From: Bacteroidales bacterium | GTDB lineage: Bacteria; Bacteroidota; Bacteroidia; Bacteroidales; Prolixibacteraceae | NCBI GenBank assembly: GCA_047974415.1 | Contig: JBKECH010000002.1 | Location: forward strand, 13,419-77,418 | DNA length: 64,000 nt | Direction of reading: 5' to 3' | Shown here: positions 1 to 64,000 of the stretch, piece by piece | Layout: each line of letters starts with the position of its first letter | Position numbering within the stretch: the first letter of the stretch is position 1 | Made by a program: the position numbers and the translations under genes | The notes under the pieces: generated by a model | What the model was told of the DNA's origin: nothing | The model's input: the letters and a program-made list of their open reading frames with translations, nothing else | The model's database searches: none

Positions 1-1990
1 AGACTCCGTAGTAGTCTATTGACGACCATGAAGCCACTGGCCACACATCGTTCAGTTGCCAATATAACGAGCCCATACAAACCGGTTTGTGCCGACGGTG
101 TGCCAACATACCTTCCTTCATCCCCTCTGCCTGCAAGACCTGTCCAACATACAAGAACTTGTCAAAGTCCTCAGGAATGTGATAGTATTTATCCATGTAC
201 CATTTTATTCGAAGGTTGCCAATGCCACTACGTTGATGCGATGCCATCACTTCCGATTCAATGTCCCAATCTTCTTCTTTTGTATATTTCTTAACGCTGT
301 GGAAGATTGGAAACGACTGGAATCCGTATTCGCTCACAAATCGAGATTTATGCTCTTCAAAGCCCGAAAACTCTTGTTGCCCATGCCATACTCCCCAGTA
401 GTGCATATCGCCGTCGTTGGCGTTTGTTTCGTCGGAGCGCACCTTGATATCGCCAGTGGCAGGCGACGACGCCCAATAAGGCAGATCGCAATATTTGGAA
501 ACCTGTGTAGGCAATAATTCGTGGAAAAGTGCTAAATAACCATTCCAAATCTCTTTTTTCTGTCCCTCGTCGTATCGCTCGCGCCAGCCCCAGCCCATGC
601 CAGGCTTATCGTAGTTTGCCCATGCATTTTCAATCTCATTGTTGCCACACCAAAGCACTATGCTAGGGTGGTTTCTTAGTCGCTTGATGTTATAGGCGGC
701 TTCGCTTGCTACGCTGTTCAGAAATGTTGAGTCCCATGGATACATACTGCAGGCAAACATAAAATCCTGCCAAACCATCAGTCCATATTGGTCGCACAGC
801 TCGTAGAACTTCTTGTATTCATAGATGCCTCCGCCCCATACTCTTATCATATTCATGTTGGAATGGCGGGCTGAGCCAAGGATGTGCTCGTAGGTCTTGT
901 CGCTTACTCGTGCTGGGAACACATCGTTGGGAATGTAATTGGCTCCTTTTGCAAACACAGGAATGCCGTTAACCTTAAAATAGAACGGAGTTCCCAAGGA
1001 GTCCTTTTCTGTAATCAGCTCCACCTTTCGCAACCCAATCATGTCTTGCTCTCTGTCCACCAGATCATCGTCTTGATATAGCTCACAAACGAAATTATAG
1101 AGGTTTGCTTTGCCCATGCCATTAGGCCACCATAAGTCAGGCTTACTAATCTTGATAGGGATGTTTATTGTTGTCTCAGATACTCCAGTTTCTGCCTTGG
1201 CAACAATAAGACCGTTGGCTTTAATTACAATCTTTGTGTCCTTGAACTGTTCGCCTCCCAAAGTTATTTGTGCAATCAGCGAAGCCTCATCCTTATTAAC
1301 ATCCACTTGTTTATAGTAGATGTCGTTTAGTTTAACGGAGTTCCACGTCAGTAGGGTGATAGGTTTCCAAACCCCAGATGTTACTAGCCTTGGTCCCCAG
1401 TCCCATCCAAACTGATAGGGAGCTTTGCGGATGTATGGACTAACACGTTGCTCGTCTTCCAAACCTCCGTTGCTGGCTTGGTCGTTGCTGGCAGGCAAGC
1501 GGTATTTGCGAGACTTAAGAATATGCAAGCCCTCTTTTATTGGAGACTTGAAGTAGATGTTAAGCTCATTGTTCCTTTGTGCAAGCTCCTTGATGTCAAC
1601 AGTGTGTCCAACAAACATATTGTCGGTCGAAAGGATTATTTTACCGTTCAAGATAACCTCTGCATAAGTATCCAGACCGTCAAATTGTAGCTCGATGTGT
1701 TCTTTGCTTAGGCGCTCCTCGTCAATTTCAAAATTGCAGCGATACACCCAATCCTTCTTGTCAATCCACTGTTGGTCTTTTTCGTTGAGACGGTAAAAAG
1801 GGTCCTCGATTACCTTGTTGTTTAAGAGGTCTGTATGCACACATCCAGGAACACTTGCCTGCATCCACTTATCTGCCGAGGCCTCCTTAAAAGACCACGA
1901 GCTGTTCAGCTCTGTTTTTTCTATCATGCCGTTGTTGGTACAATTGGTAAATAATACTAATAAAAGTAGGGGAGTAAGAGACTTATTCAT
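1..1990 (-). CDS. GH2 beta-mannosidase, N-terminal ~663 codons. The gene continues past the left window edge and is absent from the ORF track because there is no in-window stop.
   Basis: My translation of the reverse strand from ATG (complement 1988-1990) stays open to base 1. It reads MNKSLTPLLLLVLFTNC (lipoprotein-type signal), FGWDWGPRL, VWQDFMFAC, LWCGNNEI, GDMHYWGVW, FVSEYGFQS. These blocks are typical of GH2 beta-mannosidases. Confidence 0.8.
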   Translation of the reverse strand, partial: MNKSLTPLLLLVLFTNCTNNGMIEKTELNSSWSFKEASADKWMQASVPGCVHTDLLNNKVIEDPFYRLNEKDQQWIDKKDWVYRCNFEIDEERLSKEHIELQFDGLDTYAEVILNGKIILSTDNMFVGHTVDIKELAQRNNELNIYFKSPIKEGLHILKSRKYRLPASNDQASNGGLEDEQRVSPYIRKAPYQFGWDWGPRLVTSGVWKPITLLTWNSVKLNDIYYKQVDVNKDEASLIAQITLGGEQFKDTKIVIKANGLIVAKAETGVSETTINIPIKISKPDLWWPNGMGKANLYNFVCELYQDDDLVDREQDMIGLRKVELITEKDSLGTPFYFKVNGIPVFAKGANYIPNDVFPARVSDKTYEHILGSARHSNMNMIRVWGGGIYEYKKFYELCDQYGLMVWQDFMFACSMYPWDSTFLNSVASEAAYNIKRLRNHPSIVLWCGNNEIENAWANYDKPGMGWGWRERYDEGQKKEIWNGYLALFHELLPTQVSKYCDLPYWASSPATGDIKVRSDETNANDGDMHYWGVWHGQQEFSGFEEHKSRFVSEYGFQSFPIFHSVKKYTKEEDWDIESEVMASHQRSGIGNLRIKWYMDKYYHIPEDFDKFLYVGQVLQAEGMKEGMLAHRRHKPVCMGSLYWQLNDVWPVASWSSIDYYGV

Positions 1991-2229
1991 AGTTCACTAA
2001 AATGATAAATATTCTCGTCAAAGGTACATATTTATTCCGATTTGTTGAAGGGCACAGCAAAAAATAAAATATGTCTTAAGCGACAGTTCGCCAGCCTTTC
2101 CCTCGCCTTCTTGCCCGAGACAAGAAAATACTGATGGAGAGCTCTCGATGAAATGTTATGCGAGCAGAACTTGCTAGGCACTTAGTTATTCGTATCTTTG
2201 CTAACTATACAAACATAGTATTATATACC

Positions 2230-3156
2230 ATGTCACATACGCATTTGCATTCACACTCTCATCAGCACGACCATCACCATGTGCATCCATCCGCAGTTTC
2301 GCACAGCCGAGCCTTTGCCGTAGGCATTGCCCTGAATGTTATATTTGTAGTTGTAGAACTTGTTTACGGACTGATAGCTAATTCCTCAGCACTGCTTGCC
2401 GACGCCGGACACAACGCAAGTGACGTACTGGGACTAGTCTTTGCTTGGACAGCTGCATGGCTTGCCACCATTCGTCCACACGGAAAGTACACCTACGGAC
2501 TACGAAAGTCCACCATTCTAGTATCCATACTGAATGCCCTCCTATTATTTGGCGCTGTCGTCCTAATCGGATGGGATGCCATTGGCAAGTTCAAAAATCC
2601 CGCACCTGTTGCTGGCACGCAGGTAATAATTGTTGCTACAATAGGGATAATCATCAACACAGCAACGGCAATGATGTTTATGAAAGGGCAAAAGAACGAC
2701 CTGAACGTTCGAGGAGCTTTTTTGCACATGGCTGCCGATGCTGGGGTATCCTTGGGAGTTGTTATTGCAGGCATACTTATCAATATTACAGGTCTGCAAT
2801 GGATAGACCCCATCACGAGCCTTCTCATTATTATTGTGATACTCTGGAGCACATGGCGTTTGTTTACTGATTCCATAGACCTTGCCCTCGACGCCGTGCC
2901 GAAGAATATCAAGCTTGGAGAAGTAAAAAGTTTCATCCTCTCGCAGGGCGAAGTGCTCAATGTCCATGACCTCCATATCTGGGCAATTAGCACCACTCAG
3001 GTCGCCCTGACGGCACATGTGGTCGTAAATAGCAATCCGAACGATGCCTTCATCGGAGACTTGCAAAAGGAACTAGAGAAAAGGTTCAGCATCAACCATA
3101 CAACCTTCCAAATTGAAAACGAAGTCATCGAAAAAGAGTGCCATCCCATAGTCTAA
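2230..3156 (+). CDS. Cation diffusion facilitator (CzcD/ZitB-type) divalent metal efflux transporter
   Basis: His-rich N-terminus HSHSHQHDHHHVH, six-TM pattern, and metal-site motifs LLADAGHNASD and HMAADAGVS. ATG at 2230 is preferred to the upstream in-frame start at 2158. Confidence 0.88.
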   Translation: MSHTHLHSHSHQHDHHHVHPSAVSHSRAFAVGIALNVIFVVVELVYGLIANSSALLADAGHNASDVLGLVFAWTAAWLATIRPHGKYTYGLRKSTILVSILNALLLFGAVVLIGWDAIGKFKNPAPVAGTQVIIVATIGIIINTATAMMFMKGQKNDLNVRGAFLHMAADAGVSLGVVIAGILINITGLQWIDPITSLLIIIVILWSTWRLFTDSIDLALDAVPKNIKLGEVKSFILSQGEVLNVHDLHIWAISTTQVALTAHVVVNSNPNDAFIGDLQKELEKRFSINHTTFQIENEVIEKECHPIV

Positions 3157-3216
3157 GAGACTAGTGCTTAAAAATATCGGACGGCACTCTTGTCGGCATT
3201 CTCGTCAGCAACTACG

Positions 3217-3364
3217 TAGTGTCTGTCTATAATGATGGGAGTCTGAACTAGAAAATTAAATATCAAGGCTTGCCGTTCTGTATGCTGGGAGTTTGTGAAT
3301 TGGGAGTTTACTTGTGTAAATGGATAATTCGCAAAGTAAGCATAACGCAGATAGACGGACTCTA
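3217..3364 (+). mobile_element. MITE-like repeat family 1, copy 1 (short form, forward orientation)
   Basis: TAGTGTCTGTCTATAATG...GTCTGAACTAGAAAATTAAATATCAAGGCTTGCCGTTCTGTAT...ATTCGCAAAGTAAGCATAACGCAGATAGACGGACTCTA aligns with the copies at 10450, 28803, 52355 and others. It is intergenic. Confidence 0.85.
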
Positions 3365-4429
3365 CTTGCTACTTGCGTAGTCTTCTTGCTTGGTGGCTTT
3401 CTTTTTATTGCCAAAGGAATAGACAAGCGATATTTTTGCCTGCGAGTTGCGCAAACCATAGCTGTTGCGATGCGTTGACACCACTTGTCCATGAGTATTA
3501 TTGCCAAGTGCTTGCCCATCTACCCTATAGTCTGATGTAACATTGAAGCGACTTTCAATTCTCACGGCAATACCTTTGCTCAGTTTCAGATCAAAACCTC
3601 CCATCACTCCAAAATTATGGGAATTATTATTGCCAGACCAACTGCCATTGCCACTACCATTGTTATTATAGCCAGTACTAGGCACATAGTGCGAGTATTT
3701 GCCCGTGCGCAGGTAGTTGTAGTTTATTCCCACGTAAGGACGAATAAAAAACTTGTCGTAGTACACCAACAAAGGCAGCGAAATGTTGTGCATCCCTGCA
3801 CGGTAGTTATTGTTCAGCGCTTCGCCAACGCTAATCGAACCCTGTGCGTAGTACTCCTGGCTGTCGCTAATGCCAAAGAGGTAAGCATACTCCAGCCCTG
3901 CTCTCAGCCCGAAATGCGAGTTGTCGAAATTTCGCTTTGCGTACATGCCTCCAGAAAGCATCGGAGCAATGGGTTTGCGATACGATTCGTGCTTATAGTT
4001 TTCGTACCAAATACCCGAACCAAGCGAAACTTCATAACTAGTTTGTGCCATCACCATTGTTTGGAAAGCAAAACCAAAGACAGCAAAAAAACCTAACTTC
4101 CTCATAATCTCTAAATTTTTAATGTTTTCATTAACTATGATGGAGTTTATCGGAATGGTGGCACTTCTGTCTTCAGAAATCAACATTAAATTTGCTAATC
4201 CTGTGGTAGTATCGATATTTAAAATGCTGACAAACTTCACCTTGTCGAGCAATAGATTATTTATCTCTGCTTGGACAAAGACCGTATCGTACACCACAAG
4301 CGTGTCGTAAACAATAACATCCTCGTATACAAACACCGTGTCGCGCTGAGCCTCGGCATCTGGCAACATCCAAAGGAGCAGGAGCAAAATGCTTGCTAGC
4401 TTTAAGTTACTTTGCATTTGCGCTGTCAA
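3362..4429 (-). CDS. Hypothetical exported protein: N-terminal ~108-aa region plus C-terminal outer-membrane beta-barrel-like domain
   Basis: N-terminal signal-like LASILLLLLWMLPDAEAQ. A second in-frame signal-like segment MRKLGFFAVFGFAFQTMVMAQ begins at residue 109 (ATG complement 4103-4105). The Tyr/Gly/Asn-rich alternating pattern ends in a ...ISLVYSF beta-signal. It overlaps the upstream sigma-factor gene by 23 nt. Confidence 0.55.
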   Translation of the reverse strand: MTAQMQSNLKLASILLLLLWMLPDAEAQRDTVFVYEDVIVYDTLVVYDTVFVQAEINNLLLDKVKFVSILNIDTTTGLANLMLISEDRSATIPINSIIVNENIKNLEIMRKLGFFAVFGFAFQTMVMAQTSYEVSLGSGIWYENYKHESYRKPIAPMLSGGMYAKRNFDNSHFGLRAGLEYAYLFGISDSQEYYAQGSISVGEALNNNYRAGMHNISLPLLVYYDKFFIRPYVGINYNYLRTGKYSHYVPSTGYNNNGSGNGSWSGNNNSHNFGVMGGFDLKLSKGIAVRIESRFNVTSDYRVDGQALGNNTHGQVVSTHRNSYGLRNSQAKISLVYSFGNKKKATKQEDYASSK

Positions 4430-5414
4430 TTATAATTATGGTGTCGCGAACAATTAGTTTCTTGCGGACAAGTCTACTTTTCTTTACGATTATAGGTTCT
4501 CTTTCCTGACGAACCTCTTTGTTGTAGGAAGTGTCAGGTTCTGATACGTGTTCGGTAGGCTTGTGCAGCGCAGTGTCGGTGCAGACATCCGAGCCTCTTT
4601 CATTTGCGTGTCGGAGGGTGTTCGTTGGCACGTTTAGTGGGCTGTTTGTGGGCAGTGTTTTATCCTTGCTAAGGCCGTAGAACAAAGCAATGCTCAGAAG
4701 TGTAGCTGTCAGTATACCTACTCCCGAATATACGGCAAATTGGCTAGCCATACTAATCTTGGGAAGGAGAATGCTGTGCCACTCCGTTGTTGTGGGAAAC
4801 GCCGAATGCCGAGGGCTGATTTCAAGATTAAGCAACCTACGTCTATACAATTTATCGACACTTCCAAATTTGCATGGAATGAGCATCAGTAGAAAACGAC
4901 TTTGCTTGTGTCGTTCTTTTTTGCTGATGGCATCTTGCAACTTGCGTCGTGCTCGTGCCAAGTGCGACTTCGATGTGCCGATGCTGATGTTCAACTCCTT
5001 GGCAATATCCTTGTGCGAGTATCCGTCCAGCACATACATATTGAACACCAAGCGGTGGTGCTCGGGCAGTGCCTCTATCATCTGTAGAAGTTGCTCTATG
5101 GTAAAATCGGAGTACATATCATCTTTGTCTTGACTAGCAAGGAGGCATTGTGTCAGCTCCTCCTTGTCGGTTTCGTTCCAGCGCTTACTTTCTCGCAGGT
5201 ACATCAGTGCAGTGTTTACAGCAATCTTGCGTAGCCACGCATCGAAATGCCCCTTGCCACTAAAACTTTCTGCCTTTTGCATGGCAACAACAAAAGCGTC
5301 TTGGGCAAGGTCTTCTGCAAGCTCTTTGTCTGAAACATATCTATAGCAGACAGCTATCATCTTTGCAATATTCCTCTGGTAAGCCTCCTCCCAAAAAATC
5401 TTTTTCAAATTCAT
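4407..5414 (-). CDS. ECF-type sigma-70 family factor with ~160-aa C-terminal extension containing one predicted TM helix
   Basis: Region 2 (DLAQDAFVVAMQK...FDAWLRKIAVNTALMYLR) and region 4 HTH (YSHKDIAKELNISIGTSKSHLARARRKL), followed by the hydrophobic stretch FAVYSGVGILTATLLSIALFYGL and a Ser/Thr/Pro/Lys-rich tail. Confidence 0.8.
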   Translation of the reverse strand: MNLKKIFWEEAYQRNIAKMIAVCYRYVSDKELAEDLAQDAFVVAMQKAESFSGKGHFDAWLRKIAVNTALMYLRESKRWNETDKEELTQCLLASQDKDDMYSDFTIEQLLQMIEALPEHHRLVFNMYVLDGYSHKDIAKELNISIGTSKSHLARARRKLQDAISKKERHKQSRFLLMLIPCKFGSVDKLYRRRLLNLEISPRHSAFPTTTEWHSILLPKISMASQFAVYSGVGILTATLLSIALFYGLSKDKTLPTNSPLNVPTNTLRHANERGSDVCTDTALHKPTEHVSEPDTSYNKEVRQEREPIIVKKSRLVRKKLIVRDTIIIIDSANAK

Positions 5415-5599
5415 AAAAAGACATCTTTTATCATGAAGCCAAGGACGTCCAATCCTTAGCGCTCAAATACAACATTGTACTAATTTGATGCAAAGTTGCT
5501 AAAAAGGTGGCACTTTTTATTCATCAATCTTCAATCATCGTTTGCATGGGCGATGGGCATGTACTACCTTTGTCAGACATAGACAATCACAAAGCAATT

Positions 5600-6826
5600 A
5601 TGACACAAAGCAAGAAATCCTATTACATTCTGCTAGCCTTTCAGCACATATTGGCAATGTTCGGTGCAACAGTATTAGTCCCAGCTCTAACGGGGCTAGA
5701 CCCATCCATCGCTCTGTTGTGCGCCGGAGTTGGCACCCTAATCTTCCACTCCGTAACGAAATTCAAAGTACCATCATTCCTTGGTTCCAGTTTTGCCTTC
5801 ATAGGTGGCATACAGCTAGTGCTAGAAAAAATGGGCATGGCGGAGCTCAAAGGTGGTATTATTTGTGCCGGCCTTGTATACATTCTGATCTCCCTTTTCA
5901 TCAGGCTATGGGGCGTCGAAAAGATAAATAAGCTTTTCCCTCCAATTGTCGTAGGTCCTGTAATAGTTGTCATTGGGCTACGCCTTAGCCCCATCGCAAT
6001 CAGCAACGCTCTGTATGTCGATGGTGTTTTCAGCCCAAACTCTCTTATAATTAGCTCCATTGTCATCATAAGCATGATTATCAGTAGCGTGCTTGGGCGC
6101 TCATTCTTCCGCCTTGTGCCAATCCTGACCTCCGTAATTGTGGGCTACATTGTTTCGAGCCTATTGGGAGTTCTAAATACTGATGCCATCGCCTCGGCAC
6201 CGTGGTTCACCTTTAGCAACGACACCATAATGTCTACCATCACAAGCGTCCCTCACTTCTCGTGGAACGCAATCCTGGCTCTTGCCCCAATAGCTCTTGT
6301 AGTATTCATGGAACATATCGGCGACATCAAAAGCAACGGTGCAGTAGTGGGCAAAGACTTTGTGAAAGACCCTGGTTTGGACCGGACAATCCTTGGCGAC
6401 GGCTTGGCAACAATATTTGCAGGATTGGTGGGAGGACCAGCCAACACCACCTACGGCGAAAACACAGGCGTGCTGGCAGTTACCAAAAACTACAACCCCT
6501 TTGTACTGCGTATTGCAGCCGTGATGGCAATCTTGCTAAGCCTCTTTGGAAAATTCGGTGCCGCCATTAGTAACATACCCCTCGCCGTGATGGGTGGAGT
6601 ATCAGTAGTGCTGTTCGGAATGATAGCAACAATAGGCGTGCGGACAATGATAAACGCACAGCTAGACTTCGGACACTCCCGAAACCTAATCATAGCCTCC
6701 ATAATATTAGTGTGTGGAATTGGCGTTTCCGAAATCCCATTCTCCGAAACAATCAGCATGTCGGGACTAACAATTGCTGCCTTCTTGGGAATAATTCTAA
6801 ATCTGGTACTGCCAAAAGATATCTAA
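5600..6826 (+). CDS. NCS2 family nucleobase (uracil/xanthine-type) permease
   Basis: Polytopic membrane protein with FQHILAMFGATVLVPALTG and NTTYGENTGVLAVTK motifs typical of UraA/PyrP-like permeases. ATG at 5600 is preferred to the GTG at 5507. Confidence 0.85.
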   Translation: MTQSKKSYYILLAFQHILAMFGATVLVPALTGLDPSIALLCAGVGTLIFHSVTKFKVPSFLGSSFAFIGGIQLVLEKMGMAELKGGIICAGLVYILISLFIRLWGVEKINKLFPPIVVGPVIVVIGLRLSPIAISNALYVDGVFSPNSLIISSIVIISMIISSVLGRSFFRLVPILTSVIVGYIVSSLLGVLNTDAIASAPWFTFSNDTIMSTITSVPHFSWNAILALAPIALVVFMEHIGDIKSNGAVVGKDFVKDPGLDRTILGDGLATIFAGLVGGPANTTYGENTGVLAVTKNYNPFVLRIAAVMAILLSLFGKFGAAISNIPLAVMGGVSVVLFGMIATIGVRTMINAQLDFGHSRNLIIASIILVCGIGVSEIPFSETISMSGLTIAAFLGIILNLVLPKDI

Positions 6827-6977
6827 ACAGCGCCGTCATAAACCGACATTAGAGTTAAAGTCACTTTCTTGCTTAGCTCCTACTTGGTGTTTCCGTCAAA
6901 AAACGCTTGGATTGCGCTAACTCCTGATACTCCTAGTCTGATTTGTTGCCTTGTGGGGCAGATAACATCGGGCAGTA

Positions 6978-7463
6978 CTACCACCTGTCCATAAGATAGG
7001 GTCGAGGGTCCACAGGTGTGCCATTTTTCCTTACCTCGTAGTGCAGATGCGCACCAGTCGAGCGACCAGTGTTGCCAACCTTGCCGATATATTGCCCCTT
7101 CTTAACCCTCTTGCCAACCTTCACCCTTATACGCGACAGGTGCGCATACACAGTTGAGTATTGCGAGTCGTGCTTGATTGTTATCATCTTGCCATATCCC
7201 GATTTTCTGTTGCGCTTAGCGTAAGTAACAACCCCCTCTGCTGCGGCAAACACATAAGTACCCTTAGGAGCAGCAAGATCCTGACCAGTGTGCATCCGAC
7301 CATTGCGCATGCCGTAGTTCGACTGGCTGGTGATGTCATGTTTCTTTACTGGATAGATGCTCGGATAGGCGGAATGCACTGTTCTTGATCTAAGACCACG
7401 TGCACACGAACCTAGAAAGATAATACTGATGATAAATAGTAAGACGACAAAAGTTCTTTTCAT
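6978..7463 (-). CDS. M23 (LytM-type) family peptidase, secreted or lipoprotein
   Basis: Signal plus Cys (FLGSC), HTGQDLAAPKGT (HxxxD) and GRSTGAHLHYEV (HxH) catalytic motifs. Confidence 0.85.
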   Translation of the reverse strand: MKRTFVVLLFIISIIFLGSCARGLRSRTVHSAYPSIYPVKKHDITSQSNYGMRNGRMHTGQDLAAPKGTYVFAAAEGVVTYAKRNRKSGYGKMITIKHDSQYSTVYAHLSRIRVKVGKRVKKGQYIGKVGNTGRSTGAHLHYEVRKNGTPVDPRPYLMDRW

Positions 7464-7877
7464 TTCTGCAAAACTGTTTTTGCCAAAAATAGGAAATATA
7501 TCCTTGCAGTCAATAAATATTACTTATTATTTCCATTTTGTTCCTTCTATCAAACAGTCCTTTTTTTTGAATATGAAAAATCTGCTCATAGGCAAGGCAG
7601 ACAAGCCATTCGTACCTGAAACCTGAAGTCCTATGCGTCCGATTTTAAAATAAAATCTTTCAGTCTGGATGAACAAGCAAATACTCGAAAACTTATGAAA
7701 ATACTCCTTTTGATGTGTGTAAGTCTTTGTTTGTCAGTAGGAAATATCTATAAAGGATGATGAGTGCGCAAAGCCTCCAGATTTGAGTATTTATGCAAAG
7801 ATGGCAAGTTGTTTTTGCATAGGCAATTCTCAGGCAGTTAAGATGCAAGCAATTGTACCTAAACGCAAGATGTATGT

Positions 7878-8435
7878 AAGTGCAAACCTATGCTTGAAGC
7901 ATGACCTGCGAACATTTGATGCCTCGTGCAAGTGATCGAAGCTCAACCTACGAACATTTGGAGCTTTGTGCAAGTGATTGAATCTCGACCTGCGAACATT
8001 TGATGCCTCGTGCAAGTGATTGAAGCTCGACCTGCGAACATTTGATGCTTCGTGCAAGTGATTGAAGCTCGACCTACGAACATTTGATGCCTCGTGCAAG
8101 TGATTGAAGCATGACCTACGAACATTTGGAGCCTCGTGCAAGTGATTGAAGCTCGACCTACGAACATTTGGAGCTTCGTGCAAGTGATTGAAGCATGAAT
8201 TGTTAACAGACGGTGAATAATGCAAGTGATTTATTGATCATCTGTTAACATTTGGAGCTTCGTGCAAGTGATCGAAGCATGAATTGTTAACAGACGGTGA
8301 ATAATACAAGTGATTTATTGATCATCTGTTAACAATTGGAGCTTCGTGCAAGTGATCGAGGCATGAAATGTTAACAGATGGTGAATAATGCAAGTGATTG
8401 AAGTGCCAAAACTAAACATCTCAAAATACAAGTGA
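7878..8435. repeat. Tandem array 1: 42-bp unit x7 (7911-8204), then an 84-bp higher-order unit x~2.5
   Basis: The core TGCAAGTGAT (one TACAAGTGAT) starts at 7927, 7969, 8011, 8053, 8095, 8137, 8179, 8221, 8263, 8305, 8347 and 8389, exactly 42 bp apart. A further copy lies at 8427. Confidence 0.95.
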
Positions 8436-8594
8436 TTGAGCCTAGCTAAAAAAAGAGGCTTGCGACAAAAAAAATATTTGCAAGAACTGTAAGAGTGAAC
8501 GTTTGGATGAATGTTTGTACTGTTGTTCCATGAGTTGCTATTAATTGGAATCGTCATATGATAATTGAGCCATGGAAGTTTTATGTGTTTAGGA

Positions 8595-8702
8595 TTCTGC
8601 AATAAGCTGTAAGCTCTAAACTTTATGTTTTTGCTGCTTTGTTAATCACCCTTCTGTGTGTATAGTTAGGCTTGTAGCTTGCAAGCTATAGCTTACTGCA
8701 TG
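8595..8702 (-). repeat. Repeat family 2, orphan copy (start-codon position mutated to ATA)
   Basis: About 80 percent identical by eye over ~105 bp to the reverse complement of 14673-14777. It contains the 14-bp perfect palindrome TAGCTTGCAAGCTA. Confidence 0.85.
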
Positions 8703-8919
8703 TTTGTTTCATTTTTGAGTTATAAGCATATACATTCTATCTATTAATCTTTGCCAGCACAGAAATTGTTATATTTGCCAGACAGATACCATTTGTGGTG
8801 TATGTTCATGAAGTTGGTGCTTTGTAACAAAGCACCAAGCTCCAAAAATGTGATACTATTGTCGGGGCATAAATCTGGAATTGGAACTTATTAATTGTGC
8901 CCTATATATAAGAATATTC

Positions 8920-10386
8920 ATGGCTGGAGTCAATATAAAAAAAATAAGAGGGATGAAAGAGCTAGAAGACAAGTTGATGGATGAGGTTATTGAGGTGGTG
9001 GCACAGTGCTCGCACAAGCAAGGAGCTGGCGCCTATATAATTGGAGGTTTTGTCCGAGACCTAATGCTTGGACGCCCATCAAAGGACATCGATATTGTTA
9101 CTGAAGGCCGAGGTATAGAACTTGCCGAGATGGTGGCGCATTTGCTGTTGCCAGTTCCGAAGGTATCAGTTTTTAAGACTTACGGTACAGCCATGTTTCG
9201 GCATAAAGATATGGAGTATGAGTTTGTGGGAGCGCGCAAGGAGTCGTACAGAGCCGATTCGCGCAATCCGGATGTAGAACCTGGTACAATTGAAGACGAC
9301 CAAAGGCGGCGAGATTTTACCATTAATGCGCTGGCAATTAGTCTGAACGCCGATAACTACGGCGAGCTTGTAGACCCCTTTGGGGGAATGGAAGACCTGA
9401 GGCAGGGCGTGCTACGTACACCACTCGACCCCGTGGCGACATTCTCGGACGACCCCCTGCGTATGATGCGAGCAATACGTTTTGCAACGCAGCTGAACTT
9501 TCGTATCGCCGATGATGCTATGACTGCCATAAGGGAGCAAAAACAAAGAATCGAAATCATATCCAAAGAACGTATTGCCGACGAACTTAACAAAATAATG
9601 ATGAGCAGAACCCCGTCGGTAGGATTTAAGCTCCTCGACATAACGGGGCTTTTGGAGATAGTCCTACCAGATGTGGCAAGGCTAAAAGGACGCGAGGAAA
9701 TAGATGGCATCGGACATAAAGACGTGTTCTATCATACCTTGCAGGTGCTGGACAAACTCTGCGAGAACTCCGACGACCTCTGGTTGCGCTGGTCGGCATT
9801 GCTTCACGATATCGGCAAGCCACAAACCAAAAGATTTGTGCCCGGAGTAGGGTGGACGTTCTACTCGCACAACTTCGTGGGCGAGAAGATGGTTCCGCGA
9901 ATATTTAGACAAGCGAAACTGCCACAAAACGACAAAATGAAGTTTGTGCAGAAGATGGTAGGATTGCATATGCGCCCAATTGCATTGGTGGAAGACGAGG
10001 TGTCGGACTCTGCCGTGCGTCGTCTGCTCTTTGATGCTGGAAACGACATCGACCAGCTGATGACTCTATGCGAAGCAGACATCACAACAAAAAATGACAA
10101 GAAGGCAGAACACTTCCTTTGCAATTTTAAAAAGGTAAGAACCAAACTTGTAGAAATAGAAGAGAAGGACGCTCTTAGAAACTTCCAACCACCGGTCGAC
10201 GGCGAGGAAATAATGTCGATGTTTGGGCTAGCACCATGCCGCCAAGTTGGCGACTTGAAGGCGGCAATAAAAAATGCAATCCTCGATGGCGACATACCAA
10301 ACAAGAGGGAGCAAGCAATAGAGCTACTGCTGCAAAAAGCAAAGGAAATGGGCATCGAGGCAAAAGATGAAAACTCAGAACCTTGA
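8920..10386 (+). CDS. cca: tRNA nucleotidyltransferase / poly(A) polymerase family protein with HD domain (CCA-adding enzyme-like)
   Basis: [19 protein letters not shown] (GGxVRD...DxD), RRDFTINAL, and HD motif LLHDIGKP. The start is uncertain (ATG 8920 or 8953; the track start at 8881 is TTG). Confidence 0.82.
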
Positions 10387-10449
10387 CGCACGACTCTTGA
10401 CTTCCTGACGCACGATTCTCGACTTCTGACTTTATGAACAAACACTAGC

Positions 10450-10598
10450 TAGTGGCTGTCCATAATGTCAAGAGTCTGAACTATAAAGTTAAATATCAAG
10501 GCTTGTCGTTCTGTATACTGAGAGTTTGTGAATTGGGAGTTTACTTGTATTCGCAAAGTGAGCATAACGCAAATATTTGACTTCATAGACGAACTCTA
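10450..10598 (+). mobile_element. MITE-like repeat family 1, copy 2 (short form, forward)
   Basis: TAGTGGCTGTCCATAATGTCAAGAGTCTGAACTATAAAGTTAAATATCAAGG...GCATAACGCAAATATTTGACTTCATAGACGAACTCTA. The terminal CTA is the complement of the AraC gene stop codon. Confidence 0.88.
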
Positions 10599-11468
10599 GT
10601 TAAAAAGCTCTTTCTGCTTTAAGTAGCTACCCGGATTCAGACCCATTACTTTCTTAAATTGCCTGTTGAAATACGACAAATTGTTGTATCCGCAATTAAA
10701 GCAAACCTCCGAAATGGACAGGTTGCCCTCGATGAGCAACTTGCAAGCAAAGCCAATGCGCACTTCGTTAATAAACTCAGTTATGGACTTTCTGGTTTTC
10801 TGTCTGAAAAACCGACATAGCGATGCGGGTGTCATGTTGGCAAGCAATGCCAAGTCTTTCAGTTTTATTTCCTTGTCAAAATTCGACAATACATAGTCGT
10901 GAATCTTATCAATGCGCCTAGAATGATGTTTTTGGTAATGTTCTGCAAATGGAATGCTCGACAAAATAGTCTCATCCTCCACTTGCGCCAATTCGTTTAG
11001 CAGAGTCAGCAAACTTGTCAGCCGTTCAAATGCTGATTGTTGCAACATCTGGTGCAGGCTTTGCTTAACGAGATGCTTCGCCGATAGATTATAGCTAATG
11101 CCTCGTGCCGATAAGCCAATGAGCCTCCTGATGGAAGACATCTCGGGTAGCTCCCATAAACCATCGCCCATGAAGTTTGCCCCGAAATGTAGAACAATGG
11201 CACTAACCTTCTTCTTGGAATCTTTTCTAAAATAACTATCATCACTTCGCCATACATGTGGCAAGCTGGCACCTAGCAATACTAAGTCGCCACTGACAAA
11301 CCTCGATATATCGTCGCCAATAAAACGAGTACCCTCGCCCTCGATAATGTAAACCAGTTCCAGCTCGGAATGATAATGCCAATGGTCGTGGAACATCGGT
11401 TGCTTGTCCTCGCGTATGGCAATGGACTGATTGGGTTGCTTGGTGAGCTTGAAATACTGAGCTTGCAT
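10596..11468 (-). CDS. AraC family transcriptional regulator (N-terminal cupin-type sensor, C-terminal double HTH)
   Basis: HWHYHSELELVYIIEGEG cupin-like N-terminus. The C-terminal LCRFFRQKTRKSITEFINEVRIGFACKLL...GYNNLSYFNRQFKKVMGLNPGSY is an AraC signature. The gene is divergent from the GH2/SusCD cluster. Confidence 0.88.
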   Translation of the reverse strand: MQAQYFKLTKQPNQSIAIREDKQPMFHDHWHYHSELELVYIIEGEGTRFIGDDISRFVSGDLVLLGASLPHVWRSDDSYFRKDSKKKVSAIVLHFGANFMGDGLWELPEMSSIRRLIGLSARGISYNLSAKHLVKQSLHQMLQQSAFERLTSLLTLLNELAQVEDETILSSIPFAEHYQKHHSRRIDKIHDYVLSNFDKEIKLKDLALLANMTPASLCRFFRQKTRKSITEFINEVRIGFACKLLIEGNLSISEVCFNCGYNNLSYFNRQFKKVMGLNPGSYLKQKELFN

Positions 11469-11701
11469 GTAACTTTTCTTTGTTAGTGTAATTGGTTGAT
11501 CCTCGAATTTGAAGCAAATTTACCCTTAATTACTTAATCGTGAAAAAATAGTTCAAGTTACAGGTAAAATTATTCTAGTAACCGCTTTGGTAATGTTGTA
11601 GTTTTGTAAGAGCAATGTAAAGCTTAAGTGACGGTTTGAGCGTGGCGTGCTCCACTTGGAACTTTGTGAGGTGCCACAATTATTTGAAAATCAAAAAATA
11701 A

Positions 11702-14635
11702 ATGATTATGATAAAAACTAAGAACACGTTAATTTATCTGCTTCTGTCCATGTTGTATACTAGTAGTATTTACGGGCAGCTGACAGTTGCTCCACATCGA
11801 TTATCTGTCGAGCCGACAATAGTGAGCCTAAATGGGAGGTGGAACTTCCATCTGTCTTATACAAAACCCTTGTCCGAAGTTGGAAAAGAAGCCGACAGAT
11901 GGTCTACAATAGAAGTGCCAGGCGAGTGGGCAATGCAAGGCTTTGAAGTTGAAGCAGGCAAGGCTGGAGTTTACTCTCGCACGTTTGACGTGCCAAAATC
12001 GTGGAAAGACCATAAGGTATTTGTGCGTTGCGATGCAGTTTTTAGTGCTGCCAAGCTCTTTGTTAATGGCAAAGCCACTGGCACGCACACCGGCCCGATG
12101 GTGGCTTTTGAAAAAGAAATTAGCGCATGGTTAGAATATGGCAAAGAAAATAGAATAAGCATTGCCGTAACTGCCGAAACAATGGCAGATACTCTGATGT
12201 CTGGAACTCAATACGCCGCCCATCAGCTGGGAGGGATTGTGCGTAAAATATATCTGTATGCAGTGCCAAAGGTCTATTTGTCGGACTTGGTAGTAAGCAC
12301 ACCTTTCGATGCTGACTACGAAAATGCAAAACTAAATATCAACGCAAAGCTAAATAATGACGCCTCGCTTACTAGTGCTGAAGTGTCGGTGCGACTGTTC
12401 GACCTTAGTGGCAAGCTGGTGGCAATGCCAAATGCAAAGCAAAATATAAAAATAGATGCTCAAGAAACCCCACTCTCTTTGTCATTCCCAATAATGAAAC
12501 CTCTGAAATGGGACGCCGAGCATCCCCATCTATATAAATTGGAACTAGAACTTAAAACCTCTGCTGGCACGGAAACCATTATCAGGAAAATAGGCTTCAG
12601 GAAAATTGAGGTGGTAGGGAATCAACTCTTTGTAAATGGAACAGCAGTGAAGCTGAAAGGGGTGAATAGGCACGAGGTGCACCCCTTGCTGGGGCGTAGT
12701 CTTACACCCGATCTGTGGTGGCAAGATGCCAAGCTGTTTAAGCAAGCAAACGTAAATTACATCAGGACTTCGCACTATCCTCCTGCCAGGGAGTTTATAG
12801 AACTCTGCGACAGCATTGGGCTGTATGTGGAACTCGAAAATCCAATATGTTGGGTGGGGCATGGTGCAAATGCACATTGGGTAAAGAACAACCCTAAAGA
12901 TGATGGCTTTTACAAGTATTTTGAACAGATTGCTAGTGCCGACTTGAGCTTTTTCCGAAACCATGCCAGCATCATAATCTGGTCGATGGCAAACGAATCA
13001 ATGTGGACAGAGAACTGGTCTAAACTTGCCGACTTCTATGCAAAGGAAGACCCTACACGCCCAGCCTCTTTTCATGATCAAGCATACGGCGGATTTAATA
13101 ACTACGGTAGTGGGAAGATGCCGGTTGCCAATATTCACTACCCCGGAGCAGACGGTGCTAGTATTGCCGAAGACTTTGAGCGCCCACTCTTGTTTGGCGA
13201 ATATGCCCACCTGAATACCTACAACCGCGAGGAGATTGTAACCGACCCCGGAGTGCGCGATGCGTGGGGTAGGGGCTTTCGTAGCATGTGGGAGAAAATG
13301 TATAAAAGCCGCGGTTGCCTTGGTGGCGCTATCTGGTCTGGTATCGACGATGTGTTCTATCTCCCCGACGGACGGGCGGTTGGCTATGGGGAATGGGGAC
13401 CAATAGACGGCTGGCGACGCAAAAAACCAGAGTACTACCACATGAAGAAGAGCTACTCGCCCGTGAGAATACATAACCGACATGTCGCCCTGCCAAAGGA
13501 TGGTCAGCCCATACGTCTGCAAATAGAAAATCGTTTCGATTTTACAAACCTAAACGAGTGCCAAATTTATTGGGAGCTCGACGGCGAAAAGGGAACACTT
13601 AAGATGAATCTGCCTGCTAAGAAGACTGGAATCCTAGATCTCTACCCAAAGACAAGAGACCTGAACGGCAAAATACTTATGCTTCGCATAGTGTCTCCTC
13701 AGGGTATAGAGGTGGAGGCGTGTGCGGTGGAAATAGGAGCTGTGAAACGAGACGATTTCCCTTTCCAGAAAATATCGACTTCTGAGCTTGAAACTATTCA
13801 GGCGGAGCATGAACTAGAAATAGTTGGACGTGATTTTAAGTGGTCGTTCGATCTGACAAATGGAGTGCTAAGCAGTGCAAATGTCGATGGCGAGCAAGTA
13901 TTAAACGGTGGAGCAGAGCTAATGATGCTCGACCTGAGAACAGGACCATGCAACACGGAACATAGCCTAGAAATACCAACCCACAACTCTCTGTGTACAA
14001 ACAAGGAAGTGAAAAGGGTAGAGTGGAAGCAGGTGAAGGATACTGTGCGAGTTGTGGTGGAAGTAAACTATAAACAGGCCGAGGGTGAAATAATTTACTC
14101 CTTTGCGGCAGGTGGCAATTTGAAAGTAGACTACAAAATGAAATCGAAGTTAAAGATGGACCCTCGACAATGGGGACTCGTATTCTCAGTTCCTAAAGAA
14201 TCTGAAAATTTGCAGTGGTATCGCAAAGGACTGTGGAGTTGGTATCCTGACAATCACATTGGTCGTACCAATGGTAAGGCAGTACCTTTTAGTGATAAAG
14301 CTCTGCGCATAGAATCGTTCGGACAAGAGCCCAAAGACGCTTGGTGCTTTGATGCCACCTCGCTAGGTACTAATGATTTTAGGGCTACTCGCGAGAACAT
14401 ATACTGGGCAGCTCTTTCAAATTCGGCAGGGCGTGGGCTTACCGTTCTTTCTGACGGCACGCATGCTTTTCGGGCTTTTGTAGACGGCGCCGAGAAGATT
14501 AGCTTCCTAGTAGCAGGCTACTCGACAGGTGGTGGCGACCTATTTTTTAGTGGGCATTATGCCAAAGAACGTAAAAGCTTGGAGGAAGGTAGCGAGTTCG
14601 GATCGTCGGCAACATTGCAATTGGTGAAGAAATAA
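11702..14635 (+). CDS. Glycoside hydrolase family 2 (beta-galactosidase-like), secreted, 977 aa
   Basis: Signal peptide; NYIRTSHYPP, IIWSMANES (acid/base NE) and LFGEYAHLN (nucleophile E) motifs. Confidence 0.88.
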   Translation: MIMIKTKNTLIYLLLSMLYTSSIYGQLTVAPHRLSVEPTIVSLNGRWNFHLSYTKPLSEVGKEADRWSTIEVPGEWAMQGFEVEAGKAGVYSRTFDVPKSWKDHKVFVRCDAVFSAAKLFVNGKATGTHTGPMVAFEKEISAWLEYGKENRISIAVTAETMADTLMSGTQYAAHQLGGIVRKIYLYAVPKVYLSDLVVSTPFDADYENAKLNINAKLNNDASLTSAEVSVRLFDLSGKLVAMPNAKQNIKIDAQETPLSLSFPIMKPLKWDAEHPHLYKLELELKTSAGTETIIRKIGFRKIEVVGNQLFVNGTAVKLKGVNRHEVHPLLGRSLTPDLWWQDAKLFKQANVNYIRTSHYPPAREFIELCDSIGLYVELENPICWVGHGANAHWVKNNPKDDGFYKYFEQIASADLSFFRNHASIIIWSMANESMWTENWSKLADFYAKEDPTRPASFHDQAYGGFNNYGSGKMPVANIHYPGADGASIAEDFERPLLFGEYAHLNTYNREEIVTDPGVRDAWGRGFRSMWEKMYKSRGCLGGAIWSGIDDVFYLPDGRAVGYGEWGPIDGWRRKKPEYYHMKKSYSPVRIHNRHVALPKDGQPIRLQIENRFDFTNLNECQIYWELDGEKGTLKMNLPAKKTGILDLYPKTRDLNGKILMLRIVSPQGIEVEACAVEIGAVKRDDFPFQKISTSELETIQAEHELEIVGRDFKWSFDLTNGVLSSANVDGEQVLNGGAELMMLDLRTGPCNTEHSLEIPTHNSLCTNKEVKRVEWKQVKDTVRVVVEVNYKQAEGEIIYSFAAGGNLKVDYKMKSKLKMDPRQWGLVFSVPKESENLQWYRKGLWSWYPDNHIGRTNGKAVPFSDKALRIESFGQEPKDAWCFDATSLGTNDFRATRENIYWAALSNSAGRGLTVLSDGTHAFRAFVDGAEKISFLVAGYSTGGGDLFFSGHYAKERKSLEEGSEFGSSATLQLVKK

Positions 14636-14672
14636 AGAGAACATAGAAATAAATATAAACAGATTAAACCTC

Positions 14673-14777
14673 CATGCAGTAGGCTATAGGCTGTAAGCTA
14701 TAAGCCTAACTACACATAGGAGGATGATTATAAACCAGCAAAAGCATAAAGCCAAAGGCTTACAGCTTATTGCAGAA
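14673..14777 (+). repeat. Repeat family 2 copy, ending 10 nt upstream of the GH2-2 start codon
   Basis: CATGCAGTAGGCTATAGGCTGTAAGCTATAAGCCTAAC...GGCTTACAGCTTATTGCAGAA, then CTTTAAAAAA, then ATGAAA. Confidence 0.85.
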
Positions 14778-14787
14778 CTTTAAAAAA

Positions 14788-17703
14788 ATGAAAAGTATAA
14801 GCCTGATAGTATCAGTATTGTTAAGTGCTTTGATAGTGCAAGCACAATTTACATTCGACCAGAAGAAGTTGGCAACAATTCGATGGTCTCCTGTTCCGAA
14901 AGAGTTTAAGGGGCTTGAAGATTTTAAAATCAGCCTTGATGGGACATGGAAGTTTAGCCCCTCGCCTGAAGAATCTTTCCAAGAAAAGAATGATGCAAGC
15001 TCATGGCAAGATATCGAAGTGCCCGGAGAATGGGTGATGCAAGGTTTTGAGGTGGATGCAGGTAAGTCTGCAGCTTACCACAGAACATTTAGTGTGCCAA
15101 GTAGTTGGGAAGGATGCCGTATCAAGTTGAAGTGCGAAGCTGTCTATAGTGAATGTACAATCTGGATTAACGGACAAATGGTTGGAGGGCATCTGGGAGG
15201 TTTTACAGCCTTTGAGCTTGATATTACTGACGCTGTGAAGAAGGGAACAAACACCATTGCCATGTCTGTTCGTAGCGAGAGTGTTGTGGATACTTTGTCG
15301 TCGGGATCGCAGTATGCTGTACATCCCTTGGGAGGAATTTCGCGCTCTATATATTTGGTGGCACTTCCTGACGTGAACATTGCCTCTATGCATGTGCAAA
15401 CATCTTTCGACAAATTGTATGAGAATGCTGTTTTAGAAACAGAAATCAACTTGGCAAACGAAGCCTCGACGGGGCGTACAGCCGTTTTGCACTTTCTTCT
15501 TACCGATGCAAATGGCACTAAGGTTTCTTTCGACGGAGAGGCGCAAATGACTGTCGATGTTGAGAAAGGGATGCAAACGGCAATTAAAATGAAGATGGAT
15601 GTAACAAAGCCCAAGAAATGGGATGCCGAACATCCCAACTTGTATTACCTGAATTGTACGCTCTTTGTAGACGGTAAAGAGCAGACGACTGTTTCTCGGC
15701 GCTTTGGATTTAGGCAGATTGAGGTGCGAGGCAATCAGGTGTTTGTTAATAATATGCCCATCAAGTTGCGAGGAGTCTGCCGACATGAGGTTCACCCTTT
15801 GCGAGGCCGCTCTTTGAATGGCAATCAATGGTATGAGGATGTGAAAATCTTTCGCGAAGGCAATGTGAATTACATACGAACTTCTCACTACCCACCCAGC
15901 GAGAAACTTTTGGAAGCCTGCGACGAGCTGGGGATGTTTGTTGAGGTGGAGGGACCGTTTTGTTGGGCAAGTAAAAAGAACGTGAACAACTCAAATTATT
16001 TTGAAGCTATTGTACAGCCAGTCCTCGAGATGGTGGAGATAAACAAATCTCATCCCTCAGTTTTGATATGGTCAATAGCAAACGAATCCTATGACTTTGA
16101 TGATCTCTTCAAAGAAACGTCAGACCTTGTAAAGAAAGCAGACCCCTCAAGACCTAGGAATTTTAGTCAATACGGACCCGACGGCGATGGCGGATATTTG
16201 GAAATTGCAAACAACCACTACCCCGGACCAGGAGGCCCAGAGAAGTATAAGAACTACGAGCGCCCAATTACCTTCGATGAGTATTGCCACCTGAACGCCT
16301 ACAACCGTTTTGAGTTGATGACAGACCCTGGTATTCGCGACTATTGGGGAGATATCCTCTATCATATGTGGGAGAATATGTATGCATCCAAAGGTGTGCT
16401 AGGTGGGGCTTTGTGGGCCGGTATAGACGATTCGTTCTTCTTGCCGTCGGGCAAGGTTGTGGGATATGGAACATGGGGACCAATAGATGGTTGGCGAAGA
16501 CCTAAACCTGAGTATTGGCACATGAAGAAAATATATTCGCCTGTGAAAATCAAACTCATCAACGGCGTTGGAGATAAGGCAGTAAAACTCTCGATAGAAA
16601 ATCGCTTTTTCTTTTCTAATCTGAATGAGTGTCGCATTGAGTGGAGTAACAATAAAGAAAAAGGGCAGTTGTCTGTCGATGCGCAAGCCGGAGCGAGTAT
16701 AGAAGCGACATTGCCATTTAGCTACGATAAGCTGGAGAATTTAAAGCTAAGGGTATATAAGGATAGTGAAGTTCCTGTTGATGAGTATTCTTTCGACCTT
16801 TCCACTCCTAATATTGAAGAACATAAAGAGACTGACGATGAGTTTCATTGGAGCACAAAAGGAAGTACGCAACTTGCCGTTAGCAACAAGATAAGAGTTG
16901 AGATAGGAAATAGAGCTTTGCAAGTTTACGATTCTAAGGGTAACAAGGTCATGGATGGATTTCCAACGCTCATGTTGGTATCTGCCAATGACAAAGGCGA
17001 TACGCAGATGACAAAGCAAACTCCCGACTACACTTTGTACTCGCCAACGGCGTCTAATCGTCGTATTCATTCCATCGACCTTACTAAGAACGACGAGGGT
17101 AGTTTTACTGTCAGTCTTACAGAGGGCTACGATGAAGCCGTAGGTACATTGCAAATGCATTTCTCTGCCGATGGTGCGATAAACATGGACTACTCCTACT
17201 CGATGATGAAGAATGAAAACTTCAGGCAGTGGGGTCTTGCCCTAAGACTGCCAGAGAATTTTACGAAGTTGAGATGGGAAAGAAAAGGATTGTGGACAGT
17301 ATATCCCAAGGATCATATAGGACGTCTTGCGGGTGAAGCTCTGTTAACGTACAGCCACGATTTGTGTGGTTTGGCAGGACCATCCAAACAACCTAACTAT
17401 GCCTACAACCAAGACCAAACGCAATATGGTAGCAATGATTTTCGCTCCACAAAACGCAATGTTTATAGAGCATCATTAAGTTCCACCAAGCATAGTAGTC
17501 TAAACCTGCTGTCGGATGGAAGTCAGCATGTACGTAGCTGGTCGGAAGCTGGAAGTGTTCATTGGCTGATTGCTGATTACGACAATCCTGGGTCGGAACG
17601 ATTCCTCCGGGGATATAGCTCGCACGCCAGACTGTATGACATTCCCCTTACACGAGGACAGAAGATTAGTAGCTCTATAAGACTGAAAATTACAAACGAA
17701 TAA
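14788..17703 (+). CDS. Glycoside hydrolase family 2 (beta-galactosidase-like) paralog, secreted, ~971 aa
   Basis: Same architecture and motifs as the upstream gene (NYIRTSHYPP, LIWSIANES, TFDEYCHLN). ATG at 14788 (MKSISLIVSVLLSALIVQAQ) is preferred to the TTG at 14770. Confidence 0.88.
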   Translation: MKSISLIVSVLLSALIVQAQFTFDQKKLATIRWSPVPKEFKGLEDFKISLDGTWKFSPSPEESFQEKNDASSWQDIEVPGEWVMQGFEVDAGKSAAYHRTFSVPSSWEGCRIKLKCEAVYSECTIWINGQMVGGHLGGFTAFELDITDAVKKGTNTIAMSVRSESVVDTLSSGSQYAVHPLGGISRSIYLVALPDVNIASMHVQTSFDKLYENAVLETEINLANEASTGRTAVLHFLLTDANGTKVSFDGEAQMTVDVEKGMQTAIKMKMDVTKPKKWDAEHPNLYYLNCTLFVDGKEQTTVSRRFGFRQIEVRGNQVFVNNMPIKLRGVCRHEVHPLRGRSLNGNQWYEDVKIFREGNVNYIRTSHYPPSEKLLEACDELGMFVEVEGPFCWASKKNVNNSNYFEAIVQPVLEMVEINKSHPSVLIWSIANESYDFDDLFKETSDLVKKADPSRPRNFSQYGPDGDGGYLEIANNHYPGPGGPEKYKNYERPITFDEYCHLNAYNRFELMTDPGIRDYWGDILYHMWENMYASKGVLGGALWAGIDDSFFLPSGKVVGYGTWGPIDGWRRPKPEYWHMKKIYSPVKIKLINGVGDKAVKLSIENRFFFSNLNECRIEWSNNKEKGQLSVDAQAGASIEATLPFSYDKLENLKLRVYKDSEVPVDEYSFDLSTPNIEEHKETDDEFHWSTKGSTQLAVSNKIRVEIGNRALQVYDSKGNKVMDGFPTLMLVSANDKGDTQMTKQTPDYTLYSPTASNRRIHSIDLTKNDEGSFTVSLTEGYDEAVGTLQMHFSADGAINMDYSYSMMKNENFRQWGLALRLPENFTKLRWERKGLWTVYPKDHIGRLAGEALLTYSHDLCGLAGPSKQPNYAYNQDQTQYGSNDFRSTKRNVYRASLSSTKHSSLNLLSDGSQHVRSWSEAGSVHWLIADYDNPGSERFLRGYSSHARLYDIPLTRGQKISSSIRLKITNE

Positions 17704-17708
17704 TTACA

Positions 17709-18407
17709 ATGACTGTAAATAATTGGAAAAACGATGAAGAGCTTTTCGGGTTTATCCGTAATGAGCTCTATACGGCTGTGGTTGGTGATATAATGGACAA
17801 GATGGGACTAATCCATCAGTTTCTTCCACCACAAATCAGACCCTTGAAAGAAAAGATGATGCTTGTAGGGCGAGCAATGCCAGTGTTGGAGGCAGATTGT
17901 TTTGAGGAGTTGAGTCCTGACTCGCAAAACCCATTGATGAACAAAGCTTTTGGATTGATGCTGGAAGCTCTAGACGATATAAAGCCAGGAGAGGTCTATA
18001 TCTGTTCAGGTTCTTCGCCATCGTATGCGCTTGTTGGCGAATTGATGCTTACACGTGTTAAGATGTGTGGTGGTGTTGGAGCTGTTGTTAATGGTTATTC
18101 GCGAGACACACATGGGATATACGACGTTGGCTTGCCAGTGTTCTCCTACGGACCTTATTCGCAAGATCAAGCTCCTCGCGGAAAGGTAATGGACTTTCGA
18201 GTTCCCATAGAAATGAACGGAGTGCGCATTGAGCCAGGAGACATTGTCTTTGGCGACATAGATGGGGTTTGTGTTGTTCCGAAATCAGCAGAAAACGAGG
18301 TGTTTTGCAAAGCTCTGGAAAAAGCTCGGGGCGAGCGAACAGTATTGAAAGCCATTCAGGGAGGAATGGGCGCTGTAGAGGCATGGAATAAATACCAAAT
18401 AATGTAG
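17709..18407 (+). CDS. RraA-like family protein (class II pyruvate aldolase / oxaloacetate decarboxylase fold)
   Basis: 232 aa; GELMLTRVKMCGGVGAVVNGYSRD and GDIVFGDIDGVCVVP resemble RraA/HMG-CHA aldolase family blocks. The start is 5 nt after the GH2-2 stop. Confidence 0.7.
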   Translation: MTVNNWKNDEELFGFIRNELYTAVVGDIMDKMGLIHQFLPPQIRPLKEKMMLVGRAMPVLEADCFEELSPDSQNPLMNKAFGLMLEALDDIKPGEVYICSGSSPSYALVGELMLTRVKMCGGVGAVVNGYSRDTHGIYDVGLPVFSYGPYSQDQAPRGKVMDFRVPIEMNGVRIEPGDIVFGDIDGVCVVPKSAENEVFCKALEKARGERTVLKAIQGGMGAVEAWNKYQIM

Positions 18408-18513
18408 TTTGTGGACATACAATATAACGATTAAGAAGAAGAAAAATAAATATTGAAAAACTGGCTGCCAGCTTGAAGCAATAGACTAGTGCTGGCAGAT
18501 AAATATTGCATAC

Positions 18514-19674
18514 ATGAAGATTACAGATGTGAAAGTATGGTTGGTTGAAGGAGTAAAATACAACTGGACCATGCTAAAGATATATACCGATGAAGGGCTA
18601 ACAGGTGTTGGTGAAGCAACAAATTGGCCAGGGAGTCAGATTGTCGAAGCGGCAGCAAAAGATGCAGGGCAACGGATAATAGGGCTTAACCCCATGCGCA
18701 CTGATTTTATATGGACTAAGTTGTATCGAGATTTGAACTGGGTTGGTCCTTTTGGGGCAAGCATGTGTGCTATCTCGGGCATAGACATGGCCCTCCTAGA
18801 CTTGAAAGCAAAAAAGCTTGGCGTTCCGATGTACGAACTCCTAGGCGGAGCATATCGGACTAAAATCAGACTGTATGCCAACTACTGGTTCACCAAAGGG
18901 GAGCATAATGCTGATGACTATGCCCGACAAGCCAGGCAGGTAGTAGATATGGGATTCAAAGGAGTGAAATTCGACCCTTTTGCACATGTCAATTATTTGT
19001 ACGGCGAAGATTTAAGTACTGATTTAGGCTTAACAAAAAAACAACAAGACCGTGCATACGAAGTGAGCAAGGCTGTACGTAATGCTGTTGGCGAGGAAGC
19101 TGACCTTATGATAGAAACCCACGCAATGCTAAACTTTAAGACGGCAGTGACGATGGCAGAGCGGCTGTCTGAATTGAATATCACATGGTACGAAGAGCCA
19201 GCAGGGCCAGAAAATGCAAATACTCTCAAAGCCTTTCGGAAGCGGATAGACTCGAAGGTGTCAATTTGTGTGGGAGAACGACACTATACAAGGTTTGGCA
19301 TCAGAGAACTGCTCGAAAAACAGATTGTCGACGTAATAATGCCAGACATTACTCGCTGTGGTGGTCCTTCGGAGATGAAGCGGATGGCAACGATGGCAGA
19401 GGCTTACAATGTGCTTTTAGCTCCACACAATCCCAATGGACCTCTTTCTACATTGGCAAGTGCTCATCTCTGCGCTGCGATTCCGAATTTCTTCCGACAG
19501 GAGTTTATCTTCAACGATGTCTCGTGGAGAGATGAAATAATAGACCACCCACTTGAGATTTGTGATGGTAACTTGATATTGTCGGAGCGTACGGGATTGG
19601 GTGTCGATTTGCTTGAGCATGAACTGGAGAAACATCCAGGCATAAGAATAGCACGGAACGGGTATTACATATAA
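18514..19674 (+). CDS. Enolase-superfamily (mandelate racemase/muconate lactonizing enzyme family) sugar-acid dehydratase, galactonate-dehydratase-like
   Basis: MKITDVKVWLVEG...LKIYTDEGLTGVGEA N-terminal capping domain, GIDMALLDLKAKKLGVPMYELLGG, and barrel-domain acidic ligands (..IETHA.., WYEEP, CVGERH). Confidence 0.8.
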   Translation: MKITDVKVWLVEGVKYNWTMLKIYTDEGLTGVGEATNWPGSQIVEAAAKDAGQRIIGLNPMRTDFIWTKLYRDLNWVGPFGASMCAISGIDMALLDLKAKKLGVPMYELLGGAYRTKIRLYANYWFTKGEHNADDYARQARQVVDMGFKGVKFDPFAHVNYLYGEDLSTDLGLTKKQQDRAYEVSKAVRNAVGEEADLMIETHAMLNFKTAVTMAERLSELNITWYEEPAGPENANTLKAFRKRIDSKVSICVGERHYTRFGIRELLEKQIVDVIMPDITRCGGPSEMKRMATMAEAYNVLLAPHNPNGPLSTLASAHLCAAIPNFFRQEFIFNDVSWRDEIIDHPLEICDGNLILSERTGLGVDLLEHELEKHPGIRIARNGYYI

Positions 19675-19684
19675 AAAGAATGAT

Positions 19685-20473
19685 ATGTTAGCAATAGATT
19701 TGAAGAATAGGGTAGCCATTGTAACAGGTGTTTCGAGTGGTATCGGGGCAGGCGTGGCTAGGATGCTTGCCAAAGCAGGATGTAATGTTGCAGGATGTGC
19801 AAGAGCAAATGAGGATGAAAAAAATGTTGTAGCATTTCGTGCTAGCGTTGAAGAGTTTGGGCAGAAAGCATTTTACAAAAAAGTAGATGTAACAAATAAT
19901 GAGCAACTACTGGCATTTGTGAGATGTGTTGCCGACGAGTTTGGCAAAATAGACATTGTAGTCTCCAATGCAGGAGCGAATATCTTTAAAGGTGCAGCCG
20001 ATTGTACGGAAGATGAATGGGAATATAATCACAATTTGAATTTGGCATCGCATTGGCGTTTGGCAAAATTGAGCAAACAGTATTTGGAGAAAAGCAAAAC
20101 TGGAGTTTTTATAATAATGAGCTCTAACCATGCTTATTCGTCTATACCTGGTTGTTTTCCCTACAATGTTACAAAAACGGCACTCACAGGTTTGGTAAGA
20201 GCAATGTCCATAGAGTGGGGGCCAGCTGTTCGGGTGCTAGGTCTGGCTCCAGGGTTTATCGATACTCCAGGAAACGATACATGGTTTAATTCTTTTCCAG
20301 ATGCTACTGCCGAGCGTCAAAGAACGATAGACCTACATCCAGCAGGTAAGCTCGGAACTACCGAAGAGGTTGGAGCTTGGTGTGCTTTTCTGGCAAGCGA
20401 TTTTGCCGCTTTCGCAACGGGGGCTACATATCTCCTCGACGGCGGTAGAGCCGCATTGATGCAAGATAATTAA
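19685..20473 (+). CDS. Short-chain dehydrogenase/reductase (SDR) family oxidoreductase
   Basis: TGVSSGIGAG cofactor motif, NAG, and catalytic YNVTKTA (YxxxK). Confidence 0.85.
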   Translation: MLAIDLKNRVAIVTGVSSGIGAGVARMLAKAGCNVAGCARANEDEKNVVAFRASVEEFGQKAFYKKVDVTNNEQLLAFVRCVADEFGKIDIVVSNAGANIFKGAADCTEDEWEYNHNLNLASHWRLAKLSKQYLEKSKTGVFIIMSSNHAYSSIPGCFPYNVTKTALTGLVRAMSIEWGPAVRVLGLAPGFIDTPGNDTWFNSFPDATAERQRTIDLHPAGKLGTTEEVGAWCAFLASDFAAFATGATYLLDGGRAALMQDN

Positions 20474-20485
20474 AAGAATCAGGTA

Positions 20486-21373
20486 ATGATAAATTGTTTA
20501 GATAAATTAGAACTTGTTGCTAACACTCCAAAAGCAAGACTCGGCGAAGGTGCAGTATGGCATCCTGTCGAGCAGGTTCTCTACTGGGTTGATATAACGG
20601 AAGGGAAGCTACATTGTTATAATCCAGCAAACGAGGAAAATCAGACTTTCTCAATGGGCAGCATGATTGGGACGGTGGTTCCTGCAAAAGGACGATTTAA
20701 TGTGCTTGTGGCTTTGGAGACAGGTATTTATGGAAGGGCTCTCGACGGGGAGATGTTCAAGTTGGCAGACTATCCGCGAGAAGTTGCAAACAATAGATTC
20801 AATGATGGGAAGTGCGATCCCAAAGGCAGATTCTGGGTCGGAACGATGAATAAAAAAGTTATAGATGGAGCTGGTGCTTTATACCTTTTTGATGGACATC
20901 AGCTTGCCATAAAAAGGTCGGGAATGACTATTCCCAACGGAGTGGTTTGGTCGTCCGATGGGCAAACTATGTATCATGTAGACACTGCGGAATCTGCCGT
21001 TTTTGCCTACGACTTTAATCTCGAAAGTGGAGCCCTATCGAGGCGCCGAATTGCCATAAAAGTGCCACAAGAACTGGGTGTCCCCGATGGAATGTCCATA
21101 GATTCGGCAGATATGTTGTGGATTGCGCATTGGGGTGGCAAGGCTGTTGTCCAATGGAATCCTCTAACTGGTGAGAAGGGTAGAGTGATAGATGTCCCTG
21201 CTCCTCACGTAACATCTTGTGCCTTCGGAGGTGAGAATCTTAAAACACTGTACATAACGACTGCGCAAGAAGGATTGACAGACAAACAACTGCGAGAGTA
21301 TCCTTTAAGCGGAAGCTTGTTTAAAATACCAATCGATGTAGAAGGAACTTATTCAGGAATATACGGAGAATAG
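20486..21373 (+). CDS. SMP-30/gluconolactonase/LRE family lactonase
   Basis: EGAVWHPVEQVLYWVDI, NDGKCDPKGRFWVGTM, PNGVVWS and PDGMSIDSADMLWIAHWGG beta-propeller blocks. Confidence 0.82.
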   Translation: MINCLDKLELVANTPKARLGEGAVWHPVEQVLYWVDITEGKLHCYNPANEENQTFSMGSMIGTVVPAKGRFNVLVALETGIYGRALDGEMFKLADYPREVANNRFNDGKCDPKGRFWVGTMNKKVIDGAGALYLFDGHQLAIKRSGMTIPNGVVWSSDGQTMYHVDTAESAVFAYDFNLESGALSRRRIAIKVPQELGVPDGMSIDSADMLWIAHWGGKAVVQWNPLTGEKGRVIDVPAPHVTSCAFGGENLKTLYITTAQEGLTDKQLREYPLSGSLFKIPIDVEGTYSGIYGE

Positions 21374-21461
21374 GGAGGAATGTTTTGAAAGAAAACGACA
21401 GATGCGACAACATCTATCGTCTAAAAATATGATGCTGATAACATCATTTGTTCAAATTAAC

Positions 21462-21476
21462 GATCACAAAGTGATC
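21462..21476. promoter_or_regulatory. Perfect palindrome GATCAC-AAA-GTGATC 27 nt upstream of the susC-like start; candidate operator
   Basis: Seen directly. A second inverted repeat, ATGATG-N7-CATCAT, lies at 21429-21447. Confidence 0.3.
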
Positions 21477-21502
21477 ACTTGTTAAATTAAAAGCTTAAAG
21501 AT

Positions 21503-24500
21503 ATGAAGAAAATCTATGACTTAAAAATGAAGTTGATTCAAAGACTGCTTGTGCCTTTATTGGCGCTGATTGTAGGAGCTAATCTTCTTAATGCTCAGTC
21601 AGTAACGCTCTCCGGAACTGTTACAGAAGCCGAAACCAGAGCGCCTCTGGTTGGCGTGTCGGTGTTTATTAAAGGAACAACTATTGCAACTATTACAGAT
21701 GTCGACGGTACTTTCTCTATAAAAGCAACACCACAGGCAAAAGTGCTTGTATTTTCGTTTATCGGGATGAAGACTAAAGAAGTCTCGATTGGTAGCAACA
21801 ATGTTATTAACGTCAGCATGGAGAGCGATGCCATTGGGCTCGAAGAGATTGTGGCAGTTGGATATGGTATTCAAAAAAAGGAAAACCTGACGGGCTCGGT
21901 GGCTGTTATAAAAAACGAAGTCCTAGAAAATCGTCCGAATAAGGATGCTGTTGATATGTTGCAAGGTATAGTGCCAGGACTTAACATAACAAGGAGTTCT
22001 GGCAATATTGGAGAAACAGCATCCCTAAATATAAGAGGGACAACTACACTTGGAGAAGGCTCAAGTGGAGCTCCGCTGGTTCTTGTCGATGGAGTAGAAG
22101 GTGATTTGTCTATGGTAAATCCACAAGATATTGATAACATTTCGGTATTAAAAGACGCGGCGGCATCGTCAATATATGGTTCTCGTGCTCCATTTGGTGT
22201 AATCCTAGTGACGACAAAGAAAGGAACGAAAGGAAAAACCACAGTTAATTATAACAATAGTTTTAGGATAGGCACGCCTAATCACTGGCCAGATGTTTCC
22301 GATTCTGAAACATTTGCTTATGTAATGAATGACAATTTTAACAATGCTGGTTCTGGAGATTATTTTGGTAAGGAATGGTTAGATCGTATTATTCGCTATA
22401 AAAATGGAGAAAAAGTACCTATGATTTATGATAGTGACGGGCGATGGGTTCCTGGATATAATGCTGGACATGCCAATGAAAATTGGATGCGTGGAGTCTT
22501 TAGCAATCAGGCAGTGTCGCAGGAGCATAATTTCAGCATGAAGGGAGGAAGCGAAGATATTCAGTATTATATTTCTGGAGGTTTCTTGGATGAAAATGGA
22601 CTCCTAAAGATTAATCAAGATAACTTCAAACGTTATAACATAACTGCAAAGGTTGACGCATCCTTAACATCCTTCCTTGAAATGGAGTTTATCAATCGTT
22701 TTTCAAGAAAAGATTACAAACGACCAACTTATCTAAATAGTAGTATCTGGAATAATATTTTGCGACAAGGGTGGCCTATCATGCCAATGTACGATGATAA
22801 TGGCTATTTGTATGATAGCGCAGCAAGCCCTGTTTTGAAATTAAGAGACGGAGGTCAGCAAAATGAAATTAACGACATAAATACACATCAGCTTAGGCTT
22901 ACTGCCCGTCCTATCAAAGGTTGGCAAATTGTTGGTAGTGGAACATATAAATCATCTAATAATTTTACGAGCTGGAATACTCTCCATTTCTACAATCATG
23001 ATAAGGATGGCAATCCATATTATGCGGAGGGAGGCTCTGAAAGCTCTGTGCATGAGTACGCTTTTAAGTCTGATTATTACAATCTTAGCGTGCATTCCGA
23101 TTATGAATTTAAATTAAATGTGCACGACTTTAAAGTAATGCTTGGTAGTCAAGTCGAGAACTATAATCAGCGAGATCTAACAGGAGAGAGAATGGGCTTG
23201 ATATCCGATGAAATACACTCTTTAGGTACGACAACAGGAATAGACTCTAGAGGAGAAATTGTTGCTCCTTTCTTGGGTGGCGCTTATTACGACTGGGCTG
23301 TAGCAGGATTTTTCGGAAGACTAAACTACAACTACGATAATCGCTATCTTTTTGAAGCCAATCTCCGTTATGATGGTTCTTCTCGTTTCAGGAAAGATGC
23401 TCGTTGGCTCACTTTGCCTTCTTTCTCTTTTGGGTGGAATGTTGCTAACGAGAGTTTTATGAATATAGAAGAACTAACTCAGCTGAAACTGAGAGCCTCT
23501 TACGGCTCACTAGGCAACCAGAATACTAATGGTTGGTATCCAACGTATATTACTCAACCAGTAGGGATACAGAATGGAGGATGGTTGATTGATGGGCAAA
23601 AACCCAATACTGCATATGCCCCAGGGCTTATTAGTAGTAGTCTGACTTGGGAACGCGTTGAAAGCTATAATCTTGGATTGGATTTTGCCTTTTTAGATGG
23701 GCGTCTTAGTGGAGCCTTTGACTATTATGTGAGAAATACGCTCGATATGGTTGGCCCAGCTCCAGAACTTCCTAATGTTTTGGGGACTGCTGTTCCAAAG
23801 CAAAATAATACCGACCTGCGTACTTCTGGATGGGAGTTGTCTTTGGCTTGGAACGACGCTTCGAATTTGTGGGGAGATAAGCTTCGCTATGGAATAAATA
23901 TAACATTATCAGACTCTAGAACGAAAATTACTCGTTATCCGAACGAAAGTAACAGTTTGACAACCTATCGAGAAGGTCAGATGCTTGGCGAGATTTGGGG
24001 TTATCAGACAATTGGTATTGCCAAAACTCAAAAAGATATGGATGCGCATTTATCTACATTGCCTAATGGAGGGCAGTTTGGAATAACCAATCTTACTGCA
24101 GGAGATATAATGTATAAAGACCTTAATTTAGACGGTAAGATTAGTTCGGGCGCAAACACATATGGCGACCCTGGCGATAGGAGAATAATTGGAAATAGTA
24201 CCCCTAGGTATCTTTTTGGAACAACATTGACAGCAAATTTTAAAGGTTTTGATTTGAGAGCCTTTTTTCAGGGAGTGTTAAAACGAGACTATGCTACTTC
24301 GTCGCAACTCTTCTTCCCAGGAGGCTGGATATGGGATGTCATTGTACTAGACCAGCAACTGGACTATTTCAGAGCATCAGAAGATAGTCCACTAGGTCAG
24401 AATCTTAACGCATACTATGCACGCCCGATAAATAATGATGGCAGAAACACTCATGTTCAGACTAGATATCTGCTTAACGCATCTTATGTCAGACTGAAAA

Positions 24501-24703
24501 ATCTTACGCTTGGGTATACTCTACCAAGTAATATGATAAATCGCTGGGGAGTAGGTAATGTGAGGTTTTTTGTTTCGGGGGAAAACTTATTTACGATAAC
24601 AGGATTGACTAAGATTTTCGACCCCGAGCTTATTCACACAAACAATCAGAACTCTTATCCTATATTTAGGACAATATCTTTTGGGCTTAGCTTAAATATA
24701 TAA
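21503..24703 (+). CDS. susC: SusC/RagA family TonB-linked outer membrane transporter
   Basis: 1066 aa; signal, carboxypeptidase-regulatory-like N-domain (VTLSGTVTEAETRAPLVGVSVFIKGT...DGTFSI), plug (NISVLKDAAASSIYGSRAPFGVILVTTKKG), C-terminal ...ISFGLSLNI. Confidence 0.92.
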   Translation: MKKIYDLKMKLIQRLLVPLLALIVGANLLNAQSVTLSGTVTEAETRAPLVGVSVFIKGTTIATITDVDGTFSIKATPQAKVLVFSFIGMKTKEVSIGSNNVINVSMESDAIGLEEIVAVGYGIQKKENLTGSVAVIKNEVLENRPNKDAVDMLQGIVPGLNITRSSGNIGETASLNIRGTTTLGEGSSGAPLVLVDGVEGDLSMVNPQDIDNISVLKDAAASSIYGSRAPFGVILVTTKKGTKGKTTVNYNNSFRIGTPNHWPDVSDSETFAYVMNDNFNNAGSGDYFGKEWLDRIIRYKNGEKVPMIYDSDGRWVPGYNAGHANENWMRGVFSNQAVSQEHNFSMKGGSEDIQYYISGGFLDENGLLKINQDNFKRYNITAKVDASLTSFLEMEFINRFSRKDYKRPTYLNSSIWNNILRQGWPIMPMYDDNGYLYDSAASPVLKLRDGGQQNEINDINTHQLRLTARPIKGWQIVGSGTYKSSNNFTSWNTLHFYNHDKDGNPYYAEGGSESSVHEYAFKSDYYNLSVHSDYEFKLNVHDFKVMLGSQVENYNQRDLTGERMGLISDEIHSLGTTTGIDSRGEIVAPFLGGAYYDWAVAGFFGRLNYNYDNRYLFEANLRYDGSSRFRKDARWLTLPSFSFGWNVANESFMNIEELTQLKLRASYGSLGNQNTNGWYPTYITQPVGIQNGGWLIDGQKPNTAYAPGLISSSLTWERVESYNLGLDFAFLDGRLSGAFDYYVRNTLDMVGPAPELPNVLGTAVPKQNNTDLRTSGWELSLAWNDASNLWGDKLRYGINITLSDSRTKITRYPNESNSLTTYREGQMLGEIWGYQTIGIAKTQKDMDAHLSTLPNGGQFGITNLTAGDIMYKDLNLDGKISSGANTYGDPGDRRIIGNSTPRYLFGTTLTANFKGFDLRAFFQGVLKRDYATSSQLFFPGGWIWDVIVLDQQLDYFRASEDSPLGQNLNAYYARPINNDGRNTHVQTRYLLNASYVRLKNLTLGYTLPSNMINRWGVGNVRFFVSGENLFTITGLTKIFDPELIHTNNQNSYPIFRTISFGLSLNI

Positions 24704-24727
24704 AATCCTCCACAAAAAATAAATAAA

Positions 24728-26752
24728 ATGAATACAAGTATAATAATTAAGTTTATATCAGGGTTTGGAATCATTGCGTTTTTATTTTCAGCTTGTAATG
24801 ATTTCTTAGATAGAGAACCCCTTAGCGATGTTACTCCCGAATCGTATTTTACAGATGTTAGTCATTTAGCAGCTTATGCTATCGATAAATACGGATATAT
24901 TCCTCACTCTAGTCCTGGCTACTGGATGCCAACGGATGTTAATACTGATAATCAGGCAACTTTATGGGCAAGTAGTGTTTTTGTGCCAGGAGAATACAAA
25001 GTTCCTTCAACTGGAGGTAATTGGTCTTTTGATGGAATAAGACAATGTAATTATTTCTTGAGAAGAGTGCTCCCAAAGTATAAGCAAGGAGAAATAACAG
25101 GGACTGATGTTGCAATCCGCCATCATATTGGCGAAATGTATTTCCTTAGAGCTTGTGTGTATTTTGGCAAACTACAGTCATTTGGTGATTATCCTATCGT
25201 TACTCAGGAATTTACAGACGATAAAGAGAATCTTGTAAAAGCGGTAAAAAGACAGCCTCGGAACTTAGTATCTCGTTTTATTCTTGCCGACATTGATACT
25301 GCCTTGTCGTACCTGTCTGATGTCTCGCCTGTTACTGCTAACAAAACCCAAATCAATAAAGATGTTGCTCAGCAGTTCCGTTCAAGAGTTGCCTTGTACG
25401 AGGGAACATGGCTCAAGTATCATAAAGGTTCGGCACGGGTGCCAGGAGGAGAGGGTTGGCCAGGTGTAACGGCGGATATTAATTATCCTGCAGGTGACAT
25501 CGCTAGAGAATCGGAATTTTTTCTCGCCGAAGCCATGAAGTCGGCTAAGATTGTTGCTGATAAATATTCATTAACACCAAATGACGGAGGAGTACCTCAG
25601 CCTGGCGAGGCTCCAGTACCTTATGCTGTTGGGCAAAACCGATATTTTGAAATGTTTGGAGATGTAGACATGTCTGGGTATTCGGAAGTTATTATGTGGC
25701 GCGAATACAAAATAGGAGTGATGGGAAATCTTTTATCACGAGCTTTCCGTGAAGACAATGCTGGCATAGGAGTAACTAAATCTGCGGTGGAAAACTTCCT
25801 GATGGAAGACGGTAAGCCATTGTATGCTAGCGAGTATGATTATCAGGATGATAGTATAGCTCTTGTTCGTAAGCACAGAGACAATCGCATCTATTTGTTT
25901 TTGAAAGAACCAGGTCAGTATAACCTGTGGATTAATAAAGGAGCTGGTACTCACGAAACAAATTCAATAGAGGACTATCCCTGGGTAACAGGAGCTAACA
26001 ACGGACACGAAGGTCGGATGTTTACAGGATATGCAGTGCGTAAATACATGAATCCAGATGCAGTTCATGCTATTAACACTGGGGGAGGGATAGGTTTTGT
26101 TGTGTTTAGAGCATCGGAAGCATACCTGAACTATATTGAGGCTTCGTATGAACTAAATGGAGCTCTGGATAACAATGCGCTAGAATATTGGAGGCAGTTG
26201 CGCAGTAGAGCACACTTGCCAGCAGACCCATTTGTAACGATTAATGCAACTGATATTTCGCAAGAAGCTCCAAATGACTGGTCTGCCTATTCAGCCGGTA
26301 AGCTACTTACAGATAATGTGCTATACAACATTCGCAGAGAAAGAAGATGTGAGCTGCTTTCTGAAGGATATAGGTATGAGGATCTTAAGCGGTGGTGTTC
26401 GTTCGATCAGTTGGAAACTCACCCATACATAGTTGAAGGCTTTAAGCTCTGGGGACAAATGCAAAATTGGTATAAAGAAAACGGTGTTTCTTATTTAAAG
26501 TACGCTTCAGACAAGAATGATAATAATGTCTCTCCACCTCCGTCAGCAGGGGGGAGCGTTTATTTGCAACCTTATAGAGCAAATGCAAACAATAAGGTGT
26601 ACGATGGGTATAAATGGAATAAGGCACATTATCTGGAGCCCATTGCGGTATCCCATTTTACACAATCTTCTGTAGATGGCACTGTAAATGGTTCGCTAAT
26701 TTATCAGAATCCAGGTTGGAGCAAAGAAGCTGATACTGGACCTACTAATTAG
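24728..26752 (+). CDS. susD: SusD/RagB family nutrient-binding outer membrane lipoprotein
   Basis: Lipobox LFSAC followed by NDFLDREPLSDVTPESYF, a typical SusD N-terminus. It lies immediately downstream of susC-like. Confidence 0.9.
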   Translation: MNTSIIIKFISGFGIIAFLFSACNDFLDREPLSDVTPESYFTDVSHLAAYAIDKYGYIPHSSPGYWMPTDVNTDNQATLWASSVFVPGEYKVPSTGGNWSFDGIRQCNYFLRRVLPKYKQGEITGTDVAIRHHIGEMYFLRACVYFGKLQSFGDYPIVTQEFTDDKENLVKAVKRQPRNLVSRFILADIDTALSYLSDVSPVTANKTQINKDVAQQFRSRVALYEGTWLKYHKGSARVPGGEGWPGVTADINYPAGDIARESEFFLAEAMKSAKIVADKYSLTPNDGGVPQPGEAPVPYAVGQNRYFEMFGDVDMSGYSEVIMWREYKIGVMGNLLSRAFREDNAGIGVTKSAVENFLMEDGKPLYASEYDYQDDSIALVRKHRDNRIYLFLKEPGQYNLWINKGAGTHETNSIEDYPWVTGANNGHEGRMFTGYAVRKYMNPDAVHAINTGGGIGFVVFRASEAYLNYIEASYELNGALDNNALEYWRQLRSRAHLPADPFVTINATDISQEAPNDWSAYSAGKLLTDNVLYNIRRERRCELLSEGYRYEDLKRWCSFDQLETHPYIVEGFKLWGQMQNWYKENGVSYLKYASDKNDNNVSPPPSAGGSVYLQPYRANANNKVYDGYKWNKAHYLEPIAVSHFTQSSVDGTVNGSLIYQNPGWSKEADTGPTN

Positions 26753-26795
26753 TATCTGTCCATGATGTTTCGTATTTAACTAAAAACAAATAATC

Positions 26796-27794
26796 ATGAG
26801 TTTATTCGGAGGTTTAACGATTGTAATTATTGCGGGAATATTGCAAGGTTCTTATTTCCTGCCTATGACCTATACAAAGAGATGGGAGTGGGCGCATAGT
26901 TGGTTTGCTTTTTCCTTGCTTGGTATGCTGTTGATAAACTGGATAATTGCTTTTCTGAGCATTGGCGAAATAGGTGCAATTATCTCAAGCATACCAAGTA
27001 ACTTAATGTTGCAGGTTCTATTGTTTGGACTATTATGGGGAGCAGGGGCTATCTTGTTTGGTAAAGCAATGGATATGTTAGGGATGGCCTTAGGATATCC
27101 AATAATTATGGGTATAAATGCTGTTGCTGGAGCTATTGTCCCTGCGTTGGTATTTTCGGCAGACATATTTTTACATTTGAAAGGAGTGCTTATTATTGTC
27201 GGGTCTATTATTTCGGTAGTCGGGATTGTATTTTGTGCATCGGCTTCTTCTCAGAAAGAGGATAAATCAAGGATGTCTCGCTACACGTCAATGGGTTTAA
27301 TTTTGGCAGTGATTTCGGGATTTACTTCCTGTCTGCCTAACTTGGGGGCGGCATTTAGCAAGGGAATAACAGATATAGCAATCGAGCATGGTGTCAATAA
27401 GGCTATTGCAGGGAATGTTATATGGTCTTTGTTTTTCACTACAGGAGCAGTGGTAAACATGGGGTACTGTCTATTTGTTTTAGAGAGAAAGAGAGAAACT
27501 GCAGAATTTTTTAATAGTTATAAGACAAGGAATTGGGGACTGTTGTCTATAATGTCTCTGATGTGGATTGGCAGTTTTTACGCCTATGGTTATGGCTCTG
27601 TTGTGCTTGGAGATTTGGGTTTGATTGTTGGTTGGCCATTGTTGGTGTCTTTGTCAATTGTAGTAGGAAACTTATGGGGGATATTTCGAGGAGAATGGCG
27701 TGGAGCCCCAATCAAGGCTCGGAACACTTTGAATCTTGGAATGCTTGTTTTAATTGTTTCGGTAGTTGTCATTGCTCTAAGCAATTTGTTTTAA
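26796..27794 (+). CDS. RhaT-family (L-rhamnose/H+ symporter-like, DMT superfamily) sugar transporter
   Basis: 332 aa, ~10 TM. LLFGLLWGAGAILFGKAMDMLGMALGYPIIMG parallels the E. coli RhaT block [32 protein letters not shown]. Confidence 0.75.
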   Translation: MSLFGGLTIVIIAGILQGSYFLPMTYTKRWEWAHSWFAFSLLGMLLINWIIAFLSIGEIGAIISSIPSNLMLQVLLFGLLWGAGAILFGKAMDMLGMALGYPIIMGINAVAGAIVPALVFSADIFLHLKGVLIIVGSIISVVGIVFCASASSQKEDKSRMSRYTSMGLILAVISGFTSCLPNLGAAFSKGITDIAIEHGVNKAIAGNVIWSLFFTTGAVVNMGYCLFVLERKRETAEFFNSYKTRNWGLLSIMSLMWIGSFYAYGYGSVVLGDLGLIVGWPLLVSLSIVVGNLWGIFRGEWRGAPIKARNTLNLGMLVLIVSVVVIALSNLF

Positions 27795-27796
27795 TT

Positions 27797-27830
27797 GTTT
27801 TGGGCGGACTATTTTAAGTCCGCCCAAAAT
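27797..27830. terminator. Bidirectional hairpin between convergent genes
   Basis: TTTTGGGCGGAC-ATTTTAA-GTCCGCCCAAAA, a 12-bp perfect stem flanked by T and A runs. Confidence 0.6.
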
Positions 27831-27831
27831 G

Positions 27832-28725
27832 TTATTTAAAAGCTTCTTTTATGGGTCTTCCAGTCCAGACTTGTGGAAATTCAAGATCAAAAAGCCATGC
27901 TATTGTCGCACCGATGTCATAAATCATGATGCTTTGTTGCATCTCAGGTTGTTGTTTAACTTCTTTGCCGTAGAAAATCAAGGGCACCTGCATTTCTGCC
28001 ATTGTTTTCCCACCATGACCTTTGTTAATGCCACCATGGTCGGCAGAAACAATTACAAGGGTTTCTTTCTCAATGCCTGCATCTTTCAGTGCTTGTAGTA
28101 TTTTTGCAAGGTGTTGGTCGTTTTTCTTTAGTTGCTCGTAATATTCGGGAGTGTCGTGACCAATTTTATGGCCCACGGCATCGGGTTCATCGAAATGTAT
28201 AAACATCAGGTTAGGCTTCGAGCTAGTAATAATTCCCACTGCCTTTTCTAGCACCTCGTTGTCGCTGGCAGCGTTGACAACAGTATCTGTCATGTCTTTC
28301 TCAAACAAGTAGCCAATGCCGTCCCAGTTGTAGACAACTGCAGTTTTTAATTTTGATCTCTGGATTTTTATCTCTCCAAAGATTGAAGGGAAAATCCCTC
28401 CTTGCCCAATTACGCGCGAAGGTAATTCTGGAGTTTTGCTACCCCATTCTGTGTAGCCATGCAATTCGGGTGGTGAAGCCATTAGCATAGATGCCCAATT
28501 GACGGCCGAACTAGATGGTAGTGTTGACCTGCTCTTGAGGCTATACGCTCCATTTTTCATCATCATCTTTGCCGTTGGCATTTCTGCCTTGGGCACACTG
28601 TACGCACCCCAGCCGTCGAAGCCTACTAGAATAACATGTTTGATATTCTTGGGTGCCGAATACCCTTGAAACGAAAGAGTAAAAAACATCATAAACATCA
28701 AAAGTACTGTTGCTTTGTTTTTCAT
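27832..28725 (-). CDS. Alkaline-phosphatase superfamily protein (nucleotide pyrophosphatase/phosphodiesterase-like), secreted
   Basis: Signal peptide; VGFDGWGAY, HFDEPDAVGHKIGHDTPEY, VSADHGG metal-site blocks. Confidence 0.75.
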   Translation of the reverse strand: MKNKATVLLMFMMFFTLSFQGYSAPKNIKHVILVGFDGWGAYSVPKAEMPTAKMMMKNGAYSLKSRSTLPSSSAVNWASMLMASPPELHGYTEWGSKTPELPSRVIGQGGIFPSIFGEIKIQRSKLKTAVVYNWDGIGYLFEKDMTDTVVNAASDNEVLEKAVGIITSSKPNLMFIHFDEPDAVGHKIGHDTPEYYEQLKKNDQHLAKILQALKDAGIEKETLVIVSADHGGINKGHGGKTMAEMQVPLIFYGKEVKQQPEMQQSIMIYDIGATIAWLFDLEFPQVWTGRPIKEAFK

Positions 28726-28780
28726 ATTAATAATTTATCAAATAGTTTGGCAATATTGCCGTTTCACCAAAGGTACAAAA

Positions 28781-28800
28781 AACTTTATGGACGGACTCTA
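28781..28800 (+). mobile_element. Family 1 solo right-end fragment abutting the next copy
   Basis: AACTTTATGGACGGACTCTA matches the right terminus GGACTTTATAGACGGACTCTA. It is followed by TT and then a complete left end. Confidence 0.6.
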
Positions 28801-28802
28801 TT

Positions 28803-28940
28803 TAGTGTCTGTCCATAATGTCGGAAGTCTGAACTATAAAGTTAAATATCAAGGCTTGCCGTTCTGTATATTGGGAGTTTACTTGTGTAAATGACCGATT
28901 CGCAAAGTGAGCATAACGCAGATATAGCTCATAAAGAACA
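28803..28940 (+). mobile_element. MITE-like repeat family 1, copy 3 (shortest form, forward; right end degenerate)
   Basis: TAGTGTCTGTCCATAATGTCGGAAGTCTGAACTATAAAGTTAAATATCAAGGCTTGCCGTTCTGTATATTGGGAGTTTACTTGTGTAAATG...GCATAACGCAGATAT. Confidence 0.85.
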
Positions 28941-28944
28941 TTGT

Positions 28945-30465
28945 TCAGCCCAGCTTTTTACATGCTGTCCTTATTCTACTCACAGCTTCTTCTGTGCCAA
29001 TTGTTGCAATGATGTCAAATAAATCTGGACCTGCATTGCTACCAACAAGCGCTATACGCATAGGGTTCATTATTGCACCGAAGTTCCATCCACTTGCATT
29101 CATGAACTCTGAGAAAACATTTTTTGTTGTACTCGCGTCATTTCCCGATGTCGTGGATATTATATCTGCTATTTTCAATAGCTTTTCTGATGTGTCCTCC
29201 TTCCATCTTTTCTCGACGGTTTTAGTGTCGTATGTGCTTGGTGCGAGGTAGAAGAAATGGGCTTGCTCCCAGAAGTCGGGTAAGAGAGTGATGCGTTCTT
29301 TTACGAGTGCTAGAACCTTGTCAGTATAGTTGTCGTCTGTATTTATTCCTTTTTCGAAGAGGACATTATTAATGAAAGGAATAAGTTTTGTATTTTCGGA
29401 TTTAGATATATATTGATGGTTAAACCATTTTGCCTTGTCGGGTGAGAATTTCGCACCAGCTTTACTGATTTGTTCCATCGAGAAGGCGGAACACAGCTCG
29501 TCGAGGTCAAATATTTCTTGGTCTGTGCCAGGACTCCAACCTAGCAAGGCGAGCATATTCACAACCGCATCGGGAAGATATCCATCTTCTTTAAACCCCG
29601 CAGATACTGCTCCGCCCTTTTCCCATTTGAGCGGAAAGACAGGGAAACCCATCTTTTCGCCGTCTCGTTTGCTCAACTTCCCTTTGCCCACAGGCTTTAG
29701 AATCAAAGGTAGGTGGGCAAATTCAGGCTTAGCGTCAAGCCAGCCAAGACTTTCGTAAAGCAATACGTGCAGAGGCAATGACGAGAGCCACTCTTCGCCA
29801 CGGATAACGTGCGATATTTTCATCGTATAGTCGTCCACGATATTTGCAAGGTGATATGTAGGCATCCCACCAGTTTTTAGCAATACTTTGTCGTCTAGCA
29901 ATGCACAATCAAATTCCACCTCGCCTCTTATGGTGTCATTCGTTTTTAGTTTTCTGTCGTTAGGCATTTTAAACCTGATGACGTAAGGCGTGTTGTTGTC
30001 AAGTAATTCCAGAGTCTGTTCTGTTGTTAGGGAAAGGGAGTTCTTTAGCTCACCACGAGTTTTATGGTTGTAAATAAAGCTTTCGCCTTTAGCTTCGGCT
30101 TTTTCTCTTTCCGTCTTTAGCTCGTCGGCAGTGTCGAAAGCATAGTAGGCATTTCCAGAGGCGATAAGTTTTTGTGCGTATTGTGCGTAGTGTGGCTTTC
30201 TTTCGCTTTGGCGATATGGACCATATTCCCCACCAAAGTCTTGACCTTCGTCGGGAGTTATGCCGAGCCATTTCAACGAGTCGATTATATACTTCTCGGC
30301 ACCATCGACATATCTCTCTTCGTCAGTATCTTCTATTCTGAGAATAAAAGTGCCGTTGTGCTTCTTAGCGAATAGGTAGTTAAACAATGCTGTGCGAACT
30401 CCGCCTATGTGGAGAGGTCCCGTTGGGCTGGGAGCAAACCTCACTCTTACCGAACTATTAATCAT
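28945..30465 (-). CDS. gltX: Glutamate--tRNA ligase
   Basis: RFAPSPTGPLHIGGVRTALFNY (HIGH) and GKLSKRDG (KMSKS-type). Confidence 0.93.
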   Translation of the reverse strand: MINSSVRVRFAPSPTGPLHIGGVRTALFNYLFAKKHNGTFILRIEDTDEERYVDGAEKYIIDSLKWLGITPDEGQDFGGEYGPYRQSERKPHYAQYAQKLIASGNAYYAFDTADELKTEREKAEAKGESFIYNHKTRGELKNSLSLTTEQTLELLDNNTPYVIRFKMPNDRKLKTNDTIRGEVEFDCALLDDKVLLKTGGMPTYHLANIVDDYTMKISHVIRGEEWLSSLPLHVLLYESLGWLDAKPEFAHLPLILKPVGKGKLSKRDGEKMGFPVFPLKWEKGGAVSAGFKEDGYLPDAVVNMLALLGWSPGTDQEIFDLDELCSAFSMEQISKAGAKFSPDKAKWFNHQYISKSENTKLIPFINNVLFEKGINTDDNYTDKVLALVKERITLLPDFWEQAHFFYLAPSTYDTKTVEKRWKEDTSEKLLKIADIISTTSGNDASTTKNVFSEFMNASGWNFGAIMNPMRIALVGSNAGPDLFDIIATIGTEEAVSRIRTACKKLG

Positions 30466-30493
30466 TTTATGTGCTTTATATTGTTGAATGTCA

Positions 30494-30523
30494 AAGGCTA
30501 TCCTAATGTGATGGGATAGCCTT
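30494..30523 (-). terminator. Hairpin downstream of lpxA (no clear T-run)
   Basis: AAGGCTATCC-N9-GGGATAGCCTT, a 10-bp stem. Confidence 0.35.
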
Positions 30524-30546
30524 GAGAATGTTCTTATTATTACGGA

Positions 30547-31329
30547 TTAGGAGTAGCCGTATCCTTTAATTATCCCTCGTTTCGATTCTCTTACGAACAG
30601 TAGAATGTCGTCTCTTTCGACAGTTGCTGACATTTCAGACTCTATGAAGTCGCAAGCCTGCGTAGTGTTCATTCCTCGTTGGAAAATATATCTGTATATG
30701 TCTTGGACCTCGCGGATTTTTTCAGTAGAAAATTCTCTACGTCTAAGTCCTATTGAATTTATTCCGACATAAGAGATGGGATTGCGAGCTGCTTTTATGA
30801 ATGGGGGGACGTCTTTGCCTACCAAAGAGCCTCCAGATATAAAAGAATGAGCCCCAATATGTACAAATTGATGTATGGCGGTCATCCCACTAATAATAGC
30901 CCAGTCGTCTACTATTACCTCGCCTGCCATTTGGCAAGAGTTGCCAATAATAACTTGGCTTCCAACGTGACAATCATGAGCAATATGTGCATATGCCATT
31001 ATGAGGCAGTTGTTACCAACAACAGTTTTGCCTTTCGAGGCAGTACCTCTGTTTACGGTAACACACTCCCGAATTGTTGTGTTGTTACCTATTTCGGCTG
31101 TTGAGTATTCCCCTTTGAACTTCAGGTCTTGAGGAACGGCTCCAATAACTGCGCCAGGGAATATCTTGCAGTTCTTACCGATTCTTGCCCCTGGTAGTAT
31201 TGTTACATTCGAACCTATTTGTGTCCCCTCGCCAATAATAACATCCTTATTGATGGTTACAAAAGGCTCGATAACCACGTTGTCAGCTACTTTGGCTTCT
31301 GGATGGACATACGAAAACGGTTGATTCAT
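30547..31329 (-). CDS. lpxA: Acyl-ACP--UDP-N-acetylglucosamine O-acyltransferase
   Basis: 260 aa left-handed beta-helix hexapeptide repeats; position in the lpxD/lpxC-fabZ/lpxA operon. Confidence 0.9.
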   Translation of the reverse strand: MNQPFSYVHPEAKVADNVVIEPFVTINKDVIIGEGTQIGSNVTILPGARIGKNCKIFPGAVIGAVPQDLKFKGEYSTAEIGNNTTIRECVTVNRGTASKGKTVVGNNCLIMAYAHIAHDCHVGSQVIIGNSCQMAGEVIVDDWAIISGMTAIHQFVHIGAHSFISGGSLVGKDVPPFIKAARNPISYVGINSIGLRRREFSTEKIREVQDIYRYIFQRGMNTTQACDFIESEMSATVERDDILLFVRESKRGIIKGYGYS

Positions 31330-31331
31330 AT

Positions 31332-32717
31332 TTATTTATTTGAATTATTTACTACTTGTGCCATAAACTCCCCCTCGGCCGCCAATGTGTCGCCCACAAA
31401 GCATTGACCTTTCATGTATGCCATTCCTCTTGTCAATGGGCTTGTCAGCGTGAGCTTCATCACGACAGTATCTCCAGGAACTACTTTCTTTCTAAACTTG
31501 ATGTTGTTAATCTTCGCAAAGTAAGTAGAAAACTCACCTTCACCCATGTTGCCAATCATCAAGACTCCACCAGTTTGTGCCATCGCCTCTACCAATAAAA
31601 CCCCAGGCATAAGTGGTTCTTCTGGAAAATGCCCTTGGAAGAATGCTTCGTTTGCTGTTACGTTCTTCACTCCTATTATAGAGGTTTTGCTTTTGTGCAA
31701 GATCTTATCGACAAGCAAAAACGGATAGCGATGAGGTAATAATCTCTTTATTTCGTTGACATCCATAAGAGACTCCCCGTTGAGGTCTACATTGGGAGCT
31801 GCATTCCTTCTTTTACGTATTTCTTTCTTGAGTATTTTTGCAAACTCGATGTTAGGTTCGTGTCCAGGGCGTGTCGCAATAATGCGTCCTTTTATTCTTT
31901 TGCCACAAAGGGACAAATCGCCTATTACGTCGAGTAGTTTATGCCGCGCACACTCATTGGCGAACTTCAAATCGACGTTGTTAAGTATGCCGTCAGCTTT
32001 AACCTCTACTCTTTCATGATTGAAGATAGCCGCAAGGCGGTCGAACTCCTCCTGATTGCACTCTTTGTCTACAATGACAATGGCGTTATCCAACTGTCCG
32101 CCTTTTATAAGATTATTGTTTAAAAGTGCTTCCAACTCGCTGAAGAATACAAATGTCCGACATTCTGAAATCTCATCTTTGAAATTAGACACAGAGTCTA
32201 AACTTGCAAATTGATTTCTCAGCGCTGTGTTATATGAAACATGAACGTCCAGCCCATACTCATTGTCTGGAAGTGCGATGATTTTTGTACCTCGCTCTTT
32301 GTCTTCGTATGTTATTTTTTCTCTTATTTCGAGGTATTCTCTTTCGGCAGATTGTATCTCCACACCAGCATTCTCTATTTCTTTCACAAAGAACTTCGAA
32401 CTACCGTCTAGGATGGGAATCTCTTCGCCGTCTAGTTCCACCGACACATTGTCTAGGTCCATTCCTACAAACGATGCCAGAAGGTGCTCGATAGTGGAAA
32501 CTCTGCACCCATCTTTTTCCAAAAGAGTACCTCGCTCGGTTTGTACAACCAAATTGGCGTCGGCCTCTATAGTTACAGGCTCTTCTGTGTCGACGCGAAC
32601 AAATTTGAAGCCGTAATTTTCAGGGGCAGGCTTAACCCAAACGGTTACATCCTTGCCCGAGTGCAAACCTTTCCCTTTAAACGAGAATGGCTTAGAAAGT
32701 GTTTTTTGATATTCCAT
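31332..32717 (-). CDS. lpxC-fabZ: Bifunctional UDP-3-O-acyl-GlcNAc deacetylase / 3-hydroxyacyl-ACP dehydratase (LpxC-FabZ fusion)
   Basis: N-terminal LpxC blocks (GKGLHSGKDV, STIEHLLASF), C-terminal FabZ (HRYPFLLVDKIL, FFQGHFPEEPLMPGVL). This is the 461-aa fusion typical of Bacteroidota. Confidence 0.93.
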   Translation of the reverse strand: MEYQKTLSKPFSFKGKGLHSGKDVTVWVKPAPENYGFKFVRVDTEEPVTIEADANLVVQTERGTLLEKDGCRVSTIEHLLASFVGMDLDNVSVELDGEEIPILDGSSKFFVKEIENAGVEIQSAEREYLEIREKITYEDKERGTKIIALPDNEYGLDVHVSYNTALRNQFASLDSVSNFKDEISECRTFVFFSELEALLNNNLIKGGQLDNAIVIVDKECNQEEFDRLAAIFNHERVEVKADGILNNVDLKFANECARHKLLDVIGDLSLCGKRIKGRIIATRPGHEPNIEFAKILKKEIRKRRNAAPNVDLNGESLMDVNEIKRLLPHRYPFLLVDKILHKSKTSIIGVKNVTANEAFFQGHFPEEPLMPGVLLVEAMAQTGGVLMIGNMGEGEFSTYFAKINNIKFRKKVVPGDTVVMKLTLTSPLTRGMAYMKGQCFVGDTLAAEGEFMAQVVNNSNK

Positions 32718-33748
32718 TACTCTTGTGTTTTATTGTGTCTTTTAAGTTCGTTTACATCACTGAGGAGTTTGTCCAGATTACGTTGTATGACAAATATCTT
32801 CTTGGCTTTAGAGGCCTCCATCGCAGGCGAGCCAAAGTAACTCTTCCCTCCTTCCAGGTTGTTGGTAATGCCAGATTGCGCCGCCAACATTGTATTATCG
32901 CCAATGGTAATATGCCCGGCTATGCCAACTTGTCCGCCAACCATACATTGTTTCCCCATTTTGGTACTACCCGCAAGCCCAACTTGCCCCGCCATAACTG
33001 TGTTCTCGCCAACCTCGCAGTTGTGACCTATCTGTATTAGGTTGTCGAGCTTTACTCCTCTTCGTATTATGGTCGAGCCAAAGGTTGCACAATCGATAGT
33101 GGTATTGGCACCTATCTCAACATAATCCTCGATTATTACATTCCCAATCTGAGGTATCTTTTTGTATTCACCAGAGCTATTGTTAGGTGCAAAACCAAAG
33201 CCATCAGAGCCAATGACTGCTCCTGCCTGAATGGTAACATTGTTGCCTATCACTGTATTGGAATATATTTTCACACCCGGATAGATACAACAATAATCAC
33301 CAATAGTTACATTTCGTCCGACGAAAACATGAGGGTAAACCTTTGAATTTTTCCCTATTTTACTCTTCTTGTCAATGTAGGCAAATGCTCCAACATACAC
33401 ATCCTCGTGTAGTTCGGCATCTTCACTTATATAGCTTGGTTGTTCGATGCCCATACGTGGGGCTTGGCTGTCTACCACCATTTGCAGCAGGACAGCAACG
33501 GATTGGTAGGCATCATCGACCTTGATAAGCGTTGCCTGAACATCTTTCTCTATGCAAAAATCTTTATTTACAAGAACGATGCTAGCTTCTGTGGAGTATA
33601 AATAGTGTGAATATTTGGGATTAGACAAAAAGGCCAATGTGCCTGGTTTGCCTTCTTCTATTTTAGATATGTTGTTTACCTTTACGTTGGTATCTCCGAC
33701 AACCTCTCCTTCAAGGAAGCTTGCTAATTGTTGAGCAGTAAACTCCAT
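32717..33748 (-). CDS. lpxD: UDP-3-O-acylglucosamine N-acyltransferase
   Basis: [20 protein letters not shown]-terminus, hexapeptide repeats. It overlaps the downstream gene by 1 nt (TAATG). ATG at complement 33746-33748 is preferred to 33775. Confidence 0.9.
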
Positions 33749-33791
33749 TAATTTCGTTATTTTAAATTCGTGCAAATATACAATCTATTTT

Positions 33792-35015
33792 CTATTTCTC
33801 AATTTTGGGGTAGCATAAAAAATGTTTTTCCACCATGGTGTGCAGACCATATATATTTATGTCTGACATCTCGTCGATGGGCAGTACATTATTGTTTTTG
33901 CCTAGGATGCGGATATTGTCGTGCCCACTGTGATATGCCAAGTTAGAAATACTGTCGCAGACCACAAGGTGTTGCGAGGCATTCTTGCATTCCGGAAAGA
34001 GCGCATCAACCCTATTGCGCTGGCTAATGATATGCTGTGGGTCTATACGCTCATTGCTGATTTCTATCTTGAACAACTTCCTGTTGTGCAGACCTCCAGA
34101 TAAGCTCGCAAGGATTGTGTCCTTGTCCTTAGACCAATACTTCAGGCAAGTATGAATGTCGCAGTCATCCATGTCCAGAAAATAATCAAGAACCCCACTG
34201 TCGGAAACAATCCCACGATGCTCAATCCTCTCTGACAAGAAAGGACGAAGTGTTGGCGTTGTAAAAATATCATTACCAAGCCCAATCAGCTCCCTTGCTC
34301 TCCGCATGGTTTTTATAAGCATCATCTCGGCAGACAAAACCGTCTTGTGCAAATACACCTGCCAGTACATCAGCCTTCGAGCGATAAGAAATTTCTCAAT
34401 GGAGTATATACCCTTCTCCTCCACAACAAGCATATCGTCTCGCACGTCCAGCATCTTTATAATTCGGTCGGCACCAACAACCCCCTCGCTCACACCAGTG
34501 TAAAAAGTATCCCTTGTCAGATAATCCAACCTGTCCATGTCCAGCTGACTAGAAACCAATTGATGAAGAAAACCCTTGGAATACTTACCCTCAAAGATTT
34601 CTAGCGCCATGTCCAGCTGCCCGTCAAACTCCGCATTCAATCTTTTTATTATTTCGAGCGACAAAACCTCGTGCGAGACACCAAAAACTATACTATCCTC
34701 CAAAACATGCGAAAAAGGTCCATGCCCGATATCGTGAAGAAGTATAGCAATCAATGTCGACTCAGCTTCTTCCTCCGAAATGTCAACCCCCTTTTGTATC
34801 AGAGTATTCAAAGCCAAACGAGTGAGGTGAAACGCCCCCAAGGCATGCTCAAAACGCGTGTGAGAAGCCCCAGGAAAAACAATGTTAGTAAGTCCCAACT
34901 GCTTTATCCTGCGAAGACGTTGGAAATATCGATGTTCAATCAGACTTAAAAACAAAGAATTGTCGATACTGATAAACCCATGTACAGGGTCGTTTATAAT
35001 TTTCCTTTTTGTCAT
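33792..35015 (-). CDS. HD-domain phosphohydrolase (dGTPase/SAMHD1-like superfamily)
   Basis: RFEHALGAFHL...LLHDIGHGPFSH HD signature; 407 aa. Confidence 0.8.
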   Translation of the reverse strand: MTKRKIINDPVHGFISIDNSLFLSLIEHRYFQRLRRIKQLGLTNIVFPGASHTRFEHALGAFHLTRLALNTLIQKGVDISEEEAESTLIAILLHDIGHGPFSHVLEDSIVFGVSHEVLSLEIIKRLNAEFDGQLDMALEIFEGKYSKGFLHQLVSSQLDMDRLDYLTRDTFYTGVSEGVVGADRIIKMLDVRDDMLVVEEKGIYSIEKFLIARRLMYWQVYLHKTVLSAEMMLIKTMRRARELIGLGNDIFTTPTLRPFLSERIEHRGIVSDSGVLDYFLDMDDCDIHTCLKYWSKDKDTILASLSGGLHNRKLFKIEISNERIDPQHIISQRNRVDALFPECKNASQHLVVCDSISNLAYHSGHDNIRILGKNNNVLPIDEMSDINIYGLHTMVEKHFLCYPKIEK

Positions 35016-35165
35016 AAATAATTTAGTCTTTGTGCACAGTATGGAGAGTTTGGAAGAGAAAAATAGACAATTAACGCACCCAAAGTCCTAATCACTATGC
35101 CACAACTCGTTTTAGAACAACCAAAGAGCAAAAAACTGAGTGCCCACCTAAATCATAGACAAACC

Positions 35166-35678
35166 TCATTTATGCCAGTCAGAATACATCTTATACGAGT
35201 TGGCAATCCTCAGTATCTCGCCTTCCAGCAATTCCGGACCGATATCCTTTATCTTCTTCGCCGGTGCCCCGCCATACACAGAGCCAGACTCCACCACCGT
35301 GCCCTTCGTCACCACAGCTCCAGCCGCAACTATAGAGTTGGACTCCACCACGGCATCGTCAAGCACCACAGCATTCATGCCAATCAGAACATTATCCCTG
35401 ATGGTACAACCATGAACAATAGCACCGTGAGCAATAGACACATTGTTCCCGATATTCGTTGGCGACTTCTTATAAGTAGCATGTATGACAGCATTATCCT
35501 GAACGTTCACCTGATTTCCCATTCTAATATAGTGAACATCCCCACGCAACACCGCACCATACCATATACTACACCTTTTGCCCATCTGGACATCTCCTAC
35601 AATAGTTGCATTCTCAGCAATGAAACAATCCTCGCCAAAAATAGGTTCTTTTTCATTTATCCTCTTTATTAAAGCCAT
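35166..35678 (-). CDS. Gamma-carbonic-anhydrase-like hexapeptide-repeat protein (YrdA/PaaY family)
   Basis: FIAENATIVGDVQMGKRCSIWYGAVLRGD...IGNNVSIAHGAIVHGCTI. An alternative upstream ATG at complement 35715-35717 is supplied by repeat family 2. Confidence 0.82.
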   Translation of the reverse strand: MALIKRINEKEPIFGEDCFIAENATIVGDVQMGKRCSIWYGAVLRGDVHYIRMGNQVNVQDNAVIHATYKKSPTNIGNNVSIAHGAIVHGCTIRDNVLIGMNAVVLDDAVVESNSIVAAGAVVTKGTVVESGSVYGGAPAKKIKDIGPELLEGEILRIANSYKMYSDWHK

Positions 35679-35727
35679 ATATATTAATTTAATATTCTCC
35701 TGCATCTCATCTTTCATGTGTTTAAAA

Positions 35728-35792
35728 TTCTGCAATAAGTTGTAAGCAATAAGATGTAAGCTGTAAGTCGTAAGCATATAGCTCATAGCATG
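35728..35792 (-). repeat. Repeat family 2, short copy, ending 10 nt upstream of an in-frame ATGAAA of the gamma-CA-like gene
   Basis: In gene orientation: CATGCTATGAGCTATATGCTTACGACTTACAGCTTACATCTTATTGCTTACAACTTATTGCAGAA, then TTTTAAACAC, then ATGAAA. Confidence 0.7.
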
Positions 35793-36142
35793 AAAGTTTC
35801 ATCTTTCTACTACTTTAAAGGAGAGCAAACCCACAGTCAGCACCCATCCTACATTCTTAAACGCCCCAAACTACAACCCCAAAAAGCAACAATATTATTA
35901 TCCATCCTAGAGTTAAACACCTGAACCATTAAAGTTCCAAGACCTAAGCACCTTGCAGCACCCACTAACAATACACAAAAATAGTGCTTTTTCCCTTTAT
36001 CTGTTCAGAAACTTAAAAACCAATGAAGAAGTAATACATTATATGCCCAGCCCTATTTTTGCCTATTTTTTGCTGATGAGTCATGTTTTTGCAGGGGCAA
36101 TTACAAATTTTTACCCTTAATGTAAAAATAATACACTTATTT

Positions 36143-36174
36143 TTTGGGGGGCTTTTATTAAATGTCTACTTTTG
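36143..36174 (+). promoter_or_regulatory. Candidate Bacteroides-type promoter for glnN (TTTG -33-like, TACTTTTG -7-like)
   Basis: TTTG at 36143-36146 and TACTTTTG (TAnnTTTG consensus) at 36167-36174, with a 20-nt spacer, 17 nt before the ATG. Confidence 0.35.
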
Positions 36175-36190
36175 AATCAAAATAAAAAAT

Positions 36191-38380
36191 ATGGCACACG
36201 TAAGATTTGAAGCGCTCAGAGAAGCGTATTCGAGACATCCAAAAGAAGTAAAAAAAAACAGCCCATTGACATCGGACTACTACGGCAAACTCGTTTTCAG
36301 CCGGAAAAAAATGGAGAAATACCTATCCAAATACGCCTACAAAGCAGTAGTAGACGCCAGCAGGTCGGGCGCCTCGGTGGACAGGCGAGTAGCCAGCGAA
36401 ATCGCCCTAGGCATGAAACAATGGGCATTGGAAAACGGCGCAACGCACTACACACACTGGTTTCATCCACTTACTGACGGCACAGCCGAAAAACACGACG
36501 CATTCATAGACATGTCAGAAGAAGGAGGAGTAATAGAAGAATTCTCCGGAAGCCTCCTTGTACAGCAAGAACCAGACGCATCATCATTCCCCAATGGAGG
36601 AATACGACAAACCTTCGAAGCACGAGGATACACAGCGTGGGACCCCTCGTCGCCAGCATTTATAATCGGCACAACCCTATGCATCCCAACAATATTCATA
36701 TCATACACCGGAGAAGCGCTAGACTACAAAGTACCACTCCTAAAATCAATCGCAGCACTCGATGCAGCATCAGTAGACGTCTGCCGATACTTTGACAAAA
36801 ACGTTAGCAAAGTAAACCCTCAACTAGGATGGGAACAAGAGTACTTCCTCGTCGATAGAGCCCTGTTCAGAGCCCGCCCAGACCTAGTACTGACAGGACG
36901 CACCCTAATGGGCCATTCCTCGTCCAAAGACCAACAACTAGACGACCACTACTTCGGATCAATACCCCCCAGAGTAGCAGCATTTATGCGAAACCTCGAA
37001 GACGAATGCTACAAAATCGGTATCCCCGCCAAAACAAGACACAACGAAGTCGCCCCAAACCAATTTGAACTAGCACCAATATTCGAGGAAATGAACCTTG
37101 CCAACGACCATAACCTAATACTTATGGACATAATGAAACGCGTGGCAAACGAACACGACTTCGAAGTCCTATTCCACGAAAAACCATTCAAAGGCGTAAA
37201 CGGATCAGGAAAACACAACAATTGGTCATTAATCACAAACACAGGCGTCAACCTATTCAAACCCGGAAACAAACCAAAAGCAAACCTACAGTTCCTAACC
37301 TTCGTAATAAACACCCTCAAAGCAGTACTAGATAATCAGGACCTGCTCAGAGCCGGAATACTAACAGCTGGAAACACCCACAGGCTCGGCGCAAACGAAG
37401 CCCCCCCATCAATAATATCAGTGTTCTTAGGAACAGAAGTATCCAAAATGTTGGACGTGATGGAAAGCGCCGTCAGCGATAAACCCCTCACCCCAGACGA
37501 AAAAACAGCACTCAAACTAAACATCGGGCGAATACCCGAAATACTCCTCGATACCACAGACCGAAACCGTACATCCCCATTTGCATTTACAGGAAACCGG
37601 TTCGAGTTTCGCGCCGTTGGCTCATCAGCAAACTGTGCCTCCGCCCTTGTAATCCTAAACGCCGCAATGGCAAGGCAACTGAAACTCTTTAAAGCCGACG
37701 TGGACAAACTGATAGACGAAGGCAAAAGCAAAGACGACGCAATATTCCAAATCCTGAAAAGAATAATAATCGAAACAAAAAAAATACGATTTAGCGGAAA
37801 CGGATATAGCGACGAATGGGTGGAAGAAGCAAAAAAACGAGGACTTACAAACGTGAACTCCGTGCCAGAAGCAATGGACGCATACATGACGGAACACTCA
37901 AAAGAACTATTCTCGAACCTCAAAATATTCAACCTTAAAGAGCTGGAAGGTAGAACAGAAGTGGAACACGAGAAATATATGAAGAAAATACAGATCGAAG
38001 CACGCGTGCTGGGGGATTTGGCAATAAACCACATCATCCCTACGGCAATTAAATACCAAACCTCGATGGTCGAAAACGTTAAGGGGCTCAAAGAAATATT
38101 TGATGACGGCGAATATGAAAAACATGCCACAAACAGGAAAGACCTCATAAAGAAAATGTCCGAACACATCGAAACCGTCAAAGCAGGTGTCTCCGAAATG
38201 GTTAACGAACGCAAGAAAGCAAATGTTATTGAGGACGTCAGAGAGAGAGCGTATGCTTATTGCAACAATGTTGCACCCTACCTCGACAAAATAAGGTATC
38301 ATATTGACAAACTAGAGCTAATTGTCGATAATGAGATATGGCCATTGCCAAAATATAGGGAGCTACTATTTACTCGATGA
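36191..38380 (+). CDS. glnN: Type III glutamine synthetase (GSIII)
   Basis: 729 aa, the length and architecture of Bacteroides GSIII. Blocks include HYTHWFHPLT, NEVAPNQFELAPIF, GSGKHNNWS and RNRTSPFAFTGNRFEFRAVGSS. Confidence 0.92.
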   Translation: MAHVRFEALREAYSRHPKEVKKNSPLTSDYYGKLVFSRKKMEKYLSKYAYKAVVDASRSGASVDRRVASEIALGMKQWALENGATHYTHWFHPLTDGTAEKHDAFIDMSEEGGVIEEFSGSLLVQQEPDASSFPNGGIRQTFEARGYTAWDPSSPAFIIGTTLCIPTIFISYTGEALDYKVPLLKSIAALDAASVDVCRYFDKNVSKVNPQLGWEQEYFLVDRALFRARPDLVLTGRTLMGHSSSKDQQLDDHYFGSIPPRVAAFMRNLEDECYKIGIPAKTRHNEVAPNQFELAPIFEEMNLANDHNLILMDIMKRVANEHDFEVLFHEKPFKGVNGSGKHNNWSLITNTGVNLFKPGNKPKANLQFLTFVINTLKAVLDNQDLLRAGILTAGNTHRLGANEAPPSIISVFLGTEVSKMLDVMESAVSDKPLTPDEKTALKLNIGRIPEILLDTTDRNRTSPFAFTGNRFEFRAVGSSANCASALVILNAAMARQLKLFKADVDKLIDEGKSKDDAIFQILKRIIIETKKIRFSGNGYSDEWVEEAKKRGLTNVNSVPEAMDAYMTEHSKELFSNLKIFNLKELEGRTEVEHEKYMKKIQIEARVLGDLAINHIIPTAIKYQTSMVENVKGLKEIFDDGEYEKHATNRKDLIKKMSEHIETVKAGVSEMVNERKKANVIEDVRERAYAYCNNVAPYLDKIRYHIDKLELIVDNEIWPLPKYRELLFTR

Positions 38381-38404
38381 TTGAACTCAATCTCGATTGA
38401 TGCA

Positions 38405-38436
38405 AAAGGATGTCTGACGGACATCCTTTTTTATTT
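38405..38436 (+). terminator. Rho-independent terminator of glnN
   Basis: AAGGATGTC-TGACG-GACATCCTT followed by TTTTTATTTT. Confidence 0.75.
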
Positions 38437-38622
38437 TATACCAAGCGTGATGATAATCTAAGCCGATTATAGTGCTAGAAATAATAGTGAAAATAATATT
38501 TAGAACGATTATTACGCAATGACTATCCCAAGATGAGTAGTTTATAGCCTTACGAATACTCGAAATGTTCCAGAATTTATAATCCAGAGTCTTTCGAGCA
38601 AAATAATGAGTCCAAAATGTAT

Positions 38623-38860
38623 CATCTGGAGCTTTCCGAATGCTCGAATGCCCTCAGAATACATACTCTTTAACTTTTCGAGCTTTCGAACGGTAAACAA
38701 TTTAACATCTGGAGCTTTCCGAATGCTCGAATGCCCTCAGAATACATACTCTTTAACTTTTCGAGCTTTCGAACGGCAAACAATTTAACATCTGGAGCTT
38801 TCCGAATGCTCGAATGCTCCCAGAATACATGTTCTTTAACTTTTCGAGCTTTCGAATGCT
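38623..38860. repeat. Tandem array 2: 83-bp unit x~2.9
   Basis: CATCTGGAGCTTTCCGAATGCTCGAATGCCCTCAGAATACATACTCTTTAACTTTTCGAGCTTTCGAACGGTAAACAATTTAA starts at 38623, 38706 and 38789. Degenerate related sequence extends upstream from ~38540. Confidence 0.93.
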
Positions 38861-38963
38861 CTCAAACTATATATTCTTTATTCTTCTGTGCAAAATAATG
38901 ATTTAAAAATGTGCTGTATAGATCTTTCCGAGAACAATTGTCATATTAGTATTTATAATTTGG

Positions 38964-39001
38964 ATACAAAAAAAGAGAGATGCGTTTTTGTATCTCTCTT
39001 T
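38964..39001 (-). terminator. Terminator downstream of tRNA-fMet
   Basis: On the minus strand: AAAGAGAGAT-N10-ATCTCTCTTT followed by a T-run. Confidence 0.65.
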
Positions 39002-39007
39002 TGGTAG

Positions 39008-39080
<73 letters not shown>

Positions 39081-39105
39081 ATATTATGGCACAAAGGTAG
39101 TGCTT

Positions 39106-39969
39106 TTATTTATTCAATCCAAATTTATATGACAACATTTTGTAAAATAATTTGACAACTAAGAATGTAGATGCATGGTTTTGTTCTATTGGGGCTAGCT
39201 CAACTAGGTCGAAACCAACAACATTGCGTTGTTCAAAGACTTTGCGTAAGAAGGATAGACACTGGTACCATTGTAGGCCTCCTGGTTCGGGCGTGCCAGT
39301 GTTTGGCATGATGGAGGGGTCTAGTGCGTCTAAATCTAAAGAGATGTAGACATTGTCTCCTAGCTTGGCTATTGCTTTGTCCATCCATTGGTTGTCACTG
39401 TAAATGTTGTGAGCAAAGAAGGTTTTAGATTTGTTTGTGTATTCCAGTTCCGAGATGTCCATGCTTCGTATGCCTACTTGCACAAGGTTGTTGCGTTGTG
39501 AGGTTTCGTGCATTGCGCATGCATGGTTGAACGGAGTGCCTTGATATTCTTTTCTTAGGTCGGCATGGGCGTCTAGGTGCAATACCGATAGATTGTTATA
39601 TTCCTCGGAGAATGCTCTTAGAATACCGATGCTTACGGAGTGTTCGCCTCCCAAAAAAGTAAGGAACTTGTTTGTTTTTAGGAGTTCTTTGGTTTTTGTA
39701 TAGACCTCGTCGACCATTTGCGAGGGGCTGTGGCACTTTCCTATTTCGGGTAGTACGGCAATGCCATGTTTGTAGACTTCGCAGTTGGTCTCTATGTCAT
39801 AGTACTCGATTTGTGGGGAGGCTTTCATAAACTCCTCGAAAGCTCTGTCTGCTCCTTTTATGTAGGTGCTAGTGCCGTCGTAGGGGATGGCTTGCAAGAG
39901 GATGTTTGCTGTGCTGGCATCGGCATATTCTGTGGGGATGTCGGCAAAGGTCTTCGGAGTGTCATTCAT
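39106..39969 (-). CDS. speB: Agmatinase (arginase/ureohydrolase family)
   Basis: LGGEHSVS, LHLDAHADL and SLDLDALDP Mn-site motifs. The ATG overlaps the upstream gene's stop (ATGAATGA). Confidence 0.88.
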   Translation of the reverse strand: MNDTPKTFADIPTEYADASTANILLQAIPYDGTSTYIKGADRAFEEFMKASPQIEYYDIETNCEVYKHGIAVLPEIGKCHSPSQMVDEVYTKTKELLKTNKFLTFLGGEHSVSIGILRAFSEEYNNLSVLHLDAHADLRKEYQGTPFNHACAMHETSQRNNLVQVGIRSMDISELEYTNKSKTFFAHNIYSDNQWMDKAIAKLGDNVYISLDLDALDPSIMPNTGTPEPGGLQWYQCLSFLRKVFEQRNVVGFDLVELAPIEQNHASTFLVVKLFYKMLSYKFGLNK

Positions 39970-41365
39970 AGCCAAGTATCCTCATCATGTCTTCGGCTGT
40001 TTGTTCATTGCGATATACGTAGTCTATAAAATTGCCAGTGTCATCGCGGTCTATAATAACATGCTTGGGCGAAGGGATGAGGCAGTGCTTTATGCCTCCA
40101 TAGCCACTGATGGAGTCTTGATATGCGCCAGTGTGGAAAAATCCGATGTACAGGGGTTCGCTGTCCTCGTCTTTTGTAACTGGTAGCAAGACTTGCTGGT
40201 TCATATCTTCGGAGTTGTAATAGTCGGAGTGGTCGCAACTGATGCCTCCTATGTTGGCTCGTTCGTAGGGTCTGTCCCATTTGTTTACGGGGAGTAAGAT
40301 GAACTTCTCGAATATGGACCAAGCATCGGGAATGGTGTTCATTAGGCTGTTGTCAACAAAATACCATTTTTCGGCGTCGTTTTGTTGTTTTTTCTCAATG
40401 ACAGAAAAAATAATAGCGCTGCTTTCGCCAACGGTAAATTTACCGAACTCGGTGTAAATGTCTGGTTCGTCTACACCTTCGCGCCTACAAACCTCCTGTA
40501 TGTTCTTAACTATTTCTTGTATCATGTACTCGTAGTCATATTCAAAACCTAGGTGGTTTCTTATGGGGAAGCCTCCTCCTAGGTTGATAGAATCTAGTGT
40601 TGGGCACAGTTTCTTAAGCTCGATAAATGTGCTTAGGGTCTTTTGAAATTCCCCCCAATAGTACAACGAATCTTTGATGCCAGAATCTACAAAGAAGTGA
40701 AGCATCTTAAGCTCAAATTTTTTGTTGTTGGCAATTTTTTCGTTGTAGAAGTTCATTATTTCTGATTGACGAATGCCCAAACGGGAGGTGTAGTAGTTTG
40801 ACTGAGATTCTTCATCTATGGCACGACGGATGCCGATTTTTATTTTTTTATTTCCAGATATAGCCTCTATTCTGTCAAGTTCTTTTGTACTATCTAGAAC
40901 AATAACCGAATTTTTAAAGCCTGCCTCGTGCATCTGCATTAATTTTTCTAGGTAGTCGTCAGTTTTGTAGCCATTGTGTATAATATGGCGCGATTTGCTA
41001 AATTCTCCTTTTTTTTGCAGTCGCATTACTAGGTCGATGTCGAACGCCGAGGAGGTTTCTAGGTTTACATTGTGTTTCAAGGCTGCGCTCATCACGTGGT
41101 TGAAGTGGCAGCACTTTGTGCAGTAACAATAATGATATTTTCCTTCGTAGCCAGTGCGCTTTATAGCGCGGTTGAATAGATTGCGCGCTTTTTTGATTTG
41201 GTCGCCGATGCGAGGTAAATATACTAGTTTGAAGGGGGTTCCGTATTTTTTTATCAAATACATTAATGAAACTCCGTGAAATGTTAGATTTCCGTCTCGT
41301 AAATCAAAACCGTCTTGAGGAAAGTAATAACTTTGCTCAACCAAATCGAAATATGTGTTCTTCAT
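39962..41365 (-). CDS. speA: PLP-dependent (fold type III) arginine decarboxylase-like enzyme
   Basis: 467 aa; GTPFKLVYLPRIGDQIK, YCTKCCHFNHV, INLGGGFPI, GGISCDHSDYY. Translationally coupled to agmatinase. Confidence 0.72.
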   Translation of the reverse strand: MKNTYFDLVEQSYYFPQDGFDLRDGNLTFHGVSLMYLIKKYGTPFKLVYLPRIGDQIKKARNLFNRAIKRTGYEGKYHYCYCTKCCHFNHVMSAALKHNVNLETSSAFDIDLVMRLQKKGEFSKSRHIIHNGYKTDDYLEKLMQMHEAGFKNSVIVLDSTKELDRIEAISGNKKIKIGIRRAIDEESQSNYYTSRLGIRQSEIMNFYNEKIANNKKFELKMLHFFVDSGIKDSLYYWGEFQKTLSTFIELKKLCPTLDSINLGGGFPIRNHLGFEYDYEYMIQEIVKNIQEVCRREGVDEPDIYTEFGKFTVGESSAIIFSVIEKKQQNDAEKWYFVDNSLMNTIPDAWSIFEKFILLPVNKWDRPYERANIGGISCDHSDYYNSEDMNQQVLLPVTKDEDSEPLYIGFFHTGAYQDSISGYGGIKHCLIPSPKHVIIDRDDTGNFIDYVYRNEQTAEDMMRILGYE

Positions 41366-41456
41366 TTTAGCTCTTAGCTGCTAGCTTTTTACTAGCCTTT
41401 AATCTGTATAAAATCCGAGAATATATTTTAGAAATCAATCATGCTGTAAGTGCTTT

Positions 41457-41492
41457 CTAGTTTAGACTCTCAACATTATGGACAGGTACTGC
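41457..41492 (-). mobile_element. Family 1 solo left-end fragment (reverse)
   Basis: CTAGTTTAGACTCTCAACATTATGGACAGGTACTG compared with TAGTTCAGACTCCTAACATTATGGGCAGGCGCTA at 61307-61340. Confidence 0.55.
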
Positions 41493-41778
41493 TTAATTGT
41501 TATCTTGAGAAGTTCCTACATATAAATTCGGATAAACTTAATAATTATTCTTGTAAAATTTCCTTGTGCCTAATATTTCAATACTAAATTGAAAGACGGT
41601 GTCTGTACGTTTCCTAATCTCGCTTTTAGTATATTCTTCAAAACAAGCACGCAAAGGTATATAAAAATAATTCAAATAGGTGTATGTCCTAGAGACGAAA
41701 ATCGGGAGAGAAGGAAATTTTAAACCTGAATCAGTGCATCTCAATGATGTTGTTGAGCCTATGCATCATGCAAGGGAG

Positions 41779-42456
41779 CTAAGAAATACTATTGATTAGA
41801 GCTTCGGCAATTTTAAGGTCGGAAGGATAGGTGATTTTGATGTTCTCGACATTTCCTTCTACGCATTCAATTTTTATTCCAGAGTTTTCTGCTACAGACG
41901 CATCGTCAGTGAAGCAGTCTTTGTATTCTTTTTTGTAGCATTCTTTTATCAGTGATGTTTTAAAGGTTTGTGGGGTTTGTACTGATAAGAATTTTGAGCG
42001 GTCGACGCTCTTGGTGCTGTTGTCATCATTGATGCGTCTTAGGGATTCACTTGCTTGTCGAGTTGGTACAGTAGCGCTATGTTTTTTAGCGCTTTCTAGG
42101 CAGCGTTTCAAGGTGGCAAGGTCAACCATTGGCCTCACGCCGTCGTGTATCATAACGATGCCAGTATCGTTTGTTATTTCAGACAAGCCGTTTCTAACGG
42201 AATGATACCGAGTTTTGCCCCCTGTAGTAATTGTGTGGACAATCTCGAAGTGTTCGCGTACAATGTATTGAGTCCATGTGTCGATTTGTTCTTTGGGAAG
42301 TACTACGATGATGTTTGCTTCGTTGCAAAACGAATAAAAGCGTCTGATGGTATGCGCCAGTATAGGTTCGCCTTTTAACAGGAGGAATTGTTTTGGCACT
42401 TCCGTTTGCATTCTAGACCCATTGCCTCCTGCAACAATAACTACACTTAAGTTCAT
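41779..42456 (-). CDS. ispD: 2-C-methyl-D-erythritol 4-phosphate cytidylyltransferase
   Basis: VIVAGGNGSRM...PKQFL N-terminal motif, 225 aa. ATGA overlap with the mutL stop. Confidence 0.88.
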   Translation of the reverse strand: MNLSVVIVAGGNGSRMQTEVPKQFLLLKGEPILAHTIRRFYSFCNEANIIVVLPKEQIDTWTQYIVREHFEIVHTITTGGKTRYHSVRNGLSEITNDTGIVMIHDGVRPMVDLATLKRCLESAKKHSATVPTRQASESLRRINDDNSTKSVDRSKFLSVQTPQTFKTSLIKECYKKEYKDCFTDDASVAENSGIKIECVEGNVENIKITYPSDLKIAEALINSIS

Positions 42457-44339
42457 AGCATAGATTTAAGTTGTTCCATTGTTATTATTGTAAATATTTT
42501 TTTTCCTCTAGGAGAGTAGTTTACTGATGTGCATGCAAAGAGGTCGCTTATCAAAGTTTCAATCTCTATTGCTGATAACGATTTCCCGTGTGGTATTGAG
42601 GTTATGTCAGCAATGTGGGTTGCTATGGTGTTAGTAGCAATATCTGCTACTGTTGTGTTTTCTTCGGTGAGCTGGTCCAGCAATGATATTATTAGTTCTT
42701 GATGATTCATGTCCCGAATGATCTGGGGCATCGAATTTATTTCAAATGTAGTGTCGTTTTTTTGTTGGAGCTCTATGCCCAGTTTTTCCAGTTCAGGCAT
42801 AGTTTGCTGGAGTAGAACGGCCTTGTCGGCACTTAGTTCAATGCTTTCTCCAAACAGAAAACCTTGACCTGCCAAAGTCTTGCTTTTGGAGGTGGCAAAG
42901 AAATTCTCGTATAGAATGCGTTCGTGAGCAAGTTTTTGGTCGATTATCATCAGTCCAGATTCTACAGGTGTCACTATGTATTTGTATTTTAGTTGTATTG
43001 ATTTGCCGTGTGCTGTTTTCTTTGCACCCTCAAAATCTAAAGAGCTTTGGTATATTTCGGTTTTGTCTTGTTCTGTTTTATCTATGTTATTAAGTCCCGA
43101 ATACGCAGTTTGCCAATGGGATGAATTGTCTTCGTCGAGATAGGATTTTGATTGATTGGCAGCAAAGCGTCCTGACGAGAAAGCCCCCGTATTCTTAGGG
43201 CTTGTCTTTGTTGGTAGTATCGACTCAAAAGGATTGTAGTTCTCGTCGATAGTGATTTCTGGGGATGGAATGATGCTGTCTTCGTTGAGGTTTGCTACTG
43301 ACGGCATGTCTACTCTACCCTCTGTATCAAAGTCTATTGATGGGGCAATGTTGTTTTTTCCAAGCGCTTCCCTTGCAGCAGCTAAACAAAATGTTTTGAT
43401 AAGGCTTTCATTCTCAAACTTTATCTCTGTTTTTTGTGGATGTATATTTATATCTATTGTTGATGGGTCTACATCAATAAACAAGAAGTAGCTAGGGTTT
43501 AGCTTTGATGATAATATCTGCTCGTAGGCAATCATAAGCATTTTATGTATGCCTAAATGTCTTACGTACCTATTATTGACAAACATATATTGGTCGCCAT
43601 ATGTTTTCTTTGCATATTGCGGTAGTCCTATGTATCCATCTATTTTTACAGATTCTGTCTCACTGTTTATCTTAACTAGATTTTGTTGCATGTTCTTCCC
43701 AAAAATGTCTACGATGCGTTTTTTTCTATTTGATGGAGGGAGGGAATAAATAATTGATTTGTTGTGAATGAGCTTAAAGGAGATGTTATTATTTGCGATG
43801 GCAGTTCGCTGCACTTCGTTTATGATGTGTTTTAGCTCGGTGGCATCTTTTTTTAGAAATTTTCTGCGAGCTGGGATATTGAAAAATAAATTTTTCACTG
43901 CGATGCAGGTCCCTAATATTCCGCTTATGGGCTCTTCCTGTTCGCATTTGCTTGATTTTATTATGAGTCGGGTTCCAATATCATCGTCTTCTTGTTTTGT
44001 TTTTAACTCCACTTCCGCCACCGCGGCTATCGATGCTAGAGCCTCGCCACGAAATCCGTTTGTTGATATGGCAAAGAGGTCATTAGCACTGCGAATTTTG
44101 GATGTAGCATGGCGCTCAAATGCCATGCGAGCATCCATCGGCGACATGCCTTTCCCATTGTCGGTAATCTGAATAAGAGTCCTACCTGCGTCTTTTATTA
44201 GAATGTCGATGCTACTTGCTCCTGCATCAACGGCATTATCAACAAGCTCTTTCACTACCGAGGCTGGACGCTGGATGACTTCGCCTGCGGCAATTTGATT
44301 GGCTACCGAATCTGGTAACAGTTTAATTATATCTGACAC
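42453..44339 (-). CDS. mutL: DNA mismatch repair protein MutL (GTG start)
   Basis: IAAGEVIQRPASVVKELVDNAVDAGAS, DNGKGM and GFRGEALASI GHKL ATPase motifs. Confidence 0.92.
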   Translation of the reverse strand: MSDIIKLLPDSVANQIAAGEVIQRPASVVKELVDNAVDAGASSIDILIKDAGRTLIQITDNGKGMSPMDARMAFERHATSKIRSANDLFAISTNGFRGEALASIAAVAEVELKTKQEDDDIGTRLIIKSSKCEQEEPISGILGTCIAVKNLFFNIPARRKFLKKDATELKHIINEVQRTAIANNNISFKLIHNKSIIYSLPPSNRKKRIVDIFGKNMQQNLVKINSETESVKIDGYIGLPQYAKKTYGDQYMFVNNRYVRHLGIHKMLMIAYEQILSSKLNPSYFLFIDVDPSTIDINIHPQKTEIKFENESLIKTFCLAAAREALGKNNIAPSIDFDTEGRVDMPSVANLNEDSIIPSPEITIDENYNPFESILPTKTSPKNTGAFSSGRFAANQSKSYLDEDNSSHWQTAYSGLNNIDKTEQDKTEIYQSSLDFEGAKKTAHGKSIQLKYKYIVTPVESGLMIIDQKLAHERILYENFFATSKSKTLAGQGFLFGESIELSADKAVLLQQTMPELEKLGIELQQKNDTTFEINSMPQIIRDMNHQELIISLLDQLTEENTTVADIATNTIATHIADITSIPHGKSLSAIEIETLISDLFACTSVNYSPRGKKIFTIITMEQLKSML

Positions 44340-44357
44340 TAGTGCTTGTTTTTTTAA

Positions 44358-44702
44358 TTAGCCTGCAATCATTTTCCATAGAACACTCATGTTTGTCATA
44401 AATGTATCAATATTCATCAAGAACCAAATTATGGCAACAAGTAGTACGAATAGGGTTAGTAGTCTGATATTCTGAGAACGTTTCATAGATGTTGATATCT
44501 TGCCACCATCCCTAGCAGCTTCCCTGAAAGATCCCTTTATGCGTGCTCTGATAGCTTCTGGATTGTAAGAAGTATCTTCTCCTTCCGCTTGAATATTGTT
44601 TCTTATTAGGGCGTTCTTTGCCCTTTCTTTGTCTTCGTCATAGAACCTGTGTCCTATATTAAACCTCTTTGGGCGTGGTATGTGTAAGAATTTTAATCTC
44701 AT
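44358..44702 (-). CDS. Small hypothetical membrane protein (one C-terminal TM helix)
   Basis: 114-aa ORF 18 nt upstream of mutL on the same strand. TM segment LLTLFVLLVAIIWFLM. No recognisable family. Confidence 0.5.
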   Translation of the reverse strand: MRLKFLHIPRPKRFNIGHRFYDEDKERAKNALIRNNIQAEGEDTSYNPEAIRARIKGSFREAARDGGKISTSMKRSQNIRLLTLFVLLVAIIWFLMNIDTFMTNMSVLWKMIAG

Positions 44703-44844
44703 TGATATGGTCTTTCATTTTCTACAAAAGTATAAAATCCAATGCAGAATACTACAATGTGTATTTAAAATAAGCATTTTGCAATAAATAACTAGCTTTG
44801 CATTTAATTGGAGTTAGTTCAGGGAATTCATTGTCTGTGTTATG

Positions 44845-44908
44845 CTTTCGATAAAAGTATTGTCTCTTCGGATCTTGATTGTCTACTATCAGGCTCCTAA
44901 CATTAAAA
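44845..44908 (-). mobile_element. Possible degenerate, internally deleted family 1 remnant
   Basis: GTGTTATGCTTTCG and GGATCTTGATTGTCTACTATCAGGCTCCTAACATTA resemble CGTTATGCTCACTTTGCG and CCTTGAT...TAGTTCAGACTCCTAACATTATGG. The match is weak. Confidence 0.3.
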
Positions 44909-44917
44909 AAATAATCT

Positions 44918-46741
44918 ATGCAAAGTAGTAGAAAAATTGAGTTATTGGCTCCTGCTAAGAATATGAAGTGCGGAATAGAGGCCGTGAAACATGGTGCTGA
45001 TGCGGTGTATGTTGGAGGTCCAAGATTTGGAGCTAGAGCTGTGGCTGGAAATTCCATTGACGACATTGCTAGGCTGGTAGACTTTGCTCATCTTTATGGT
45101 GCAAAGGTTTATGTGGCGCTGAACACTATTCTTTTTGAAAACGAACTCAAAGAGGCAGAGCGGCAAATACATGCCCTGCATAATATCGCCTGTGACGCCA
45201 TTATTGTTCAAGATATGGGGATAACGCGTTTAGATTTGCCACCGATAGCCCTGCATGCTAGCACACAGTGTGATATCCGTACGCCCGATAAGGCTAGGTT
45301 CTTTGAAAACCTAGGATTTAAGCAGGTGGTTTTGGCTCGAGAACTAAGTCTGTTGCAGGTTGAAAGTATTACGAATGAAATAAACATCCCTATTGAAGTG
45401 TTTGTGCACGGAGCATTGTGTGTTAGTTATAGTGGTAATTGCTATATCAGCCAAGAGCTTGCTGGACGTAGTGCCAATCGTGGTAACTGTGCGCAATTCT
45501 GCCGCTTGCCTTATACACTTATTGATAAACAAGGTAGTATCATTGAAAGAGACAAACACTTGTTGTCAATGAGAGATTTAAATCAGACGTCGAACCTTGA
45601 AAAGCTGATTGATATTGGTGTTAGTTCGTTTAAGATAGAAGGGCGATTAAAGGACGTTTCCTATGTTAAAAACATTGTTGCCCATTACAATCAGAAACTG
45701 AACGAGATTCTGCAAAACAGATCCAATTTGTTACGTTCATCATCAGGATCGTGTGACTACTCGTTTATCCCCAGCCCTGAAAGCAGTTTTAATCGTGGTT
45801 TTACGAACTATCTCTTGAAGTCTAAGCAATCAGCAAGACTAATAAACCCGAACTCTCCAAAATCGATAGGGGAAAGGTTAGGGAGAATCTCTCGTGTAGA
45901 AAAAGGTTTTGTAGAAATAGATACTGAGAAGAAATTAAATAATGGCGACGGACTGTGTTTTGTAGGAACTTCTGGAGCTTTCCAGGGCACAAGGGTCGAT
46001 AAAGTCGAAGGAAAACATGTTTTCGTGAAAAATGTAGTAGGGATGACACAAGGGCTTGTGGTTTACCGCAATTATAATCACAGGCTTGAGCAAGTCCTCA
46101 GTAAAGAAAGCTCAATTAGGACAATCAGAGCTAAGATTCTTATTTCAGAAAGTAAAACTGGATTTGTATTGAAAATGCTTGACGAGGATGGGGCAGAGAG
46201 CGTGATGAATGTAGAACTTGAAAAAGAAAAAGCTAGAACTACTCAGCTAGAACAGATAGAACGGAACTTGAAGAGAACAGGTGGTTCGATATATGTGATT
46301 GACAATGTCAGTGTTGAGTATGCGGAGAATTGGTTCATACCATCTTCCTTATTGTCAGATTGGCGCAGAAAACTGATAGAGCAACATAATGACACGAGAG
46401 TAGAACGATTCAAACCTGTGGGATGTAAGCTGGATTTTAGTAAAGTGTCTATATACGAGTCTTATCAGGACTACCGGCTGAATATCAGCAATTCTAAAAG
46501 CGAAGAGTTTTATACAAAGATAGGCTTCGAAACAAAACAAAAGGCTTGCGAAACAAGCAAAAATCGAGATGTCTCGCTGATGTTTACTGAGTATTGTATT
46601 AAGGACTACCTGGGATATTGTCCAAAGAAAACCAAGAAAAAGAGCGCTTTTAAAGAACCTTACTGTTTGAAGTGTAATGAGGTAACTTTGCGTTTGGAGT
46701 TCGATTGTAAGGTTTGCGAAATGAGAGTGTATAATAACTAG
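44918..46741 (+). CDS. Peptidase U32 family protein (collagenase-like / RlhA-TrhP-type), with C-terminal Cys cluster
   Basis: ELLAPAKNMKCGIEAVKHGADAVYVGGPRFGAR, EVFVHGALCVSYSGNCYIS, SFKIEGRLKD. The stop codon TAG (46739-46741) is the first 3 nt of a family 1 element. Confidence 0.85.
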   Translation: MQSSRKIELLAPAKNMKCGIEAVKHGADAVYVGGPRFGARAVAGNSIDDIARLVDFAHLYGAKVYVALNTILFENELKEAERQIHALHNIACDAIIVQDMGITRLDLPPIALHASTQCDIRTPDKARFFENLGFKQVVLARELSLLQVESITNEINIPIEVFVHGALCVSYSGNCYISQELAGRSANRGNCAQFCRLPYTLIDKQGSIIERDKHLLSMRDLNQTSNLEKLIDIGVSSFKIEGRLKDVSYVKNIVAHYNQKLNEILQNRSNLLRSSSGSCDYSFIPSPESSFNRGFTNYLLKSKQSARLINPNSPKSIGERLGRISRVEKGFVEIDTEKKLNNGDGLCFVGTSGAFQGTRVDKVEGKHVFVKNVVGMTQGLVVYRNYNHRLEQVLSKESSIRTIRAKILISESKTGFVLKMLDEDGAESVMNVELEKEKARTTQLEQIERNLKRTGGSIYVIDNVSVEYAENWFIPSSLLSDWRRKLIEQHNDTRVERFKPVGCKLDFSKVSIYESYQDYRLNISNSKSEEFYTKIGFETKQKACETSKNRDVSLMFTEYCIKDYLGYCPKKTKKKSAFKEPYCLKCNEVTLRLEFDCKVCEMRVYNN

Positions 46742-46815
46742 AGTCCGTCTATAAAGTCCAATATCTGCGTCATATTCACTTTGCGAAACTTTGTGATGAC
46801 TTATCCACTTTCGGC
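46739..46815 (-). mobile_element. MITE-like repeat family 1, truncated copy 4 (reverse, right-end half)
   Basis: TAGAGTCCGTCTATAAAGTCCAATATCTGCGTCATATTCACTTTGCGAA..., then diverges. Confidence 0.75.
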
Positions 46816-46901
46816 ATAAACAACGTCTTGGGATTCATGACACACTTTCAGAGGTAATTCTTTTTTTGTAAGTTTGCCCATCAGTAATAGATATACTATT
46901 T

Positions 46902-47981
46902 ATGATAAAAGCCATTAGGTGGACATTTAGATATTTGCTTCTTATAATGAACGTGCTGTTTGCTATATTCATTATAATTAGCTACGTGTCGACGGAGGTG
47001 AGTGCTCTCAAATCTCCAATACTACCGTTTTTTGGTCTTTTTTATGTCCCAATACTTATTATAAATATCACCTTTATATTTTATTGGCTAATTTTTAGCA
47101 GGAGCAAGAAGTTTGCCATGGTTTCGCTTGTGTCGATTTTGCTTGGAGTATCTACGTTTCTATCAGTATTTCGATTAAACGGACTTGTAGAGTCGCCTAA
47201 GTTAGACTTGAGTATACTTACTTATAATACTCGTATGTTTCAGAACGAATACAGAAAATCTATAGATGTAGAGGGTGTTATATCAGAATTTGCTAATAAA
47301 AAAGCGGATATATACTGCTTTCAAGAAGCCGTTTTTACAAATGATTTTACAATCAAAGATGTACTGTCAGTTTTTAATAATACGAAAAGCGAGAAGTATA
47401 ATTATTACGCCGATAATCAGCGATACATTATAAGCTCCTTTCCTATAGTTGGCAAAGGGGTTCAGCACTTTAACAGCACTCCTAACGGCTATTTATGGGT
47501 AGATTTAAAAATAAATGACGATACTGTAAGGGTGATAAACTGTCATTTGCAGTCGAATAGTCTTCTTTTAGAGCAGTATAACAATGCGCTATCTGAATAT
47601 GCATTGGATAGCGACGAAGTAAAAAAGCAGGCTCTCGACTTGGGGCATCGTCTTAGTACGGGCTTCCGCAAGCGAGTAGAGCAGGTCAATAGTCTGCTGT
47701 CACATATCAAAACTTGTCCCTATATAGTATTGGTGTGTGGCGATTTCAACGAACCTCCCGTGTCGTATATGCATGAATCCATGACCGAGCTCATCTCCGA
47801 CTCCTTCGAAGAGCGTGGTCGAGGTATTGGTAGCACCTATCGTGGCAAGCTCCCCTTTCTGCGCATCGATTATGTCTTTTACAATAAAGAGATGTTTACT
47901 CCTTGCGTTTACCAAAACCTTGAAATTGGAGATTCAGACCATTATCCATTGTATGTGGGCCTTGAGTTGACGAAGCAGTAA
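46902..47981 (+). CDS. Endonuclease/exonuclease/phosphatase (EEP) family protein with N-terminal multi-TM anchor
   Basis: Three or four N-terminal TM helices, then EEP blocks (LTYNTRMF, IYCFQEA, CHLQSN, GDFNE, SDHYPL). Confidence 0.8.
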   Translation: MIKAIRWTFRYLLLIMNVLFAIFIIISYVSTEVSALKSPILPFFGLFYVPILIINITFIFYWLIFSRSKKFAMVSLVSILLGVSTFLSVFRLNGLVESPKLDLSILTYNTRMFQNEYRKSIDVEGVISEFANKKADIYCFQEAVFTNDFTIKDVLSVFNNTKSEKYNYYADNQRYIISSFPIVGKGVQHFNSTPNGYLWVDLKINDDTVRVINCHLQSNSLLLEQYNNALSEYALDSDEVKKQALDLGHRLSTGFRKRVEQVNSLLSHIKTCPYIVLVCGDFNEPPVSYMHESMTELISDSFEERGRGIGSTYRGKLPFLRIDYVFYNKEMFTPCVYQNLEIGDSDHYPLYVGLELTKQ

Positions 47982-47982
47982 T

Positions 47983-48155
47983 TAGTGTCTGCCTATAAAG
48001 TCAAAGTATCTACGTTATGCTCACTCTGCAAATTAGTCATTTACACAAGTAGAGACGCCCAAACTGGACGTCTCTACTCCTAATTCACAAAGTTTCGCTG
48101 AGCCTTGATCTTGAATTTTCTAGTTCAGACTCTTGATATTATGGATAGACCCTAG
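47983..48155 (-). mobile_element. MITE-like repeat family 1, copy 5 (long form with hairpin, reverse)
   Basis: TAGTGTCTGCCTATAAAGTCAAAGTATCTACGTTATGCTCAC...AGTAGAGACGCCCAAACTGGACGTCTCTACT...TAGTTCAGACTCTTGATATTATGGATAGACCCTA. Confidence 0.88.
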
Positions 48156-48159
48156 TTAA

Positions 48160-48451
48160 TTACCTATTATTGTTCTCTTCCTCTTCCTCAACAGTGATAC
48201 CTTTCTCTTTTAGCTCTGCAAGTTTAATAGCAGTCTGAATATTCCTATTAATATTTGATAGACTCCTAAGTAGCACATAACTTAAAAATGATAATACAAA
48301 AAAACCTAGAGCCGTAAATGCTATTTCTCCATCAACCCCAACCCATTATCATTAAAGCGCTTGCTAATGAGCCTATACTAATTATCGCTATGCCTATGCC
48401 ATTTGTTATTTTTACCTAAGAACCTTTAAAATTATACGTGATTTTACTCAT
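48160..48451 (-). pseudogene. Frameshifted small membrane protein gene with SHOCT-like C-terminus
   Basis: Three consecutive reading-frame pieces on the minus strand: MSKITYNFKGS*, VKITNGIGIAIISIGSLASALMIMGWG*, and DGEIAFTALGFFVLSFLSYVLLRSLSNINRNIQTAIKLAELKEKGITVEEEEENNNR*. Confidence 0.5.
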
Positions 48452-48595
48452 AACAAATCTGTTCTTATTTCCATGCCTACTCCATAAGCTTTTCGGCTAC
48501 CGCTGTTATTGTTATGAAACAGCCATGGCTATATGCTTTAAGCTTTCCGGCACACAGGCGAATGATTATAAGCCGCAAATGCATTCCACGCCCCT

Positions 48596-49309
48596 CTACG
48601 CTTGTTTTGTATTTCCCCGAGTTTTGATGTTTTGGTTAGCGCGGTTTATTTCCACGGCAATTTTGCGAGCAAATTCTTCGTGTGTGTTTGGCGAAATCTT
48701 CGTCATGGCACGCATATACATCACCAGCTGGTCGTTTATCACCTCCATCACCACCGGCTTTAGCTCGCTTGCCGACTGCTCGCCTTTGCTCACACTAAGC
48801 TGCGAGGTGTATTTGCTGTGTGCCTGCTGAAAATCGCTTTGCGTCTGCTTCAGGTTTTCCACCATGACATCGAGCTGGGCAATAGCTGCCACTTGTGCCT
48901 TTATTTCCGCCACCTCTAGCTCTTCGATAATTGATTTCATTTGAGCCGTTTGTTCGATATACGACATTCGGATCATGCTCAAGCCATATTTCTCGAAAAT
49001 GGCGAAAATGCGCTCTGCCGCCACTTGGGCTTCTCCGGCAGGCAGCAGGGTGCAAGCTTCGAGATACTGATAGCAGGCTCTGAAAGCACCGTCGCGATTT
49101 TGGTCGAAACTTTCAAGCAACGAGTGCGCCTTGTTCTTTTCGATGGCGGTGATGAGCTGCGCATTTTTCTCCTCCAGCAATGCTATGGTGGCATGCAGAG
49201 AGGCATCGTCGGCAATGGGGGCATCGTGATACGCCTTGAGCAGGTTTTCTGCTGTTCCGCCCACTTCGTTCACGCGGGCCGATGCGTTTAGAATAGAAAT
49301 TGTAGTCAT
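48596..49309 (-). CDS. Hypothetical helical protein (resembles the Bacteroidota DUF6261-type family)
   Basis: MTTISILNASARVNEVGGTAENLLKAYHD...; 237 aa, predicted all-helical. The start is set at complement 49307-49309, because the longer track ORF (to 49621) reads through the tandem repeat. Confidence 0.6.
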   Translation of the reverse strand: MTTISILNASARVNEVGGTAENLLKAYHDAPIADDASLHATIALLEEKNAQLITAIEKNKAHSLLESFDQNRDGAFRACYQYLEACTLLPAGEAQVAAERIFAIFEKYGLSMIRMSYIEQTAQMKSIIEELEVAEIKAQVAAIAQLDVMVENLKQTQSDFQQAHSKYTSQLSVSKGEQSASELKPVVMEVINDQLVMYMRAMTKISPNTHEEFARKIAVEINRANQNIKTRGNTKQA

Positions 49310-49336
49310 AACGTTATATTTAAAGATGTTTTGTTT

Positions 49337-49565
49337 AATCGAGAGTTTCTCGATAGCTGCCCAACGAGTGTTTGGGCAATCGAGAGTTTCTCGATAGCTG
49401 CCCAACGAGTGTTTGAACAATCGAGAGTTTCTCGATAGCTGCCCAACGAGTGTTTGAACAATCGAGAGTTTCTCGATAGCTGCCCAACGAGTGTTTGAAC
49501 AATCGAGAGTTTCTCGATAGCCGTCCAACGAGTGTTTGGGCAATCGAGAGTTTCTCGATGGCTGA
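49337..49565. repeat. Tandem array 3: 41-bp unit x~5.5, each unit containing a 7-bp-stem hairpin
   Basis: AATCGAGAGTTTCTCGATAGCTGCCCAACGAGTGTTTGRRC starts at 49337, 49378, 49419, 49460, 49501 and 49542. ATCGAGA-GTT-TCTCGAT is a palindrome. The array ends 27 nt upstream of the adjacent gene's ATG. Confidence 0.95.
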
Positions 49566-49962
49566 CTTTGATGTATGGACGCACCAATGCCGAAAGCTAT
49601 TTTTTGCAAAACCTTCGGCATGGGGAACTAAAAGTAGTATGTTTGTCCTTTTAAAAAAGAGAGAGCGGGCGGGAAATCTAGGATGAGTGTTTATAAAAAT
49701 ATCAACACCACCCAAATTAAATGAGATTTTTTCACCAAAAACTTTTCGCACAGATAGGGTCTTCTCCCTTGTGCTGGCAGAACTTGCAGTTCCTATATGT
49801 TTTAGTGCCTTACTCATAATTAGGGGTAAAGATAGGTAAAACTAAATTAATATAAGCCAACTTTCACTCGCAAAAATATTTTCAACAAAAAATCGGCTAT
49901 TTTTCGATGTTAGCCTAACTATAACCCGCTGATGAAAACATAACATACCTGCGTACTGAACA

Positions 49963-50023
49963 GAATTCAACCCAAATGCAAAGTGAGCATAACGCAGATA
50001 TTGGACTTTATAGACGGACTCTA
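49963..50023 (+). mobile_element. MITE-like repeat family 1, right-half fragment (forward)
   Basis: ...ATGCAAAGTGAGCATAACGCAGATATTGGACTTTATAGACGGACTCTA. Confidence 0.8.
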
Positions 50024-50126
50024 AGTAAGCGAAACATTATGAGAGATAACTTCATGGGCTAAAGTTCCTATTTAATAGAGCAAATTTGCAAAAAACTCAC
50101 TATTTTTGCGAGCTGTTATTAAATTT

Positions 50127-50271
50127 CGACTGATTATAAAGTCGGGAGTCTGTACTGAAAAATTAAGTGTGGGGGCTTGTAAAGCTCTGTAGGTCGGGGT
50201 GCTACTTGTGCGAAAGACTTGTTCGCACAAGTGAGTATGTCGCAAGAATCGGACTTTATAGACGAACTCTA
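50127..50271 (+). mobile_element. MITE-like repeat family 1, divergent copy 7 (forward) with a different internal hairpin
   Basis: ...GATTATAAAGTCGGGAGTCTGTACTGAAAAATTAAGTGTGGGGGCTTG...CTTGTGCGAA-AGACTTG-TTCGCACAAG...GAATCGGACTTTATAGACGAACTCTA. Confidence 0.7.
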
Positions 50272-50332
50272 AATGGATTGTTTTTCAGGCATGCAATAGT
50301 AAGGTATTCTAGTAATCATAAAAAACAAACAA

Positions 50333-51514
50333 ATGGATTTTGATTTCGATAGTGTAGTCAATAGAAGAAATACACACAGCATGAAGTGGGATGGAATGCA
50401 CGCATTTTACGAAACCAATGATTTGCTGCCAATGTGGGTTGCGGATATGGACTTTAAGAGTCCAATTTGTGTTAGAGATTTATTTGCAAAAACCCTTGAA
50501 CAGGGAGTTTTTGGATATAATATGCTAGATGACGACCTGCGCAACTCTATCGTGACATGGGTTAAGAAACGTCATGGGTGGGACATTGAGAAGGACTGGA
50601 TAGGCTTTACACCAGGAGTTGTTTCTGCTCTTTCTACCGCCATTCAGTTTCTTACAAATAAAGGTGATGGAGTGCTTATTCAGCCACCAGTGTATCATCC
50701 TTTTTACAATGTAATAAACGATAATGGGCGAAAATTGATAACAAACCCTCTGAAACACGAGGATGGTAGATATTATTTCGACTTAGACGATTTGGAGGGA
50801 AAAATCAAAAAACATTCTCCAAAGATGCTTATTTTGTGCAATCCGCACAATCCTAGTGGGCGAGTCTGGGAAAAAGAAGAACTGATTCAGCTCGGAGAAA
50901 TTTGCTCAAAACATGGGGTGATAGTTATTTCCGATGAAATACATTGCGACCTCACCTTGTCTGGCGTAAGGCATCATCCTTTTGGAATGCTTAGTACAGA
51001 CGGTTCCCAAAAATCAATAGTTGCAATGGCAGCAAGCAAAACTTTTAATATCGCAGGTTTGGGCTTTTCTTTTGTCATTGTTCCCGACATGCAGATGCGA
51101 GAAAGATACCTTAAAAAGATAGAAACCCTGCAAATAGGGCATGGTAGCACTTTTGGCTTACTGGCAACAATGAAGGTCTTTGAAGAGGGCGAAGCTTGGC
51201 TTGCTAAGTTAATAGAATATATCGAAGGAAATTTTGATTTCTTGTCTAAGTTTATTGCAAATAACCTACCTGATGTTAGAGTGATGAAACCCGATGCAAG
51301 TTTCTTGGTATGGCTAGATTTTAATGAATATGCTATGTCGGAAGTCGAATTGCAAAACAAGTTTTTAGAAGATGCCAAAGTTGCTCCAAACTTTGGAGAG
51401 ATGTTTGGTAAAGAAGGCAGAGGCTTTGTGCGCTTGAATATGGGATGTCCAAGAGCGACATTGAAACAAGGTTTAAATCAGATATTAGAAGCTTTTACTC
51501 ACAACACACACTGA
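50333..51514 (+). CDS. PatB/MalY-type class I/II aminotransferase (putative C-S lyase / cystathionine beta-lyase)
   Basis: NRRNTHSMKWD, PMWVADMDF, LCNPHNPSGRVW, SDEIHCDL, SKTFNIAG (PLP Lys). Confidence 0.85.
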   Translation: MDFDFDSVVNRRNTHSMKWDGMHAFYETNDLLPMWVADMDFKSPICVRDLFAKTLEQGVFGYNMLDDDLRNSIVTWVKKRHGWDIEKDWIGFTPGVVSALSTAIQFLTNKGDGVLIQPPVYHPFYNVINDNGRKLITNPLKHEDGRYYFDLDDLEGKIKKHSPKMLILCNPHNPSGRVWEKEELIQLGEICSKHGVIVISDEIHCDLTLSGVRHHPFGMLSTDGSQKSIVAMAASKTFNIAGLGFSFVIVPDMQMRERYLKKIETLQIGHGSTFGLLATMKVFEEGEAWLAKLIEYIEGNFDFLSKFIANNLPDVRVMKPDASFLVWLDFNEYAMSEVELQNKFLEDAKVAPNFGEMFGKEGRGFVRLNMGCPRATLKQGLNQILEAFTHNTH

Positions 51515-51626
51515 ATGCCAAAATGCCATAGAGAGCAGTCTGAGCAAAAGAAAATAAAGTGTTGTCGATGGGGGGGCAATTATCTTCTTATTTCAAACTC
51601 TTGACATCACGAGTAAACCCTAAATG

Positions 51627-51672
51627 AAAAAGCCATTTATTTCAGAACAAGCTGAGGTAAATGGCCTTTTTT
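51627..51672. terminator. Bidirectional hairpin between convergent genes
   Basis: AAAAAGCCATTTA-N18-TAAATGGCCTTTTTT. Confidence 0.5.
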
Positions 51673-51717
51673 CTGTGCATGTGCGCAGGTAGAGTGCGCA
51701 TAAGTGACTGCTTTCTG

Positions 51718-52239
51718 TTATTTCTTAGTCCGTCCTTTATCTACTTTTCCCTTTTTTGTTTCTGCCTTCACAGCCTTAGGTTTTACTTCAGCCTTGGTTT
51801 TTTTTGTTTCAGCCTTTTTAATCTTGGGTTTATCAGTATTGTCTCCAGCTTCTTCTGCTTCATTTTCCTCAAAATTAAGAAGACCTTTCTCCTCAAGAAG
51901 ATTATACCATTTAATGACTTTCTTTATGTCGTTATCGTACACCTTGTCCTCGTCAAAGTTTGGACAAACCTTGGCAAAGAAACTTCTAAGCTCTTTTTTC
52001 TGAGCCTTCGAGTCAATAGTCCCACCATTTTCAGATATGTTTTTTAGGACCTCCTTCAACGGTGTTTCATCATCATTTGTGTATATTGATACCTCTGCCA
52101 AAGATACCACCTTTCTGCTTGCCATTACAGGGATTTTCTTGCCTGTAATTAGTGATTCTACCACTATCCCGTTTCTAGTCTCGCCAACAGACTTAAAAAG
52201 TCCTGGCTCGCCAGATATTGCCAATATATTCTTCAACAT
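51718..52239 (-). CDS. DUF5606-like protein with Lys/Ala-rich histone-H1-like C-terminal tail
   Basis: MLKNILAISGEPGLFKSVGETRNGIVVESL N-terminus typical of the Bacteroidota family. Tail: KPKIKKAETKKTKAEVKPKAVKAETKKGKVDKGRTKK. Confidence 0.7.
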   Translation of the reverse strand: MLKNILAISGEPGLFKSVGETRNGIVVESLITGKKIPVMASRKVVSLAEVSIYTNDDETPLKEVLKNISENGGTIDSKAQKKELRSFFAKVCPNFDEDKVYDNDIKKVIKWYNLLEEKGLLNFEENEAEEAGDNTDKPKIKKAETKKTKAEVKPKAVKAETKKGKVDKGRTKK

Positions 52240-52354
52240 AAAACTAAATTTTAGACAAAAATACTACTTTTTTTCTATTTCATATTTAACTTCTCGTGGG
52301 GAGATTCAAAATACAGGGGAGCAACGCAATGAAAATAAGCAATATACAAAGTGT

Positions 52355-52541
52355 TAGATGGAGTCTGCCCATAATGCCAAAACTTTGAACTATAAAGTTA
52401 AATGTCAAGGCTTTTCGTTCTGTATGTTGGGAGTTTGTGAATTGGAAGTAGAGACGCCAAACTTGGGCGTATCTACTTGTGTAAATGATTAATTCGCAAA
52501 ATGGGCATAACGCAGGTATTGGACTTTATAGGCAGGCTCTA
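52355..52541 (+). mobile_element. MITE-like repeat family 1, copy 8 (long form, forward)
   Basis: TAGATGGAGTCTGCCCATAATGCC...GAACTATAAAGTTAAATGTCAAGGCTTTTCGTTCTGTAT...GTAGAGACGCCAAACTTGGGCGTATCTAC...GCATAACGCAGGTATTGGACTTTATAGGCAGGCTCTA. Confidence 0.88.
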
Positions 52542-52781
52542 TCATGGAAGGATTTTATTGAAGCAATAACTAGAGTTTAGTAATTGACATATTGTTAGGG
52601 CTTTGAGCGTCTATGCGTTTTTGTTTTTCGAATATGCATGGATAGAATTCGAAAAAAAAACGAGCGTGGATTATCTAAAGGTAGTCAAAACGTAAATAGA
52701 TTGTAATCGAGAGTTTGTGGATTAGAAATAATACTTTAATTTGCACTGTAAAAAATTAGTAATAACGAAAGCGAATTTATT

Positions 52782-53018
52782 ATGTCTGAAATTACAGAAA
52801 AAGTGAAAGCTATTATTGTTGACAAGTTAGGAGTTGACGCAAGTGAAGTTACAACCGATGCTTCATTTACAAACGATTTAGGTGCAGATTCTCTAGATAC
52901 AGTAGAGCTAATCATGGAGCTTGAAAAGGAATTTGATGTAACAATCCCTGATGATCAAGCAGAAAAATTGGGAACTGTAGGGGATGCTATTGCCTACATT
53001 GAGAACTTTCCGAAGTAA
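52782..53018 (+). CDS. acpP: Acyl carrier protein
   Basis: 78 aa, [16 protein letters not shown] phosphopantetheine site. Confidence 0.95.
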
Positions 53019-53036
53019 TAACTTAATTTTATTCTG

Positions 53037-54284
53037 ATGGAAATTAAAAGAGTGGTTGTAACAGGTTTAGGTACCGTAAATCCACTTGGTAATTCCATTG
53101 CGGAATATTGGGAAGGGCTAAAGAGTGGCAAAAGCGGTGCTGCGTTGATAACAAAGTTTGACGCATCTCAATACAGAACGCAATTTGCTTGTGAAGTTAA
53201 AGGGTTTGCCCCCGAAGACTACATAGAAGATAGAAAAGAGGTCCGTAAAATGGATCTCTTTACTCAATATGCTATGGCTTCGACAGCACAAGCAGTGGAA
53301 GATGCCAAATTAAATTTGGAAAAATTAGACTTAACACGTTGTGGAGTAATTTGGGGTACAGGAATTGGCGGTTTAGAAACATTCCAATCGGAAGTCCTGA
53401 ATCTAGATGTTGCGAAGCCTCGTCTTTCGCCTTTCTTTATTCCTAAAATGATTATTAACATTGCAGGGGGCTTAATTTCGATGAAGTATGGTTTTATGGG
53501 GCCAAGTTTCTCGACTGTTACAGCTTGTGCCTCGAGCAATAATGCAATGATAGAGGCTCTAAACTATATCCGCTTAGGTAAAGCAGATTTGTTTATCACT
53601 GGAGGTGCTGAAGCAGCTATAAACCCAGTCGGAGTTGGTGGATTTAATGCAATGCATGCTCTATCCACGCGCAATGATGACCCTAAAACGGCTTCAAGAC
53701 CGTTCGATAAAGATAGAGACGGTTTTGTGATTGGAGAAGGTGCGGCTACATTAATCCTCGAAGAGTACGAACACGCTGTGGCTAGAGGTGCTAATATCTA
53801 CGGAGAAGTTTTGGGATCTGGTTTGTCTTCCGATGCGTATCATATGACAGCCCCACACCCAGATGGTATAGGAGTAGAACTAGTAATAAATAGTGCAATC
53901 AAAGATGCGGGAATAAAACATGAAGATATTGACTACATCAATGTTCATGGTACATCTACAGGACTAGGCGATGTTGCTGAATCTAATGCTATAAAAAAGG
54001 TGTTTGGCGAACATGCTTATAATCTTAATATTAGTTCCACAAAATCTATGACGGGACATTTACTGGGAGGAGCTGGGGCAGTCGAAGCTATAGCTACTCT
54101 TCTTGCTCTGCGAGATGGGGTAGTGCCCCCGACAATAAACCATTTCACAGATGATGATGATATTGATAACAAATTGAATTTCACCTTCAATACTGCTCAA
54201 AAGCGTGATATGAAATATGCAATGAGTAATACTTTCGGATTTGGAGGTCATAACTCAACGGTAATTTTAAAAAGATTTGAATAG
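53037..54284 (+). CDS. fabF: 3-oxoacyl-ACP synthase II
   Basis: TACASS (Cys), HGTSTGLGD, GHLLGGAG, FGFGGHN. Confidence 0.93.
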   Translation: MEIKRVVVTGLGTVNPLGNSIAEYWEGLKSGKSGAALITKFDASQYRTQFACEVKGFAPEDYIEDRKEVRKMDLFTQYAMASTAQAVEDAKLNLEKLDLTRCGVIWGTGIGGLETFQSEVLNLDVAKPRLSPFFIPKMIINIAGGLISMKYGFMGPSFSTVTACASSNNAMIEALNYIRLGKADLFITGGAEAAINPVGVGGFNAMHALSTRNDDPKTASRPFDKDRDGFVIGEGAATLILEEYEHAVARGANIYGEVLGSGLSSDAYHMTAPHPDGIGVELVINSAIKDAGIKHEDIDYINVHGTSTGLGDVAESNAIKKVFGEHAYNLNISSTKSMTGHLLGGAGAVEAIATLLALRDGVVPPTINHFTDDDDIDNKLNFTFNTAQKRDMKYAMSNTFGFGGHNSTVILKRFE

Positions 54285-54292
54285 TATTCATT

Positions 54293-55057
54293 GTGGTAAG
54301 CAATTTATTTAATAATACGAAACTCTTTGCTCGTGATAGTAAAGAGTTTCGTAGCTATATGAAGCAGCGACTAGGAATAAAACCAAAAAAAATTAAGCTT
54401 TATAAATTAGCTCTTCTGCACCGTTCGGCATCAAAAACAGGAATATTTGGGCAGAGTGTTAACAATGAGCGTTTGGAATATTTGGGCGATGCTGTTCTTA
54501 GCTCCGTAGTGGCCGATTTCTTATTCAATAGGTACCCACTTGAGGATGAAGGTTTTCTTACCATGCTCAGAGCTAAGCTTGTTAATCGGACAATGTTGTC
54601 GGAGCTAGCAGAGAAAATAGGACTCCATAATTTTATAACTTCCAGAATACGCATACATCCCGAGTCGAGTGTCTATGGCGATGCTCTTGAGGCGTTGATA
54701 GGTGCAATATATCTTGATAAGGGCTACAATAAAACTCGTAATGTTATTATCAAAAAAATATACGACGAGCATTTAGATTTTGATGATGTGTCATCAAGTA
54801 TGAATAATTTTAAAAGTATCCTTATAGAGTGGGGGCAGAAGTGTAAAAAGGATATAAAATTCGATACAGATAAGGGGCTTACTAAGGGGCGCAAAACAAT
54901 ATTTAGTTGCACGGTTGTTTTAGACGGTAAAGAGTGTGGCAAAGGGAAAGGTTCTTCAAAAAAAGAGGCTCAACAAAATGCGGCGCAAAACACTTTATTC
55001 CTGATTGAAATGGATGCTCAAAAGGATGAGGATGGAAATTCACCCTGCTGTCCGTAA
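54293..55057 (+). CDS. rnc: Ribonuclease III (GTG start; an ATG alternative lies at 54359)
   Basis: NERLEYLGDAVL signature, C-terminal dsRBD (GKGKGSSKKEAQQNAAQ). Confidence 0.88.
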   Translation: MVSNLFNNTKLFARDSKEFRSYMKQRLGIKPKKIKLYKLALLHRSASKTGIFGQSVNNERLEYLGDAVLSSVVADFLFNRYPLEDEGFLTMLRAKLVNRTMLSELAEKIGLHNFITSRIRIHPESSVYGDALEALIGAIYLDKGYNKTRNVIIKKIYDEHLDFDDVSSSMNNFKSILIEWGQKCKKDIKFDTDKGLTKGRKTIFSCTVVLDGKECGKGKGSSKKEAQQNAAQNTLFLIEMDAQKDEDGNSPCCP

Positions 55058-55773
55058 ATATTCTCCATCTTCTTCAATTCATCGATCTTTCCTATGTCTG
55101 ACCACATAGAACTGTTGTCTAAGTATCCAACAATTTTCTCCCTACCACACAAATCCAGATATTGATCGATAGACGAGAAGGCTCCCTCGCGTGTCATTTT
55201 TTCTAGGTATTCGTTTGTGATAATTTGTATTCCAGAGAAGGGGTAAGCCTTGATAATTCCCTTGCTGTTGCTAGGTTGTCCCCACTTATATTCTTCGGTT
55301 TTTGAATTTTTCCATCCTGCAAGTTCCATTTTGTTGTTAAAGAGCAGAAATCTTTGAGTTTCTCTGTTGCGGACTACAAGTGTTGCGATACCGTCTTGCT
55401 CCTTATGATAAGCCCTAAGTAGCTCTAAGTTTAAATTTGATATAATATCTGTATTAACGACCAGTATATTTTGGTAATTAGCAAGAATGTTTCTTGCCTT
55501 CCATATAGCGCCTCCAGTGTTTAGCAATTCGTTTCTTTCATCGGAAATATGTATCTTGAAATTGCGGAACTGCTCCTGTCCTAGATATTCAATTATTTTC
55601 TCTCCGAAGTGGTGGACATTAACGACAAACTCATTGTAACCGTATGTAGCAAGATGCTCTATTACATGTTTTATCAGAGGTTTTGAGTTAAGCTCGACCA
55701 GGGCTTTTGGCTTATCGGCGGTATGTGGATACAGACGTGTGCCTAGCCCTGCCGCAAGTATCATTGCAATCAT
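55018..55773 (-). CDS. MurU-like sugar-1-phosphate nucleotidyltransferase
   Basis: MILAAGLGTRLYPHTADKPKALVEL (GxGTRL...KP). Its 3' end overlaps rnc convergently by 40 nt. Confidence 0.78.
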   Translation of the reverse strand: MIAMILAAGLGTRLYPHTADKPKALVELNSKPLIKHVIEHLATYGYNEFVVNVHHFGEKIIEYLGQEQFRNFKIHISDERNELLNTGGAIWKARNILANYQNILVVNTDIISNLNLELLRAYHKEQDGIATLVVRNRETQRFLLFNNKMELAGWKNSKTEEYKWGQPSNSKGIIKAYPFSGIQIITNEYLEKMTREGAFSSIDQYLDLCGREKIVGYLDNSSMWSDIGKIDELKKMENIYGQQGEFPSSSF

Positions 55774-55780
55774 AGATGAA

Positions 55781-57220
55781 TTATTTTTTCCAGTTTTCTT
55801 GCTCCAAGTGAATCAACGACACATCTACGTCTGGGAACTTCTTGCTTACATATTCGGTTAAAGACTTGGCCGAATATACCGAACGATGCTGCCCTCCCGT
55901 ACAGCCAAAGTAAACAGAAAGATCGCTGTACTTCTTAATACTGTATTGCCTGATAGATAATCTAATTAGGCTGTAAATGTTAGCCAAGAAGTCGTCTATA
56001 TTAGTTTGGGTTTCAAGATATTGTTTTACTGGAGCGTCTTGTCCAGACAGCTTCTTATATTCATCAAACATACCTGGATTTTTTATAGCACGACAATCAA
56101 AAACAAAGCCACCGCCATTGCCATGTTTGTCTTTAGGTATTCCCTTGCGATATGAAAAACTAAATATTCGAAGGTGCAATTTCTGATGCCTACTGATATC
56201 TTTAAGTTTCTCCGAGCTTTTTAGTATTGATAAAACCTTCTTCAGGTGAGGGATATTTGCGTCTATTTCCCAGTTGTCAAGAATGTGTTCAACGTTTGCA
56301 ATGGCATAAGGGATGCTTTGTAGGAAATGAGACTTTTGTTCGAAGAACCCACGATAACCGTATGCTCCCATCGCCTGCATAATCCTCACTAGAACATAGC
56401 CCTGATAGTGCTTTTTGAACAGCGCTCTATCAACGTCGATTTTCTCGGATAGTTTGTCAAGGTAAAACTCTAGCAGTTTATCTCTAATTTCTTGAGGGAT
56501 ATCAGCTTTTCCATCAAAAAGTAAAGAAGCTACATCATATTGCAAGGCCCCTTTCCGTCCTCCTTGATAGTCAATAAATGAAGGGTTATTCTGACCGTCG
56601 AGCATGATATTTCGTGATTGAAAGTCACGAAACAGGAAATAATCTTGCTCCGCCTCAAGTAGATAGTTGCTGAAAGTCTCGAAGTCATTCTCCAGTTCTT
56701 GTTCGTCGAAGGCTATGCCAGCAAGCTTTAGAAAGTAGTACTTGAAATAACTCAAGTCCCAAAGAATAGATTGTTTGTCGAATGCGTGACGAGGATAGCA
56801 CAACGAGAAGTCGATATTCTTACAAGCGCCTATTTGTAGAGATGGCAATAAGGCAAGTACCTTTTTGTAACATTCAACAAGGTCGTTGGTGAAGTCTCTG
56901 CCAATTCGTTGCTGGGTTAAATAGTCGAAAAGAGTTGTATGCCCTAAATCTTCAATTAGGTAGATGTTATTTTCTAAATCTTCGCTAAAAATCTGTGGGA
57001 CAGGGAGCCTTGCGTTTCTGAGAGCTTCGGAGAAGTGTATGAATGCCTTGTTCTCCTTCAAGTCGGTGTTGTATGCGCCAATTGCTTTGTGGCTGTTGTT
57101 GCTGATTCTAACATACTGACGATTAGAACCTGATGGAGGCACTAAATCAAAATTAAGAGCCTTGTCACCGCTCCATTCTTCAAATAGGAGAGCTAGTTTG
57201 TTTATTATCTCTTTTTCCAC
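55781..57220 (-). CDS. AmgK-like anomeric sugar kinase (APH-fold) fused to a RapZ C-terminal-like domain (GTG start)
   Basis: N-terminal ~330 aa has LFRDFQSRNIML and FIDYQGG (kinase HRDxxxxN / DFQ-type motifs). C-terminal ~135 aa has FVFDCRAIKNPG and VYFGCTGGQHRSVY, which parallels RapZ IGCTGGKHRSVY. Confidence 0.72.
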   Translation of the reverse strand: MEKEIINKLALLFEEWSGDKALNFDLVPPSGSNRQYVRISNNSHKAIGAYNTDLKENKAFIHFSEALRNARLPVPQIFSEDLENNIYLIEDLGHTTLFDYLTQQRIGRDFTNDLVECYKKVLALLPSLQIGACKNIDFSLCYPRHAFDKQSILWDLSYFKYYFLKLAGIAFDEQELENDFETFSNYLLEAEQDYFLFRDFQSRNIMLDGQNNPSFIDYQGGRKGALQYDVASLLFDGKADIPQEIRDKLLEFYLDKLSEKIDVDRALFKKHYQGYVLVRIMQAMGAYGYRGFFEQKSHFLQSIPYAIANVEHILDNWEIDANIPHLKKVLSILKSSEKLKDISRHQKLHLRIFSFSYRKGIPKDKHGNGGGFVFDCRAIKNPGMFDEYKKLSGQDAPVKQYLETQTNIDDFLANIYSLIRLSIRQYSIKKYSDLSVYFGCTGGQHRSVYSAKSLTEYVSKKFPDVDVSLIHLEQENWKK

Positions 57221-57802
57221 TAATGTTGTTCTTTTGTTATTCTCTGCTTTGGACTATTTGTATTGTTATGCAAATGTATATATATAAGATGTATAAAACA
57301 AGCGTGTGATTTTGAGGTGTCATGGATTTTTGCTTAATCCCAGAAAATGCATTAGTTTGCCTGCTCCGTGCTCAAATCTCTTCAAAACGAATGTGTTACT
57401 AGTTTTGGGCGTAATGTATTGCGTCTCTACCTCGTCGTAGCGGAGCTACGCTTCGTTCTCCAAAACTCTTGTTTTATCGAGCTTGAAGCACTCGCTACGG
57501 CTCTCTAATACACAATTTGGGTTTAATGTATACGCACTGTATATATGCTGACGCCTTGTTGGGGCTAGTTGTCATGAATTTATTTGAACTATTATTATTT
57601 GAGCTTTACAACAAAGTCACTCATTTCGTTTATGACGATGGAGCTTTTGTTCTGAATGGAGTTCCAGTTGGAGGAACAATAAAAGAGCAAGTGTGGCTTA
57701 TACTTGCTATGTATATTGCTTTCATGGTGTATAACATTAGGAAGCATAGGAAAAAAATACGAAGATTAGTAGATATCTATGCCCTGCTGATCTTTTTCCT
57801 TT

Positions 57803-60277
57803 TCAGACTTCTAGCTCTACAATAGTGATACCTGCACCACCTTGGTCAAGAGGAGCATCGTAATATTTACTCACGGCAGGCTCTGTGCGAAGATATGAAC
57901 GTATTTGTTCTCGCAATATGCCGTTGCCCTTGCCATGCAGGATAGTAAGACGTTTCTCGCCAAGTACTATACCTTTATCTATAAACAGTAACACCTCGCT
58001 AATTGCTTCGTCTGCTCTTTGTCCTCTTACATCTATTTGTTGTTTGAATTCAAGCCTATTATTCATTACTTGATTTTTGATAGAGCTTTTAGGAGCACCA
58101 TGTTTTTCGATCTTCTTGTGAGCAGTGTTGCTAATCGGAGAAAGCTTGTCTATTCCTACTGTCGATGCCATCGAACCAAATGCTACAACAGCCTGACCGT
58201 TGTCAATTTCTATTATTTCGCCAATCATCTCGCTGTCGTTGATTCTAACTTTCGAACCGACTGTTAATGCTATTCGTTCCTCGTTTTCAGTTTTTTGCTT
58301 CTTGAGTTTTGCTCCACGCTTCTTTTCACTTTTTCTGAAACTATCGAGTTTGCTTGTGAGCTTTTTTGACATACTTTTATTAAGTTTCTTGTCAACGTCT
58401 TCTTTTAGCAGTTCTATTCCTTTTCGTATCTCTTTAGTTCTATCTTTTTCTGCCTGCGCACGCCTAATTTCGTGTATGGCGTTTTCGACTTTCTTATTTG
58501 TTTCGGCAAGAATGGCTTGAGCCTCTTTGCGAGCTTCGGATATTATTTTTTTATGGGCTTTTTCGGTTTCTTTTAGGTCTTCAGAATAGTCTTCTGCCAG
58601 TTTATCCAGTTCTTTTTCTTTTATACGTATGGAGTTTCGTTTTTTCTGCCAGTAGCTCCTGTCGCGAGCCACTTCGCGCAGATGTTTGTCAAAGTTGATG
58701 TGTTCCTGTCCTACGGATTCGGATGCCTTTGTCAACACATCTTCGGGTAGGCCAATGCTACGTGCAATTTCAAAAGCAAAGGAACTGCCAGGACTCCCTA
58801 TTTCTAGTTTGAATAGAGGTTTTAATTTGCCAGTGTCATAGAGCATTGCGCCATTCATTACGTCTAATCTCGACGATGCAAAATGCTTTAGGTTAGTGTA
58901 GTGGGTGGTTATAATTCCAAAAGTGCCTCGTTGAAGTAGTCTTTCCAGTATTGCCTCCGCAATAGCGCCACCAATAGCGGGTTCGGTACCAGTGCCAAAC
59001 TCGTCAATGAGAATTAAAGAGCTAGAGTCGCAGTTGCCGATAAAGTGCTTCATGTTGGTAAGGTGCGAGCTATATGTGCTTAGATCGTTTTCGATAGATT
59101 GTTCGTCGCCTATGTCCATGAATATATTGGAAAACAGACCAGATACACTTCCTTCACCCACGGGGATTAGCATACCACATTGAAGCATGTATTGTAAAAG
59201 TCCGACAGTTTTTAGGCATACGGACTTACCTCCTGCATTGGGTCCACTTATCAATAGTACTCTTCCCTCGTCATGCAACAGTCTTATTGTTAGTGGGACT
59301 GCGGTCTTCTTTTCTTTGGCTAGGTGTCTTCTCAAGTTAGGGTGATATGCATTTACCCAATTGATAATAGGTTTATCTTCTATCTTTGGGAGTCTTGCCT
59401 CCTCGGCCATTGCCCATTTTGCTTTTGCCCTGATAAAATCAATATTTCCAAGTAGTTGATAAACATATCTGAGCTCGGGGATATAAGGGCGTATTTCGGA
59501 GCTGAAGACAGTTAATATCTTAACAATCTCTCGTCTTTCATCCATTTCCAGTTCCCTTATTTGGTTGTTTAGTTCCACTACTTCGGCTGGTTCAATGAAA
59601 ACGGTTTTGCCACTTGCCGAAACATCGTGGATTATTCCATTTATTCTGCGTTTCAGTGCGGCAGGAATAGGTATAACTGTGCGCCCCTCTCTTATGGTTG
59701 CTGTTGTGTCTTCTTCTGCTATGCCAGATTTTTTTGCTTGCGATAGTACCGAGTTTACTGTTTTAGACACTCTTCCTTTTGCCGATATTAGAGAGCCCCG
59801 AATCTCTCTAAGCTTGGGCGATGCTCCATCGTATATATATCCCTTTTCGTTTATTATTGATGATGCCTTTTTTACAACTAGCGGTGCCAATTCTACGGGT
59901 TTAAGCAGTCGTTCAAGATATTGAAATCTTTCACTATCCTTGTTTTTATTGAAGTAGACTTCTATATGACAGAATGTTTCCAGAGATAGCTTGAGTTTTA
60001 GTAGGTTTTCGGTATCTATAAATGAGCCTTCAACTCGGAGAGCCGATAAAGCTTCGCGCAAGTCAAAATAATTTTGAGAGGGGAAGTCAACTCTATCTGT
60101 GATTATAGAGCAAAACTCGGAAGTCTGATTTAGAGCCGTCTTTACAAACTTAATGTTTGTAGACATATTCATCTTGTCCACAAGCTCCTCTCCCAATGTG
60201 CCGCTACAATATGTTTTTAGTTGGGAGCGTATTTGTGTAAAACCTAGTTTATGTTCAAAATTTTGAGGATAAATCAT
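57803..60277 (-). CDS. mutS2: Endonuclease MutS2 (Smr domain)
   Basis: MIYPQNFEHKLGF start (ATG complement 60275-60277 is preferred to the GTG at 60307), Walker A GPNAGGKSV, DEFGTGTEP, C-terminal Smr LHGKGNGILR. Confidence 0.92.
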   Translation of the reverse strand: MIYPQNFEHKLGFTQIRSQLKTYCSGTLGEELVDKMNMSTNIKFVKTALNQTSEFCSIITDRVDFPSQNYFDLREALSALRVEGSFIDTENLLKLKLSLETFCHIEVYFNKNKDSERFQYLERLLKPVELAPLVVKKASSIINEKGYIYDGASPKLREIRGSLISAKGRVSKTVNSVLSQAKKSGIAEEDTTATIREGRTVIPIPAALKRRINGIIHDVSASGKTVFIEPAEVVELNNQIRELEMDERREIVKILTVFSSEIRPYIPELRYVYQLLGNIDFIRAKAKWAMAEEARLPKIEDKPIINWVNAYHPNLRRHLAKEKKTAVPLTIRLLHDEGRVLLISGPNAGGKSVCLKTVGLLQYMLQCGMLIPVGEGSVSGLFSNIFMDIGDEQSIENDLSTYSSHLTNMKHFIGNCDSSSLILIDEFGTGTEPAIGGAIAEAILERLLQRGTFGIITTHYTNLKHFASSRLDVMNGAMLYDTGKLKPLFKLEIGSPGSSFAFEIARSIGLPEDVLTKASESVGQEHINFDKHLREVARDRSYWQKKRNSIRIKEKELDKLAEDYSEDLKETEKAHKKIISEARKEAQAILAETNKKVENAIHEIRRAQAEKDRTKEIRKGIELLKEDVDKKLNKSMSKKLTSKLDSFRKSEKKRGAKLKKQKTENEERIALTVGSKVRINDSEMIGEIIEIDNGQAVVAFGSMASTVGIDKLSPISNTAHKKIEKHGAPKSSIKNQVMNNRLEFKQQIDVRGQRADEAISEVLLFIDKGIVLGEKRLTILHGKGNGILREQIRSYLRTEPAVSKYYDAPLDQGGAGITIVELEV

Positions 60278-60411
60278 TCTTAAACACCTGCTTTTGGTGT
60301 CAGCCACAGGCCAACATGCCTTTTGTTTATTAACTTAAGACTAGACTTCGACTATTAGTCCCAGTCAAATCTAGCATTTGCAAAGATAATGAAAAGTCAA
60401 GTTGTGGACAA

Positions 60412-60439
60412 TAAAAAAGGGATGCCATATTGGCATCCC
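60412..60439 (-). terminator. Rho-independent terminator of the porin-like gene
   Basis: On the minus strand: GGGATGCCA-ATA-TGGCATCCC followed by TTTTTTAT. Confidence 0.75.
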
Positions 60440-60463
60440 CATATTCAATAATTTTGTTTTTTC

Positions 60464-60976
60464 CTAGAAAGTGTACTGTATTCCAGCACCTGCATTTTGT
60501 CCAAAACCAAGAGCGAATTTCTCAGATGCTCCGTCATAAGTGACGCCACCCATATTGAAGTTAAGAGCCCACCCTTTTCCTAGTTCTGCTTGGAATCCTG
60601 GAGTGATAGCAAGACCAAAGTTAGAATCGCTATTCCCTACTTCAGGGTTATAACCATTTATCCCTAAACCTGCAGTTGTGTAGAAGTTAAAGATGTTATT
60701 CAATGGAGTCAAAAAGATACCTGATGCATAAACTCTGTAGGTGCTATGACTATCATCAACCATTCCGTATCCAAGATCTAGTCCAACTCCCCAATTAGGA
60801 TTAAGCCAGTAGTAACCAGCTACGTTAAGCTGAGCGTTGTCAACCTTTTTTATTGCTGTATGAGTGCTGTATTGAAAACCTCCAGCAAGAGTGAATTTTC
60901 CACCATCTTCGTTTTGTGCATTTGCGAATTGAGCTAGTGCTACACAAGCTACAACCATTAAAAGAATTTTCTTCAT
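60464..60976 (-). CDS. Small outer-membrane beta-barrel protein (porin-family/OmpW-size)
   Basis: MKKILLMVVACVALAQFANAQ signal, alternating beta-strand pattern, C-terminal ...AGIQYTF beta-signal. ATG at complement 60974-60976. Confidence 0.75.
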   Translation of the reverse strand: MKKILLMVVACVALAQFANAQNEDGGKFTLAGGFQYSTHTAIKKVDNAQLNVAGYYWLNPNWGVGLDLGYGMVDDSHSTYRVYASGIFLTPLNNIFNFYTTAGLGINGYNPEVGNSDSNFGLAITPGFQAELGKGWALNFNMGGVTYDGASEKFALGFGQNAGAGIQYTF

Positions 60977-61159
60977 TTTGTCAATTATTAATTGTTTAAC
61001 GGTGCAAAGGAAATGTAATATTTCTATATGCAAGACAATTCAGACATTATAAAAATGTCAATAAAAGCTTATTGCTTTTTGGACAAATTCTGTGTAAAAT
61101 TGGAATATTAGGTATCTTAGGAGCTTAAGTGTTTAGAATTTACAGGTTTGAGTTGTTAA

Positions 61160-61340
61160 TTATGTCTGTCTAAAGTCAAATATTTGAGTCATGCTCACTT
61201 TGTGAATTAGTCATTTATACAAGTAAAGACGCCCAACTTGGGCGTCTTTACTTCCAATTCACAAACTCCCAACATGCAGAACGACAGACCTTGATATTTA
61301 ACTTTATAGTTCAGACTCCTAACATTATGGGCAGGCGCTA
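61160..61340 (-). mobile_element. MITE-like repeat family 1, copy 9 (long form, reverse)
   Basis: TTATGTCTGTCTAAAGTCAAATATTTGAGTCATGCTCACTTTGTGAA...AGTAAAGACGCCCA-ACT-TGGGCGTCTTTACT...CCTTGATATTTAACTTTATAGTTCAGACTCCTAACATTATGGGCAGGCGCTA. Confidence 0.88.
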
Positions 61341-61414
61341 ATTATAAAGAAAGACATAGGGGGTAAAACCTCGAACAAAATGTTTATCTTTGTCTCCTCG
61401 AAAAAGATAACATT

Positions 61415-62512
61415 ATGGGATTAAAATGTGGTATCGTAGGACTGCCAAATGTAGGCAAATCTACACTGTTCAACTGCCTGAGTAGTGCGAAGGCGCAATC
61501 GGCGAACTTTCCTTTTTGCACTATAGAACCAAACGTGGGAGTGATAACTGTTCCTGACAGCAGGTTGATAGAGCTAGCTGAATTGGCAAAGTCTGAAAAA
61601 ATACTTCCTACCACAATAGAAATTGTAGATATTGCAGGATTAGTAAAAGGTGCTAGCAAAGGCGAAGGATTGGGTAATCAGTTTCTTTCAAACATCCGCG
61701 AAACCGATGCCATAGTTCATGTTCTTCGGTGCTTTGAAAACGACAATATAACTCATGTCGATGGGAGCATTGACCCAGTAAGAGATAAAGAGGTTATCGA
61801 CACCGAATTACAACTCAAAGACTTAGAAACAGTAGAGAATGTAACTTTGCGACTGCAACGCCAAGCAAAAAGTGGCGACAAGGCTGTATTGAAGCGTGTA
61901 GACATTGCCAATCAATATAAACAACTACTCGAAGCAGGTAAGTCGGCGCGCGAACTGCAACTGAGCAAAGAGGATGCCCATATAGGTGCAGAATTTCAAC
62001 TCCTGACCAATAAGCCCATATTGTATGTGTGCAATGTTGATGAGGCCTCTGCAAAGACGGGAAACGCTTTTGTAGATAAGGTCAAAGATGCTGTTAAGAA
62101 CGAAGATGCAGAGGTGATTGTTGTTGCAGCCGCTACAGAATCGGATATTGCAGAGCTTGAGAGTTTTGAAGAAAAGCAGATGTTTCTCGAAGAGCTAGGA
62201 TTGAAAGAGCCAGGTGTAAATAAACTGATACACAGCGCGTACAAATTATTAAGCTTGGAAACGTATTTTACTGTGGGCCCCAAAGAGGCACGTGCATGGA
62301 CATATATCAAAGGAACAAAAGCTCCGCAGGCAGCAGGTATTATACATACCGACTTTGAAAAAGGGTTTATACGTGCAGAGGTCATAAAGTACAGTGACTA
62401 TGTGCAATATAAGTCCGAAGCAGGATGTCGCGATGCTGGCAAGTTGGGGGTGGAAGGCAAAGAGTATGTAGTGAAAGACGGAGATGTACTACACTTCCGC
62501 TTTAATGTGTAA
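61415..62512 (+). CDS. ychF: Redox-regulated ATPase YchF (Obg-like GTPase family)
   Basis: GIVGLPNVGKSTLFN, DIAGLVKGAS, C-terminal TGS-like VKDGDVLHFRFNV. Confidence 0.93.
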   Translation: MGLKCGIVGLPNVGKSTLFNCLSSAKAQSANFPFCTIEPNVGVITVPDSRLIELAELAKSEKILPTTIEIVDIAGLVKGASKGEGLGNQFLSNIRETDAIVHVLRCFENDNITHVDGSIDPVRDKEVIDTELQLKDLETVENVTLRLQRQAKSGDKAVLKRVDIANQYKQLLEAGKSARELQLSKEDAHIGAEFQLLTNKPILYVCNVDEASAKTGNAFVDKVKDAVKNEDAEVIVVAAATESDIAELESFEEKQMFLEELGLKEPGVNKLIHSAYKLLSLETYFTVGPKEARAWTYIKGTKAPQAAGIIHTDFEKGFIRAEVIKYSDYVQYKSEAGCRDAGKLGVEGKEYVVKDGDVLHFRFNV

Positions 62513-62619
62513 TAAGAGTCTGGGCTAAGGTATAAGACTAAACACCCTGGTGAACTATCCTTTGCAATAGAGGTTGATTTTCATTGATTTGTAAGGCTCG
62601 CACCCATCTCTATACCCAA

Positions 62620-63324
62620 AAAGTATCGGGATGTATGTTTTTATCCTAAATACAGCAATGATTGCATACCTAAAGAAGCACGATATTAAGACTATCGCTA
62701 TGGAAAGTACAGGCAGCTATTGGCAATCCCTATTTGCTATTCTGCAAGAGGCTGTATTTGAGGTTATATTAGTTTCAGGACATCAAACGAAAACGTTATA
62801 GCCAAGACAGATGTAAAAGATAGTCATATGGATACAGAAATTACATTCTTTAGGTTTATTAAGATGGTGTTTTTTGCCAACAGAGCAAACAGCTAAATTG
62901 AAAACACTGAGTCGTCATCGTCAATCTTTGATTGAAGATTCAGCTAAAACGAGTAATAAAATGCAGAAAACCCTTCGCCTGATGAACTTACGGTTAGACG
63001 TCGTTATCTCAGACATTAACGGGTAAATCAGGAATGGCAATTATTACAGCTATTTTAAAAGGGGAGCGTAACGGTAAAGTTTTATCGTTGTTAGCAGATG
63101 GGCGATGTCGGAAAAGCAAAGAAGAGATTGCACAAGCCTTAGTTGGTCACTGGAGCGATGAATTGCTTTTTGAATTGCAAGATTGCTATGATATCTACCA
63201 TCTTTTTCAGAGTAAGATACGAATGTGCGATAATCGTATCGAAAAACTACTACAAAGGTTTGTGCCTGGGAAAGAAGAACCTAACAGAAAAATCACAAAG
63301 AAGGAGCATTTCGTCAGAAGCTAG
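62620..63324 (+). pseudogene. Decayed IS110-family transposase, truncated at both ends with several frame disruptions
   Basis: Pieces in three frames: MIAYLKKHDIKTIAMESTGSYWQSLFAILQEA..VILVSGHQTK, then WIQKLHSLGLLRWCFLPTEQTAKLKTLSRHRQSLIEDSAKTSNKMQKTLRLMNLRLDVVISDI, then MAIITAILKGERNGKVLSLLADGRCRKSKEEIAQALVGHWSDELLFELQDCYDIYHLFQSKI. The N-terminal catalytic start and the C-terminal Transposase_20-type domain are absent. Confidence 0.7.
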
Positions 63325-63468
63325 CAACGTGTTTATTTTGAGGAGATTTGGGCACGTAATAGGAGAGCTAGTGCATGTTTCGGATTCAAACATATTCCTA
63401 CTGAGAAGTTATTCTTTTTGGGGTTTTATCATAATGTTGATATATGTTGTAAGTACACTTGTAAGTCC

Positions 63469-64000
63469 TTATTTTTCTAGTCTGGTATTAGTATCGCCAA
63501 AGATAAAACCTACAACATTTTGCTTGAATTCAGGGTCATACTCCGAAAATTCTCCTACTACTCCTTTTGTATGATTTGGATTTATTGAAGGATCACTTTT
63601 GCTTAATTCGTAAAAATATGCATGTTCATATCCTTCATGAGCCGTATTGGAAGTTTGCTTTTCTTCGCTTAGAAAGGATGCCGTAAAAATATAAACATTA
63701 TCATCGGGAGAGGGATCGTTTTCTGCATTAGGCATCATCGTAATCCCATAAGAAAAATTCTCAGGATTGTTAACATCACTTCCTTTCTCGAAAAAGGCAG
63801 TTCCAGAATAATTGTCAGAGACAACAAAAATATAATTTGTTTCACTGTCTGCAATATCTTTAAGAGCTAACATATTCTCAGAAGTGCTATTTGACTTACC
63901 TAGTCGTTTAGCATTAAGCATACCATCTTTATCGAACTTTACAAACTTAGCTTCTTGTCGAGTAAGAGTATTTTTTATATTGCGTTGTGATTTCTCATCG
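63469..64000 (-). CDS. Hypothetical protein, C-terminal 177 codons; the ORF stays open to the right window edge
   Basis: The frame containing MLNAKRLGKSNS... continues upstream without a stop (DEKSQRNIKNTLTRQEAKFVKFDKDG...). It is AT-rich and I recognise no family. Confidence 0.5.
   Translation of the reverse strand, partial: DEKSQRNIKNTLTRQEAKFVKFDKDGMLNAKRLGKSNSTSENMLALKDIADSETNYIFVVSDNYSGTAFFEKGSDVNNPENFSYGITMMPNAENDPSPDDNVYIFTASFLSEEKQTSNTAHEGYEHAYFYELSKSDPSINPNHTKGVVGEFSEYDPEFKQNVVGFIFGDTNTRLEK

Follow-up and report, generated by a model that had tools for sequence, protein, structure and literature searches.

The repeats scattered through the window, by which we mean the whole 64,000-nucleotide stretch of Bacteroidales DNA analysed here, are MITEs: they are small and non-coding, have terminal inverted repeats, and occur in many copies and in both orientations. 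A MITE had already been proposed from the letters alone, and size, lack of coding capacity, ends, copy number and orientation all fit. With a probability of roughly 0.9, we consider them to be hairpin MITEs with ISNCY-type ends, moved in trans by an ISNCY transposase and inserted into YTAWWTAR with a 6-bp duplication. Specifically, the transposase would be an ISNCY-family DDE enzyme of 440–450 amino acids supplied by insertion sequences (ISs) that share the ends, movement would be by cut-and-paste, and the hairpin would be retained through aiding propagation. Because the window has no ISNCY transposase, mobilisation in the source organism is something that we infer. This kind of element is well known, and the family itself seems to be undescribed.

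Seven near-full copies and five fragments had been listed by the sequence-only reading. All seven copies are real: they were recovered in the window by a profile built from those same seven (E = 3e-32 to 7e-46), and also by a second, cross-taxon profile. The first profile bounds copy 3 at 28803-28939, copy 4 at 47983-48154, copy 6 at 52360-52541 and copy 7 at 61163-61340, and the other three as they had been listed. Four of the fragments were upheld (28781-28798, 41453-41489, 46739-46788 and 49977-50023), whereas the fifth, at 44845-44908, was undetected at E<=10 with either profile. Together with two end remnants beyond that list (10428-10445, a right end, and 26752-26769, a left end), there are 13 sites in the window, occupying ~1.3 kb or 2% of the 64 kb. 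These matches are not due to chance. A 20-nt end pattern has five matches in the window and an internal 22-nt pattern has four, and 0.00 were expected for each in 100 shuffles. As had been stated, both orientations are present and all copies are intergenic, every site falling either exactly on a stop codon or in the space that separates credible genes. The claim that no copy contains an ORF is also borne out, as none is plausible; the sole spurious one, of 87 codons, crosses copy 1, and neighbouring genes end in the terminal TAG. Variants in the window measure 138-187 nt, and the cross-taxon consensus is 146 nt. The genes around them include a SusC/SusD pair and a type III glutamine synthetase, as in Bacteroidota.

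Copies 1, 2 and 3 belong to a short subfamily and lie on the plus strand. Copy 1 (3217-3364, nhmmer E 1.4e-43; element proper 3219-3362) has a 13-nt deletion close to its right end and a decayed duplication, with flanks TACGTA (3213-3218) and TACTTG (3363-3368); its junction CTA is the stop codon of a minus-strand ORF (3362-4429). Copy 2 (10450-10598, E 3e-44; element proper 10452-10596) has hexamers TAGCTA and TAGTTA, 5/6 identical, and its junction TAG is the stop codon of an AraC-type gene (10596-11468, minus strand). Copy 3 (28803-28940, E 2.8e-39, or 4.7e-27 with the cross-taxon profile) starts at 28805 and is without its right end, covering profile positions 1-124 of 146, to ~28925. A longer subfamily, defined by an extra G+C hairpin, comprises copies 4, 6 and 7, with hairpin cores at 48055-48073, 52452-52470 and 61227-61247, respectively; this hairpin was found nowhere else in the window or in the 197 fetched loci. 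Copy 4 (47983-48155, minus strand, E 4e-34; element proper 47985-48152) lies between TAATTA (47979-47984) and TAGTTA (48153-48158), which on the strand of the element are TAATTA and TAACTA, again 5/6 identical, and the hexamer opens with the TAA stop of the gene upstream. Copy 6 is at 52355-52541 (plus strand, E 7e-46). Copy 7 (61160-61340, minus strand, E 3.7e-44; element proper 61163-61338) has a perfect TAATTA duplication (61157-61162 and 61339-61344), and the duplications of the remaining copies are decayed. The most divergent is copy 5 (50127-50271, plus strand, E 3e-32), with 72-78% identity to the others and a degenerate left end; its fold is still good, at -45.5 kcal/mol on the plus strand versus -27.9 on the minus strand. 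The window copies are mostly old, given their mutual identity of 72-91%, their decayed duplications and the lack of a transposase within 64 kb.

Two fragments are on the minus strand: a left-end piece comprising the outer end and the start of the inner repeat (41453-41489, nhmmer E 2e-5, cross-taxon E 1e-4, also seen as inverted-repeat pairs), and a right-end piece (46739-46788, E 1.6e-10) whose junction TAG is the stop codon of a U32 peptidase gene (44918-46741). A further right-end fragment (49977-50023, E 5.5e-11) and three bare end remnants are on the plus strand. The remnant at 10428-10445, a right end reading GACTTTATGAACAAACAC, was detected by weak nhmmer matches (10421-10447) and as an inverted-repeat pair. 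It directly adjoins copy 2, and the hexamer TAGCTA (10446-10451) is common to both, making a tandem junction of right end, duplication and left end. Likewise, the right-end remnant AACTTTATGGACGGACTC at 28781-28798 shares the hexamer TATTTA (28799-28804) with copy 3. The left-end remnant GTATCTGTCCATGATGTT at 26752-26769 is preceded by TAATTA (26746-26751), and its junction TAG is the SusD stop codon (26750-26752). Tandem junctions with one common hexamer could form because a duplicated hexamer plus the terminal C or G of the element recreates the target. The junction TAG is the stop codon in 16 of 48 cases in which the 3' end of a gene faces a copy. As either strand of the site carries TAA or TAG and the element begins with G, insertion on one stop or on two back-to-back stops would rebuild the stop and leave the proteins unchanged, which would explain why the copies are intergenic and often adjoin stop codons.

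The element proper reads GWGTCTGTCCATAAWGTC...GACWTTATRGACAGACWC, with ~18-nt inverted repeats at its ends. The terminal inverted repeats that had been proposed are present, the ends of ~18-20 nt being 82.8% complementary across 35 copies, and so is the second copy of the end motif described on one side. The interior is a hairpin of ~125 nt, in which an inner, end-like left repeat pairs with the right end, and the extra 20-nt outer left end stays unpaired, outside the hairpin. Paired cells amount to 83.6%, versus 70.8% in shuffles and ~40% with the partners slid. Both-sided (compensatory) change occurs in 31 of the 46 hairpin pairs, a number reached in 0 of 500 shuffles; between the outer left end and the right end we found no covariation. 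In 57 of 60 copies folding favours the plus strand (mean -52.1 versus -41.4 kcal/mol for the minus strand), and G.U cells outnumber A.C cells by 148 to 42, or by 84 to 42 without two invariant G.U columns. An ordinary MITE would require neither conservation of the hairpin nor its one-strand G.U bias, and the MITE model leaves both unexplained.

Potentially the hairpin could be a conserved, strand-specific structured module of RNA or single-stranded DNA that is needed or exploited by ISNCY-type elements, for mobilisation or for regulation of the transposase, and not neutral filler. We regard this as possible but rather doubtful. The compensatory changes, seen across copies whose mean column identity is only 61%, the superior plus-strand fold and the G.U excess all speak for it, as does one copy (L043) in which the interior is family-like and the end variant is another. 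Moreover, most copies elsewhere are young, with perfect duplications in 31 of 38 complete family copies from other genomes, yet they differ between lineages, so the pairing has been kept in lineages that are still propagating. However, the copies are split exactly evenly by their orientation towards flanking ORFs (24/24/24/24), with no bias, and no conserved Bacteroidota -7 promoter box was found in the copies. Rfam 15, consulted for a known structured ncRNA in place of a MITE, gave no family match over any window copy or over the well-preserved copies at four loci, even at E<=5 and E<=1, apart from one weak overlap at copy 4, which scored 27.5 bits where the gathering score is 80 (E 0.94). 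The copies also have a common ancestry, so the 60 are not independent observations and the strand bias may be inherited, and the arms of a palindrome can co-evolve through hairpin or cruciform mismatch repair without selection. If such a module does exist, it might bring the ends together or control the transposase, compensatory change would have kept it while the family spread through several Bacteroidota orders, and the family would amount to a transposon-borne structured nucleic acid that has yet to be described.

The target of the proposed hairpin MITE is defined by its duplications. Identical flanking hexamers were found in 60 of 104 end-bounded elements of the fetched DNA, and in 19 more the hexamers differ at one base; the outer-flank control gave 0. 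TAATTA is the most frequent (35), followed by TATTTA (8), TAAATA (6), TAACTA (3) and others. The base before the hexamer is C or T in 48 of the 60, and the base after it is A or G in 49. The duplication is thus 6 bp, TAWWTA, within the target YTAWWTAR; insertion would be into this palindrome-like site, with the central six bases duplicated, most often as TAATTA. As the window duplications are mostly imperfect, this rule rests mainly on other genomes, together with copy 7 and the L203 site described below.

The sequence-only reading had instead favoured a TA duplication or a YTAR target, as made by IS630/Tc1-mariner-like or IS5-like transposases, respectively. This origin is consistent with the TAG...CTA termini of every copy, with Y and R lying outside the duplication, and with weak, sub-threshold matches of the partner transposase to the IS5 and IS1182 models of NCBIfam. 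However, the non-palindromic hexamers TATTTA, TAAATA, TAACTA, TAAGTA and TACTTA are repeated directly, which excludes a TA duplication and with it the IS630/Tc1-mariner mechanism. YTAR survives as the half-site of the palindromic target, not as the whole of it. Similarly, the IS5_1 model yields 113 and 97 bits, far short of its cutoff of 275, so 'IS5-like' holds as a distant relationship and fails as a family assignment. Overall we consider this origin highly improbable.

The candidate autonomous partners of the MITE are ISs of 1.63-1.69 kb that have its ends and a 6-bp duplication and encode a 440-450 aa DDE transposase. Open reading frames were listed and searched for family matches between the ends at two loci, L023 and L029, where the same ends and a TAATTA duplication surround an ORF of 443 or 450 aa. 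These ORFs score 379.1 and 355.6 bits with the NCBIfam model NF033593, 'ISNCY family transposase' (cutoff 325), and also match Pfam DDE_Tnp_1. Among 80 metagenomic loci with homologues, 37 have both ends within three mismatches and most others have one end; flanking hexamers are identical in 22 of 35 IS-sized elements. On contig L168, a family copy comes directly after an ISNCY-type IS, and one TAATTA is common to both. In the 196 loci screened for end pairs (L002-L197), of which L023 and L029 were examined by ORF listing and family search, these ends enclosed no other type of transposase that we could find. The earlier statement that the 64-kb window has no matching transposase was confirmed by tblastn. 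The nearest named relatives of the partner transposase are ISRm17 and ISRle10, whose proteins are ~34% identical to it. ISRle10, annotated as an ISNCY element, carries GTGCCCGTCCATAAACG at its ends and makes a duplication of 7 bp, TAGTCTA; no clear ends were seen in the one ISRm17 copy.

We also considered whether the MITE interior is an internal-deletion derivative of a sampled IS, and rejected this. The interior resembles nothing in the 82 sampled ISs, only the ends being common, and the family profile found nothing beyond the ends in the 80 IS loci, its single match being a separate, adjacent MITE. The element is therefore not a simple recent deletion derivative of any of them.

A filled and an empty state of one site are seen in relatives of the source organism. 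The window ychF product matches a 'MAG: Bacteroidales bacterium' protein at 100% identity, and the relatives used for site comparison have YchF proteins 93-94% identical to it. In five of them (L198-L202) the stop codons of ychF and queA enclose an empty site, aatgttTAATTAgtcctt; in a sixth (L203) the same place is filled and reads aatgttTAATTA[146-nt copy]TAATTAgtcttt. A single TAATTA thus becomes two on insertion, and the presence/absence polymorphism that mobility implies is found. In addition, there is no family profile match for copy 6 in the syntenic contig of the close relative L198, and none for copy 7 in the syntenic contigs L198-L202 or at the corresponding position in L203. The 146-nt family is present in at least three orders of Bacteroidota, with Marinilabilia salmonicolor, Cryomorpha ignava and Geofilum as cultured carriers. 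Related short-read contigs stop at family copies.

This mobility bears on two further explanations. An immobile structured ncRNA or cis-regulatory motif at fixed genomic positions would suit the stable, covarying hairpin, but the perfect duplications, filled and empty sites, random contexts and balanced orientation, with nothing matching in Rfam 15, make it very hard to sustain. A palindrome of REP/REPIN or IS200/IS605 origin, moved by a tyrosine (HUH) transposase, or a MITE of the cyanobacterial Nezha type would account for the palindromic shape but is scarcely credible: the elements have inverted-repeat ends, 6-bp duplications and a DDE partner, we know of no REPIN or IS200/IS605 derivative with such ends and duplications, and Nezha is set apart by host and not by sequence comparison, the host being a member of the Bacteroidota, not a cyanobacterium, and the window having no HIP1 site. 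REP/REPIN elements are not known to make a target duplication and have an associated RAYT gene.

The MITE reading gives a name and a probable mechanism to a repeat at which these Bacteroidales MAG assemblies break up. It connects a MITE that is widespread in Bacteroidota with the ISNCY transposases, which have been little studied, defines the target as YTAWWTAR with a 6-bp duplication, and indicates, through this target and the terminal G, how insertions may hit stop codons exactly without protein change. The covarying hairpin, with its additional unpaired end, is something concrete that can be tested, and the three cultured carriers offer material for this. If the hairpin proves necessary for movement, this would reveal something new about how ISNCY transposases handle their substrate.

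Among known systems, the ISRm17/ISRle10 type of IS, which we take to be the 'ISDol1 group' of ISfinder because that group ends in TAG and duplicates 6-7 bp, is similar in several respects. The end type GTGYCYGTCCATAAA is common to ISRle10 and this family, the 6-7 bp duplications start and end in TA, and the partner transposase passes NF033593 and is ~34% identical to the ISRm17 and ISRle10 proteins. In contrast to these ISs, the window elements are geneless and ~146 nt long, the non-coding DNA of the 82 sampled ISs bears no relation to their interior, and they occur in Bacteroidota, not rhizobia. The IS5 group targets YTAR with a 4-bp duplication. That family has a related DDE fold, judging from the weak IS5 and IS1182 model matches, and a YTAR half-site in its target, but 6 bp are duplicated here, and the scores of the IS5 models fall far below their cutoffs.

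MITEs are abundant in Bacteroidota and have been reported in bulk (10.1101/2024.01.18.576219), and BrickBuilt is a MITE of Porphyromonas gingivalis (PMC4596501); these come from the same phylum, and some have nested repeats. In its main text, the bulk survey makes no mention of ISNCY and gives no family-level anatomy (10.1101/2024.01.18.576219). A literature search by sequence string found this family's sequences in no paper. The classical MITEs, Correia/NEMIS of Neisseria, Nezha of Anabaena/Nostoc (130-170 bp and tied to ISNpu3), RUP and ERIC (PMC3184786), are alike in their small non-coding build, IS-shared inverted-repeat ends, target duplications, stable folding, high intergenic copy number, and filled and empty sites. 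Unlike these, the family described here is tied to another IS family, has an asymmetric build in which an unpaired outer left end precedes a 125-nt hairpin, and spans at least three orders of one phylum. The duplications also differ: Correia elements duplicate TA, whereas the duplication here is the 6-bp TAWWTA.

Family 1, the short non-coding repeat, is found directly by repeat detection in the window, and a profile built from the seven near full-length copies counted in the sequence-only reading (copies 1-7, at 3217-3364, 10450-10598, 28803-28940, 47983-48155, 50127-50271, 52355-52541 and 61160-61340) regains all seven in a search of the window (E = 3e-32 to 7e-46). The same search confirms that the proposed fragments are real, placing them at 49977-50023, 46739-46788 and 41453-41489, as well as a bare end near 28782-28800. 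A possible fragment at 44845-44908 goes undetected by the profile even at E<=10. Of two diagnostic short patterns, one has 5 matches in the window and the other 4, where shuffles give 0.00 for each. The sequence-only reading overlooked two end remnants (10428-10445 and 26752-26769), which bring the total to 13 sites, occupying ~2% of the window. Identity is 87-91% among copies 1-3 and 78-82% among copies 4, 6 and 7; the latter are regarded as a subfamily because they have in common an extra G+C hairpin seen nowhere else. Copy 5 is an outlier (72-78%). The copies in the window are mostly old.

The ends of family 1, terminal inverted repeats of ~18-20 nt, also bound elements in loci fetched from other genomes and metagenomes. 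The hexamers flanking such end-bounded elements are identical in 60 of 104 cases and differ by one base in 19 more, and the outer-flank control gives 0. The duplicated hexamers are TAATTA (35), TATTTA (8), TAAATA (6) and TAACTA (3), together with TATATA, TAAGTA, TAGATA, TAATCA, TACTTA and TAGTTA. The base preceding the duplication is C or T in 48/60 and the base following it is A or G in 49/60. Perfect duplications flank 31 of the 38 complete family copies from other genomes. Non-palindromic hexamers are repeated directly, which excludes duplications of 2 or 4 bp; the TA suggested earlier forms the inner portion of a hexamer that recurs on both sides. Given a six-base duplication, the element proper is G...C and its target is YTAWWTAR.

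Insertion at such a target can be observed in two relatives of the source organism (YchF 93-94% identical, genes ~78% identical in DNA). In one of them, represented by five contigs (L198-L202), the convergent genes ychF and queA meet at one TAATTA, which contains the stop codons of both, aatgttTAATTAgtcctt. At the same place in the other (contig L203) the sequence is aatgttTAATTA[GTGTTTG...GGACTC]TAATTAgtcttt, where the insert is a 146-nt family 1 copy; its identity is 82-88% to copies 1-4, 6 and 7, and 75% to copy 5. The two relatives form a filled/empty pair, a presence/absence polymorphism, in which the target is duplicated as predicted. Both the original observation of a repeat family and its reading as a MITE are borne out. 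Contig L198, a syntenic stretch of 12.4 kb, has no family-1 profile match for copies 6 and 7, and the relatives' intergenic DNA is too diverged for the exact empty sites to be aligned. Across Bacteroidota, family 1 is widespread and has been active recently.

A gene-content survey agrees with the earlier statement that no transposase lies within the 64-kb window. At two loci elsewhere (L023 and L029) the same ends, separated by 1.7-2.0 kb, enclose a single ORF (443 or 450 aa), with TAATTA on both sides. The ORF product passes the NCBIfam model NF033593 ('ISNCY family transposase'; 379 and 356 bits, cutoff 325), also matches Pfam DDE_Tnp_1, and scores far under the cutoffs of the IS5, IS1182 and IS982 models. 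The proposal of an IS630-like transposase with a TA duplication is therefore wrong, as the partner passes the ISNCY model and the duplication is 6 bp. A metagenome scan for the partner transposase yields 80 homologues (59-100% identity); both ends lie within three mismatches at 37 of these loci, and one end at most others. The partner insertion sequences (IS) are mostly 1.62-1.69 kb long, and identical hexamers flank 22 of 35 IS-sized elements. At one locus (L168) a family 1 copy directly follows the IS, with TAATTA common to both. Family 1, whose target duplication is 6 bp (TAWWTA), is the non-autonomous counterpart of ISNCY-type insertion sequences, and we infer that it is mobilised in trans. 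Its interior resembles nothing among 82 sampled IS copies, and a parent IS with that interior is absent among these copies and beside bare ends such as that at locus L078.

On either strand the target terminates in TAR, and the first base of the element is G, so every junction reads TAG. Where the 3' end of a gene faces a family 1 copy, the stop codon is the junction TAG in 16 of 48 cases. Among the fetched loci this occurs at the right end in 13/24 and at the left end in 3/24, both ends reading TAG. Window genes that stop in this way are the SusD gene, an AraC-type gene, a U32 peptidase gene and the ORF at 3362-4429. With the terminal C or G next to it, the hexamer regenerates the YTAWWTAR target, and the tandem junctions of the form right end, hexamer, left end, which occur at copies 2 and 3 and at loci L011, L053, L126 and L168, fit such regeneration. 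An inner left repeat was considered as an alternative working end and rejected, since copies without the outer end (e.g. at locus L090) show no duplication there. Inverted end remnants 2.05 kb apart at 26746-28804, flanked by TAATTA and TATTTA, enclose RhaT-like symporter (rhaT) and phosphodiesterase genes. A reading of the stretch 26752-28798 as a cargo transposon is not supported. The nearest RhaT relatives are ordinary Prolixibacteraceae genes (<=73% identity), and the two flanks carry no information, since one target resembles another. We treat the ends as two separate remnants.

When each species is represented by one genome, the 20-nt end pattern occurs at a minimum of 116 loci, nearly all in Bacteroidota, a taxonomic range that is a lower bound biased to the genomes read first. 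Among the matches listed, a few loci come from metagenome-assembled genomes (MAGs) labelled Nitrospirota, Ignavibacteria, Calditrichia, Desulfobulbia and Treponema. Many of the loci carry full-length relatives of the window element, beyond the ends alone, and a cross-taxon profile of 146 positions detects 60 near-complete copies among the matches listed. Carriers of family 1 include at least Bacteroidales/Marinilabiliales MAGs, Marinilabilia salmonicolor and Geofilum, the Flavobacteriales Vicingaceae, Schleiferiaceae and Cryomorpha ignava, and Saprospiraceae. The single Desulfobulbia copy among the matches listed lies on a MAG contig of 5.8 kb and could reflect misbinning. Carriage by phages is rejected: 2.9 million viral contigs contain three end-pattern matches, which we read as chance because all three lack both a second inverted end and a significant match to the family-1 profile. 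Neither a window copy nor the best-preserved copy has a DNA match in the plasmid collection.

Many elements of 60-250 nt have the same ends and interiors unrelated to family 1. Several of these unrelated MITEs contain a nested small palindrome, CCCGATAGCTATCGGG (L070 5829-5988; also L022, L042 and L058), perhaps an even smaller unit that is mobile or forms a hairpin. Elements with the same ends at L009, L016, L022, L045, L084, L086, L103 and L104 have interiors made of short tandem repeats, minisatellites within a MITE (e.g. AAATCTAAAATC... and GGAGTACTT x 6). In a Bacteroidales MAG, a segment ~400 nt from a family 1 copy matches the STAXI RNA motif below threshold (L021 3701-3845, minus strand; 31.1 bits vs 40.5). 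Three short-read Logan contigs of 1.3-2.2 kb from the same or a related organism (L001, L204 and L205) end inside family 1 copies, so family 1 interrupts the assembly of such genomes.

In gene content the window is ordinary chromosomal DNA, encoding a SusC/SusD pair, gltX, lpxC-fabZ, lpxD, mutL, mutS2, ychF, two GH2 genes and a type III glutamine synthetase. Its YchF has a 100% identical match in a Bacteroidales MAG. A cyanobacterial repeat (Nezha, or Elhai's small dispersed repeats) was rejected, as the host gene content is that of Bacteroidota with best protein matches in Bacteroidales; the window has no HIP1 sites. The GH2 genes are adjacent 977-aa paralogues (11702-14635 and 14770-17703) upstream of the SusC/SusD pair, ~70% identical over >=185 nt (13286-13470 vs 16366-16550). 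Tandem repeats are also present. An array of ~12 units of 42 nt at 7894-8403, with super-periods of 84 and 126 nt and halves mutually inverted, lies between M23 peptidase and CCA-adding enzyme genes. A 41-nt unit is repeated 5.6 times at 49337-49564 (95% matches), inside or at the start of a minus-strand ORF (48596-49621, DUF6261) and near a MITE fragment and copy 5. An 83-nt unit (~2 x 42 nt), repeated 2.9 times at 38616-38880, sits between the type III glutamine synthetase gene and tRNA-Met (39007-39080). A second dispersed repeat of ~40-60 nt, TTTYATGTGTTTARRATTCTGCAATAAGYTGTAAGC, is unrelated to family 1 and intergenic in both orientations (8579-8640, 14732-14793 and 35712-35766). The Rfam DUF805b RNA motif has a sub-threshold match at 48474-48506 on the minus strand (31.2 bits vs gathering score 35.6, E 7e-5).

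Folding of family 1 predicts a ~125-nt hairpin closed by pairing of the right end with an inner end-like repeat; the outer left end, the first 20 nt, is unpaired. In an alignment of 35 copies (mean column identity 61%), 83.6% of cells are paired vs 70.8% in shuffles and 33-45% with slid partners. Both sides change in 31 of 46 pairs, and none of 500 shuffles is as high. At the four variable end positions the right end covaries with the inner repeat (e.g. UA 18 / AU 14; UA 19 / CG 14), and it shows no tracking of the outer left end (500/500 shuffles as high). In 57 of 60 copies the plus strand gives the more stable fold (mean -52.1 vs -41.4 kcal/mol), and G.U cells number 148 vs 42 A.C cells, or 84 vs 42 without two invariant columns. 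The comparison of hairpin decay has only 3 old copies vs 31 young ones. A cis-acting RNA tied to host genes is rejected on the orientation to flanking genes, which is exactly balanced (24/24/24/24). A role in host transcripts is disfavoured by this balance, by the absence from family 1 of the Bacteroidota promoter TAnnTTTG and of any conserved -7 box, and by Rfam, in which no family matches the copies at gathering or relaxed thresholds. We read the hairpin as kept in propagating lineages, through either selection for mobility or concerted evolution of the arms. This covarying, strand-biased hairpin with its extra outer end is the sole feature deserving an experiment.

Among annotated plasmids, the named elements nearest to the partner IS are ISRm17 and ISRle10 (~34% identity), both annotated as ISNCY. 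ISRle10 has ends GTGCCCGTCCATAAACG and a 7-bp duplication, TAGTCTA. An element at L043 5487-5596 has a family-like interior and a different end variant (GTGCCCAGTAATAAAAC / GTTTTATTACGGGCAC), followed by TAATTA; this variant is nearer to the ISRle10 end type. In ends and duplication, elements of the ISRle10 type probably match the ISDol1 group of ISfinder (6-7 bp duplication, TAG ends). In the literature, the family 1 sequence strings occur in no paper, and nothing on the element appears under ISDol1, ISRm17 or ISNCY. We found no published description of family 1, yet this kind of element is already known, and MITEs of Bacteroidota have already been catalogued in bulk (survey preprint 10.1101/2024.01.18.576219).

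What the first reader, a model, noticed from the sequence alone, without database searches (positions are those of the whole stretch)
7878..8435. Strictly phased 42-bp tandem array that switches to an 84-bp higher-order repeat in a 1.4-kb gene-free gap
The core YRCAAGTGAT recurs 12 times at exactly 42-bp spacing (7927 to 8389). Seven simple 42-bp units are followed by 84-bp units in which a diverged 42-mer alternates with the original. Each 84-bp unit contains a 10-bp inverted repeat, TGTTAACAGA...TCTGTTAACA. Forty-two bp is four helical turns, so all cores would face the same side of the DNA. That geometry is expected for cooperative protein binding (iteron or centromere-like arrays), or it could serve as a length-variable contingency locus. 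The array sits in an unusually long non-coding interval (7464-8919) between divergent genes.
Basis: partly seen in the sequence, partly recalled or inferred. Interest (0 to 1): 0.6.

Follow-up and report, generated by a model that had tools for sequence, protein, structure and literature searches.

The report
Gene-less copy of DUF6261 hairpin-repeat array
This is a real 42-base tandem repeat in which every unit places the same short motif at the tip of a hairpin, but it is a gene-less duplicate of the array in front of a DUF6261 gene elsewhere in the genome, so it belongs to a recurrent, unexplained Bacteroidales repeat class and is not a plasmid-style iteron or centromere.

Summary
Twelve cores sit exactly 42 bp apart: seven simple units followed by 2.5 units of 84 bp. 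Every core lies between complementary arms, 5-7 nt long in the simple units and 21 nt long in the 84-bp part.

The array is not unique. A 93%-identical copy with five simple units lies on another contig, directly upstream of a DUF6261 gene.

Genome-wide, 47 of 158 tandem-repeat loci have periods of 41-43 bp. All 9 intact DUF6261 genes carry a private 41/42/83-bp array upstream, and the 2 broken copies carry none. In relatives, 10 of 14 DUF6261 loci carry such an array. Orthologous arrays keep the hairpin through compensatory changes.

Four of these array families also have gene-less copies, and the finding is one of them. No replication, partition or transposase gene is nearby, no terminal inverted repeats were found, and the core is not enriched elsewhere. 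The iteron/centromere reading is therefore unsupported.

The closest published relatives are the PgRS (41-nt) and BrickBuilt minisatellites of Porphyromonas gingivalis. Earlier notes of this scan had already reported the DUF6261 link on other genomes, and I re-tested it here.

The parts
7818..7841 (+). Leader shared with the paralogous copy (CAyAGsCAATTCTCAGGCAGTTAA). Weaker similarity extends upstream to about 7775.
   Evidence: It is 22/24 identical to C172:26974-26997.
7842..7893 (+). Decayed first unit (52 bp) with a degenerate core GCAAGCAAT. It is absent from the paralogue.
   Evidence: Sequence read in register and arm analysis.
7894..8187 (+). Seven simple 42-bp units. Each junction forms GAGCyTC-GTGCAAGTGATT-GAAGCwy, that is, the core between 5-7-nt complementary arms.
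   Evidence: TRF gives period 42, 89% matches and 0 indels. Registers are and arms.
8188..8397 (+). Two and a half 84-bp higher-order units (A'/B alternation). Every core sits in a 12-nt loop between 21-nt complementary arms built around the self-complementary TGTTAACA.
   Evidence: TRF period 84. Arms show 17-18 Watson-Crick pairs plus G-T out of 21. This part is 97.6% identical to C172:27219-27428.
8398..8439 (+). Degenerate terminal unit. The 13th core (8426-8437) lies 38 bp after the 12th.
   Evidence: The same degenerate unit is present in the paralogue.
8440..8510 (+). A-rich tail shared with the paralogue (...AAAAAAATATTTG), followed by a further decayed unit (GAACGTTTGGATGA).
   Evidence: The stretch 8398-8480 (the terminal unit listed above plus the start of this tail) is 86.7% identical to the paralogue, and similarity fades by about 8510.
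49337..49564 (-). Class member in the same window: a 41-bp x 5.6 array (dyad ATCGAGA-aac-TCTCGAT) ending 27 nt before the start of a DUF6261 gene.
   Evidence: TRF, Pfam PF19775 and orthologous arrays in L177-L179.
48596..49309 (-). DUF6261 gene (237 aa) served by the 41-bp array.
   Evidence: The AlphaFold2 model is an all-alpha elongated bundle with pLDDT 91.6.
38616..38856 (+). Another gene-less array (83 bp x 2.9), paralogous to the array upstream of the DUF6261 gene at C97:19673-20104. It shares TTAACATyTGGAGCTT with the finding's array.

Best explanation
The array is a gene-less duplicate of the leader, repeat and tail module that precedes a DUF6261 gene on contig C172 of the same genome. 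It belongs to the Bacteroidales class of 41-43-bp hairpin minisatellites, the kind described as PgRS and BrickBuilt in Porphyromonas gingivalis.

Shown:
- There are two copies with the same architecture and different neighbours.
- All 9 intact DUF6261 genes here, and 10 of 14 DUF6261 loci in relatives, have such an array immediately upstream.
- Four of the nine linked array families have gene-less copies.

Inferred:
- Arrays grow by head-to-tail duplication of units, through slippage or unequal exchange.
- The 84-bp higher-order unit arose when two neighbouring units acquired complementary 21-nt arms around the core, and that pair was then duplicated.
- In front of DUF6261, the array is probably transcribed as the 5' leader and folds into a row of hairpins. 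In this family each hairpin would display GUGCAAGUGAUU in its loop, acting in cis on DUF6261 expression or binding a factor.
- At this locus, with no DUF6261 gene, the array most likely has no dedicated role. It is probably kept similar to its parent by gene conversion. It is not an iteron or a centromere.
For: - Second copy at C172:26974-27511: 93% identical, same tail, 5 instead of 7 simple units, different flanking genes.
- That copy lies 252 bp upstream of a DUF6261 gene (Pfam E=1.8e-22).
- The genome-wide histogram of tandem-repeat periods peaks at 41-43 bp, with 47 of 158 loci.
- 9 of 9 intact DUF6261 genes have an upstream array, and 0 of 2 broken copies do.
- 10 of 14 DUF6261 loci in 5 other genomes, including one from another family, carry an array.
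- Orthologues at 60-64% amino-acid identity keep a 41-bp array 27-35 nt before the ATG. The dyad changes in a compensatory way (ATCGAGA/TCTCGAT, ATCGTC/GACGAT, ATGACTA/TAGTCGT), and a conserved promoter-like region lies upstream of the array.
- A TAnnTTTG promoter-like box lies upstream of the array in 3 of 9 loci, and the spacer to the ATG is only 27-86 nt in 5 of 9.
- Gene-less paralogues exist for 4 linked families.
- Cores lie between complementary arms.
- The repeat body is 97.6% identical between the copies, against 87.9% for leader plus tail (Fisher p=0.0012).
- PgRS elements carry 41-nt tandem repeats, and BrickBuilt has a leader, repeats and tail (PMC4596501).
Against: - No transcription data could be obtained, so the leader model is inferred from position only.
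- Folding energies of 18 linked arrays show no preference for the sense strand (8 of 18).
- Broken stem pairs are more often A-C (16) than G-T (6) on the sense strand, which does not favour a sense-strand RNA.
- No TAnnTTTG box was found upstream of the C172 or window copy.
- The higher conservation of the repeat body could reflect selection on this copy and not gene conversion.
- Unlike BrickBuilt and PgRS, the element has no terminal inverted repeats and only two copies.
- The C172 DUF6261 protein has no close homologue, so this array family could not be followed in other species.
Confidence: 0.55

Rival explanations
1. [quoted passage not shown] Each DUF6261 protein would be neutralised or regulated by the repeat RNA encoded just upstream. 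Gene-less arrays such as this one would supply the same hairpin RNA in trans, as a spare antitoxin or a sponge.
For: - The layout of tandem repeats followed by a stand-alone protein gene matches the locus definition of type III systems. The period (41-43 nt) lies within their published range of 31-62 nt, though these arrays have more copies (3-11, against 1.9-5.6) (PMC3401426).
- Every paralogue has a private repeat sequence.
- The dyad is kept by compensatory change among orthologues.
- Intact genes always have an array and broken genes have none.
- DUF6261 is monocistronic, or sits in unrelated gene contexts.
- The gene-less copy keeps 12 of 13 cores intact.
Against: - DUF6261 is an all-alpha elongated bundle with no resemblance to ToxN, CptN or TenpN, or to any nuclease. 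The best PDB fold match has E=0.098 and TM no higher than 0.31, and there is no PADLOC match.
- No terminator lies between the repeats and the gene on the sense strand.
- There is no sense-strand G-U signal.
- There is no evidence of toxicity.
Confidence: 0.15
2. DNA-level protein-binding array. The phased cores or palindromes, four helical turns apart, would bind a protein cooperatively, perhaps DUF6261 itself or a nucleoid protein. This would regulate DUF6261 at the linked copy and neighbouring genes, or local DNA structure, at gene-less copies.
For: - Strict 42-bp phasing with no indels.
- Within arrays the dyad arms are conserved in sequence more than the other columns (4.7% against 11% substitutions).
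- Most families carry perfect 6-8-bp palindromes with 3-6-nt centres, which look like operators.
- There is no strand bias.
- The motif TTAACATyTGGAGCTT, shared with the 83-bp family, lies in opposite orientation relative to the DUF6261 gene.
- F-plasmid sopC (12 x 43 bp, each with an inverted repeat; from my own knowledge) shows that such geometry can serve protein binding.
Against: - The core is not palindromic and is not found elsewhere in the genome above chance.
- The arms flanking the same core have two unrelated sequences, which fits a hairpin better than one DNA-binding specificity.
- DUF6261 has no recognisable DNA-binding fold.
- No par or rep genes are present.
- Gene-less copies are not placed consistently relative to genes.
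Confidence: 0.15
3. Contingency locus. Gain and loss of 42-bp units would switch or tune expression of the flanking M23 peptidase or CCA-adding enzyme genes.
For: The two copies differ in unit number (7 against 5). The array lies between divergent genes.
Against: - The array ends 430-480 bp from either start codon, with other elements in between.
- The flanking genes are housekeeping genes.
- Their orthologues in the two sister species have no array and different neighbours.
Confidence: 0.05

Closest known systems
PgRS/MITE464 (41-nt tandem repeats) and BrickBuilt (23-nt minisatellite with leader and tail) of Porphyromonas gingivalis (Klein et al. 2015, PMC4596501)
   Same: - Found in Bacteroidales and intergenic.
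- Species-restricted.
- Spacer-less tandem direct repeats with a unique leader and tail.
- The 41-nt period of PgRS matches the 41-43-bp class here.
- Another array family in this genome does lie inside MITEs bounded by the terminal inverted repeat GGCTCTATGTCGAAT.
   Different: - This element has no detectable terminal inverted repeats or target duplications.
- It has only two copies.
- It has an 84-bp higher-order structure.
- Its parent copy is tied to a DUF6261 gene. I found no published description of that link.
Type III toxin-antitoxin loci (toxIN, cptIN, tenpIN; Blower et al. 2012, PMC3401426)
   Same: A tandem array of about 31-62-nt repeats lies immediately upstream of a stand-alone protein gene. 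The repeat sequence is private to each locus.
   Different: - The protein is an all-alpha bundle, not a ToxN-like endoribonuclease.
- No intervening terminator was found.
- These arrays have more copies (up to 11, against 1.9-5.6).
- This particular copy has no gene downstream of it.
F-plasmid sopC and other plasmid centromere or iteron arrays (from my own knowledge)
   Same: About a dozen directly repeated units of about 43 bp, each with an inverted repeat, keep sites on one face of the helix.
   Different: - The context is chromosomal housekeeping genes with no parA/parB or rep genes.
- The conserved element is a non-palindromic core between arms of variable sequence.
Bacterial VNTR and MIRU minisatellites
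   Same: Intergenic tandem repeats of tens of bp, with copy-number differences between copies.
   Different: This array has strict hairpin architecture, a genome-wide preference for one period, and a systematic link to one gene family.

Membership tests
DUF6261-linked 41-43-bp hairpin arrays (class seen in this scan) | Tandem units of 41-43 bp (or double that), without spacers | tested here: met
   Period 42 and 84 with 0-1% indels.
DUF6261-linked 41-43-bp hairpin arrays (class seen in this scan) | A dyad or hairpin in every unit | tested here: met
   Arms of 5-7 nt, or 21 nt, lie around every core. Other families have 6-8-bp dyads.
DUF6261-linked 41-43-bp hairpin arrays (class seen in this scan) | Lies directly upstream of a DUF6261 gene, in sense orientation | tested here: not met
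   No DUF6261 gene or remnant lies near window 7894-8439. The feature is met by the paralogue at C172.
BrickBuilt/PgRS minisatellite-in-MITE | Unique leader and tail flanking the repeats | tested here: met
   Leader 7818-7841 and tail 8440-8510 are shared by both copies.
BrickBuilt/PgRS minisatellite-in-MITE | Terminal inverted repeats matching an IS family | tested here: not met
   The best left/right inverted match scores 15-18, against 16.8 +/- 2.2 in shuffles. The genome's MITE terminal repeat GGCTCTATGTCGAAT is absent within 1.5 kb.
BrickBuilt/PgRS minisatellite-in-MITE | Multicopy (about 10-20 copies) and restricted to one species or genus | tested here: inconclusive
   Only 2 copies exist. 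Restriction holds: not found in the 334 other family genomes searched, in JGI metagenomes or in viral contigs.
Type III toxin-antitoxin antitoxin array | Tandem repeats followed by a terminator and then a toxin gene | tested here: not met
   No gene follows for about 480 bp, and the next gene is the CCA-adding enzyme. No terminator-like site was found in 7300-9100.
Type III toxin-antitoxin antitoxin array | Partner protein of the ToxN/CptN/TenpN endoribonuclease kind | tested here: not met
   The partner of the paralogous copy is DUF6261, which is all-alpha, has no fold match and has no PADLOC match.
Type III toxin-antitoxin antitoxin array | Repeat RNA is transcribed, processed and neutralises the protein | not testable with these tools
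This needs an experiment.
Plasmid iterons or centromere arrays (sopC, parC, parS) | Adjacent rep or parA/parB genes, or a plasmid or origin context | tested here: not met
   Pfam annotation of eight neighbours shows chromosomal housekeeping genes only.
Plasmid iterons or centromere arrays (sopC, parC, parS) | Specific binding by the cognate protein | not testable with these tools
   This needs EMSA or DAP-seq.
CRISPR array | Repeats separated by unique spacers, with cas genes | tested here: not met
   Whole units repeat without unique spacers. Rfam finds no CRISPR direct-repeat match.
Contingency locus / VNTR | Unit number varies among strains or within a culture | not testable with these tools
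The only indirect evidence is 7 against 5 units in the two paralogues.
Protein-coding repeat | An open frame with homologues | tested here: not met
   The minus-strand ORFs of 131 and 74 aa run through the simple units. The 131-aa ORF has no homologue among 5.8 billion proteins. The plus strand is closed in all frames.

The most novel reading that the evidence does not exclude
DUF6261 proteins and the 41-43-nt hairpin repeats encoded just upstream of them may form cognate RNA-protein pairs. This would be a new, Bacteroidota-wide module built like a type III toxin-antitoxin or an autoregulatory ribonucleoprotein, but with an all-alpha protein. Gene-less arrays such as this one would then be trans-acting sources of the same hairpin RNA, serving as spare antitoxin or sponge.
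Probability: 0.12. Interest if true: 0.85.

Novelty: new variant of a known kind. Interest (0 to 1): 0.45.

Why it matters
Taken alone, the array is a species-specific minisatellite of a kind already described in Porphyromonas.

Its context matters more. In this genome and its relatives, one uncharacterised protein family is almost always preceded by a private 41-43-bp hairpin array. That family is DUF6261, with about 800 clusters at 50% identity. Orthologous arrays keep the hairpin through compensatory change.

Such a regular pairing of a repeat with a gene suggests a function. It could be a leader RNA, a cognate RNA partner or an operator array. It also gives a concrete handle for assigning a role to DUF6261, and for asking why Bacteroidales minisatellites prefer periods of two or four helical turns.

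Gene-less copies like this one are natural controls. They show whether the repeat does anything without its gene.

Tried and rejected
- **Known RNA family.** Rfam at E<=1 over 6500-9500 gave only a meaningless plant microRNA match (26 bits against a gathering score of 119).
- **Coding repeat.** The period is a multiple of 3 and two minus-strand frames are open. However, the peptides are implausible and the 131-aa ORF has no homologue.
- **Remnant of a yrdC/Sua5 gene.** A 33-nt match of the leader lies inside that gene in a sister species. tblastn finds intact paralogues elsewhere and nothing in the gap, so I treat the match as chance.
- **MITE with terminal inverted repeats.** None was found.
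- **Related arrays elsewhere.** A stricter pattern in metagenome contigs returned nine unrelated repeats, and none in viral contigs.
- **Empty-site comparison.** Synteny is not conserved at either locus in the two sister species, so no insertion boundaries could be drawn.
- **Strand of a putative RNA.** Comparing folding energies and counting G-T against A-C gave no consistent signal.
- **Sigma-70 and terminator scans.** They were uninformative, and Bacteroidota promoters are not covered.
- **Orthologous arrays of this family.** The C172 DUF6261 protein has no close homologue.

Full report
**Observation**

The region was read directly and analysed with Tandem Repeats Finder. TRF reports 7894-8194 as period 42 with 7.2 copies, 89% matches and no indels. 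It reports 7894-8403 as period 84 with 6.1 copies.

Cut in register, the array consists of:
- a decayed 52-bp unit (7842-7893);
- seven simple units (7894-8187);
- five units alternating between two diverged forms, which is 2.5 units of 84 bp (8188-8397);
- a degenerate last unit whose core follows at 38 bp.

The twelve cores from 7927 to 8389 are exactly 42 bp apart, so the description is correct.

The gap 7464-8919 between the M23 peptidase (minus strand) and the CCA-adding enzyme (plus strand) is real. It also holds a dispersed 100-135-bp repeat at 8578-8712 that has more than 80 copies in the genome.

**Anatomy**

Across the 22 units of both genomic copies, the ten columns GTGCAAGTGA and an internal AACA are nearly invariant, while the rest varies.

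Every core lies between complementary arms. In the simple units the form is GAGCyTC-GTGCAAGTGATT-GAAGCwy, with 5-7 pairs. In the 84-bp part the arms are 21 nt long. Examples are ATTGTTAACAGACGGTGAATA / TATTGATCATCTGTTAACAAT and TCTGTTAACAATTGGAGCTTC / GAAGCATGAATTGTTAACAGA, each with 17-18 Watson-Crick pairs plus G-T.

So two unrelated arm sequences are centred on the same non-palindromic core.

Both strands fold better than shuffled sequence (z = -4.5 and -5.9). Any tandem palindrome would do so, however.

The plus strand is closed in all frames. Two minus-strand frames are open through the simple units, but the peptides look artificial and the 131-aa ORF has no homologue among 5.8 billion proteins. 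Rfam gives nothing credible.

**A second copy**

The window's own genome is a 3.2-Mb, 39.7% GC draft of 176 contigs, with SusC/D-type loci typical of Bacteroidota. It contains a second copy at C172:26974-27511.

The second copy has the same leader (CAATTCTCAGGCAGTTAA), the same 84-bp part and the same degenerate tail. It has five simple units instead of seven, and its neighbours are different: an M20 dipeptidase upstream, and a DUF6261 gene followed by a sugar kinase downstream.

The 84-bp part is 97.6% identical between the copies, whereas leader plus tail are 87.9% identical (Fisher p = 0.0012). Similarity fades within about 70 nt on the left and about 110 nt on the right.

No terminal inverted repeats are detectable at either copy.

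The core is not enriched outside the two arrays (22 occurrences against about 24 expected).

The array was not found in:
- 60 relatives searched by BLAST;
- the 334 other genomes of the same family searched with a three-core phased pattern;
- JGI metagenome contigs, which returned nine unrelated repeats;
- viral contigs.

**The array belongs to a genome-wide class**

TRF on the whole genome gives 158 tandem-repeat loci. Of these, 47 have periods of 41, 42 or 43 bp, and almost none fall between 29 and 74 bp otherwise. They fall into at least a dozen unrelated sequence families.

About 20 loci are the same 43-bp x 2.6 repeat inside a roughly 255-bp MITE bounded by the terminal repeat GGCTCTATGTCGAAT. 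That MITE breaks many contigs. Another family of 43-bp arrays lies in MITEs with the same terminal repeat.

Most units carry one perfect 6-8-bp dyad with a 3-6-nt centre.

The literature describes this kind of element in Porphyromonas gingivalis. BrickBuilt has 23-nt repeats with a leader and tail, and PgRS/MITE464 has 41-nt tandem repeats (PMC4596501).

**Link to DUF6261**

Earlier notes of this scan on other genomes (e1-2003328, e1-4197850) said that 41-43-bp arrays sit in front of DUF6261 genes. I tested this claim here.

- Pfam PF19775 finds eight genes over the cut-off. A profile built from the paralogues finds nine intact genes, one frameshifted copy and one fragment.
- All nine intact genes have a 41-, 42- or 83-bp array 27-290 bp upstream, each with a private sequence.
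- The two broken copies have no array.
- About 27 non-MITE arrays lie in 3.2 Mb, so a chance co-occurrence is of the order of 0.5% per gene.
- In five other genomes, including one from a different family, 10 of 14 DUF6261 loci have a 41-42-bp array upstream. One of the four without an array is cut by a contig end.

Three orthologues (60-64% identity) of the window's own DUF6261 gene come from NCBI metagenome assemblies. Each has a 41-bp array ending 27-35 nt before the start codon, downstream of a conserved promoter-like region. The dyad is kept by compensatory change: ATCGAGA/TCTCGAT, ATCGTC/GACGAT and ATGACTA/TAGTCGT.

**Gene-less copies**

Four of the nine linked array families have additional copies with no DUF6261 gene or remnant nearby:
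- the finding's array;
- C173:17262;
- C2:21806, C29:816 and C120;
- window 38616-38856.

These copies are not placed consistently with respect to neighbouring genes. The finding's array is therefore best described as a gene-less paralogue of a DUF6261-linked array.

**What DUF6261 is**

The family has 802 representatives at 50% identity, all about 230-245 aa.

An AlphaFold2 model (pLDDT 91.6) is an elongated all-alpha bundle. It has no significant match in the PDB by fold (best E = 0.098, TM no higher than 0.31) or by sequence.

It has no match in PADLOC and no significant match in PHROGs or NCBIfam. I found no paper on its function.

The gene stands alone or sits in unrelated contexts.

**Mechanism**

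The regular position between a promoter-like region and the start codon, together with the compensatory dyad changes, argues that the linked arrays are functional cis elements. They are most simply transcribed hairpin leaders.

The layout also resembles type III toxin-antitoxin loci, where tandem repeats of 31-62 nt lie in front of a stand-alone gene (PMC3401426). Against that resemblance, the protein is not a ToxN-like nuclease, no sense-strand terminator separates the repeats from the gene, and nothing shows toxicity.

RNA-level selection is not demonstrated:
- sense and antisense folding energies show no bias (8 of 18);
- broken stem pairs are A-C more often than G-T on the sense strand (16 against 6);
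- stem columns are more conserved in sequence than other columns (4.7% against 11% substitutions), which also fits protein-bound DNA palindromes.

For the finding's family, the variable arms around a constant non-palindromic core fit a hairpin better than a single DNA-binding specificity.

For this gene-less copy I consider a dedicated function unproven. The higher identity of the repeat body can be explained by gene conversion between the two arrays or by selection.

An iteron or centromere is not supported. There are no rep or par genes, the context is chromosomal housekeeping genes, and the motif has no other sites.

Cooperative binding on one face of the helix remains possible as a class property. 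A contingency role for the flanking genes is unlikely, given the distances of 430-480 bp and the intervening elements.

**Limits**

- The genome is a draft of 176 contigs. An independent short-read assembly breaks at the first unit, so unit counts may be collapsed.
- The sister species are too divergent for empty-site comparisons.
- The DUF6261 link had already been noted by this scan on other genomes. Here it is independently re-tested on this genome and its relatives.

Noticed in passing
whole genome G000 (TRF): The histogram of tandem-repeat periods has a sharp peak at 41-43 bp (47 of 158 loci) made of at least a dozen unrelated sequences. What sets this period is unexplained.
   Followed up: partly
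G000 C75:15345-15599. About 25 further copies exist, many at contig ends (for example C31:101-351, outside the window).: A roughly 255-bp MITE has perfect 15-bp terminal inverted repeats (GGCTCTATGTCGAAT) and an internal 43-bp x 2.6 tandem repeat. Copies are 98-99% identical and break the assembly.
   Followed up: partly
G000 C98:885-1348, C23:24909-25243, C171:5746-5947, C125:1149-1296: A second family of 43-bp arrays (up to 10.9 copies, with 85- and 128-bp higher-order periods) lies inside elements bounded by the same terminal repeat as the 255-bp MITE.
   Followed up: partly
window 8578-8712: A dispersed 100-135-bp repeat has more than 80 copies across the genome at 77-90% identity. It lies in the same intergenic gap, and Rfam gives no match.
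   Followed up: partly
window 38616-38856 and G000 C97:20644-20949: The 83-bp array family shares TTAACATyTGGAGCTT with the finding's array. In the DUF6261-linked copy at C97 the motif is in the opposite orientation relative to the gene.
   Followed up: partly
L178:100-140 and L179:14-52: A (CA)n microsatellite of about 20 copies lies upstream of the promoter-like region of two orthologous DUF6261 loci from metagenome assemblies.
   Followed up: no
L002:2012-2035 (minus strand) = G000 C172, about 27510-27533: A terminator-like hairpin followed by a T run lies on the strand opposite to DUF6261, between the array tail and the gene. It is not conserved in the window copy.
   Followed up: no
G000 C13:7836-8581: A frameshifted DUF6261 copy with no upstream array lies directly after a gene whose C-terminus resembles phage-type muramidase/peptidoglycan-binding proteins. 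That resemblance is my own reading of the translation.
   Followed up: no
L153:2471-3459 (genome G004): One DUF6261 gene in a relative is preceded by a 214-bp x 4.6 tandem repeat (98% matches), not by a 41-42-bp array.
   Followed up: no
L134:146-400 (JGI metagenome contig Ga0172367_10155444): An unrelated non-coding 21/42-bp array built on CAAGTGATAA follows a gene ending in a T9SS-like C-terminal domain. The similarity of its core to this array is probably due to the search pattern.
   Followed up: no

Follow-up and report, generated by a model that had tools for sequence, protein, structure and literature searches.

A SusC/SusD locus with two GH2 glycosidases, putative oxidative sugar enzymes, and an RraA-fold candidate aldolase in a Bacteroidales genome

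Gene content and organization of the locus

The window, that is, the whole 64,000-nucleotide stretch of DNA analyzed, comes from a marine Bacteroidota genome and contains a locus in which Pfam and NCBIfam profiles recover an AraC-family regulator, two GH2 glycosidases, an RraA-like protein, an enolase-superfamily dehydratase, an SDR, an SMP-30 lactonase, SusC, SusD, and a RhaT-type symporter, every gene being present and in the order given by a preliminary description of this DNA (Table 1). The genes on the plus strand all run in one direction and are spaced as in an operon, 5-152 bp apart. The same description had carried the locus to position 28725; the RhaT gene stops at 27794, and the convergent, non-RhaT gene found past the strong terminator is unrelated to the locus.

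Table 1. Features of the locus, with positions in the window.
Feature	Coordinates	Strand	Evidence and remarks
AraC-family regulator	10596-11468	-	Cupin sensor and HTH_18 domains; divergent from the operon
GH2a	11702-14635	+	GH2 N, Ig, and TIM domains plus Bgal_small_N (Pfam)
GH2a-GH2b spacer	14636-14787		Copy of a genome-wide ~130 bp repeat
GH2b	14788-17703 (alternative start 14770)	+	Pfam GH2 domains; secreted paralogue of GH2a
RraA-like protein P0001	17709-18407	+	PF03737, 107.5 bits (cut-off 24.5)
Enolase-superfamily sugar-acid dehydratase, GalD-like	18514-19674	+	MR_MLE_N, MR_MLE_C
Classical SDR, candidate aldose 1-dehydrogenase	19685-20473	+	adh_short_C2, 163 bits
SMP-30/SGL (gluconolactonase-family) lactonase	20486-21373	+	PF08450, 262.4 bits
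SusC-like TonB-dependent transporter	21503-24703	+	CarbopepD_reg_2, Plug, beta-barrel
SusD-like lipoprotein, 674 aa	24728-26752	+	SusD-like_3, SusD_RagB
RhaT/DMT-type sugar:proton symporter	26796-27794	+	PF06379, 91.7 bits (cut-off 27)
Terminator-like hairpin closing the operon	27796-27831	+	15-pair stem (7 G-C) and T-rich tail, 2 bp past the RhaT stop
Phosphodiesterase/alkaline-phosphatase-superfamily gene, secreted product	27832-28725	-	Convergent, beyond the terminator

With adjacent SusC and SusD, two GH2 enzymes, and an AraC regulator together, the region is an AraC-controlled polysaccharide utilization locus. It encodes neither a sugar kinase nor an aldolase of the Eda/DgoA or HpcH type, which bears out the earlier claim that no sugar- or KDG-type kinase and no KDPG-type aldolase is present. 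Export signals divide the products: both GH2 enzymes and SusC/SusD carry signal peptides (the lipoprotein signal of SusD ends in ...FSAC), and the RraA-like protein, dehydratase, SDR, and lactonase have none.

The regulator and the symporter match their families in general terms. The AraC protein scores 77.5 bits for HTH_18, has weak Cupin_2 and AraC_binding matches in Pfam, and reaches no NCBIfam equivalog. Likewise, the symporter passes the Pfam RhaT cut-off and falls below every NCBIfam L-rhamnose:proton symporter equivalog (best 232.2 versus 369), so that its family name does not by itself imply rhamnose specificity. The hint of a 6-deoxyhexose inducer that the preliminary description took from these two genes is accordingly a weak one.

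GH2a and GH2b are paralogues with 37% identity. Translation of GH2b most likely starts at the ATG at 14788, which yields the signal peptide MKSISLIVSVLLSALIVQAQ. In both proteins the Pfam GH2 domains score above cut-off and the catalytic Glu pair is kept, with ANES and (G/D)EY(A/C)H aligning to LacZ E461 and E537. In GH2a, whose best PDB match scores ~190 bits, the N-E acid/base, the EYAH nucleophile E, and counterparts of H357, H391, and W568 are all kept; the catalytic residues of GH2b are the same. The carboxylate-binding N566-x-K568 motif of GUS is absent from GH2a, GH2b, and all orthologues, in which GYGEWG or GYGTWG aligns to the E. coli GGNKKG; at ~25% identity, this alignment is of moderate confidence. 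We propose both enzymes, of which GH2a is five-domain, as candidate LacZ-like, secreted exo-glycosidases. The interval between them (14636-14790) returned ~90 blastn matches at 82-95% identity on many contigs of the whole genome, and the GH2 genes of Maribellus and Marinilabilia are 2-27 bp apart. Orthologous GH2a and GH2b pairs occur at three related loci (L008, L026, and L037).

The candidate catabolic enzymes

The dehydratase scores 245.9 bits against the NCBIfam gluconate/galactonate dehydratase model (cut-off 750), 237.6 against the D-galactonate dehydratase (GalD) equivalog NF010624, which is below its cut-off of 311, and 25.8 against glucarate dehydratase. It has both MR_MLE domains, is 28.7% identical to E. 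coli DgoD, and carries E-x-H, EEP, GER, PD, and PH at the positions of DgoD D183/H185, E209, E235, D258, and H285. From the enolase-superfamily literature, we take these residues to be three carboxylate metal ligands, a His-Asp dyad acting as base, and a second His acting as acid. The protein thus resembles DgoD of the E. coli dgo (De Ley-Doudoroff) operon in its GalD-type His/Asp-His constellation and metal ligands, but its first metal ligand is Glu rather than Asp and it has no DgoK or DgoA partner. By its scores and alignment it falls in the sugar-acid (GalD-like) group; a place in a non-sugar-acid subgroup would have undone the pathway as first described. Its closest PDB matches (2poz, 2gl5, 2o56, 2ox4, and others) are uncharacterized, and literature searches by PDB code returned nothing useful.

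The subgroup assignment that the preliminary description called for thus reaches a GalD-like group for the dehydratase and is less specific for the SDR, for which PDB and NCBIfam give generic relatives alone; the nearest named structures are FabG, glucose 1-dehydrogenase, and gluconate 5-dehydrogenase. The best PDB match of the lactonase is 7plb (E 1.3e-56), which we take to be the Caulobacter xylonolactonase.

The RraA-like protein, the sole copy in the genome, is well above the PF03737 cut-off, and the top 26 Foldseek matches of its AF2 model (pLDDT 76) are all RraA-fold, with the long forms 5ir2, 3noj (TM 0.62), and YER010C first. Residues G110, E111, R132, D133, and E209 are invariant across 19 orthologues and align to G101, D102, R123, D124, and E199 of HMG/CHA aldolase (LigK/PcmE; Pseudomonas putida F1, 3NOJ), where Arg123 is catalytic and Asp124 and Glu199 bind the metal (PMC5065237). 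The two proteins therefore share a long-form RraA fold, the catalytic Arg-Asp pair (R132, D133), the metal Glu (E209), and a pocket Gly. They differ in overall sequence (~23% identity), in the replacement of Asp102 by Glu, and in context, which is sugar catabolism here and protocatechuate/gallate meta-cleavage for the aldolase. Scores below the NCBIfam CHA/HMG aldolase equivalogs (64.4 versus 179 for NF006731; 55.6 versus 304.5 for TIGR02798) indicate that the protein and the aromatic-pathway enzyme are not orthologous. Conservation of the Arg-Asp pair, Glu, and Gly predicts Mg-dependent chemistry via a pyruvate enolate, and we propose the protein as a candidate 2-keto-3-deoxy-aldonate aldolase.

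Proteins of the RraA family also decarboxylate oxaloacetate (PMC5065237), and FlDet of Flavobacterium sp. UMI-01, the only characterized RraA-like enzyme of Bacteroidota, is not an aldolase but a dehydratase/decarboxylase producing alpha-ketoglutarate semialdehyde from 2-keto-3-deoxy-glucarate; the orthologues named for it share 63-80% identity, and fldeg adjoins fldet (PMC8563752). Like the protein studied here, FlDet is a Bacteroidota RraA fold, and it acts on a 2-keto-3-deoxy sugar acid in connection with polysaccharide (alginate) degradation. Unlike the cassette, it involves a diacid substrate, an alpha-ketoglutarate semialdehyde product, and a neighboring semialdehyde dehydrogenase, which the cassette lacks. 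Compared with the FlDet sequence from the supplement of that study, the RraA-like protein is 27% identical and has the G-D/E ... R-D motif in common. Orthology was rejected on this identity, together with the lack of an aldehyde dehydrogenase (ALDH) in any cassette locus and of an FlDeg-like gene in the genome; FlDet nonetheless stands as a mechanistic precedent.

Conservation of the cassette in other Bacteroidota

A direct search of genome contigs for related loci gave six, and the genomic context comes mainly from contig and genome searches with the cassette genes. The core set (AraC, GH2, RraA-like, GalD-like dehydratase, SDR, and SMP-30 lactonase) turns up again, with identities of 55-87%, in Marinilabilia, Maribellus, Tamlana, Chitinophaga, and a number of MAGs. 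Its enzymes are also present together in Algibacter, and their conservation spans Marinilabiliales, Flavobacteriales, and Chitinophagales. Gene order is identical in Marinilabilia rubra (L026) and a 7.2-Mb genome (L037). Given this recurrence of the order and the enzyme core, the arrangement is beyond chance, and the comparative genomics that the preliminary description had recommended reveals a cassette conserved across orders. We found no description of it in the literature.

The best-conserved core members are the enolase-superfamily dehydratase (74-87% identity) and the RraA-like protein (65-84%); where present, the dehydratase gene adjoins RraA or has GH2 alone between. AraC orthologues (36-73%) flank the cassette at L004/5, L007, L008, L020, L026, and L037. 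Transport genes are more variable: SusC shares only 28-34% identity with its counterparts in related cassettes, RhaT orthologues (63-65%) adjoin the cassette at L001, L026, and L037, and SSF or MFS transporters replace RhaT at L008, L020, L024, and L025. Partner glycosidases at other cassettes belong to GH2, GH97, and GH31. Uronate-linked neighbors also occur, namely PL8 and GH88 in Algibacter, UxaA/UxaC close to the cassette of Chitinophaga, and a GH28 beside an RraA homologue of 68% identity.

The cassette is rare: sampling detected it in 1 of 300 genomes from the order and in 4 of 400 from the phylum, and two genus-mates both lack it. The CCA-adding-enzyme and gltX blocks that flank the locus are on separate contigs in each of these two relatives, and no insertion junction is definable. 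The preliminary description considered an oxidative route within such a locus unusual; this agrees with its rarity in the order, but oxidative steps inside polysaccharide utilization loci have precedents in the L-galactose route of Bacteroides vulgatus and the anhydrogalactose route of Zobellia.

None of the ~10 loci that carry the complete cassette of enzymes contains a kinase. In two other clusters, a PfkB kinase lies two genes from an RraA-enolase pair (L038), and a second such pair is grouped with HpcH and Eda aldolases (L039); these imply that the RraA-like enzyme need not be the sole aldolase, or an aldolase at all. Another operon (L021) encodes GH38, an RraA 62% identical to that of the window, an MFS sugar transporter, an SDR, a Pgl-type lactonase, UxuA, and GH76, with no kinase. 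This mannose-type operon follows the same logic as the locus with a non-homologous lactonase and dehydratase (UxuA), and that logic would place the RraA-like enzyme after the sugar-acid dehydratase. Haloarchaeal mannanase clusters similarly contain manD, an SDR-type gene, and RraA (PMC10963439).

Proposed pathway and its alternatives

We consider a kinase-less oxidative reading plausible, and it is somewhat probable, by our judgment, that the AraC-controlled locus runs such a route to its end in aldol cleavage by the RraA-like enzyme; the enzymatic activities, the aldolase step, and the sugar are all inferred from sequence. Oligosaccharide would be imported by SusC/SusD, and the two periplasmic LacZ-like GH2 exo-glycosidases would free a monosaccharide that the RhaT-type symporter moves into the cytoplasm. 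There, the SDR would oxidize the sugar at C1 to a lactone, the SMP-30 lactonase would open it, and the GalD-like enzyme would dehydrate the aldonate to a 2-keto-3-deoxy-aldonate. Finally, the Mg-dependent RraA-fold enzyme, in the manner of a class II pyruvate aldolase, would cleave this acid to pyruvate and an aldehyde. Glycolaldehyde or lactaldehyde, if the product, could be oxidized by an AldA-like enzyme (68% identical to E. coli AldA) encoded beside LutABC; no GarK- or MOFRL-type glycerate kinase that would handle D-glyceraldehyde was found in the genome.

This scheme parallels the Dahms (D-xylose, L-arabinose), non-phosphorylative Entner-Doudoroff/De Ley-Doudoroff (glucose, galactose), and LRA1-4 (L-rhamnose) routes, which likewise use an NAD(P)-dependent aldose 1-dehydrogenase (often SDR), a lactonase (often SMP-30), a dehydratase (often enolase superfamily), and a cleavage step, without ATP. 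The described non-phosphorylative routes end with HpcH/HpaI-type or DHDPS/NAL-type aldolases (reviews PMC9795676, PMC6336799). The locus has no such gene; it differs in that its only aldolase candidate is RraA-fold, and in a SusC/SusD setting that supplies dedicated glycosidases. The logic of the preliminary description, a dehydrogenase, a lactonase, a dehydratase, and an aldolase-fold protein in series, stands, tempered by an aldolase activity that is predicted only and by a distant KdgK-like kinase and Eda.

Both the residues kept by the dehydratase and the glycosidases that accompany it point to an aldose of (2R,3S) configuration as the probable substrate (D-galactose, L-arabinose, or D-xylose) rather than a uronate or rhamnose. 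Of the three, D-galactose is the best match to the glycosidases, but GalK, encoded in all six cassette-bearing genomes checked, would make an oxidative D-galactose route redundant. L-arabinose and D-xylose are favored in that the genome of the window lacks isomerase routes for them: it has no AraA or XylA homologue, and none of RhaA, DgoK, or HpcH was found in it either. Such reasoning from missing canonical routes is suggestive only; of the six cassette-bearing genomes, 2 have AraA and 1 has RhaA. L-rhamnose and L-fucose were considered and disfavored, as the dehydratase residues are GalD-type rather than RhmD-type, which argues against L-rhamnonate and L-fuconate. For L-fucose, moreover, FucD-type structures are not among the best 60 PDB matches of the dehydratase, and FucI, FucK, and FucP are encoded elsewhere in the genome.

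Alternatively, the locus may oxidize its sugar as far as the 2-keto-3-deoxy acid and leave a distant KdgK-like kinase and Eda to finish, with the RraA-like protein performing another job, for example oxaloacetate decarboxylation, which is known in the family (PMC5065237), tautomerization or epimerization of the keto-deoxy acid, or regulation. We regard such a semi-phosphorylative exit as unlikely. A KdgK-like PfkB kinase (contig C172, 28424-29470) and an Eda beside a TRAP transporter (contig C90, 10829-11506) are indeed in the genome, and L038 and L039 bring a PfkB kinase and an Eda close to RraA-enolase pairs; yet the genes of this genome are on other contigs, unlinked to the locus, no DgoK accompanies them, a DgoA query matches Eda alone (35% identity), and the full-set cassettes are devoid of kinases. 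RraA, by contrast, is the always-present and best-conserved partner of the dehydratase. A tblastn search of the genome with E. coli YfaU returned nothing.

Quite improbable, in our view, is an exit in which the RraA-like protein dehydrates a 2-keto-3-deoxy-pentonate (Weimberg-like), or dehydrates and decarboxylates a keto-deoxy-hexarate as FlDet does (PMC8563752), to alpha-ketoglutarate semialdehyde, which an ALDH would convert to 2-oxoglutarate. The FlDet precedent, the common motif, and the missing pentose isomerase routes speak for it; identity to FlDet is low, however, and no cassette locus has the ALDH gene that fldeg provides beside fldet. The genome encodes two ALDH genes, the AldA-like one and one judged class-3-like from its N-terminus alone, and no FlDeg-type alpha-ketoglutarate-semialdehyde dehydrogenase was found in it (best match 26% over 144 residues).

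An oxidative uronate route, in which the GH2 enzymes would cleave beta-glucuronides or beta-galacturonides, the SDR would oxidize uronates, the lactonase would be UxuL-like, the dehydratase specific for glucarate or galactarate, and the RraA-like protein a functional analogue of KdgD, would suit the Udh, UxuL, GudD, and KdgD enzyme classes and the uronate-active neighbors of some cassettes, but is very improbable given GH2 enzymes without the GUS motif, a dehydratase that scores 25.8 bits for glucarate versus 238-246 for galactonate/gluconate, an SDR that is classical and FabG-like when Udh is of the extended type, linked transporters of neutral-sugar types (RhaT, SSF, MFS sugar porter), and no candidate alpha-ketoglutarate-semialdehyde dehydrogenase in the genome.

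Should the aldolase assignment of the RraA-like protein be wrong, the locus would still be a conserved cassette. More broadly, we tentatively suggest, at slightly less than even confidence, that this RraA-fold clade comprises unrecognized 2-keto-3-deoxy-aldonate aldolases that replace kinase and Eda in glycan loci of Bacteroidota, and probably beyond, in modular combination with a sugar-matched dehydratase: a GalD-like enzyme for galacto/gluco-type sugars (GH2, GH97, GH31) and UxuA for mannose (GH38, GH76). If so, RraA would rank beside HpcH and DHDPS/NAL as a third structural family of terminal aldolases in the non-phosphorylative catabolism of sugars, and thousands of CAZyme-adjacent genes annotated as "RraA / demethylmenaquinone methyltransferase" would gain a function. 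The four enzymes and matching glycosidases would also offer a compact module for cell-free conversion of glycan sugars to pyruvate. Current pathway tools seek kinases and Eda, HpcH, or DHDPS aldolases and would not score an ATP-independent RraA route; if the proposal is correct, such a route would have to be added when the metabolism of marine, soil, and gut Bacteroidota is reconstructed.

Organisation of the locus

The gene order given in the preliminary description, from an AraC-type regulator to a RhaT-family transporter, was confirmed by ORF listing together with Pfam and NCBIfam scans. The plus-strand genes are separated by 5-152 bp, and a terminator hairpin (15-bp stem and T-rich tail) lies immediately 3' of RhaT. 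The coordinates of the preliminary description also take in one further gene; because this gene is convergent with the operon and lies past the terminator, we place it outside the unit. Its product, small (297 aa) and secreted, belongs to the phosphodiesterase/alkaline-phosphatase/sulfatase superfamily; the gene was not found adjoining gltX in two genus-mates. Export signals are present on GH2a, GH2b, SusC, and SusD and absent from the four catabolic enzymes (RraA-like, enolase-superfamily, SDR, and lactonase). The locus lies between housekeeping genes: one flank carries a CCA-adding enzyme, the opposite flank gltX, lpxA, lpxC/fabZ, and lpxD.

Features of the locus and its 3' border (window positions)
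Feature	Position	Strand	Evidence
AraC-type regulator	10596-11468	-	ORF listing, Pfam/NCBIfam
GH2a	11702-14635	+	ORF listing, Pfam/NCBIfam
Spacer repeat	14636-14790
GH2b	14770/14788-17703	+	ORF listing, Pfam/NCBIfam
RraA-like protein (P0001)	17709-18407	+	Pfam PF03737
Enolase-superfamily protein	18514-19674	+	ORF listing, Pfam/NCBIfam
Classical SDR	19685-20473	+	ORF listing, Pfam/NCBIfam
SMP-30/SGL lactonase	20486-21373	+	ORF listing, Pfam/NCBIfam
SusC	21503-24703	+	ORF listing, Pfam/NCBIfam
SusD	24728-26752	+	ORF listing, Pfam/NCBIfam
RhaT-family transporter	26796-27794	+	ORF listing, Pfam/NCBIfam
Terminator hairpin	27796-27831
Phosphodiesterase/alkaline-phosphatase/sulfatase-superfamily protein	27832-28725	-

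GH2b most likely starts at the ATG at 14788. The GH2a-GH2b spacer consists of one copy of a ~130-bp repeat. In blastn it gave ~90 matches at 82-95% identity, spread across many of the genome's contigs, and the window has a further copy at about 8600-8700. Since the two GH2 genes are almost contiguous in relatives, the repeat is an insertion within the operon.

Conservation and distribution of the enzyme block

Loci with homologues of the RraA-like gene were compared across other genomes. The order AraC, GH2a, GH2b, RraA, enolase, SDR, SGL, SusC, SusD, RhaT is identical in Marinilabilia rubra (L026); a 7.2-Mb genome (L037) keeps the order but has RhaT at the front, and the locus of Maribellus luteus (L008) features an SSF transporter. 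All three retain GH2a and GH2b, which are 37% identical to each other, as an orthologous pair. Tamlana and Chitinophaga (L007, L027) carry AraC with RraA, GH2, enolase, and SDR, with SGL present or absent, and a genome of the same order (L024) encodes sulfatase, GH2, RraA, enolase, SDR, SGL, SSF, and SusC/D. Elsewhere the four enzymes are kept and the glycosidase is swapped, as in L001 (GH97, RhaT, the four enzymes, and GH31) and L020 (AraC, the four enzymes, GH97, and an MFS sugar porter); in Algibacter the enzymes lie beside PL8, GH88, sulfatase, and GH29.

Cassette enzymes are 55-87% identical between orthologous loci. RraA (65-84%) and enolase (74-87%) are the best conserved, and their genes are adjacent, or split solely by GH2, in every enolase-bearing locus. 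When the uptake genes (21503-26752) were compared with L026, L027, and L024, SusC was just 28-34% identical and SusD had no match above the filter. The conserved unit is therefore the enzyme block and not the SusC/SusD pair, which is either exchanged or diverging much faster than the enzymes.

The window's genome (3.2 Mb, 176 contigs, ~97% complete) has one copy of the RraA-like gene, whose product is closest to homologues from Sunxiuqinia (87%), Maribellus (84%), and Marinilabilia (82-84%). With a threshold of E<=1e-40, the gene was detected in 4/400 other sampled genomes of the phylum, 1/300 sampled genomes of the order, and neither of two other family members; at E<=1e-20, neither of the genus's two other species had it. 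Both genus-mates retain synteny over the gltX-lpx block and have nothing of the locus; their left and right housekeeping blocks sit on separate contigs, which leaves no definable insertion junction. The locus is an accessory trait of the window's species.

Predicted chemistry of the enzymes

For the dehydratase, the highest NCBIfam scores came from the gluconate/galactonate dehydratase model (245.9 bits) and the galactonate dehydratase model (237.6 bits, against a cut-off of 311); L-rhamnonate dehydratase gave 117 bits and glucarate dehydratase 25.8 bits. The best PDB matches to the protein are structural-genomics entries that are themselves uncharacterised. An alignment with E. coli DgoD, RspA, RhmD, and GudD gives 28.7% identity to DgoD and shows the DgoD pattern (E/D-x-H, EEP, GER, P-D, and P-H at 183/185, 209, 235, 258, and 285); the residue pattern of RhmD or RspA is absent. 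A DgoD-type pattern accompanies anti-dehydration of (2R,3S) aldonates, namely D-galactonate, D-gluconate, L-arabinonate, D-xylonate, and D-fuconate. The lactonase best matches 7plb (E 1.3e-56), which we take to be the Caulobacter xylonolactonase, and the relatives of the SDR are generic.

Both GH2s distantly match LacZ-type beta-galactosidases (~190 bits). Relative to E. coli LacZ they keep the N-E acid/base, the EYAH-motif nucleophile, and equivalents of H357, H391, and W568, but lack the Mg site, the N604 loop, and W999. Aligned to E. coli GUS, they lack the N566/K568 carboxylate motif, and we consider oxidation of a uronate by this pathway very improbable.

The RraA-like protein scores 107.5 bits against PF03737 and falls far under the NCBIfam equivalogs for CHA/HMG aldolase and RraA proper. 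In a phmmer alignment to the P. putida HMG/CHA aldolase (3NOJ), its G110, E111, R132, D133, and E209 stand opposite G101, D102, R123, D124, and E199, and all five positions are invariant across 19 aligned orthologues. In the aldolase, Gly-101 lines the pyruvate pocket, Arg-123 is essential to stabilise the pyruvate enolate, and Asp-124 and Glu-199 are acidic metal-binding residues (PMC5065237). Structural matches to an AlphaFold2 model (pLDDT 76) are all of the RraA fold, and the top-ranked are long forms: 5ir2, 3noj (TM 0.62), yeast YER010C, and S. coelicolor RraAS2. Conserved residues and fold together point to a predicted machinery for Mg-dependent 2-keto-acid chemistry. This machinery fits aldolase and other enolate chemistries alike and does not discriminate between them.

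FlDet of Flavobacterium sp. UMI-01, which also belongs to the RraA family, converts 2-keto-3-deoxy-glucarate by dehydration and decarboxylation into alpha-ketoglutarate semialdehyde (PMC8563752). FlDet is 27% identical to P0001 and represents another subfamily, yet it is a real precedent. A Weimberg- or FlDet-like dehydration to alpha-ketoglutarate semialdehyde is improbable here, weakened by the failure to find a semialdehyde dehydrogenase like FlDeg, the partner of FlDet, in the ~97% complete genome.

Other neighbourhoods bear on the position of the RraA-like enzyme in the pathway. A 62%-identical homologue from the same class, in a complete genome, lies in a kinase-free operon (L021; G295:C1:1121700-1141600, about 3233-13943, minus strand) of GH38 alpha-mannosidase, RraA, MFS sugar transporter, SDR, 7-bladed Pgl-type lactonase, UxuA mannonate dehydratase, and GH76. 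It repeats the scheme, from glycosidase and transporter through dehydrogenase and lactonase to dehydratase and RraA, with a lactonase and a dehydratase of families unrelated to those of the window. This places the RraA-like enzyme after a sugar-acid dehydratase, with a 2-keto-3-deoxy-aldonate as its predicted substrate (KDG in L021), and suggests a non-phosphorylative D-mannose route via KDG. Mannanase clusters of haloarchaeal mannan degraders hold manD, an SDR-type gene, and RraA (PMC10963439).

A LacI-controlled cluster (L039, 4780-15790) between two SusC/D pairs encodes a 77%-identical RraA with its enolase partner; its genes comprise a TRAP transporter, a URO-D-like protein, HpcH aldolase, DUF386 (YhcH-like), RraA, a pair of enolase-superfamily proteins, Eda, and two 2-hydroxyacid dehydrogenases, and it appears to be an undescribed acidic-sugar route. 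L038 (10001-13440) combines PfkB kinase, a GH120-like protein, RraA, enolase, a URO-D-like gene, and sulfatase, and L002 combines RraA, enolase, 2-hydroxyacid dehydrogenase, GH29, and a GH78-like protein. From these three contexts, the RraA-enolase pair also acts on acids arriving by other routes, alongside other aldolases. URO-D-like proteins pair with RraA homologues in both L038 and L039. Separately, an RraA homologue in L023 (1-2790) occurs with an NRAMP-type transporter and an SDR, and a 68%-identical homologue in L028 (10001-12212) is directly upstream of a GH28 gene, with no enolase, SDR, or lactonase within 10 kb.

Candidate sugars and the proposed terminal step

As the most economical reading, we lean towards an inducible glycan locus that releases a sugar, takes it up, and oxidises it with no phosphorylation step; the RraA-like enzyme would perform the last, C-C-cleaving reaction. 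A semi-phosphorylative exit through distant KdgK and Eda is unlikely, if less so than the FlDet-like route. The window's genome encodes a KdgK-like PfkB and a single Eda, the latter adjoining a TRAP transporter; DgoK, HpcH/YfaU homologues, and GarK-type and MOFRL-type glycerate kinases were not found in it (~97% complete).

A (2R,3S) configuration is the most likely one for the sugar. Among such sugars, D-galactose suits the partner glycosidases (GH2, GH97, and GH31), but its use would duplicate the Leloir route; GalK is present in the window's genome. AraA, RhaA, XylA, and XylB were not found there (~97% complete), and L-arabinose (as pyranoside) or D-xylose would fill a gap. Among six cassette-bearing genomes, a count of carriers alone, GalK occurs in 6/6, AraA in 2/6, and RhaA in 1/6. 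Either pentose would yield glycolaldehyde, which an AldA-type enzyme could oxidise. Outside the window, contig C172 (7265-11741) carries an aldehyde dehydrogenase gene, its product sharing 68% identity with E. coli AldA, beside three genes that, from ORF sizes and N-termini, look like lutABC. Together they would turn lactaldehyde into lactate and then pyruvate, and they probably serve a FucI-FucK-FucP cluster on another contig (C39).

A full-text literature search returned no paper describing the cassette or giving a function to the RraA clade of P0001. Overall, we class the locus as a PUL with a probable non-phosphorylative route of sugar oxidation in which the terminal enzyme is unconventional.
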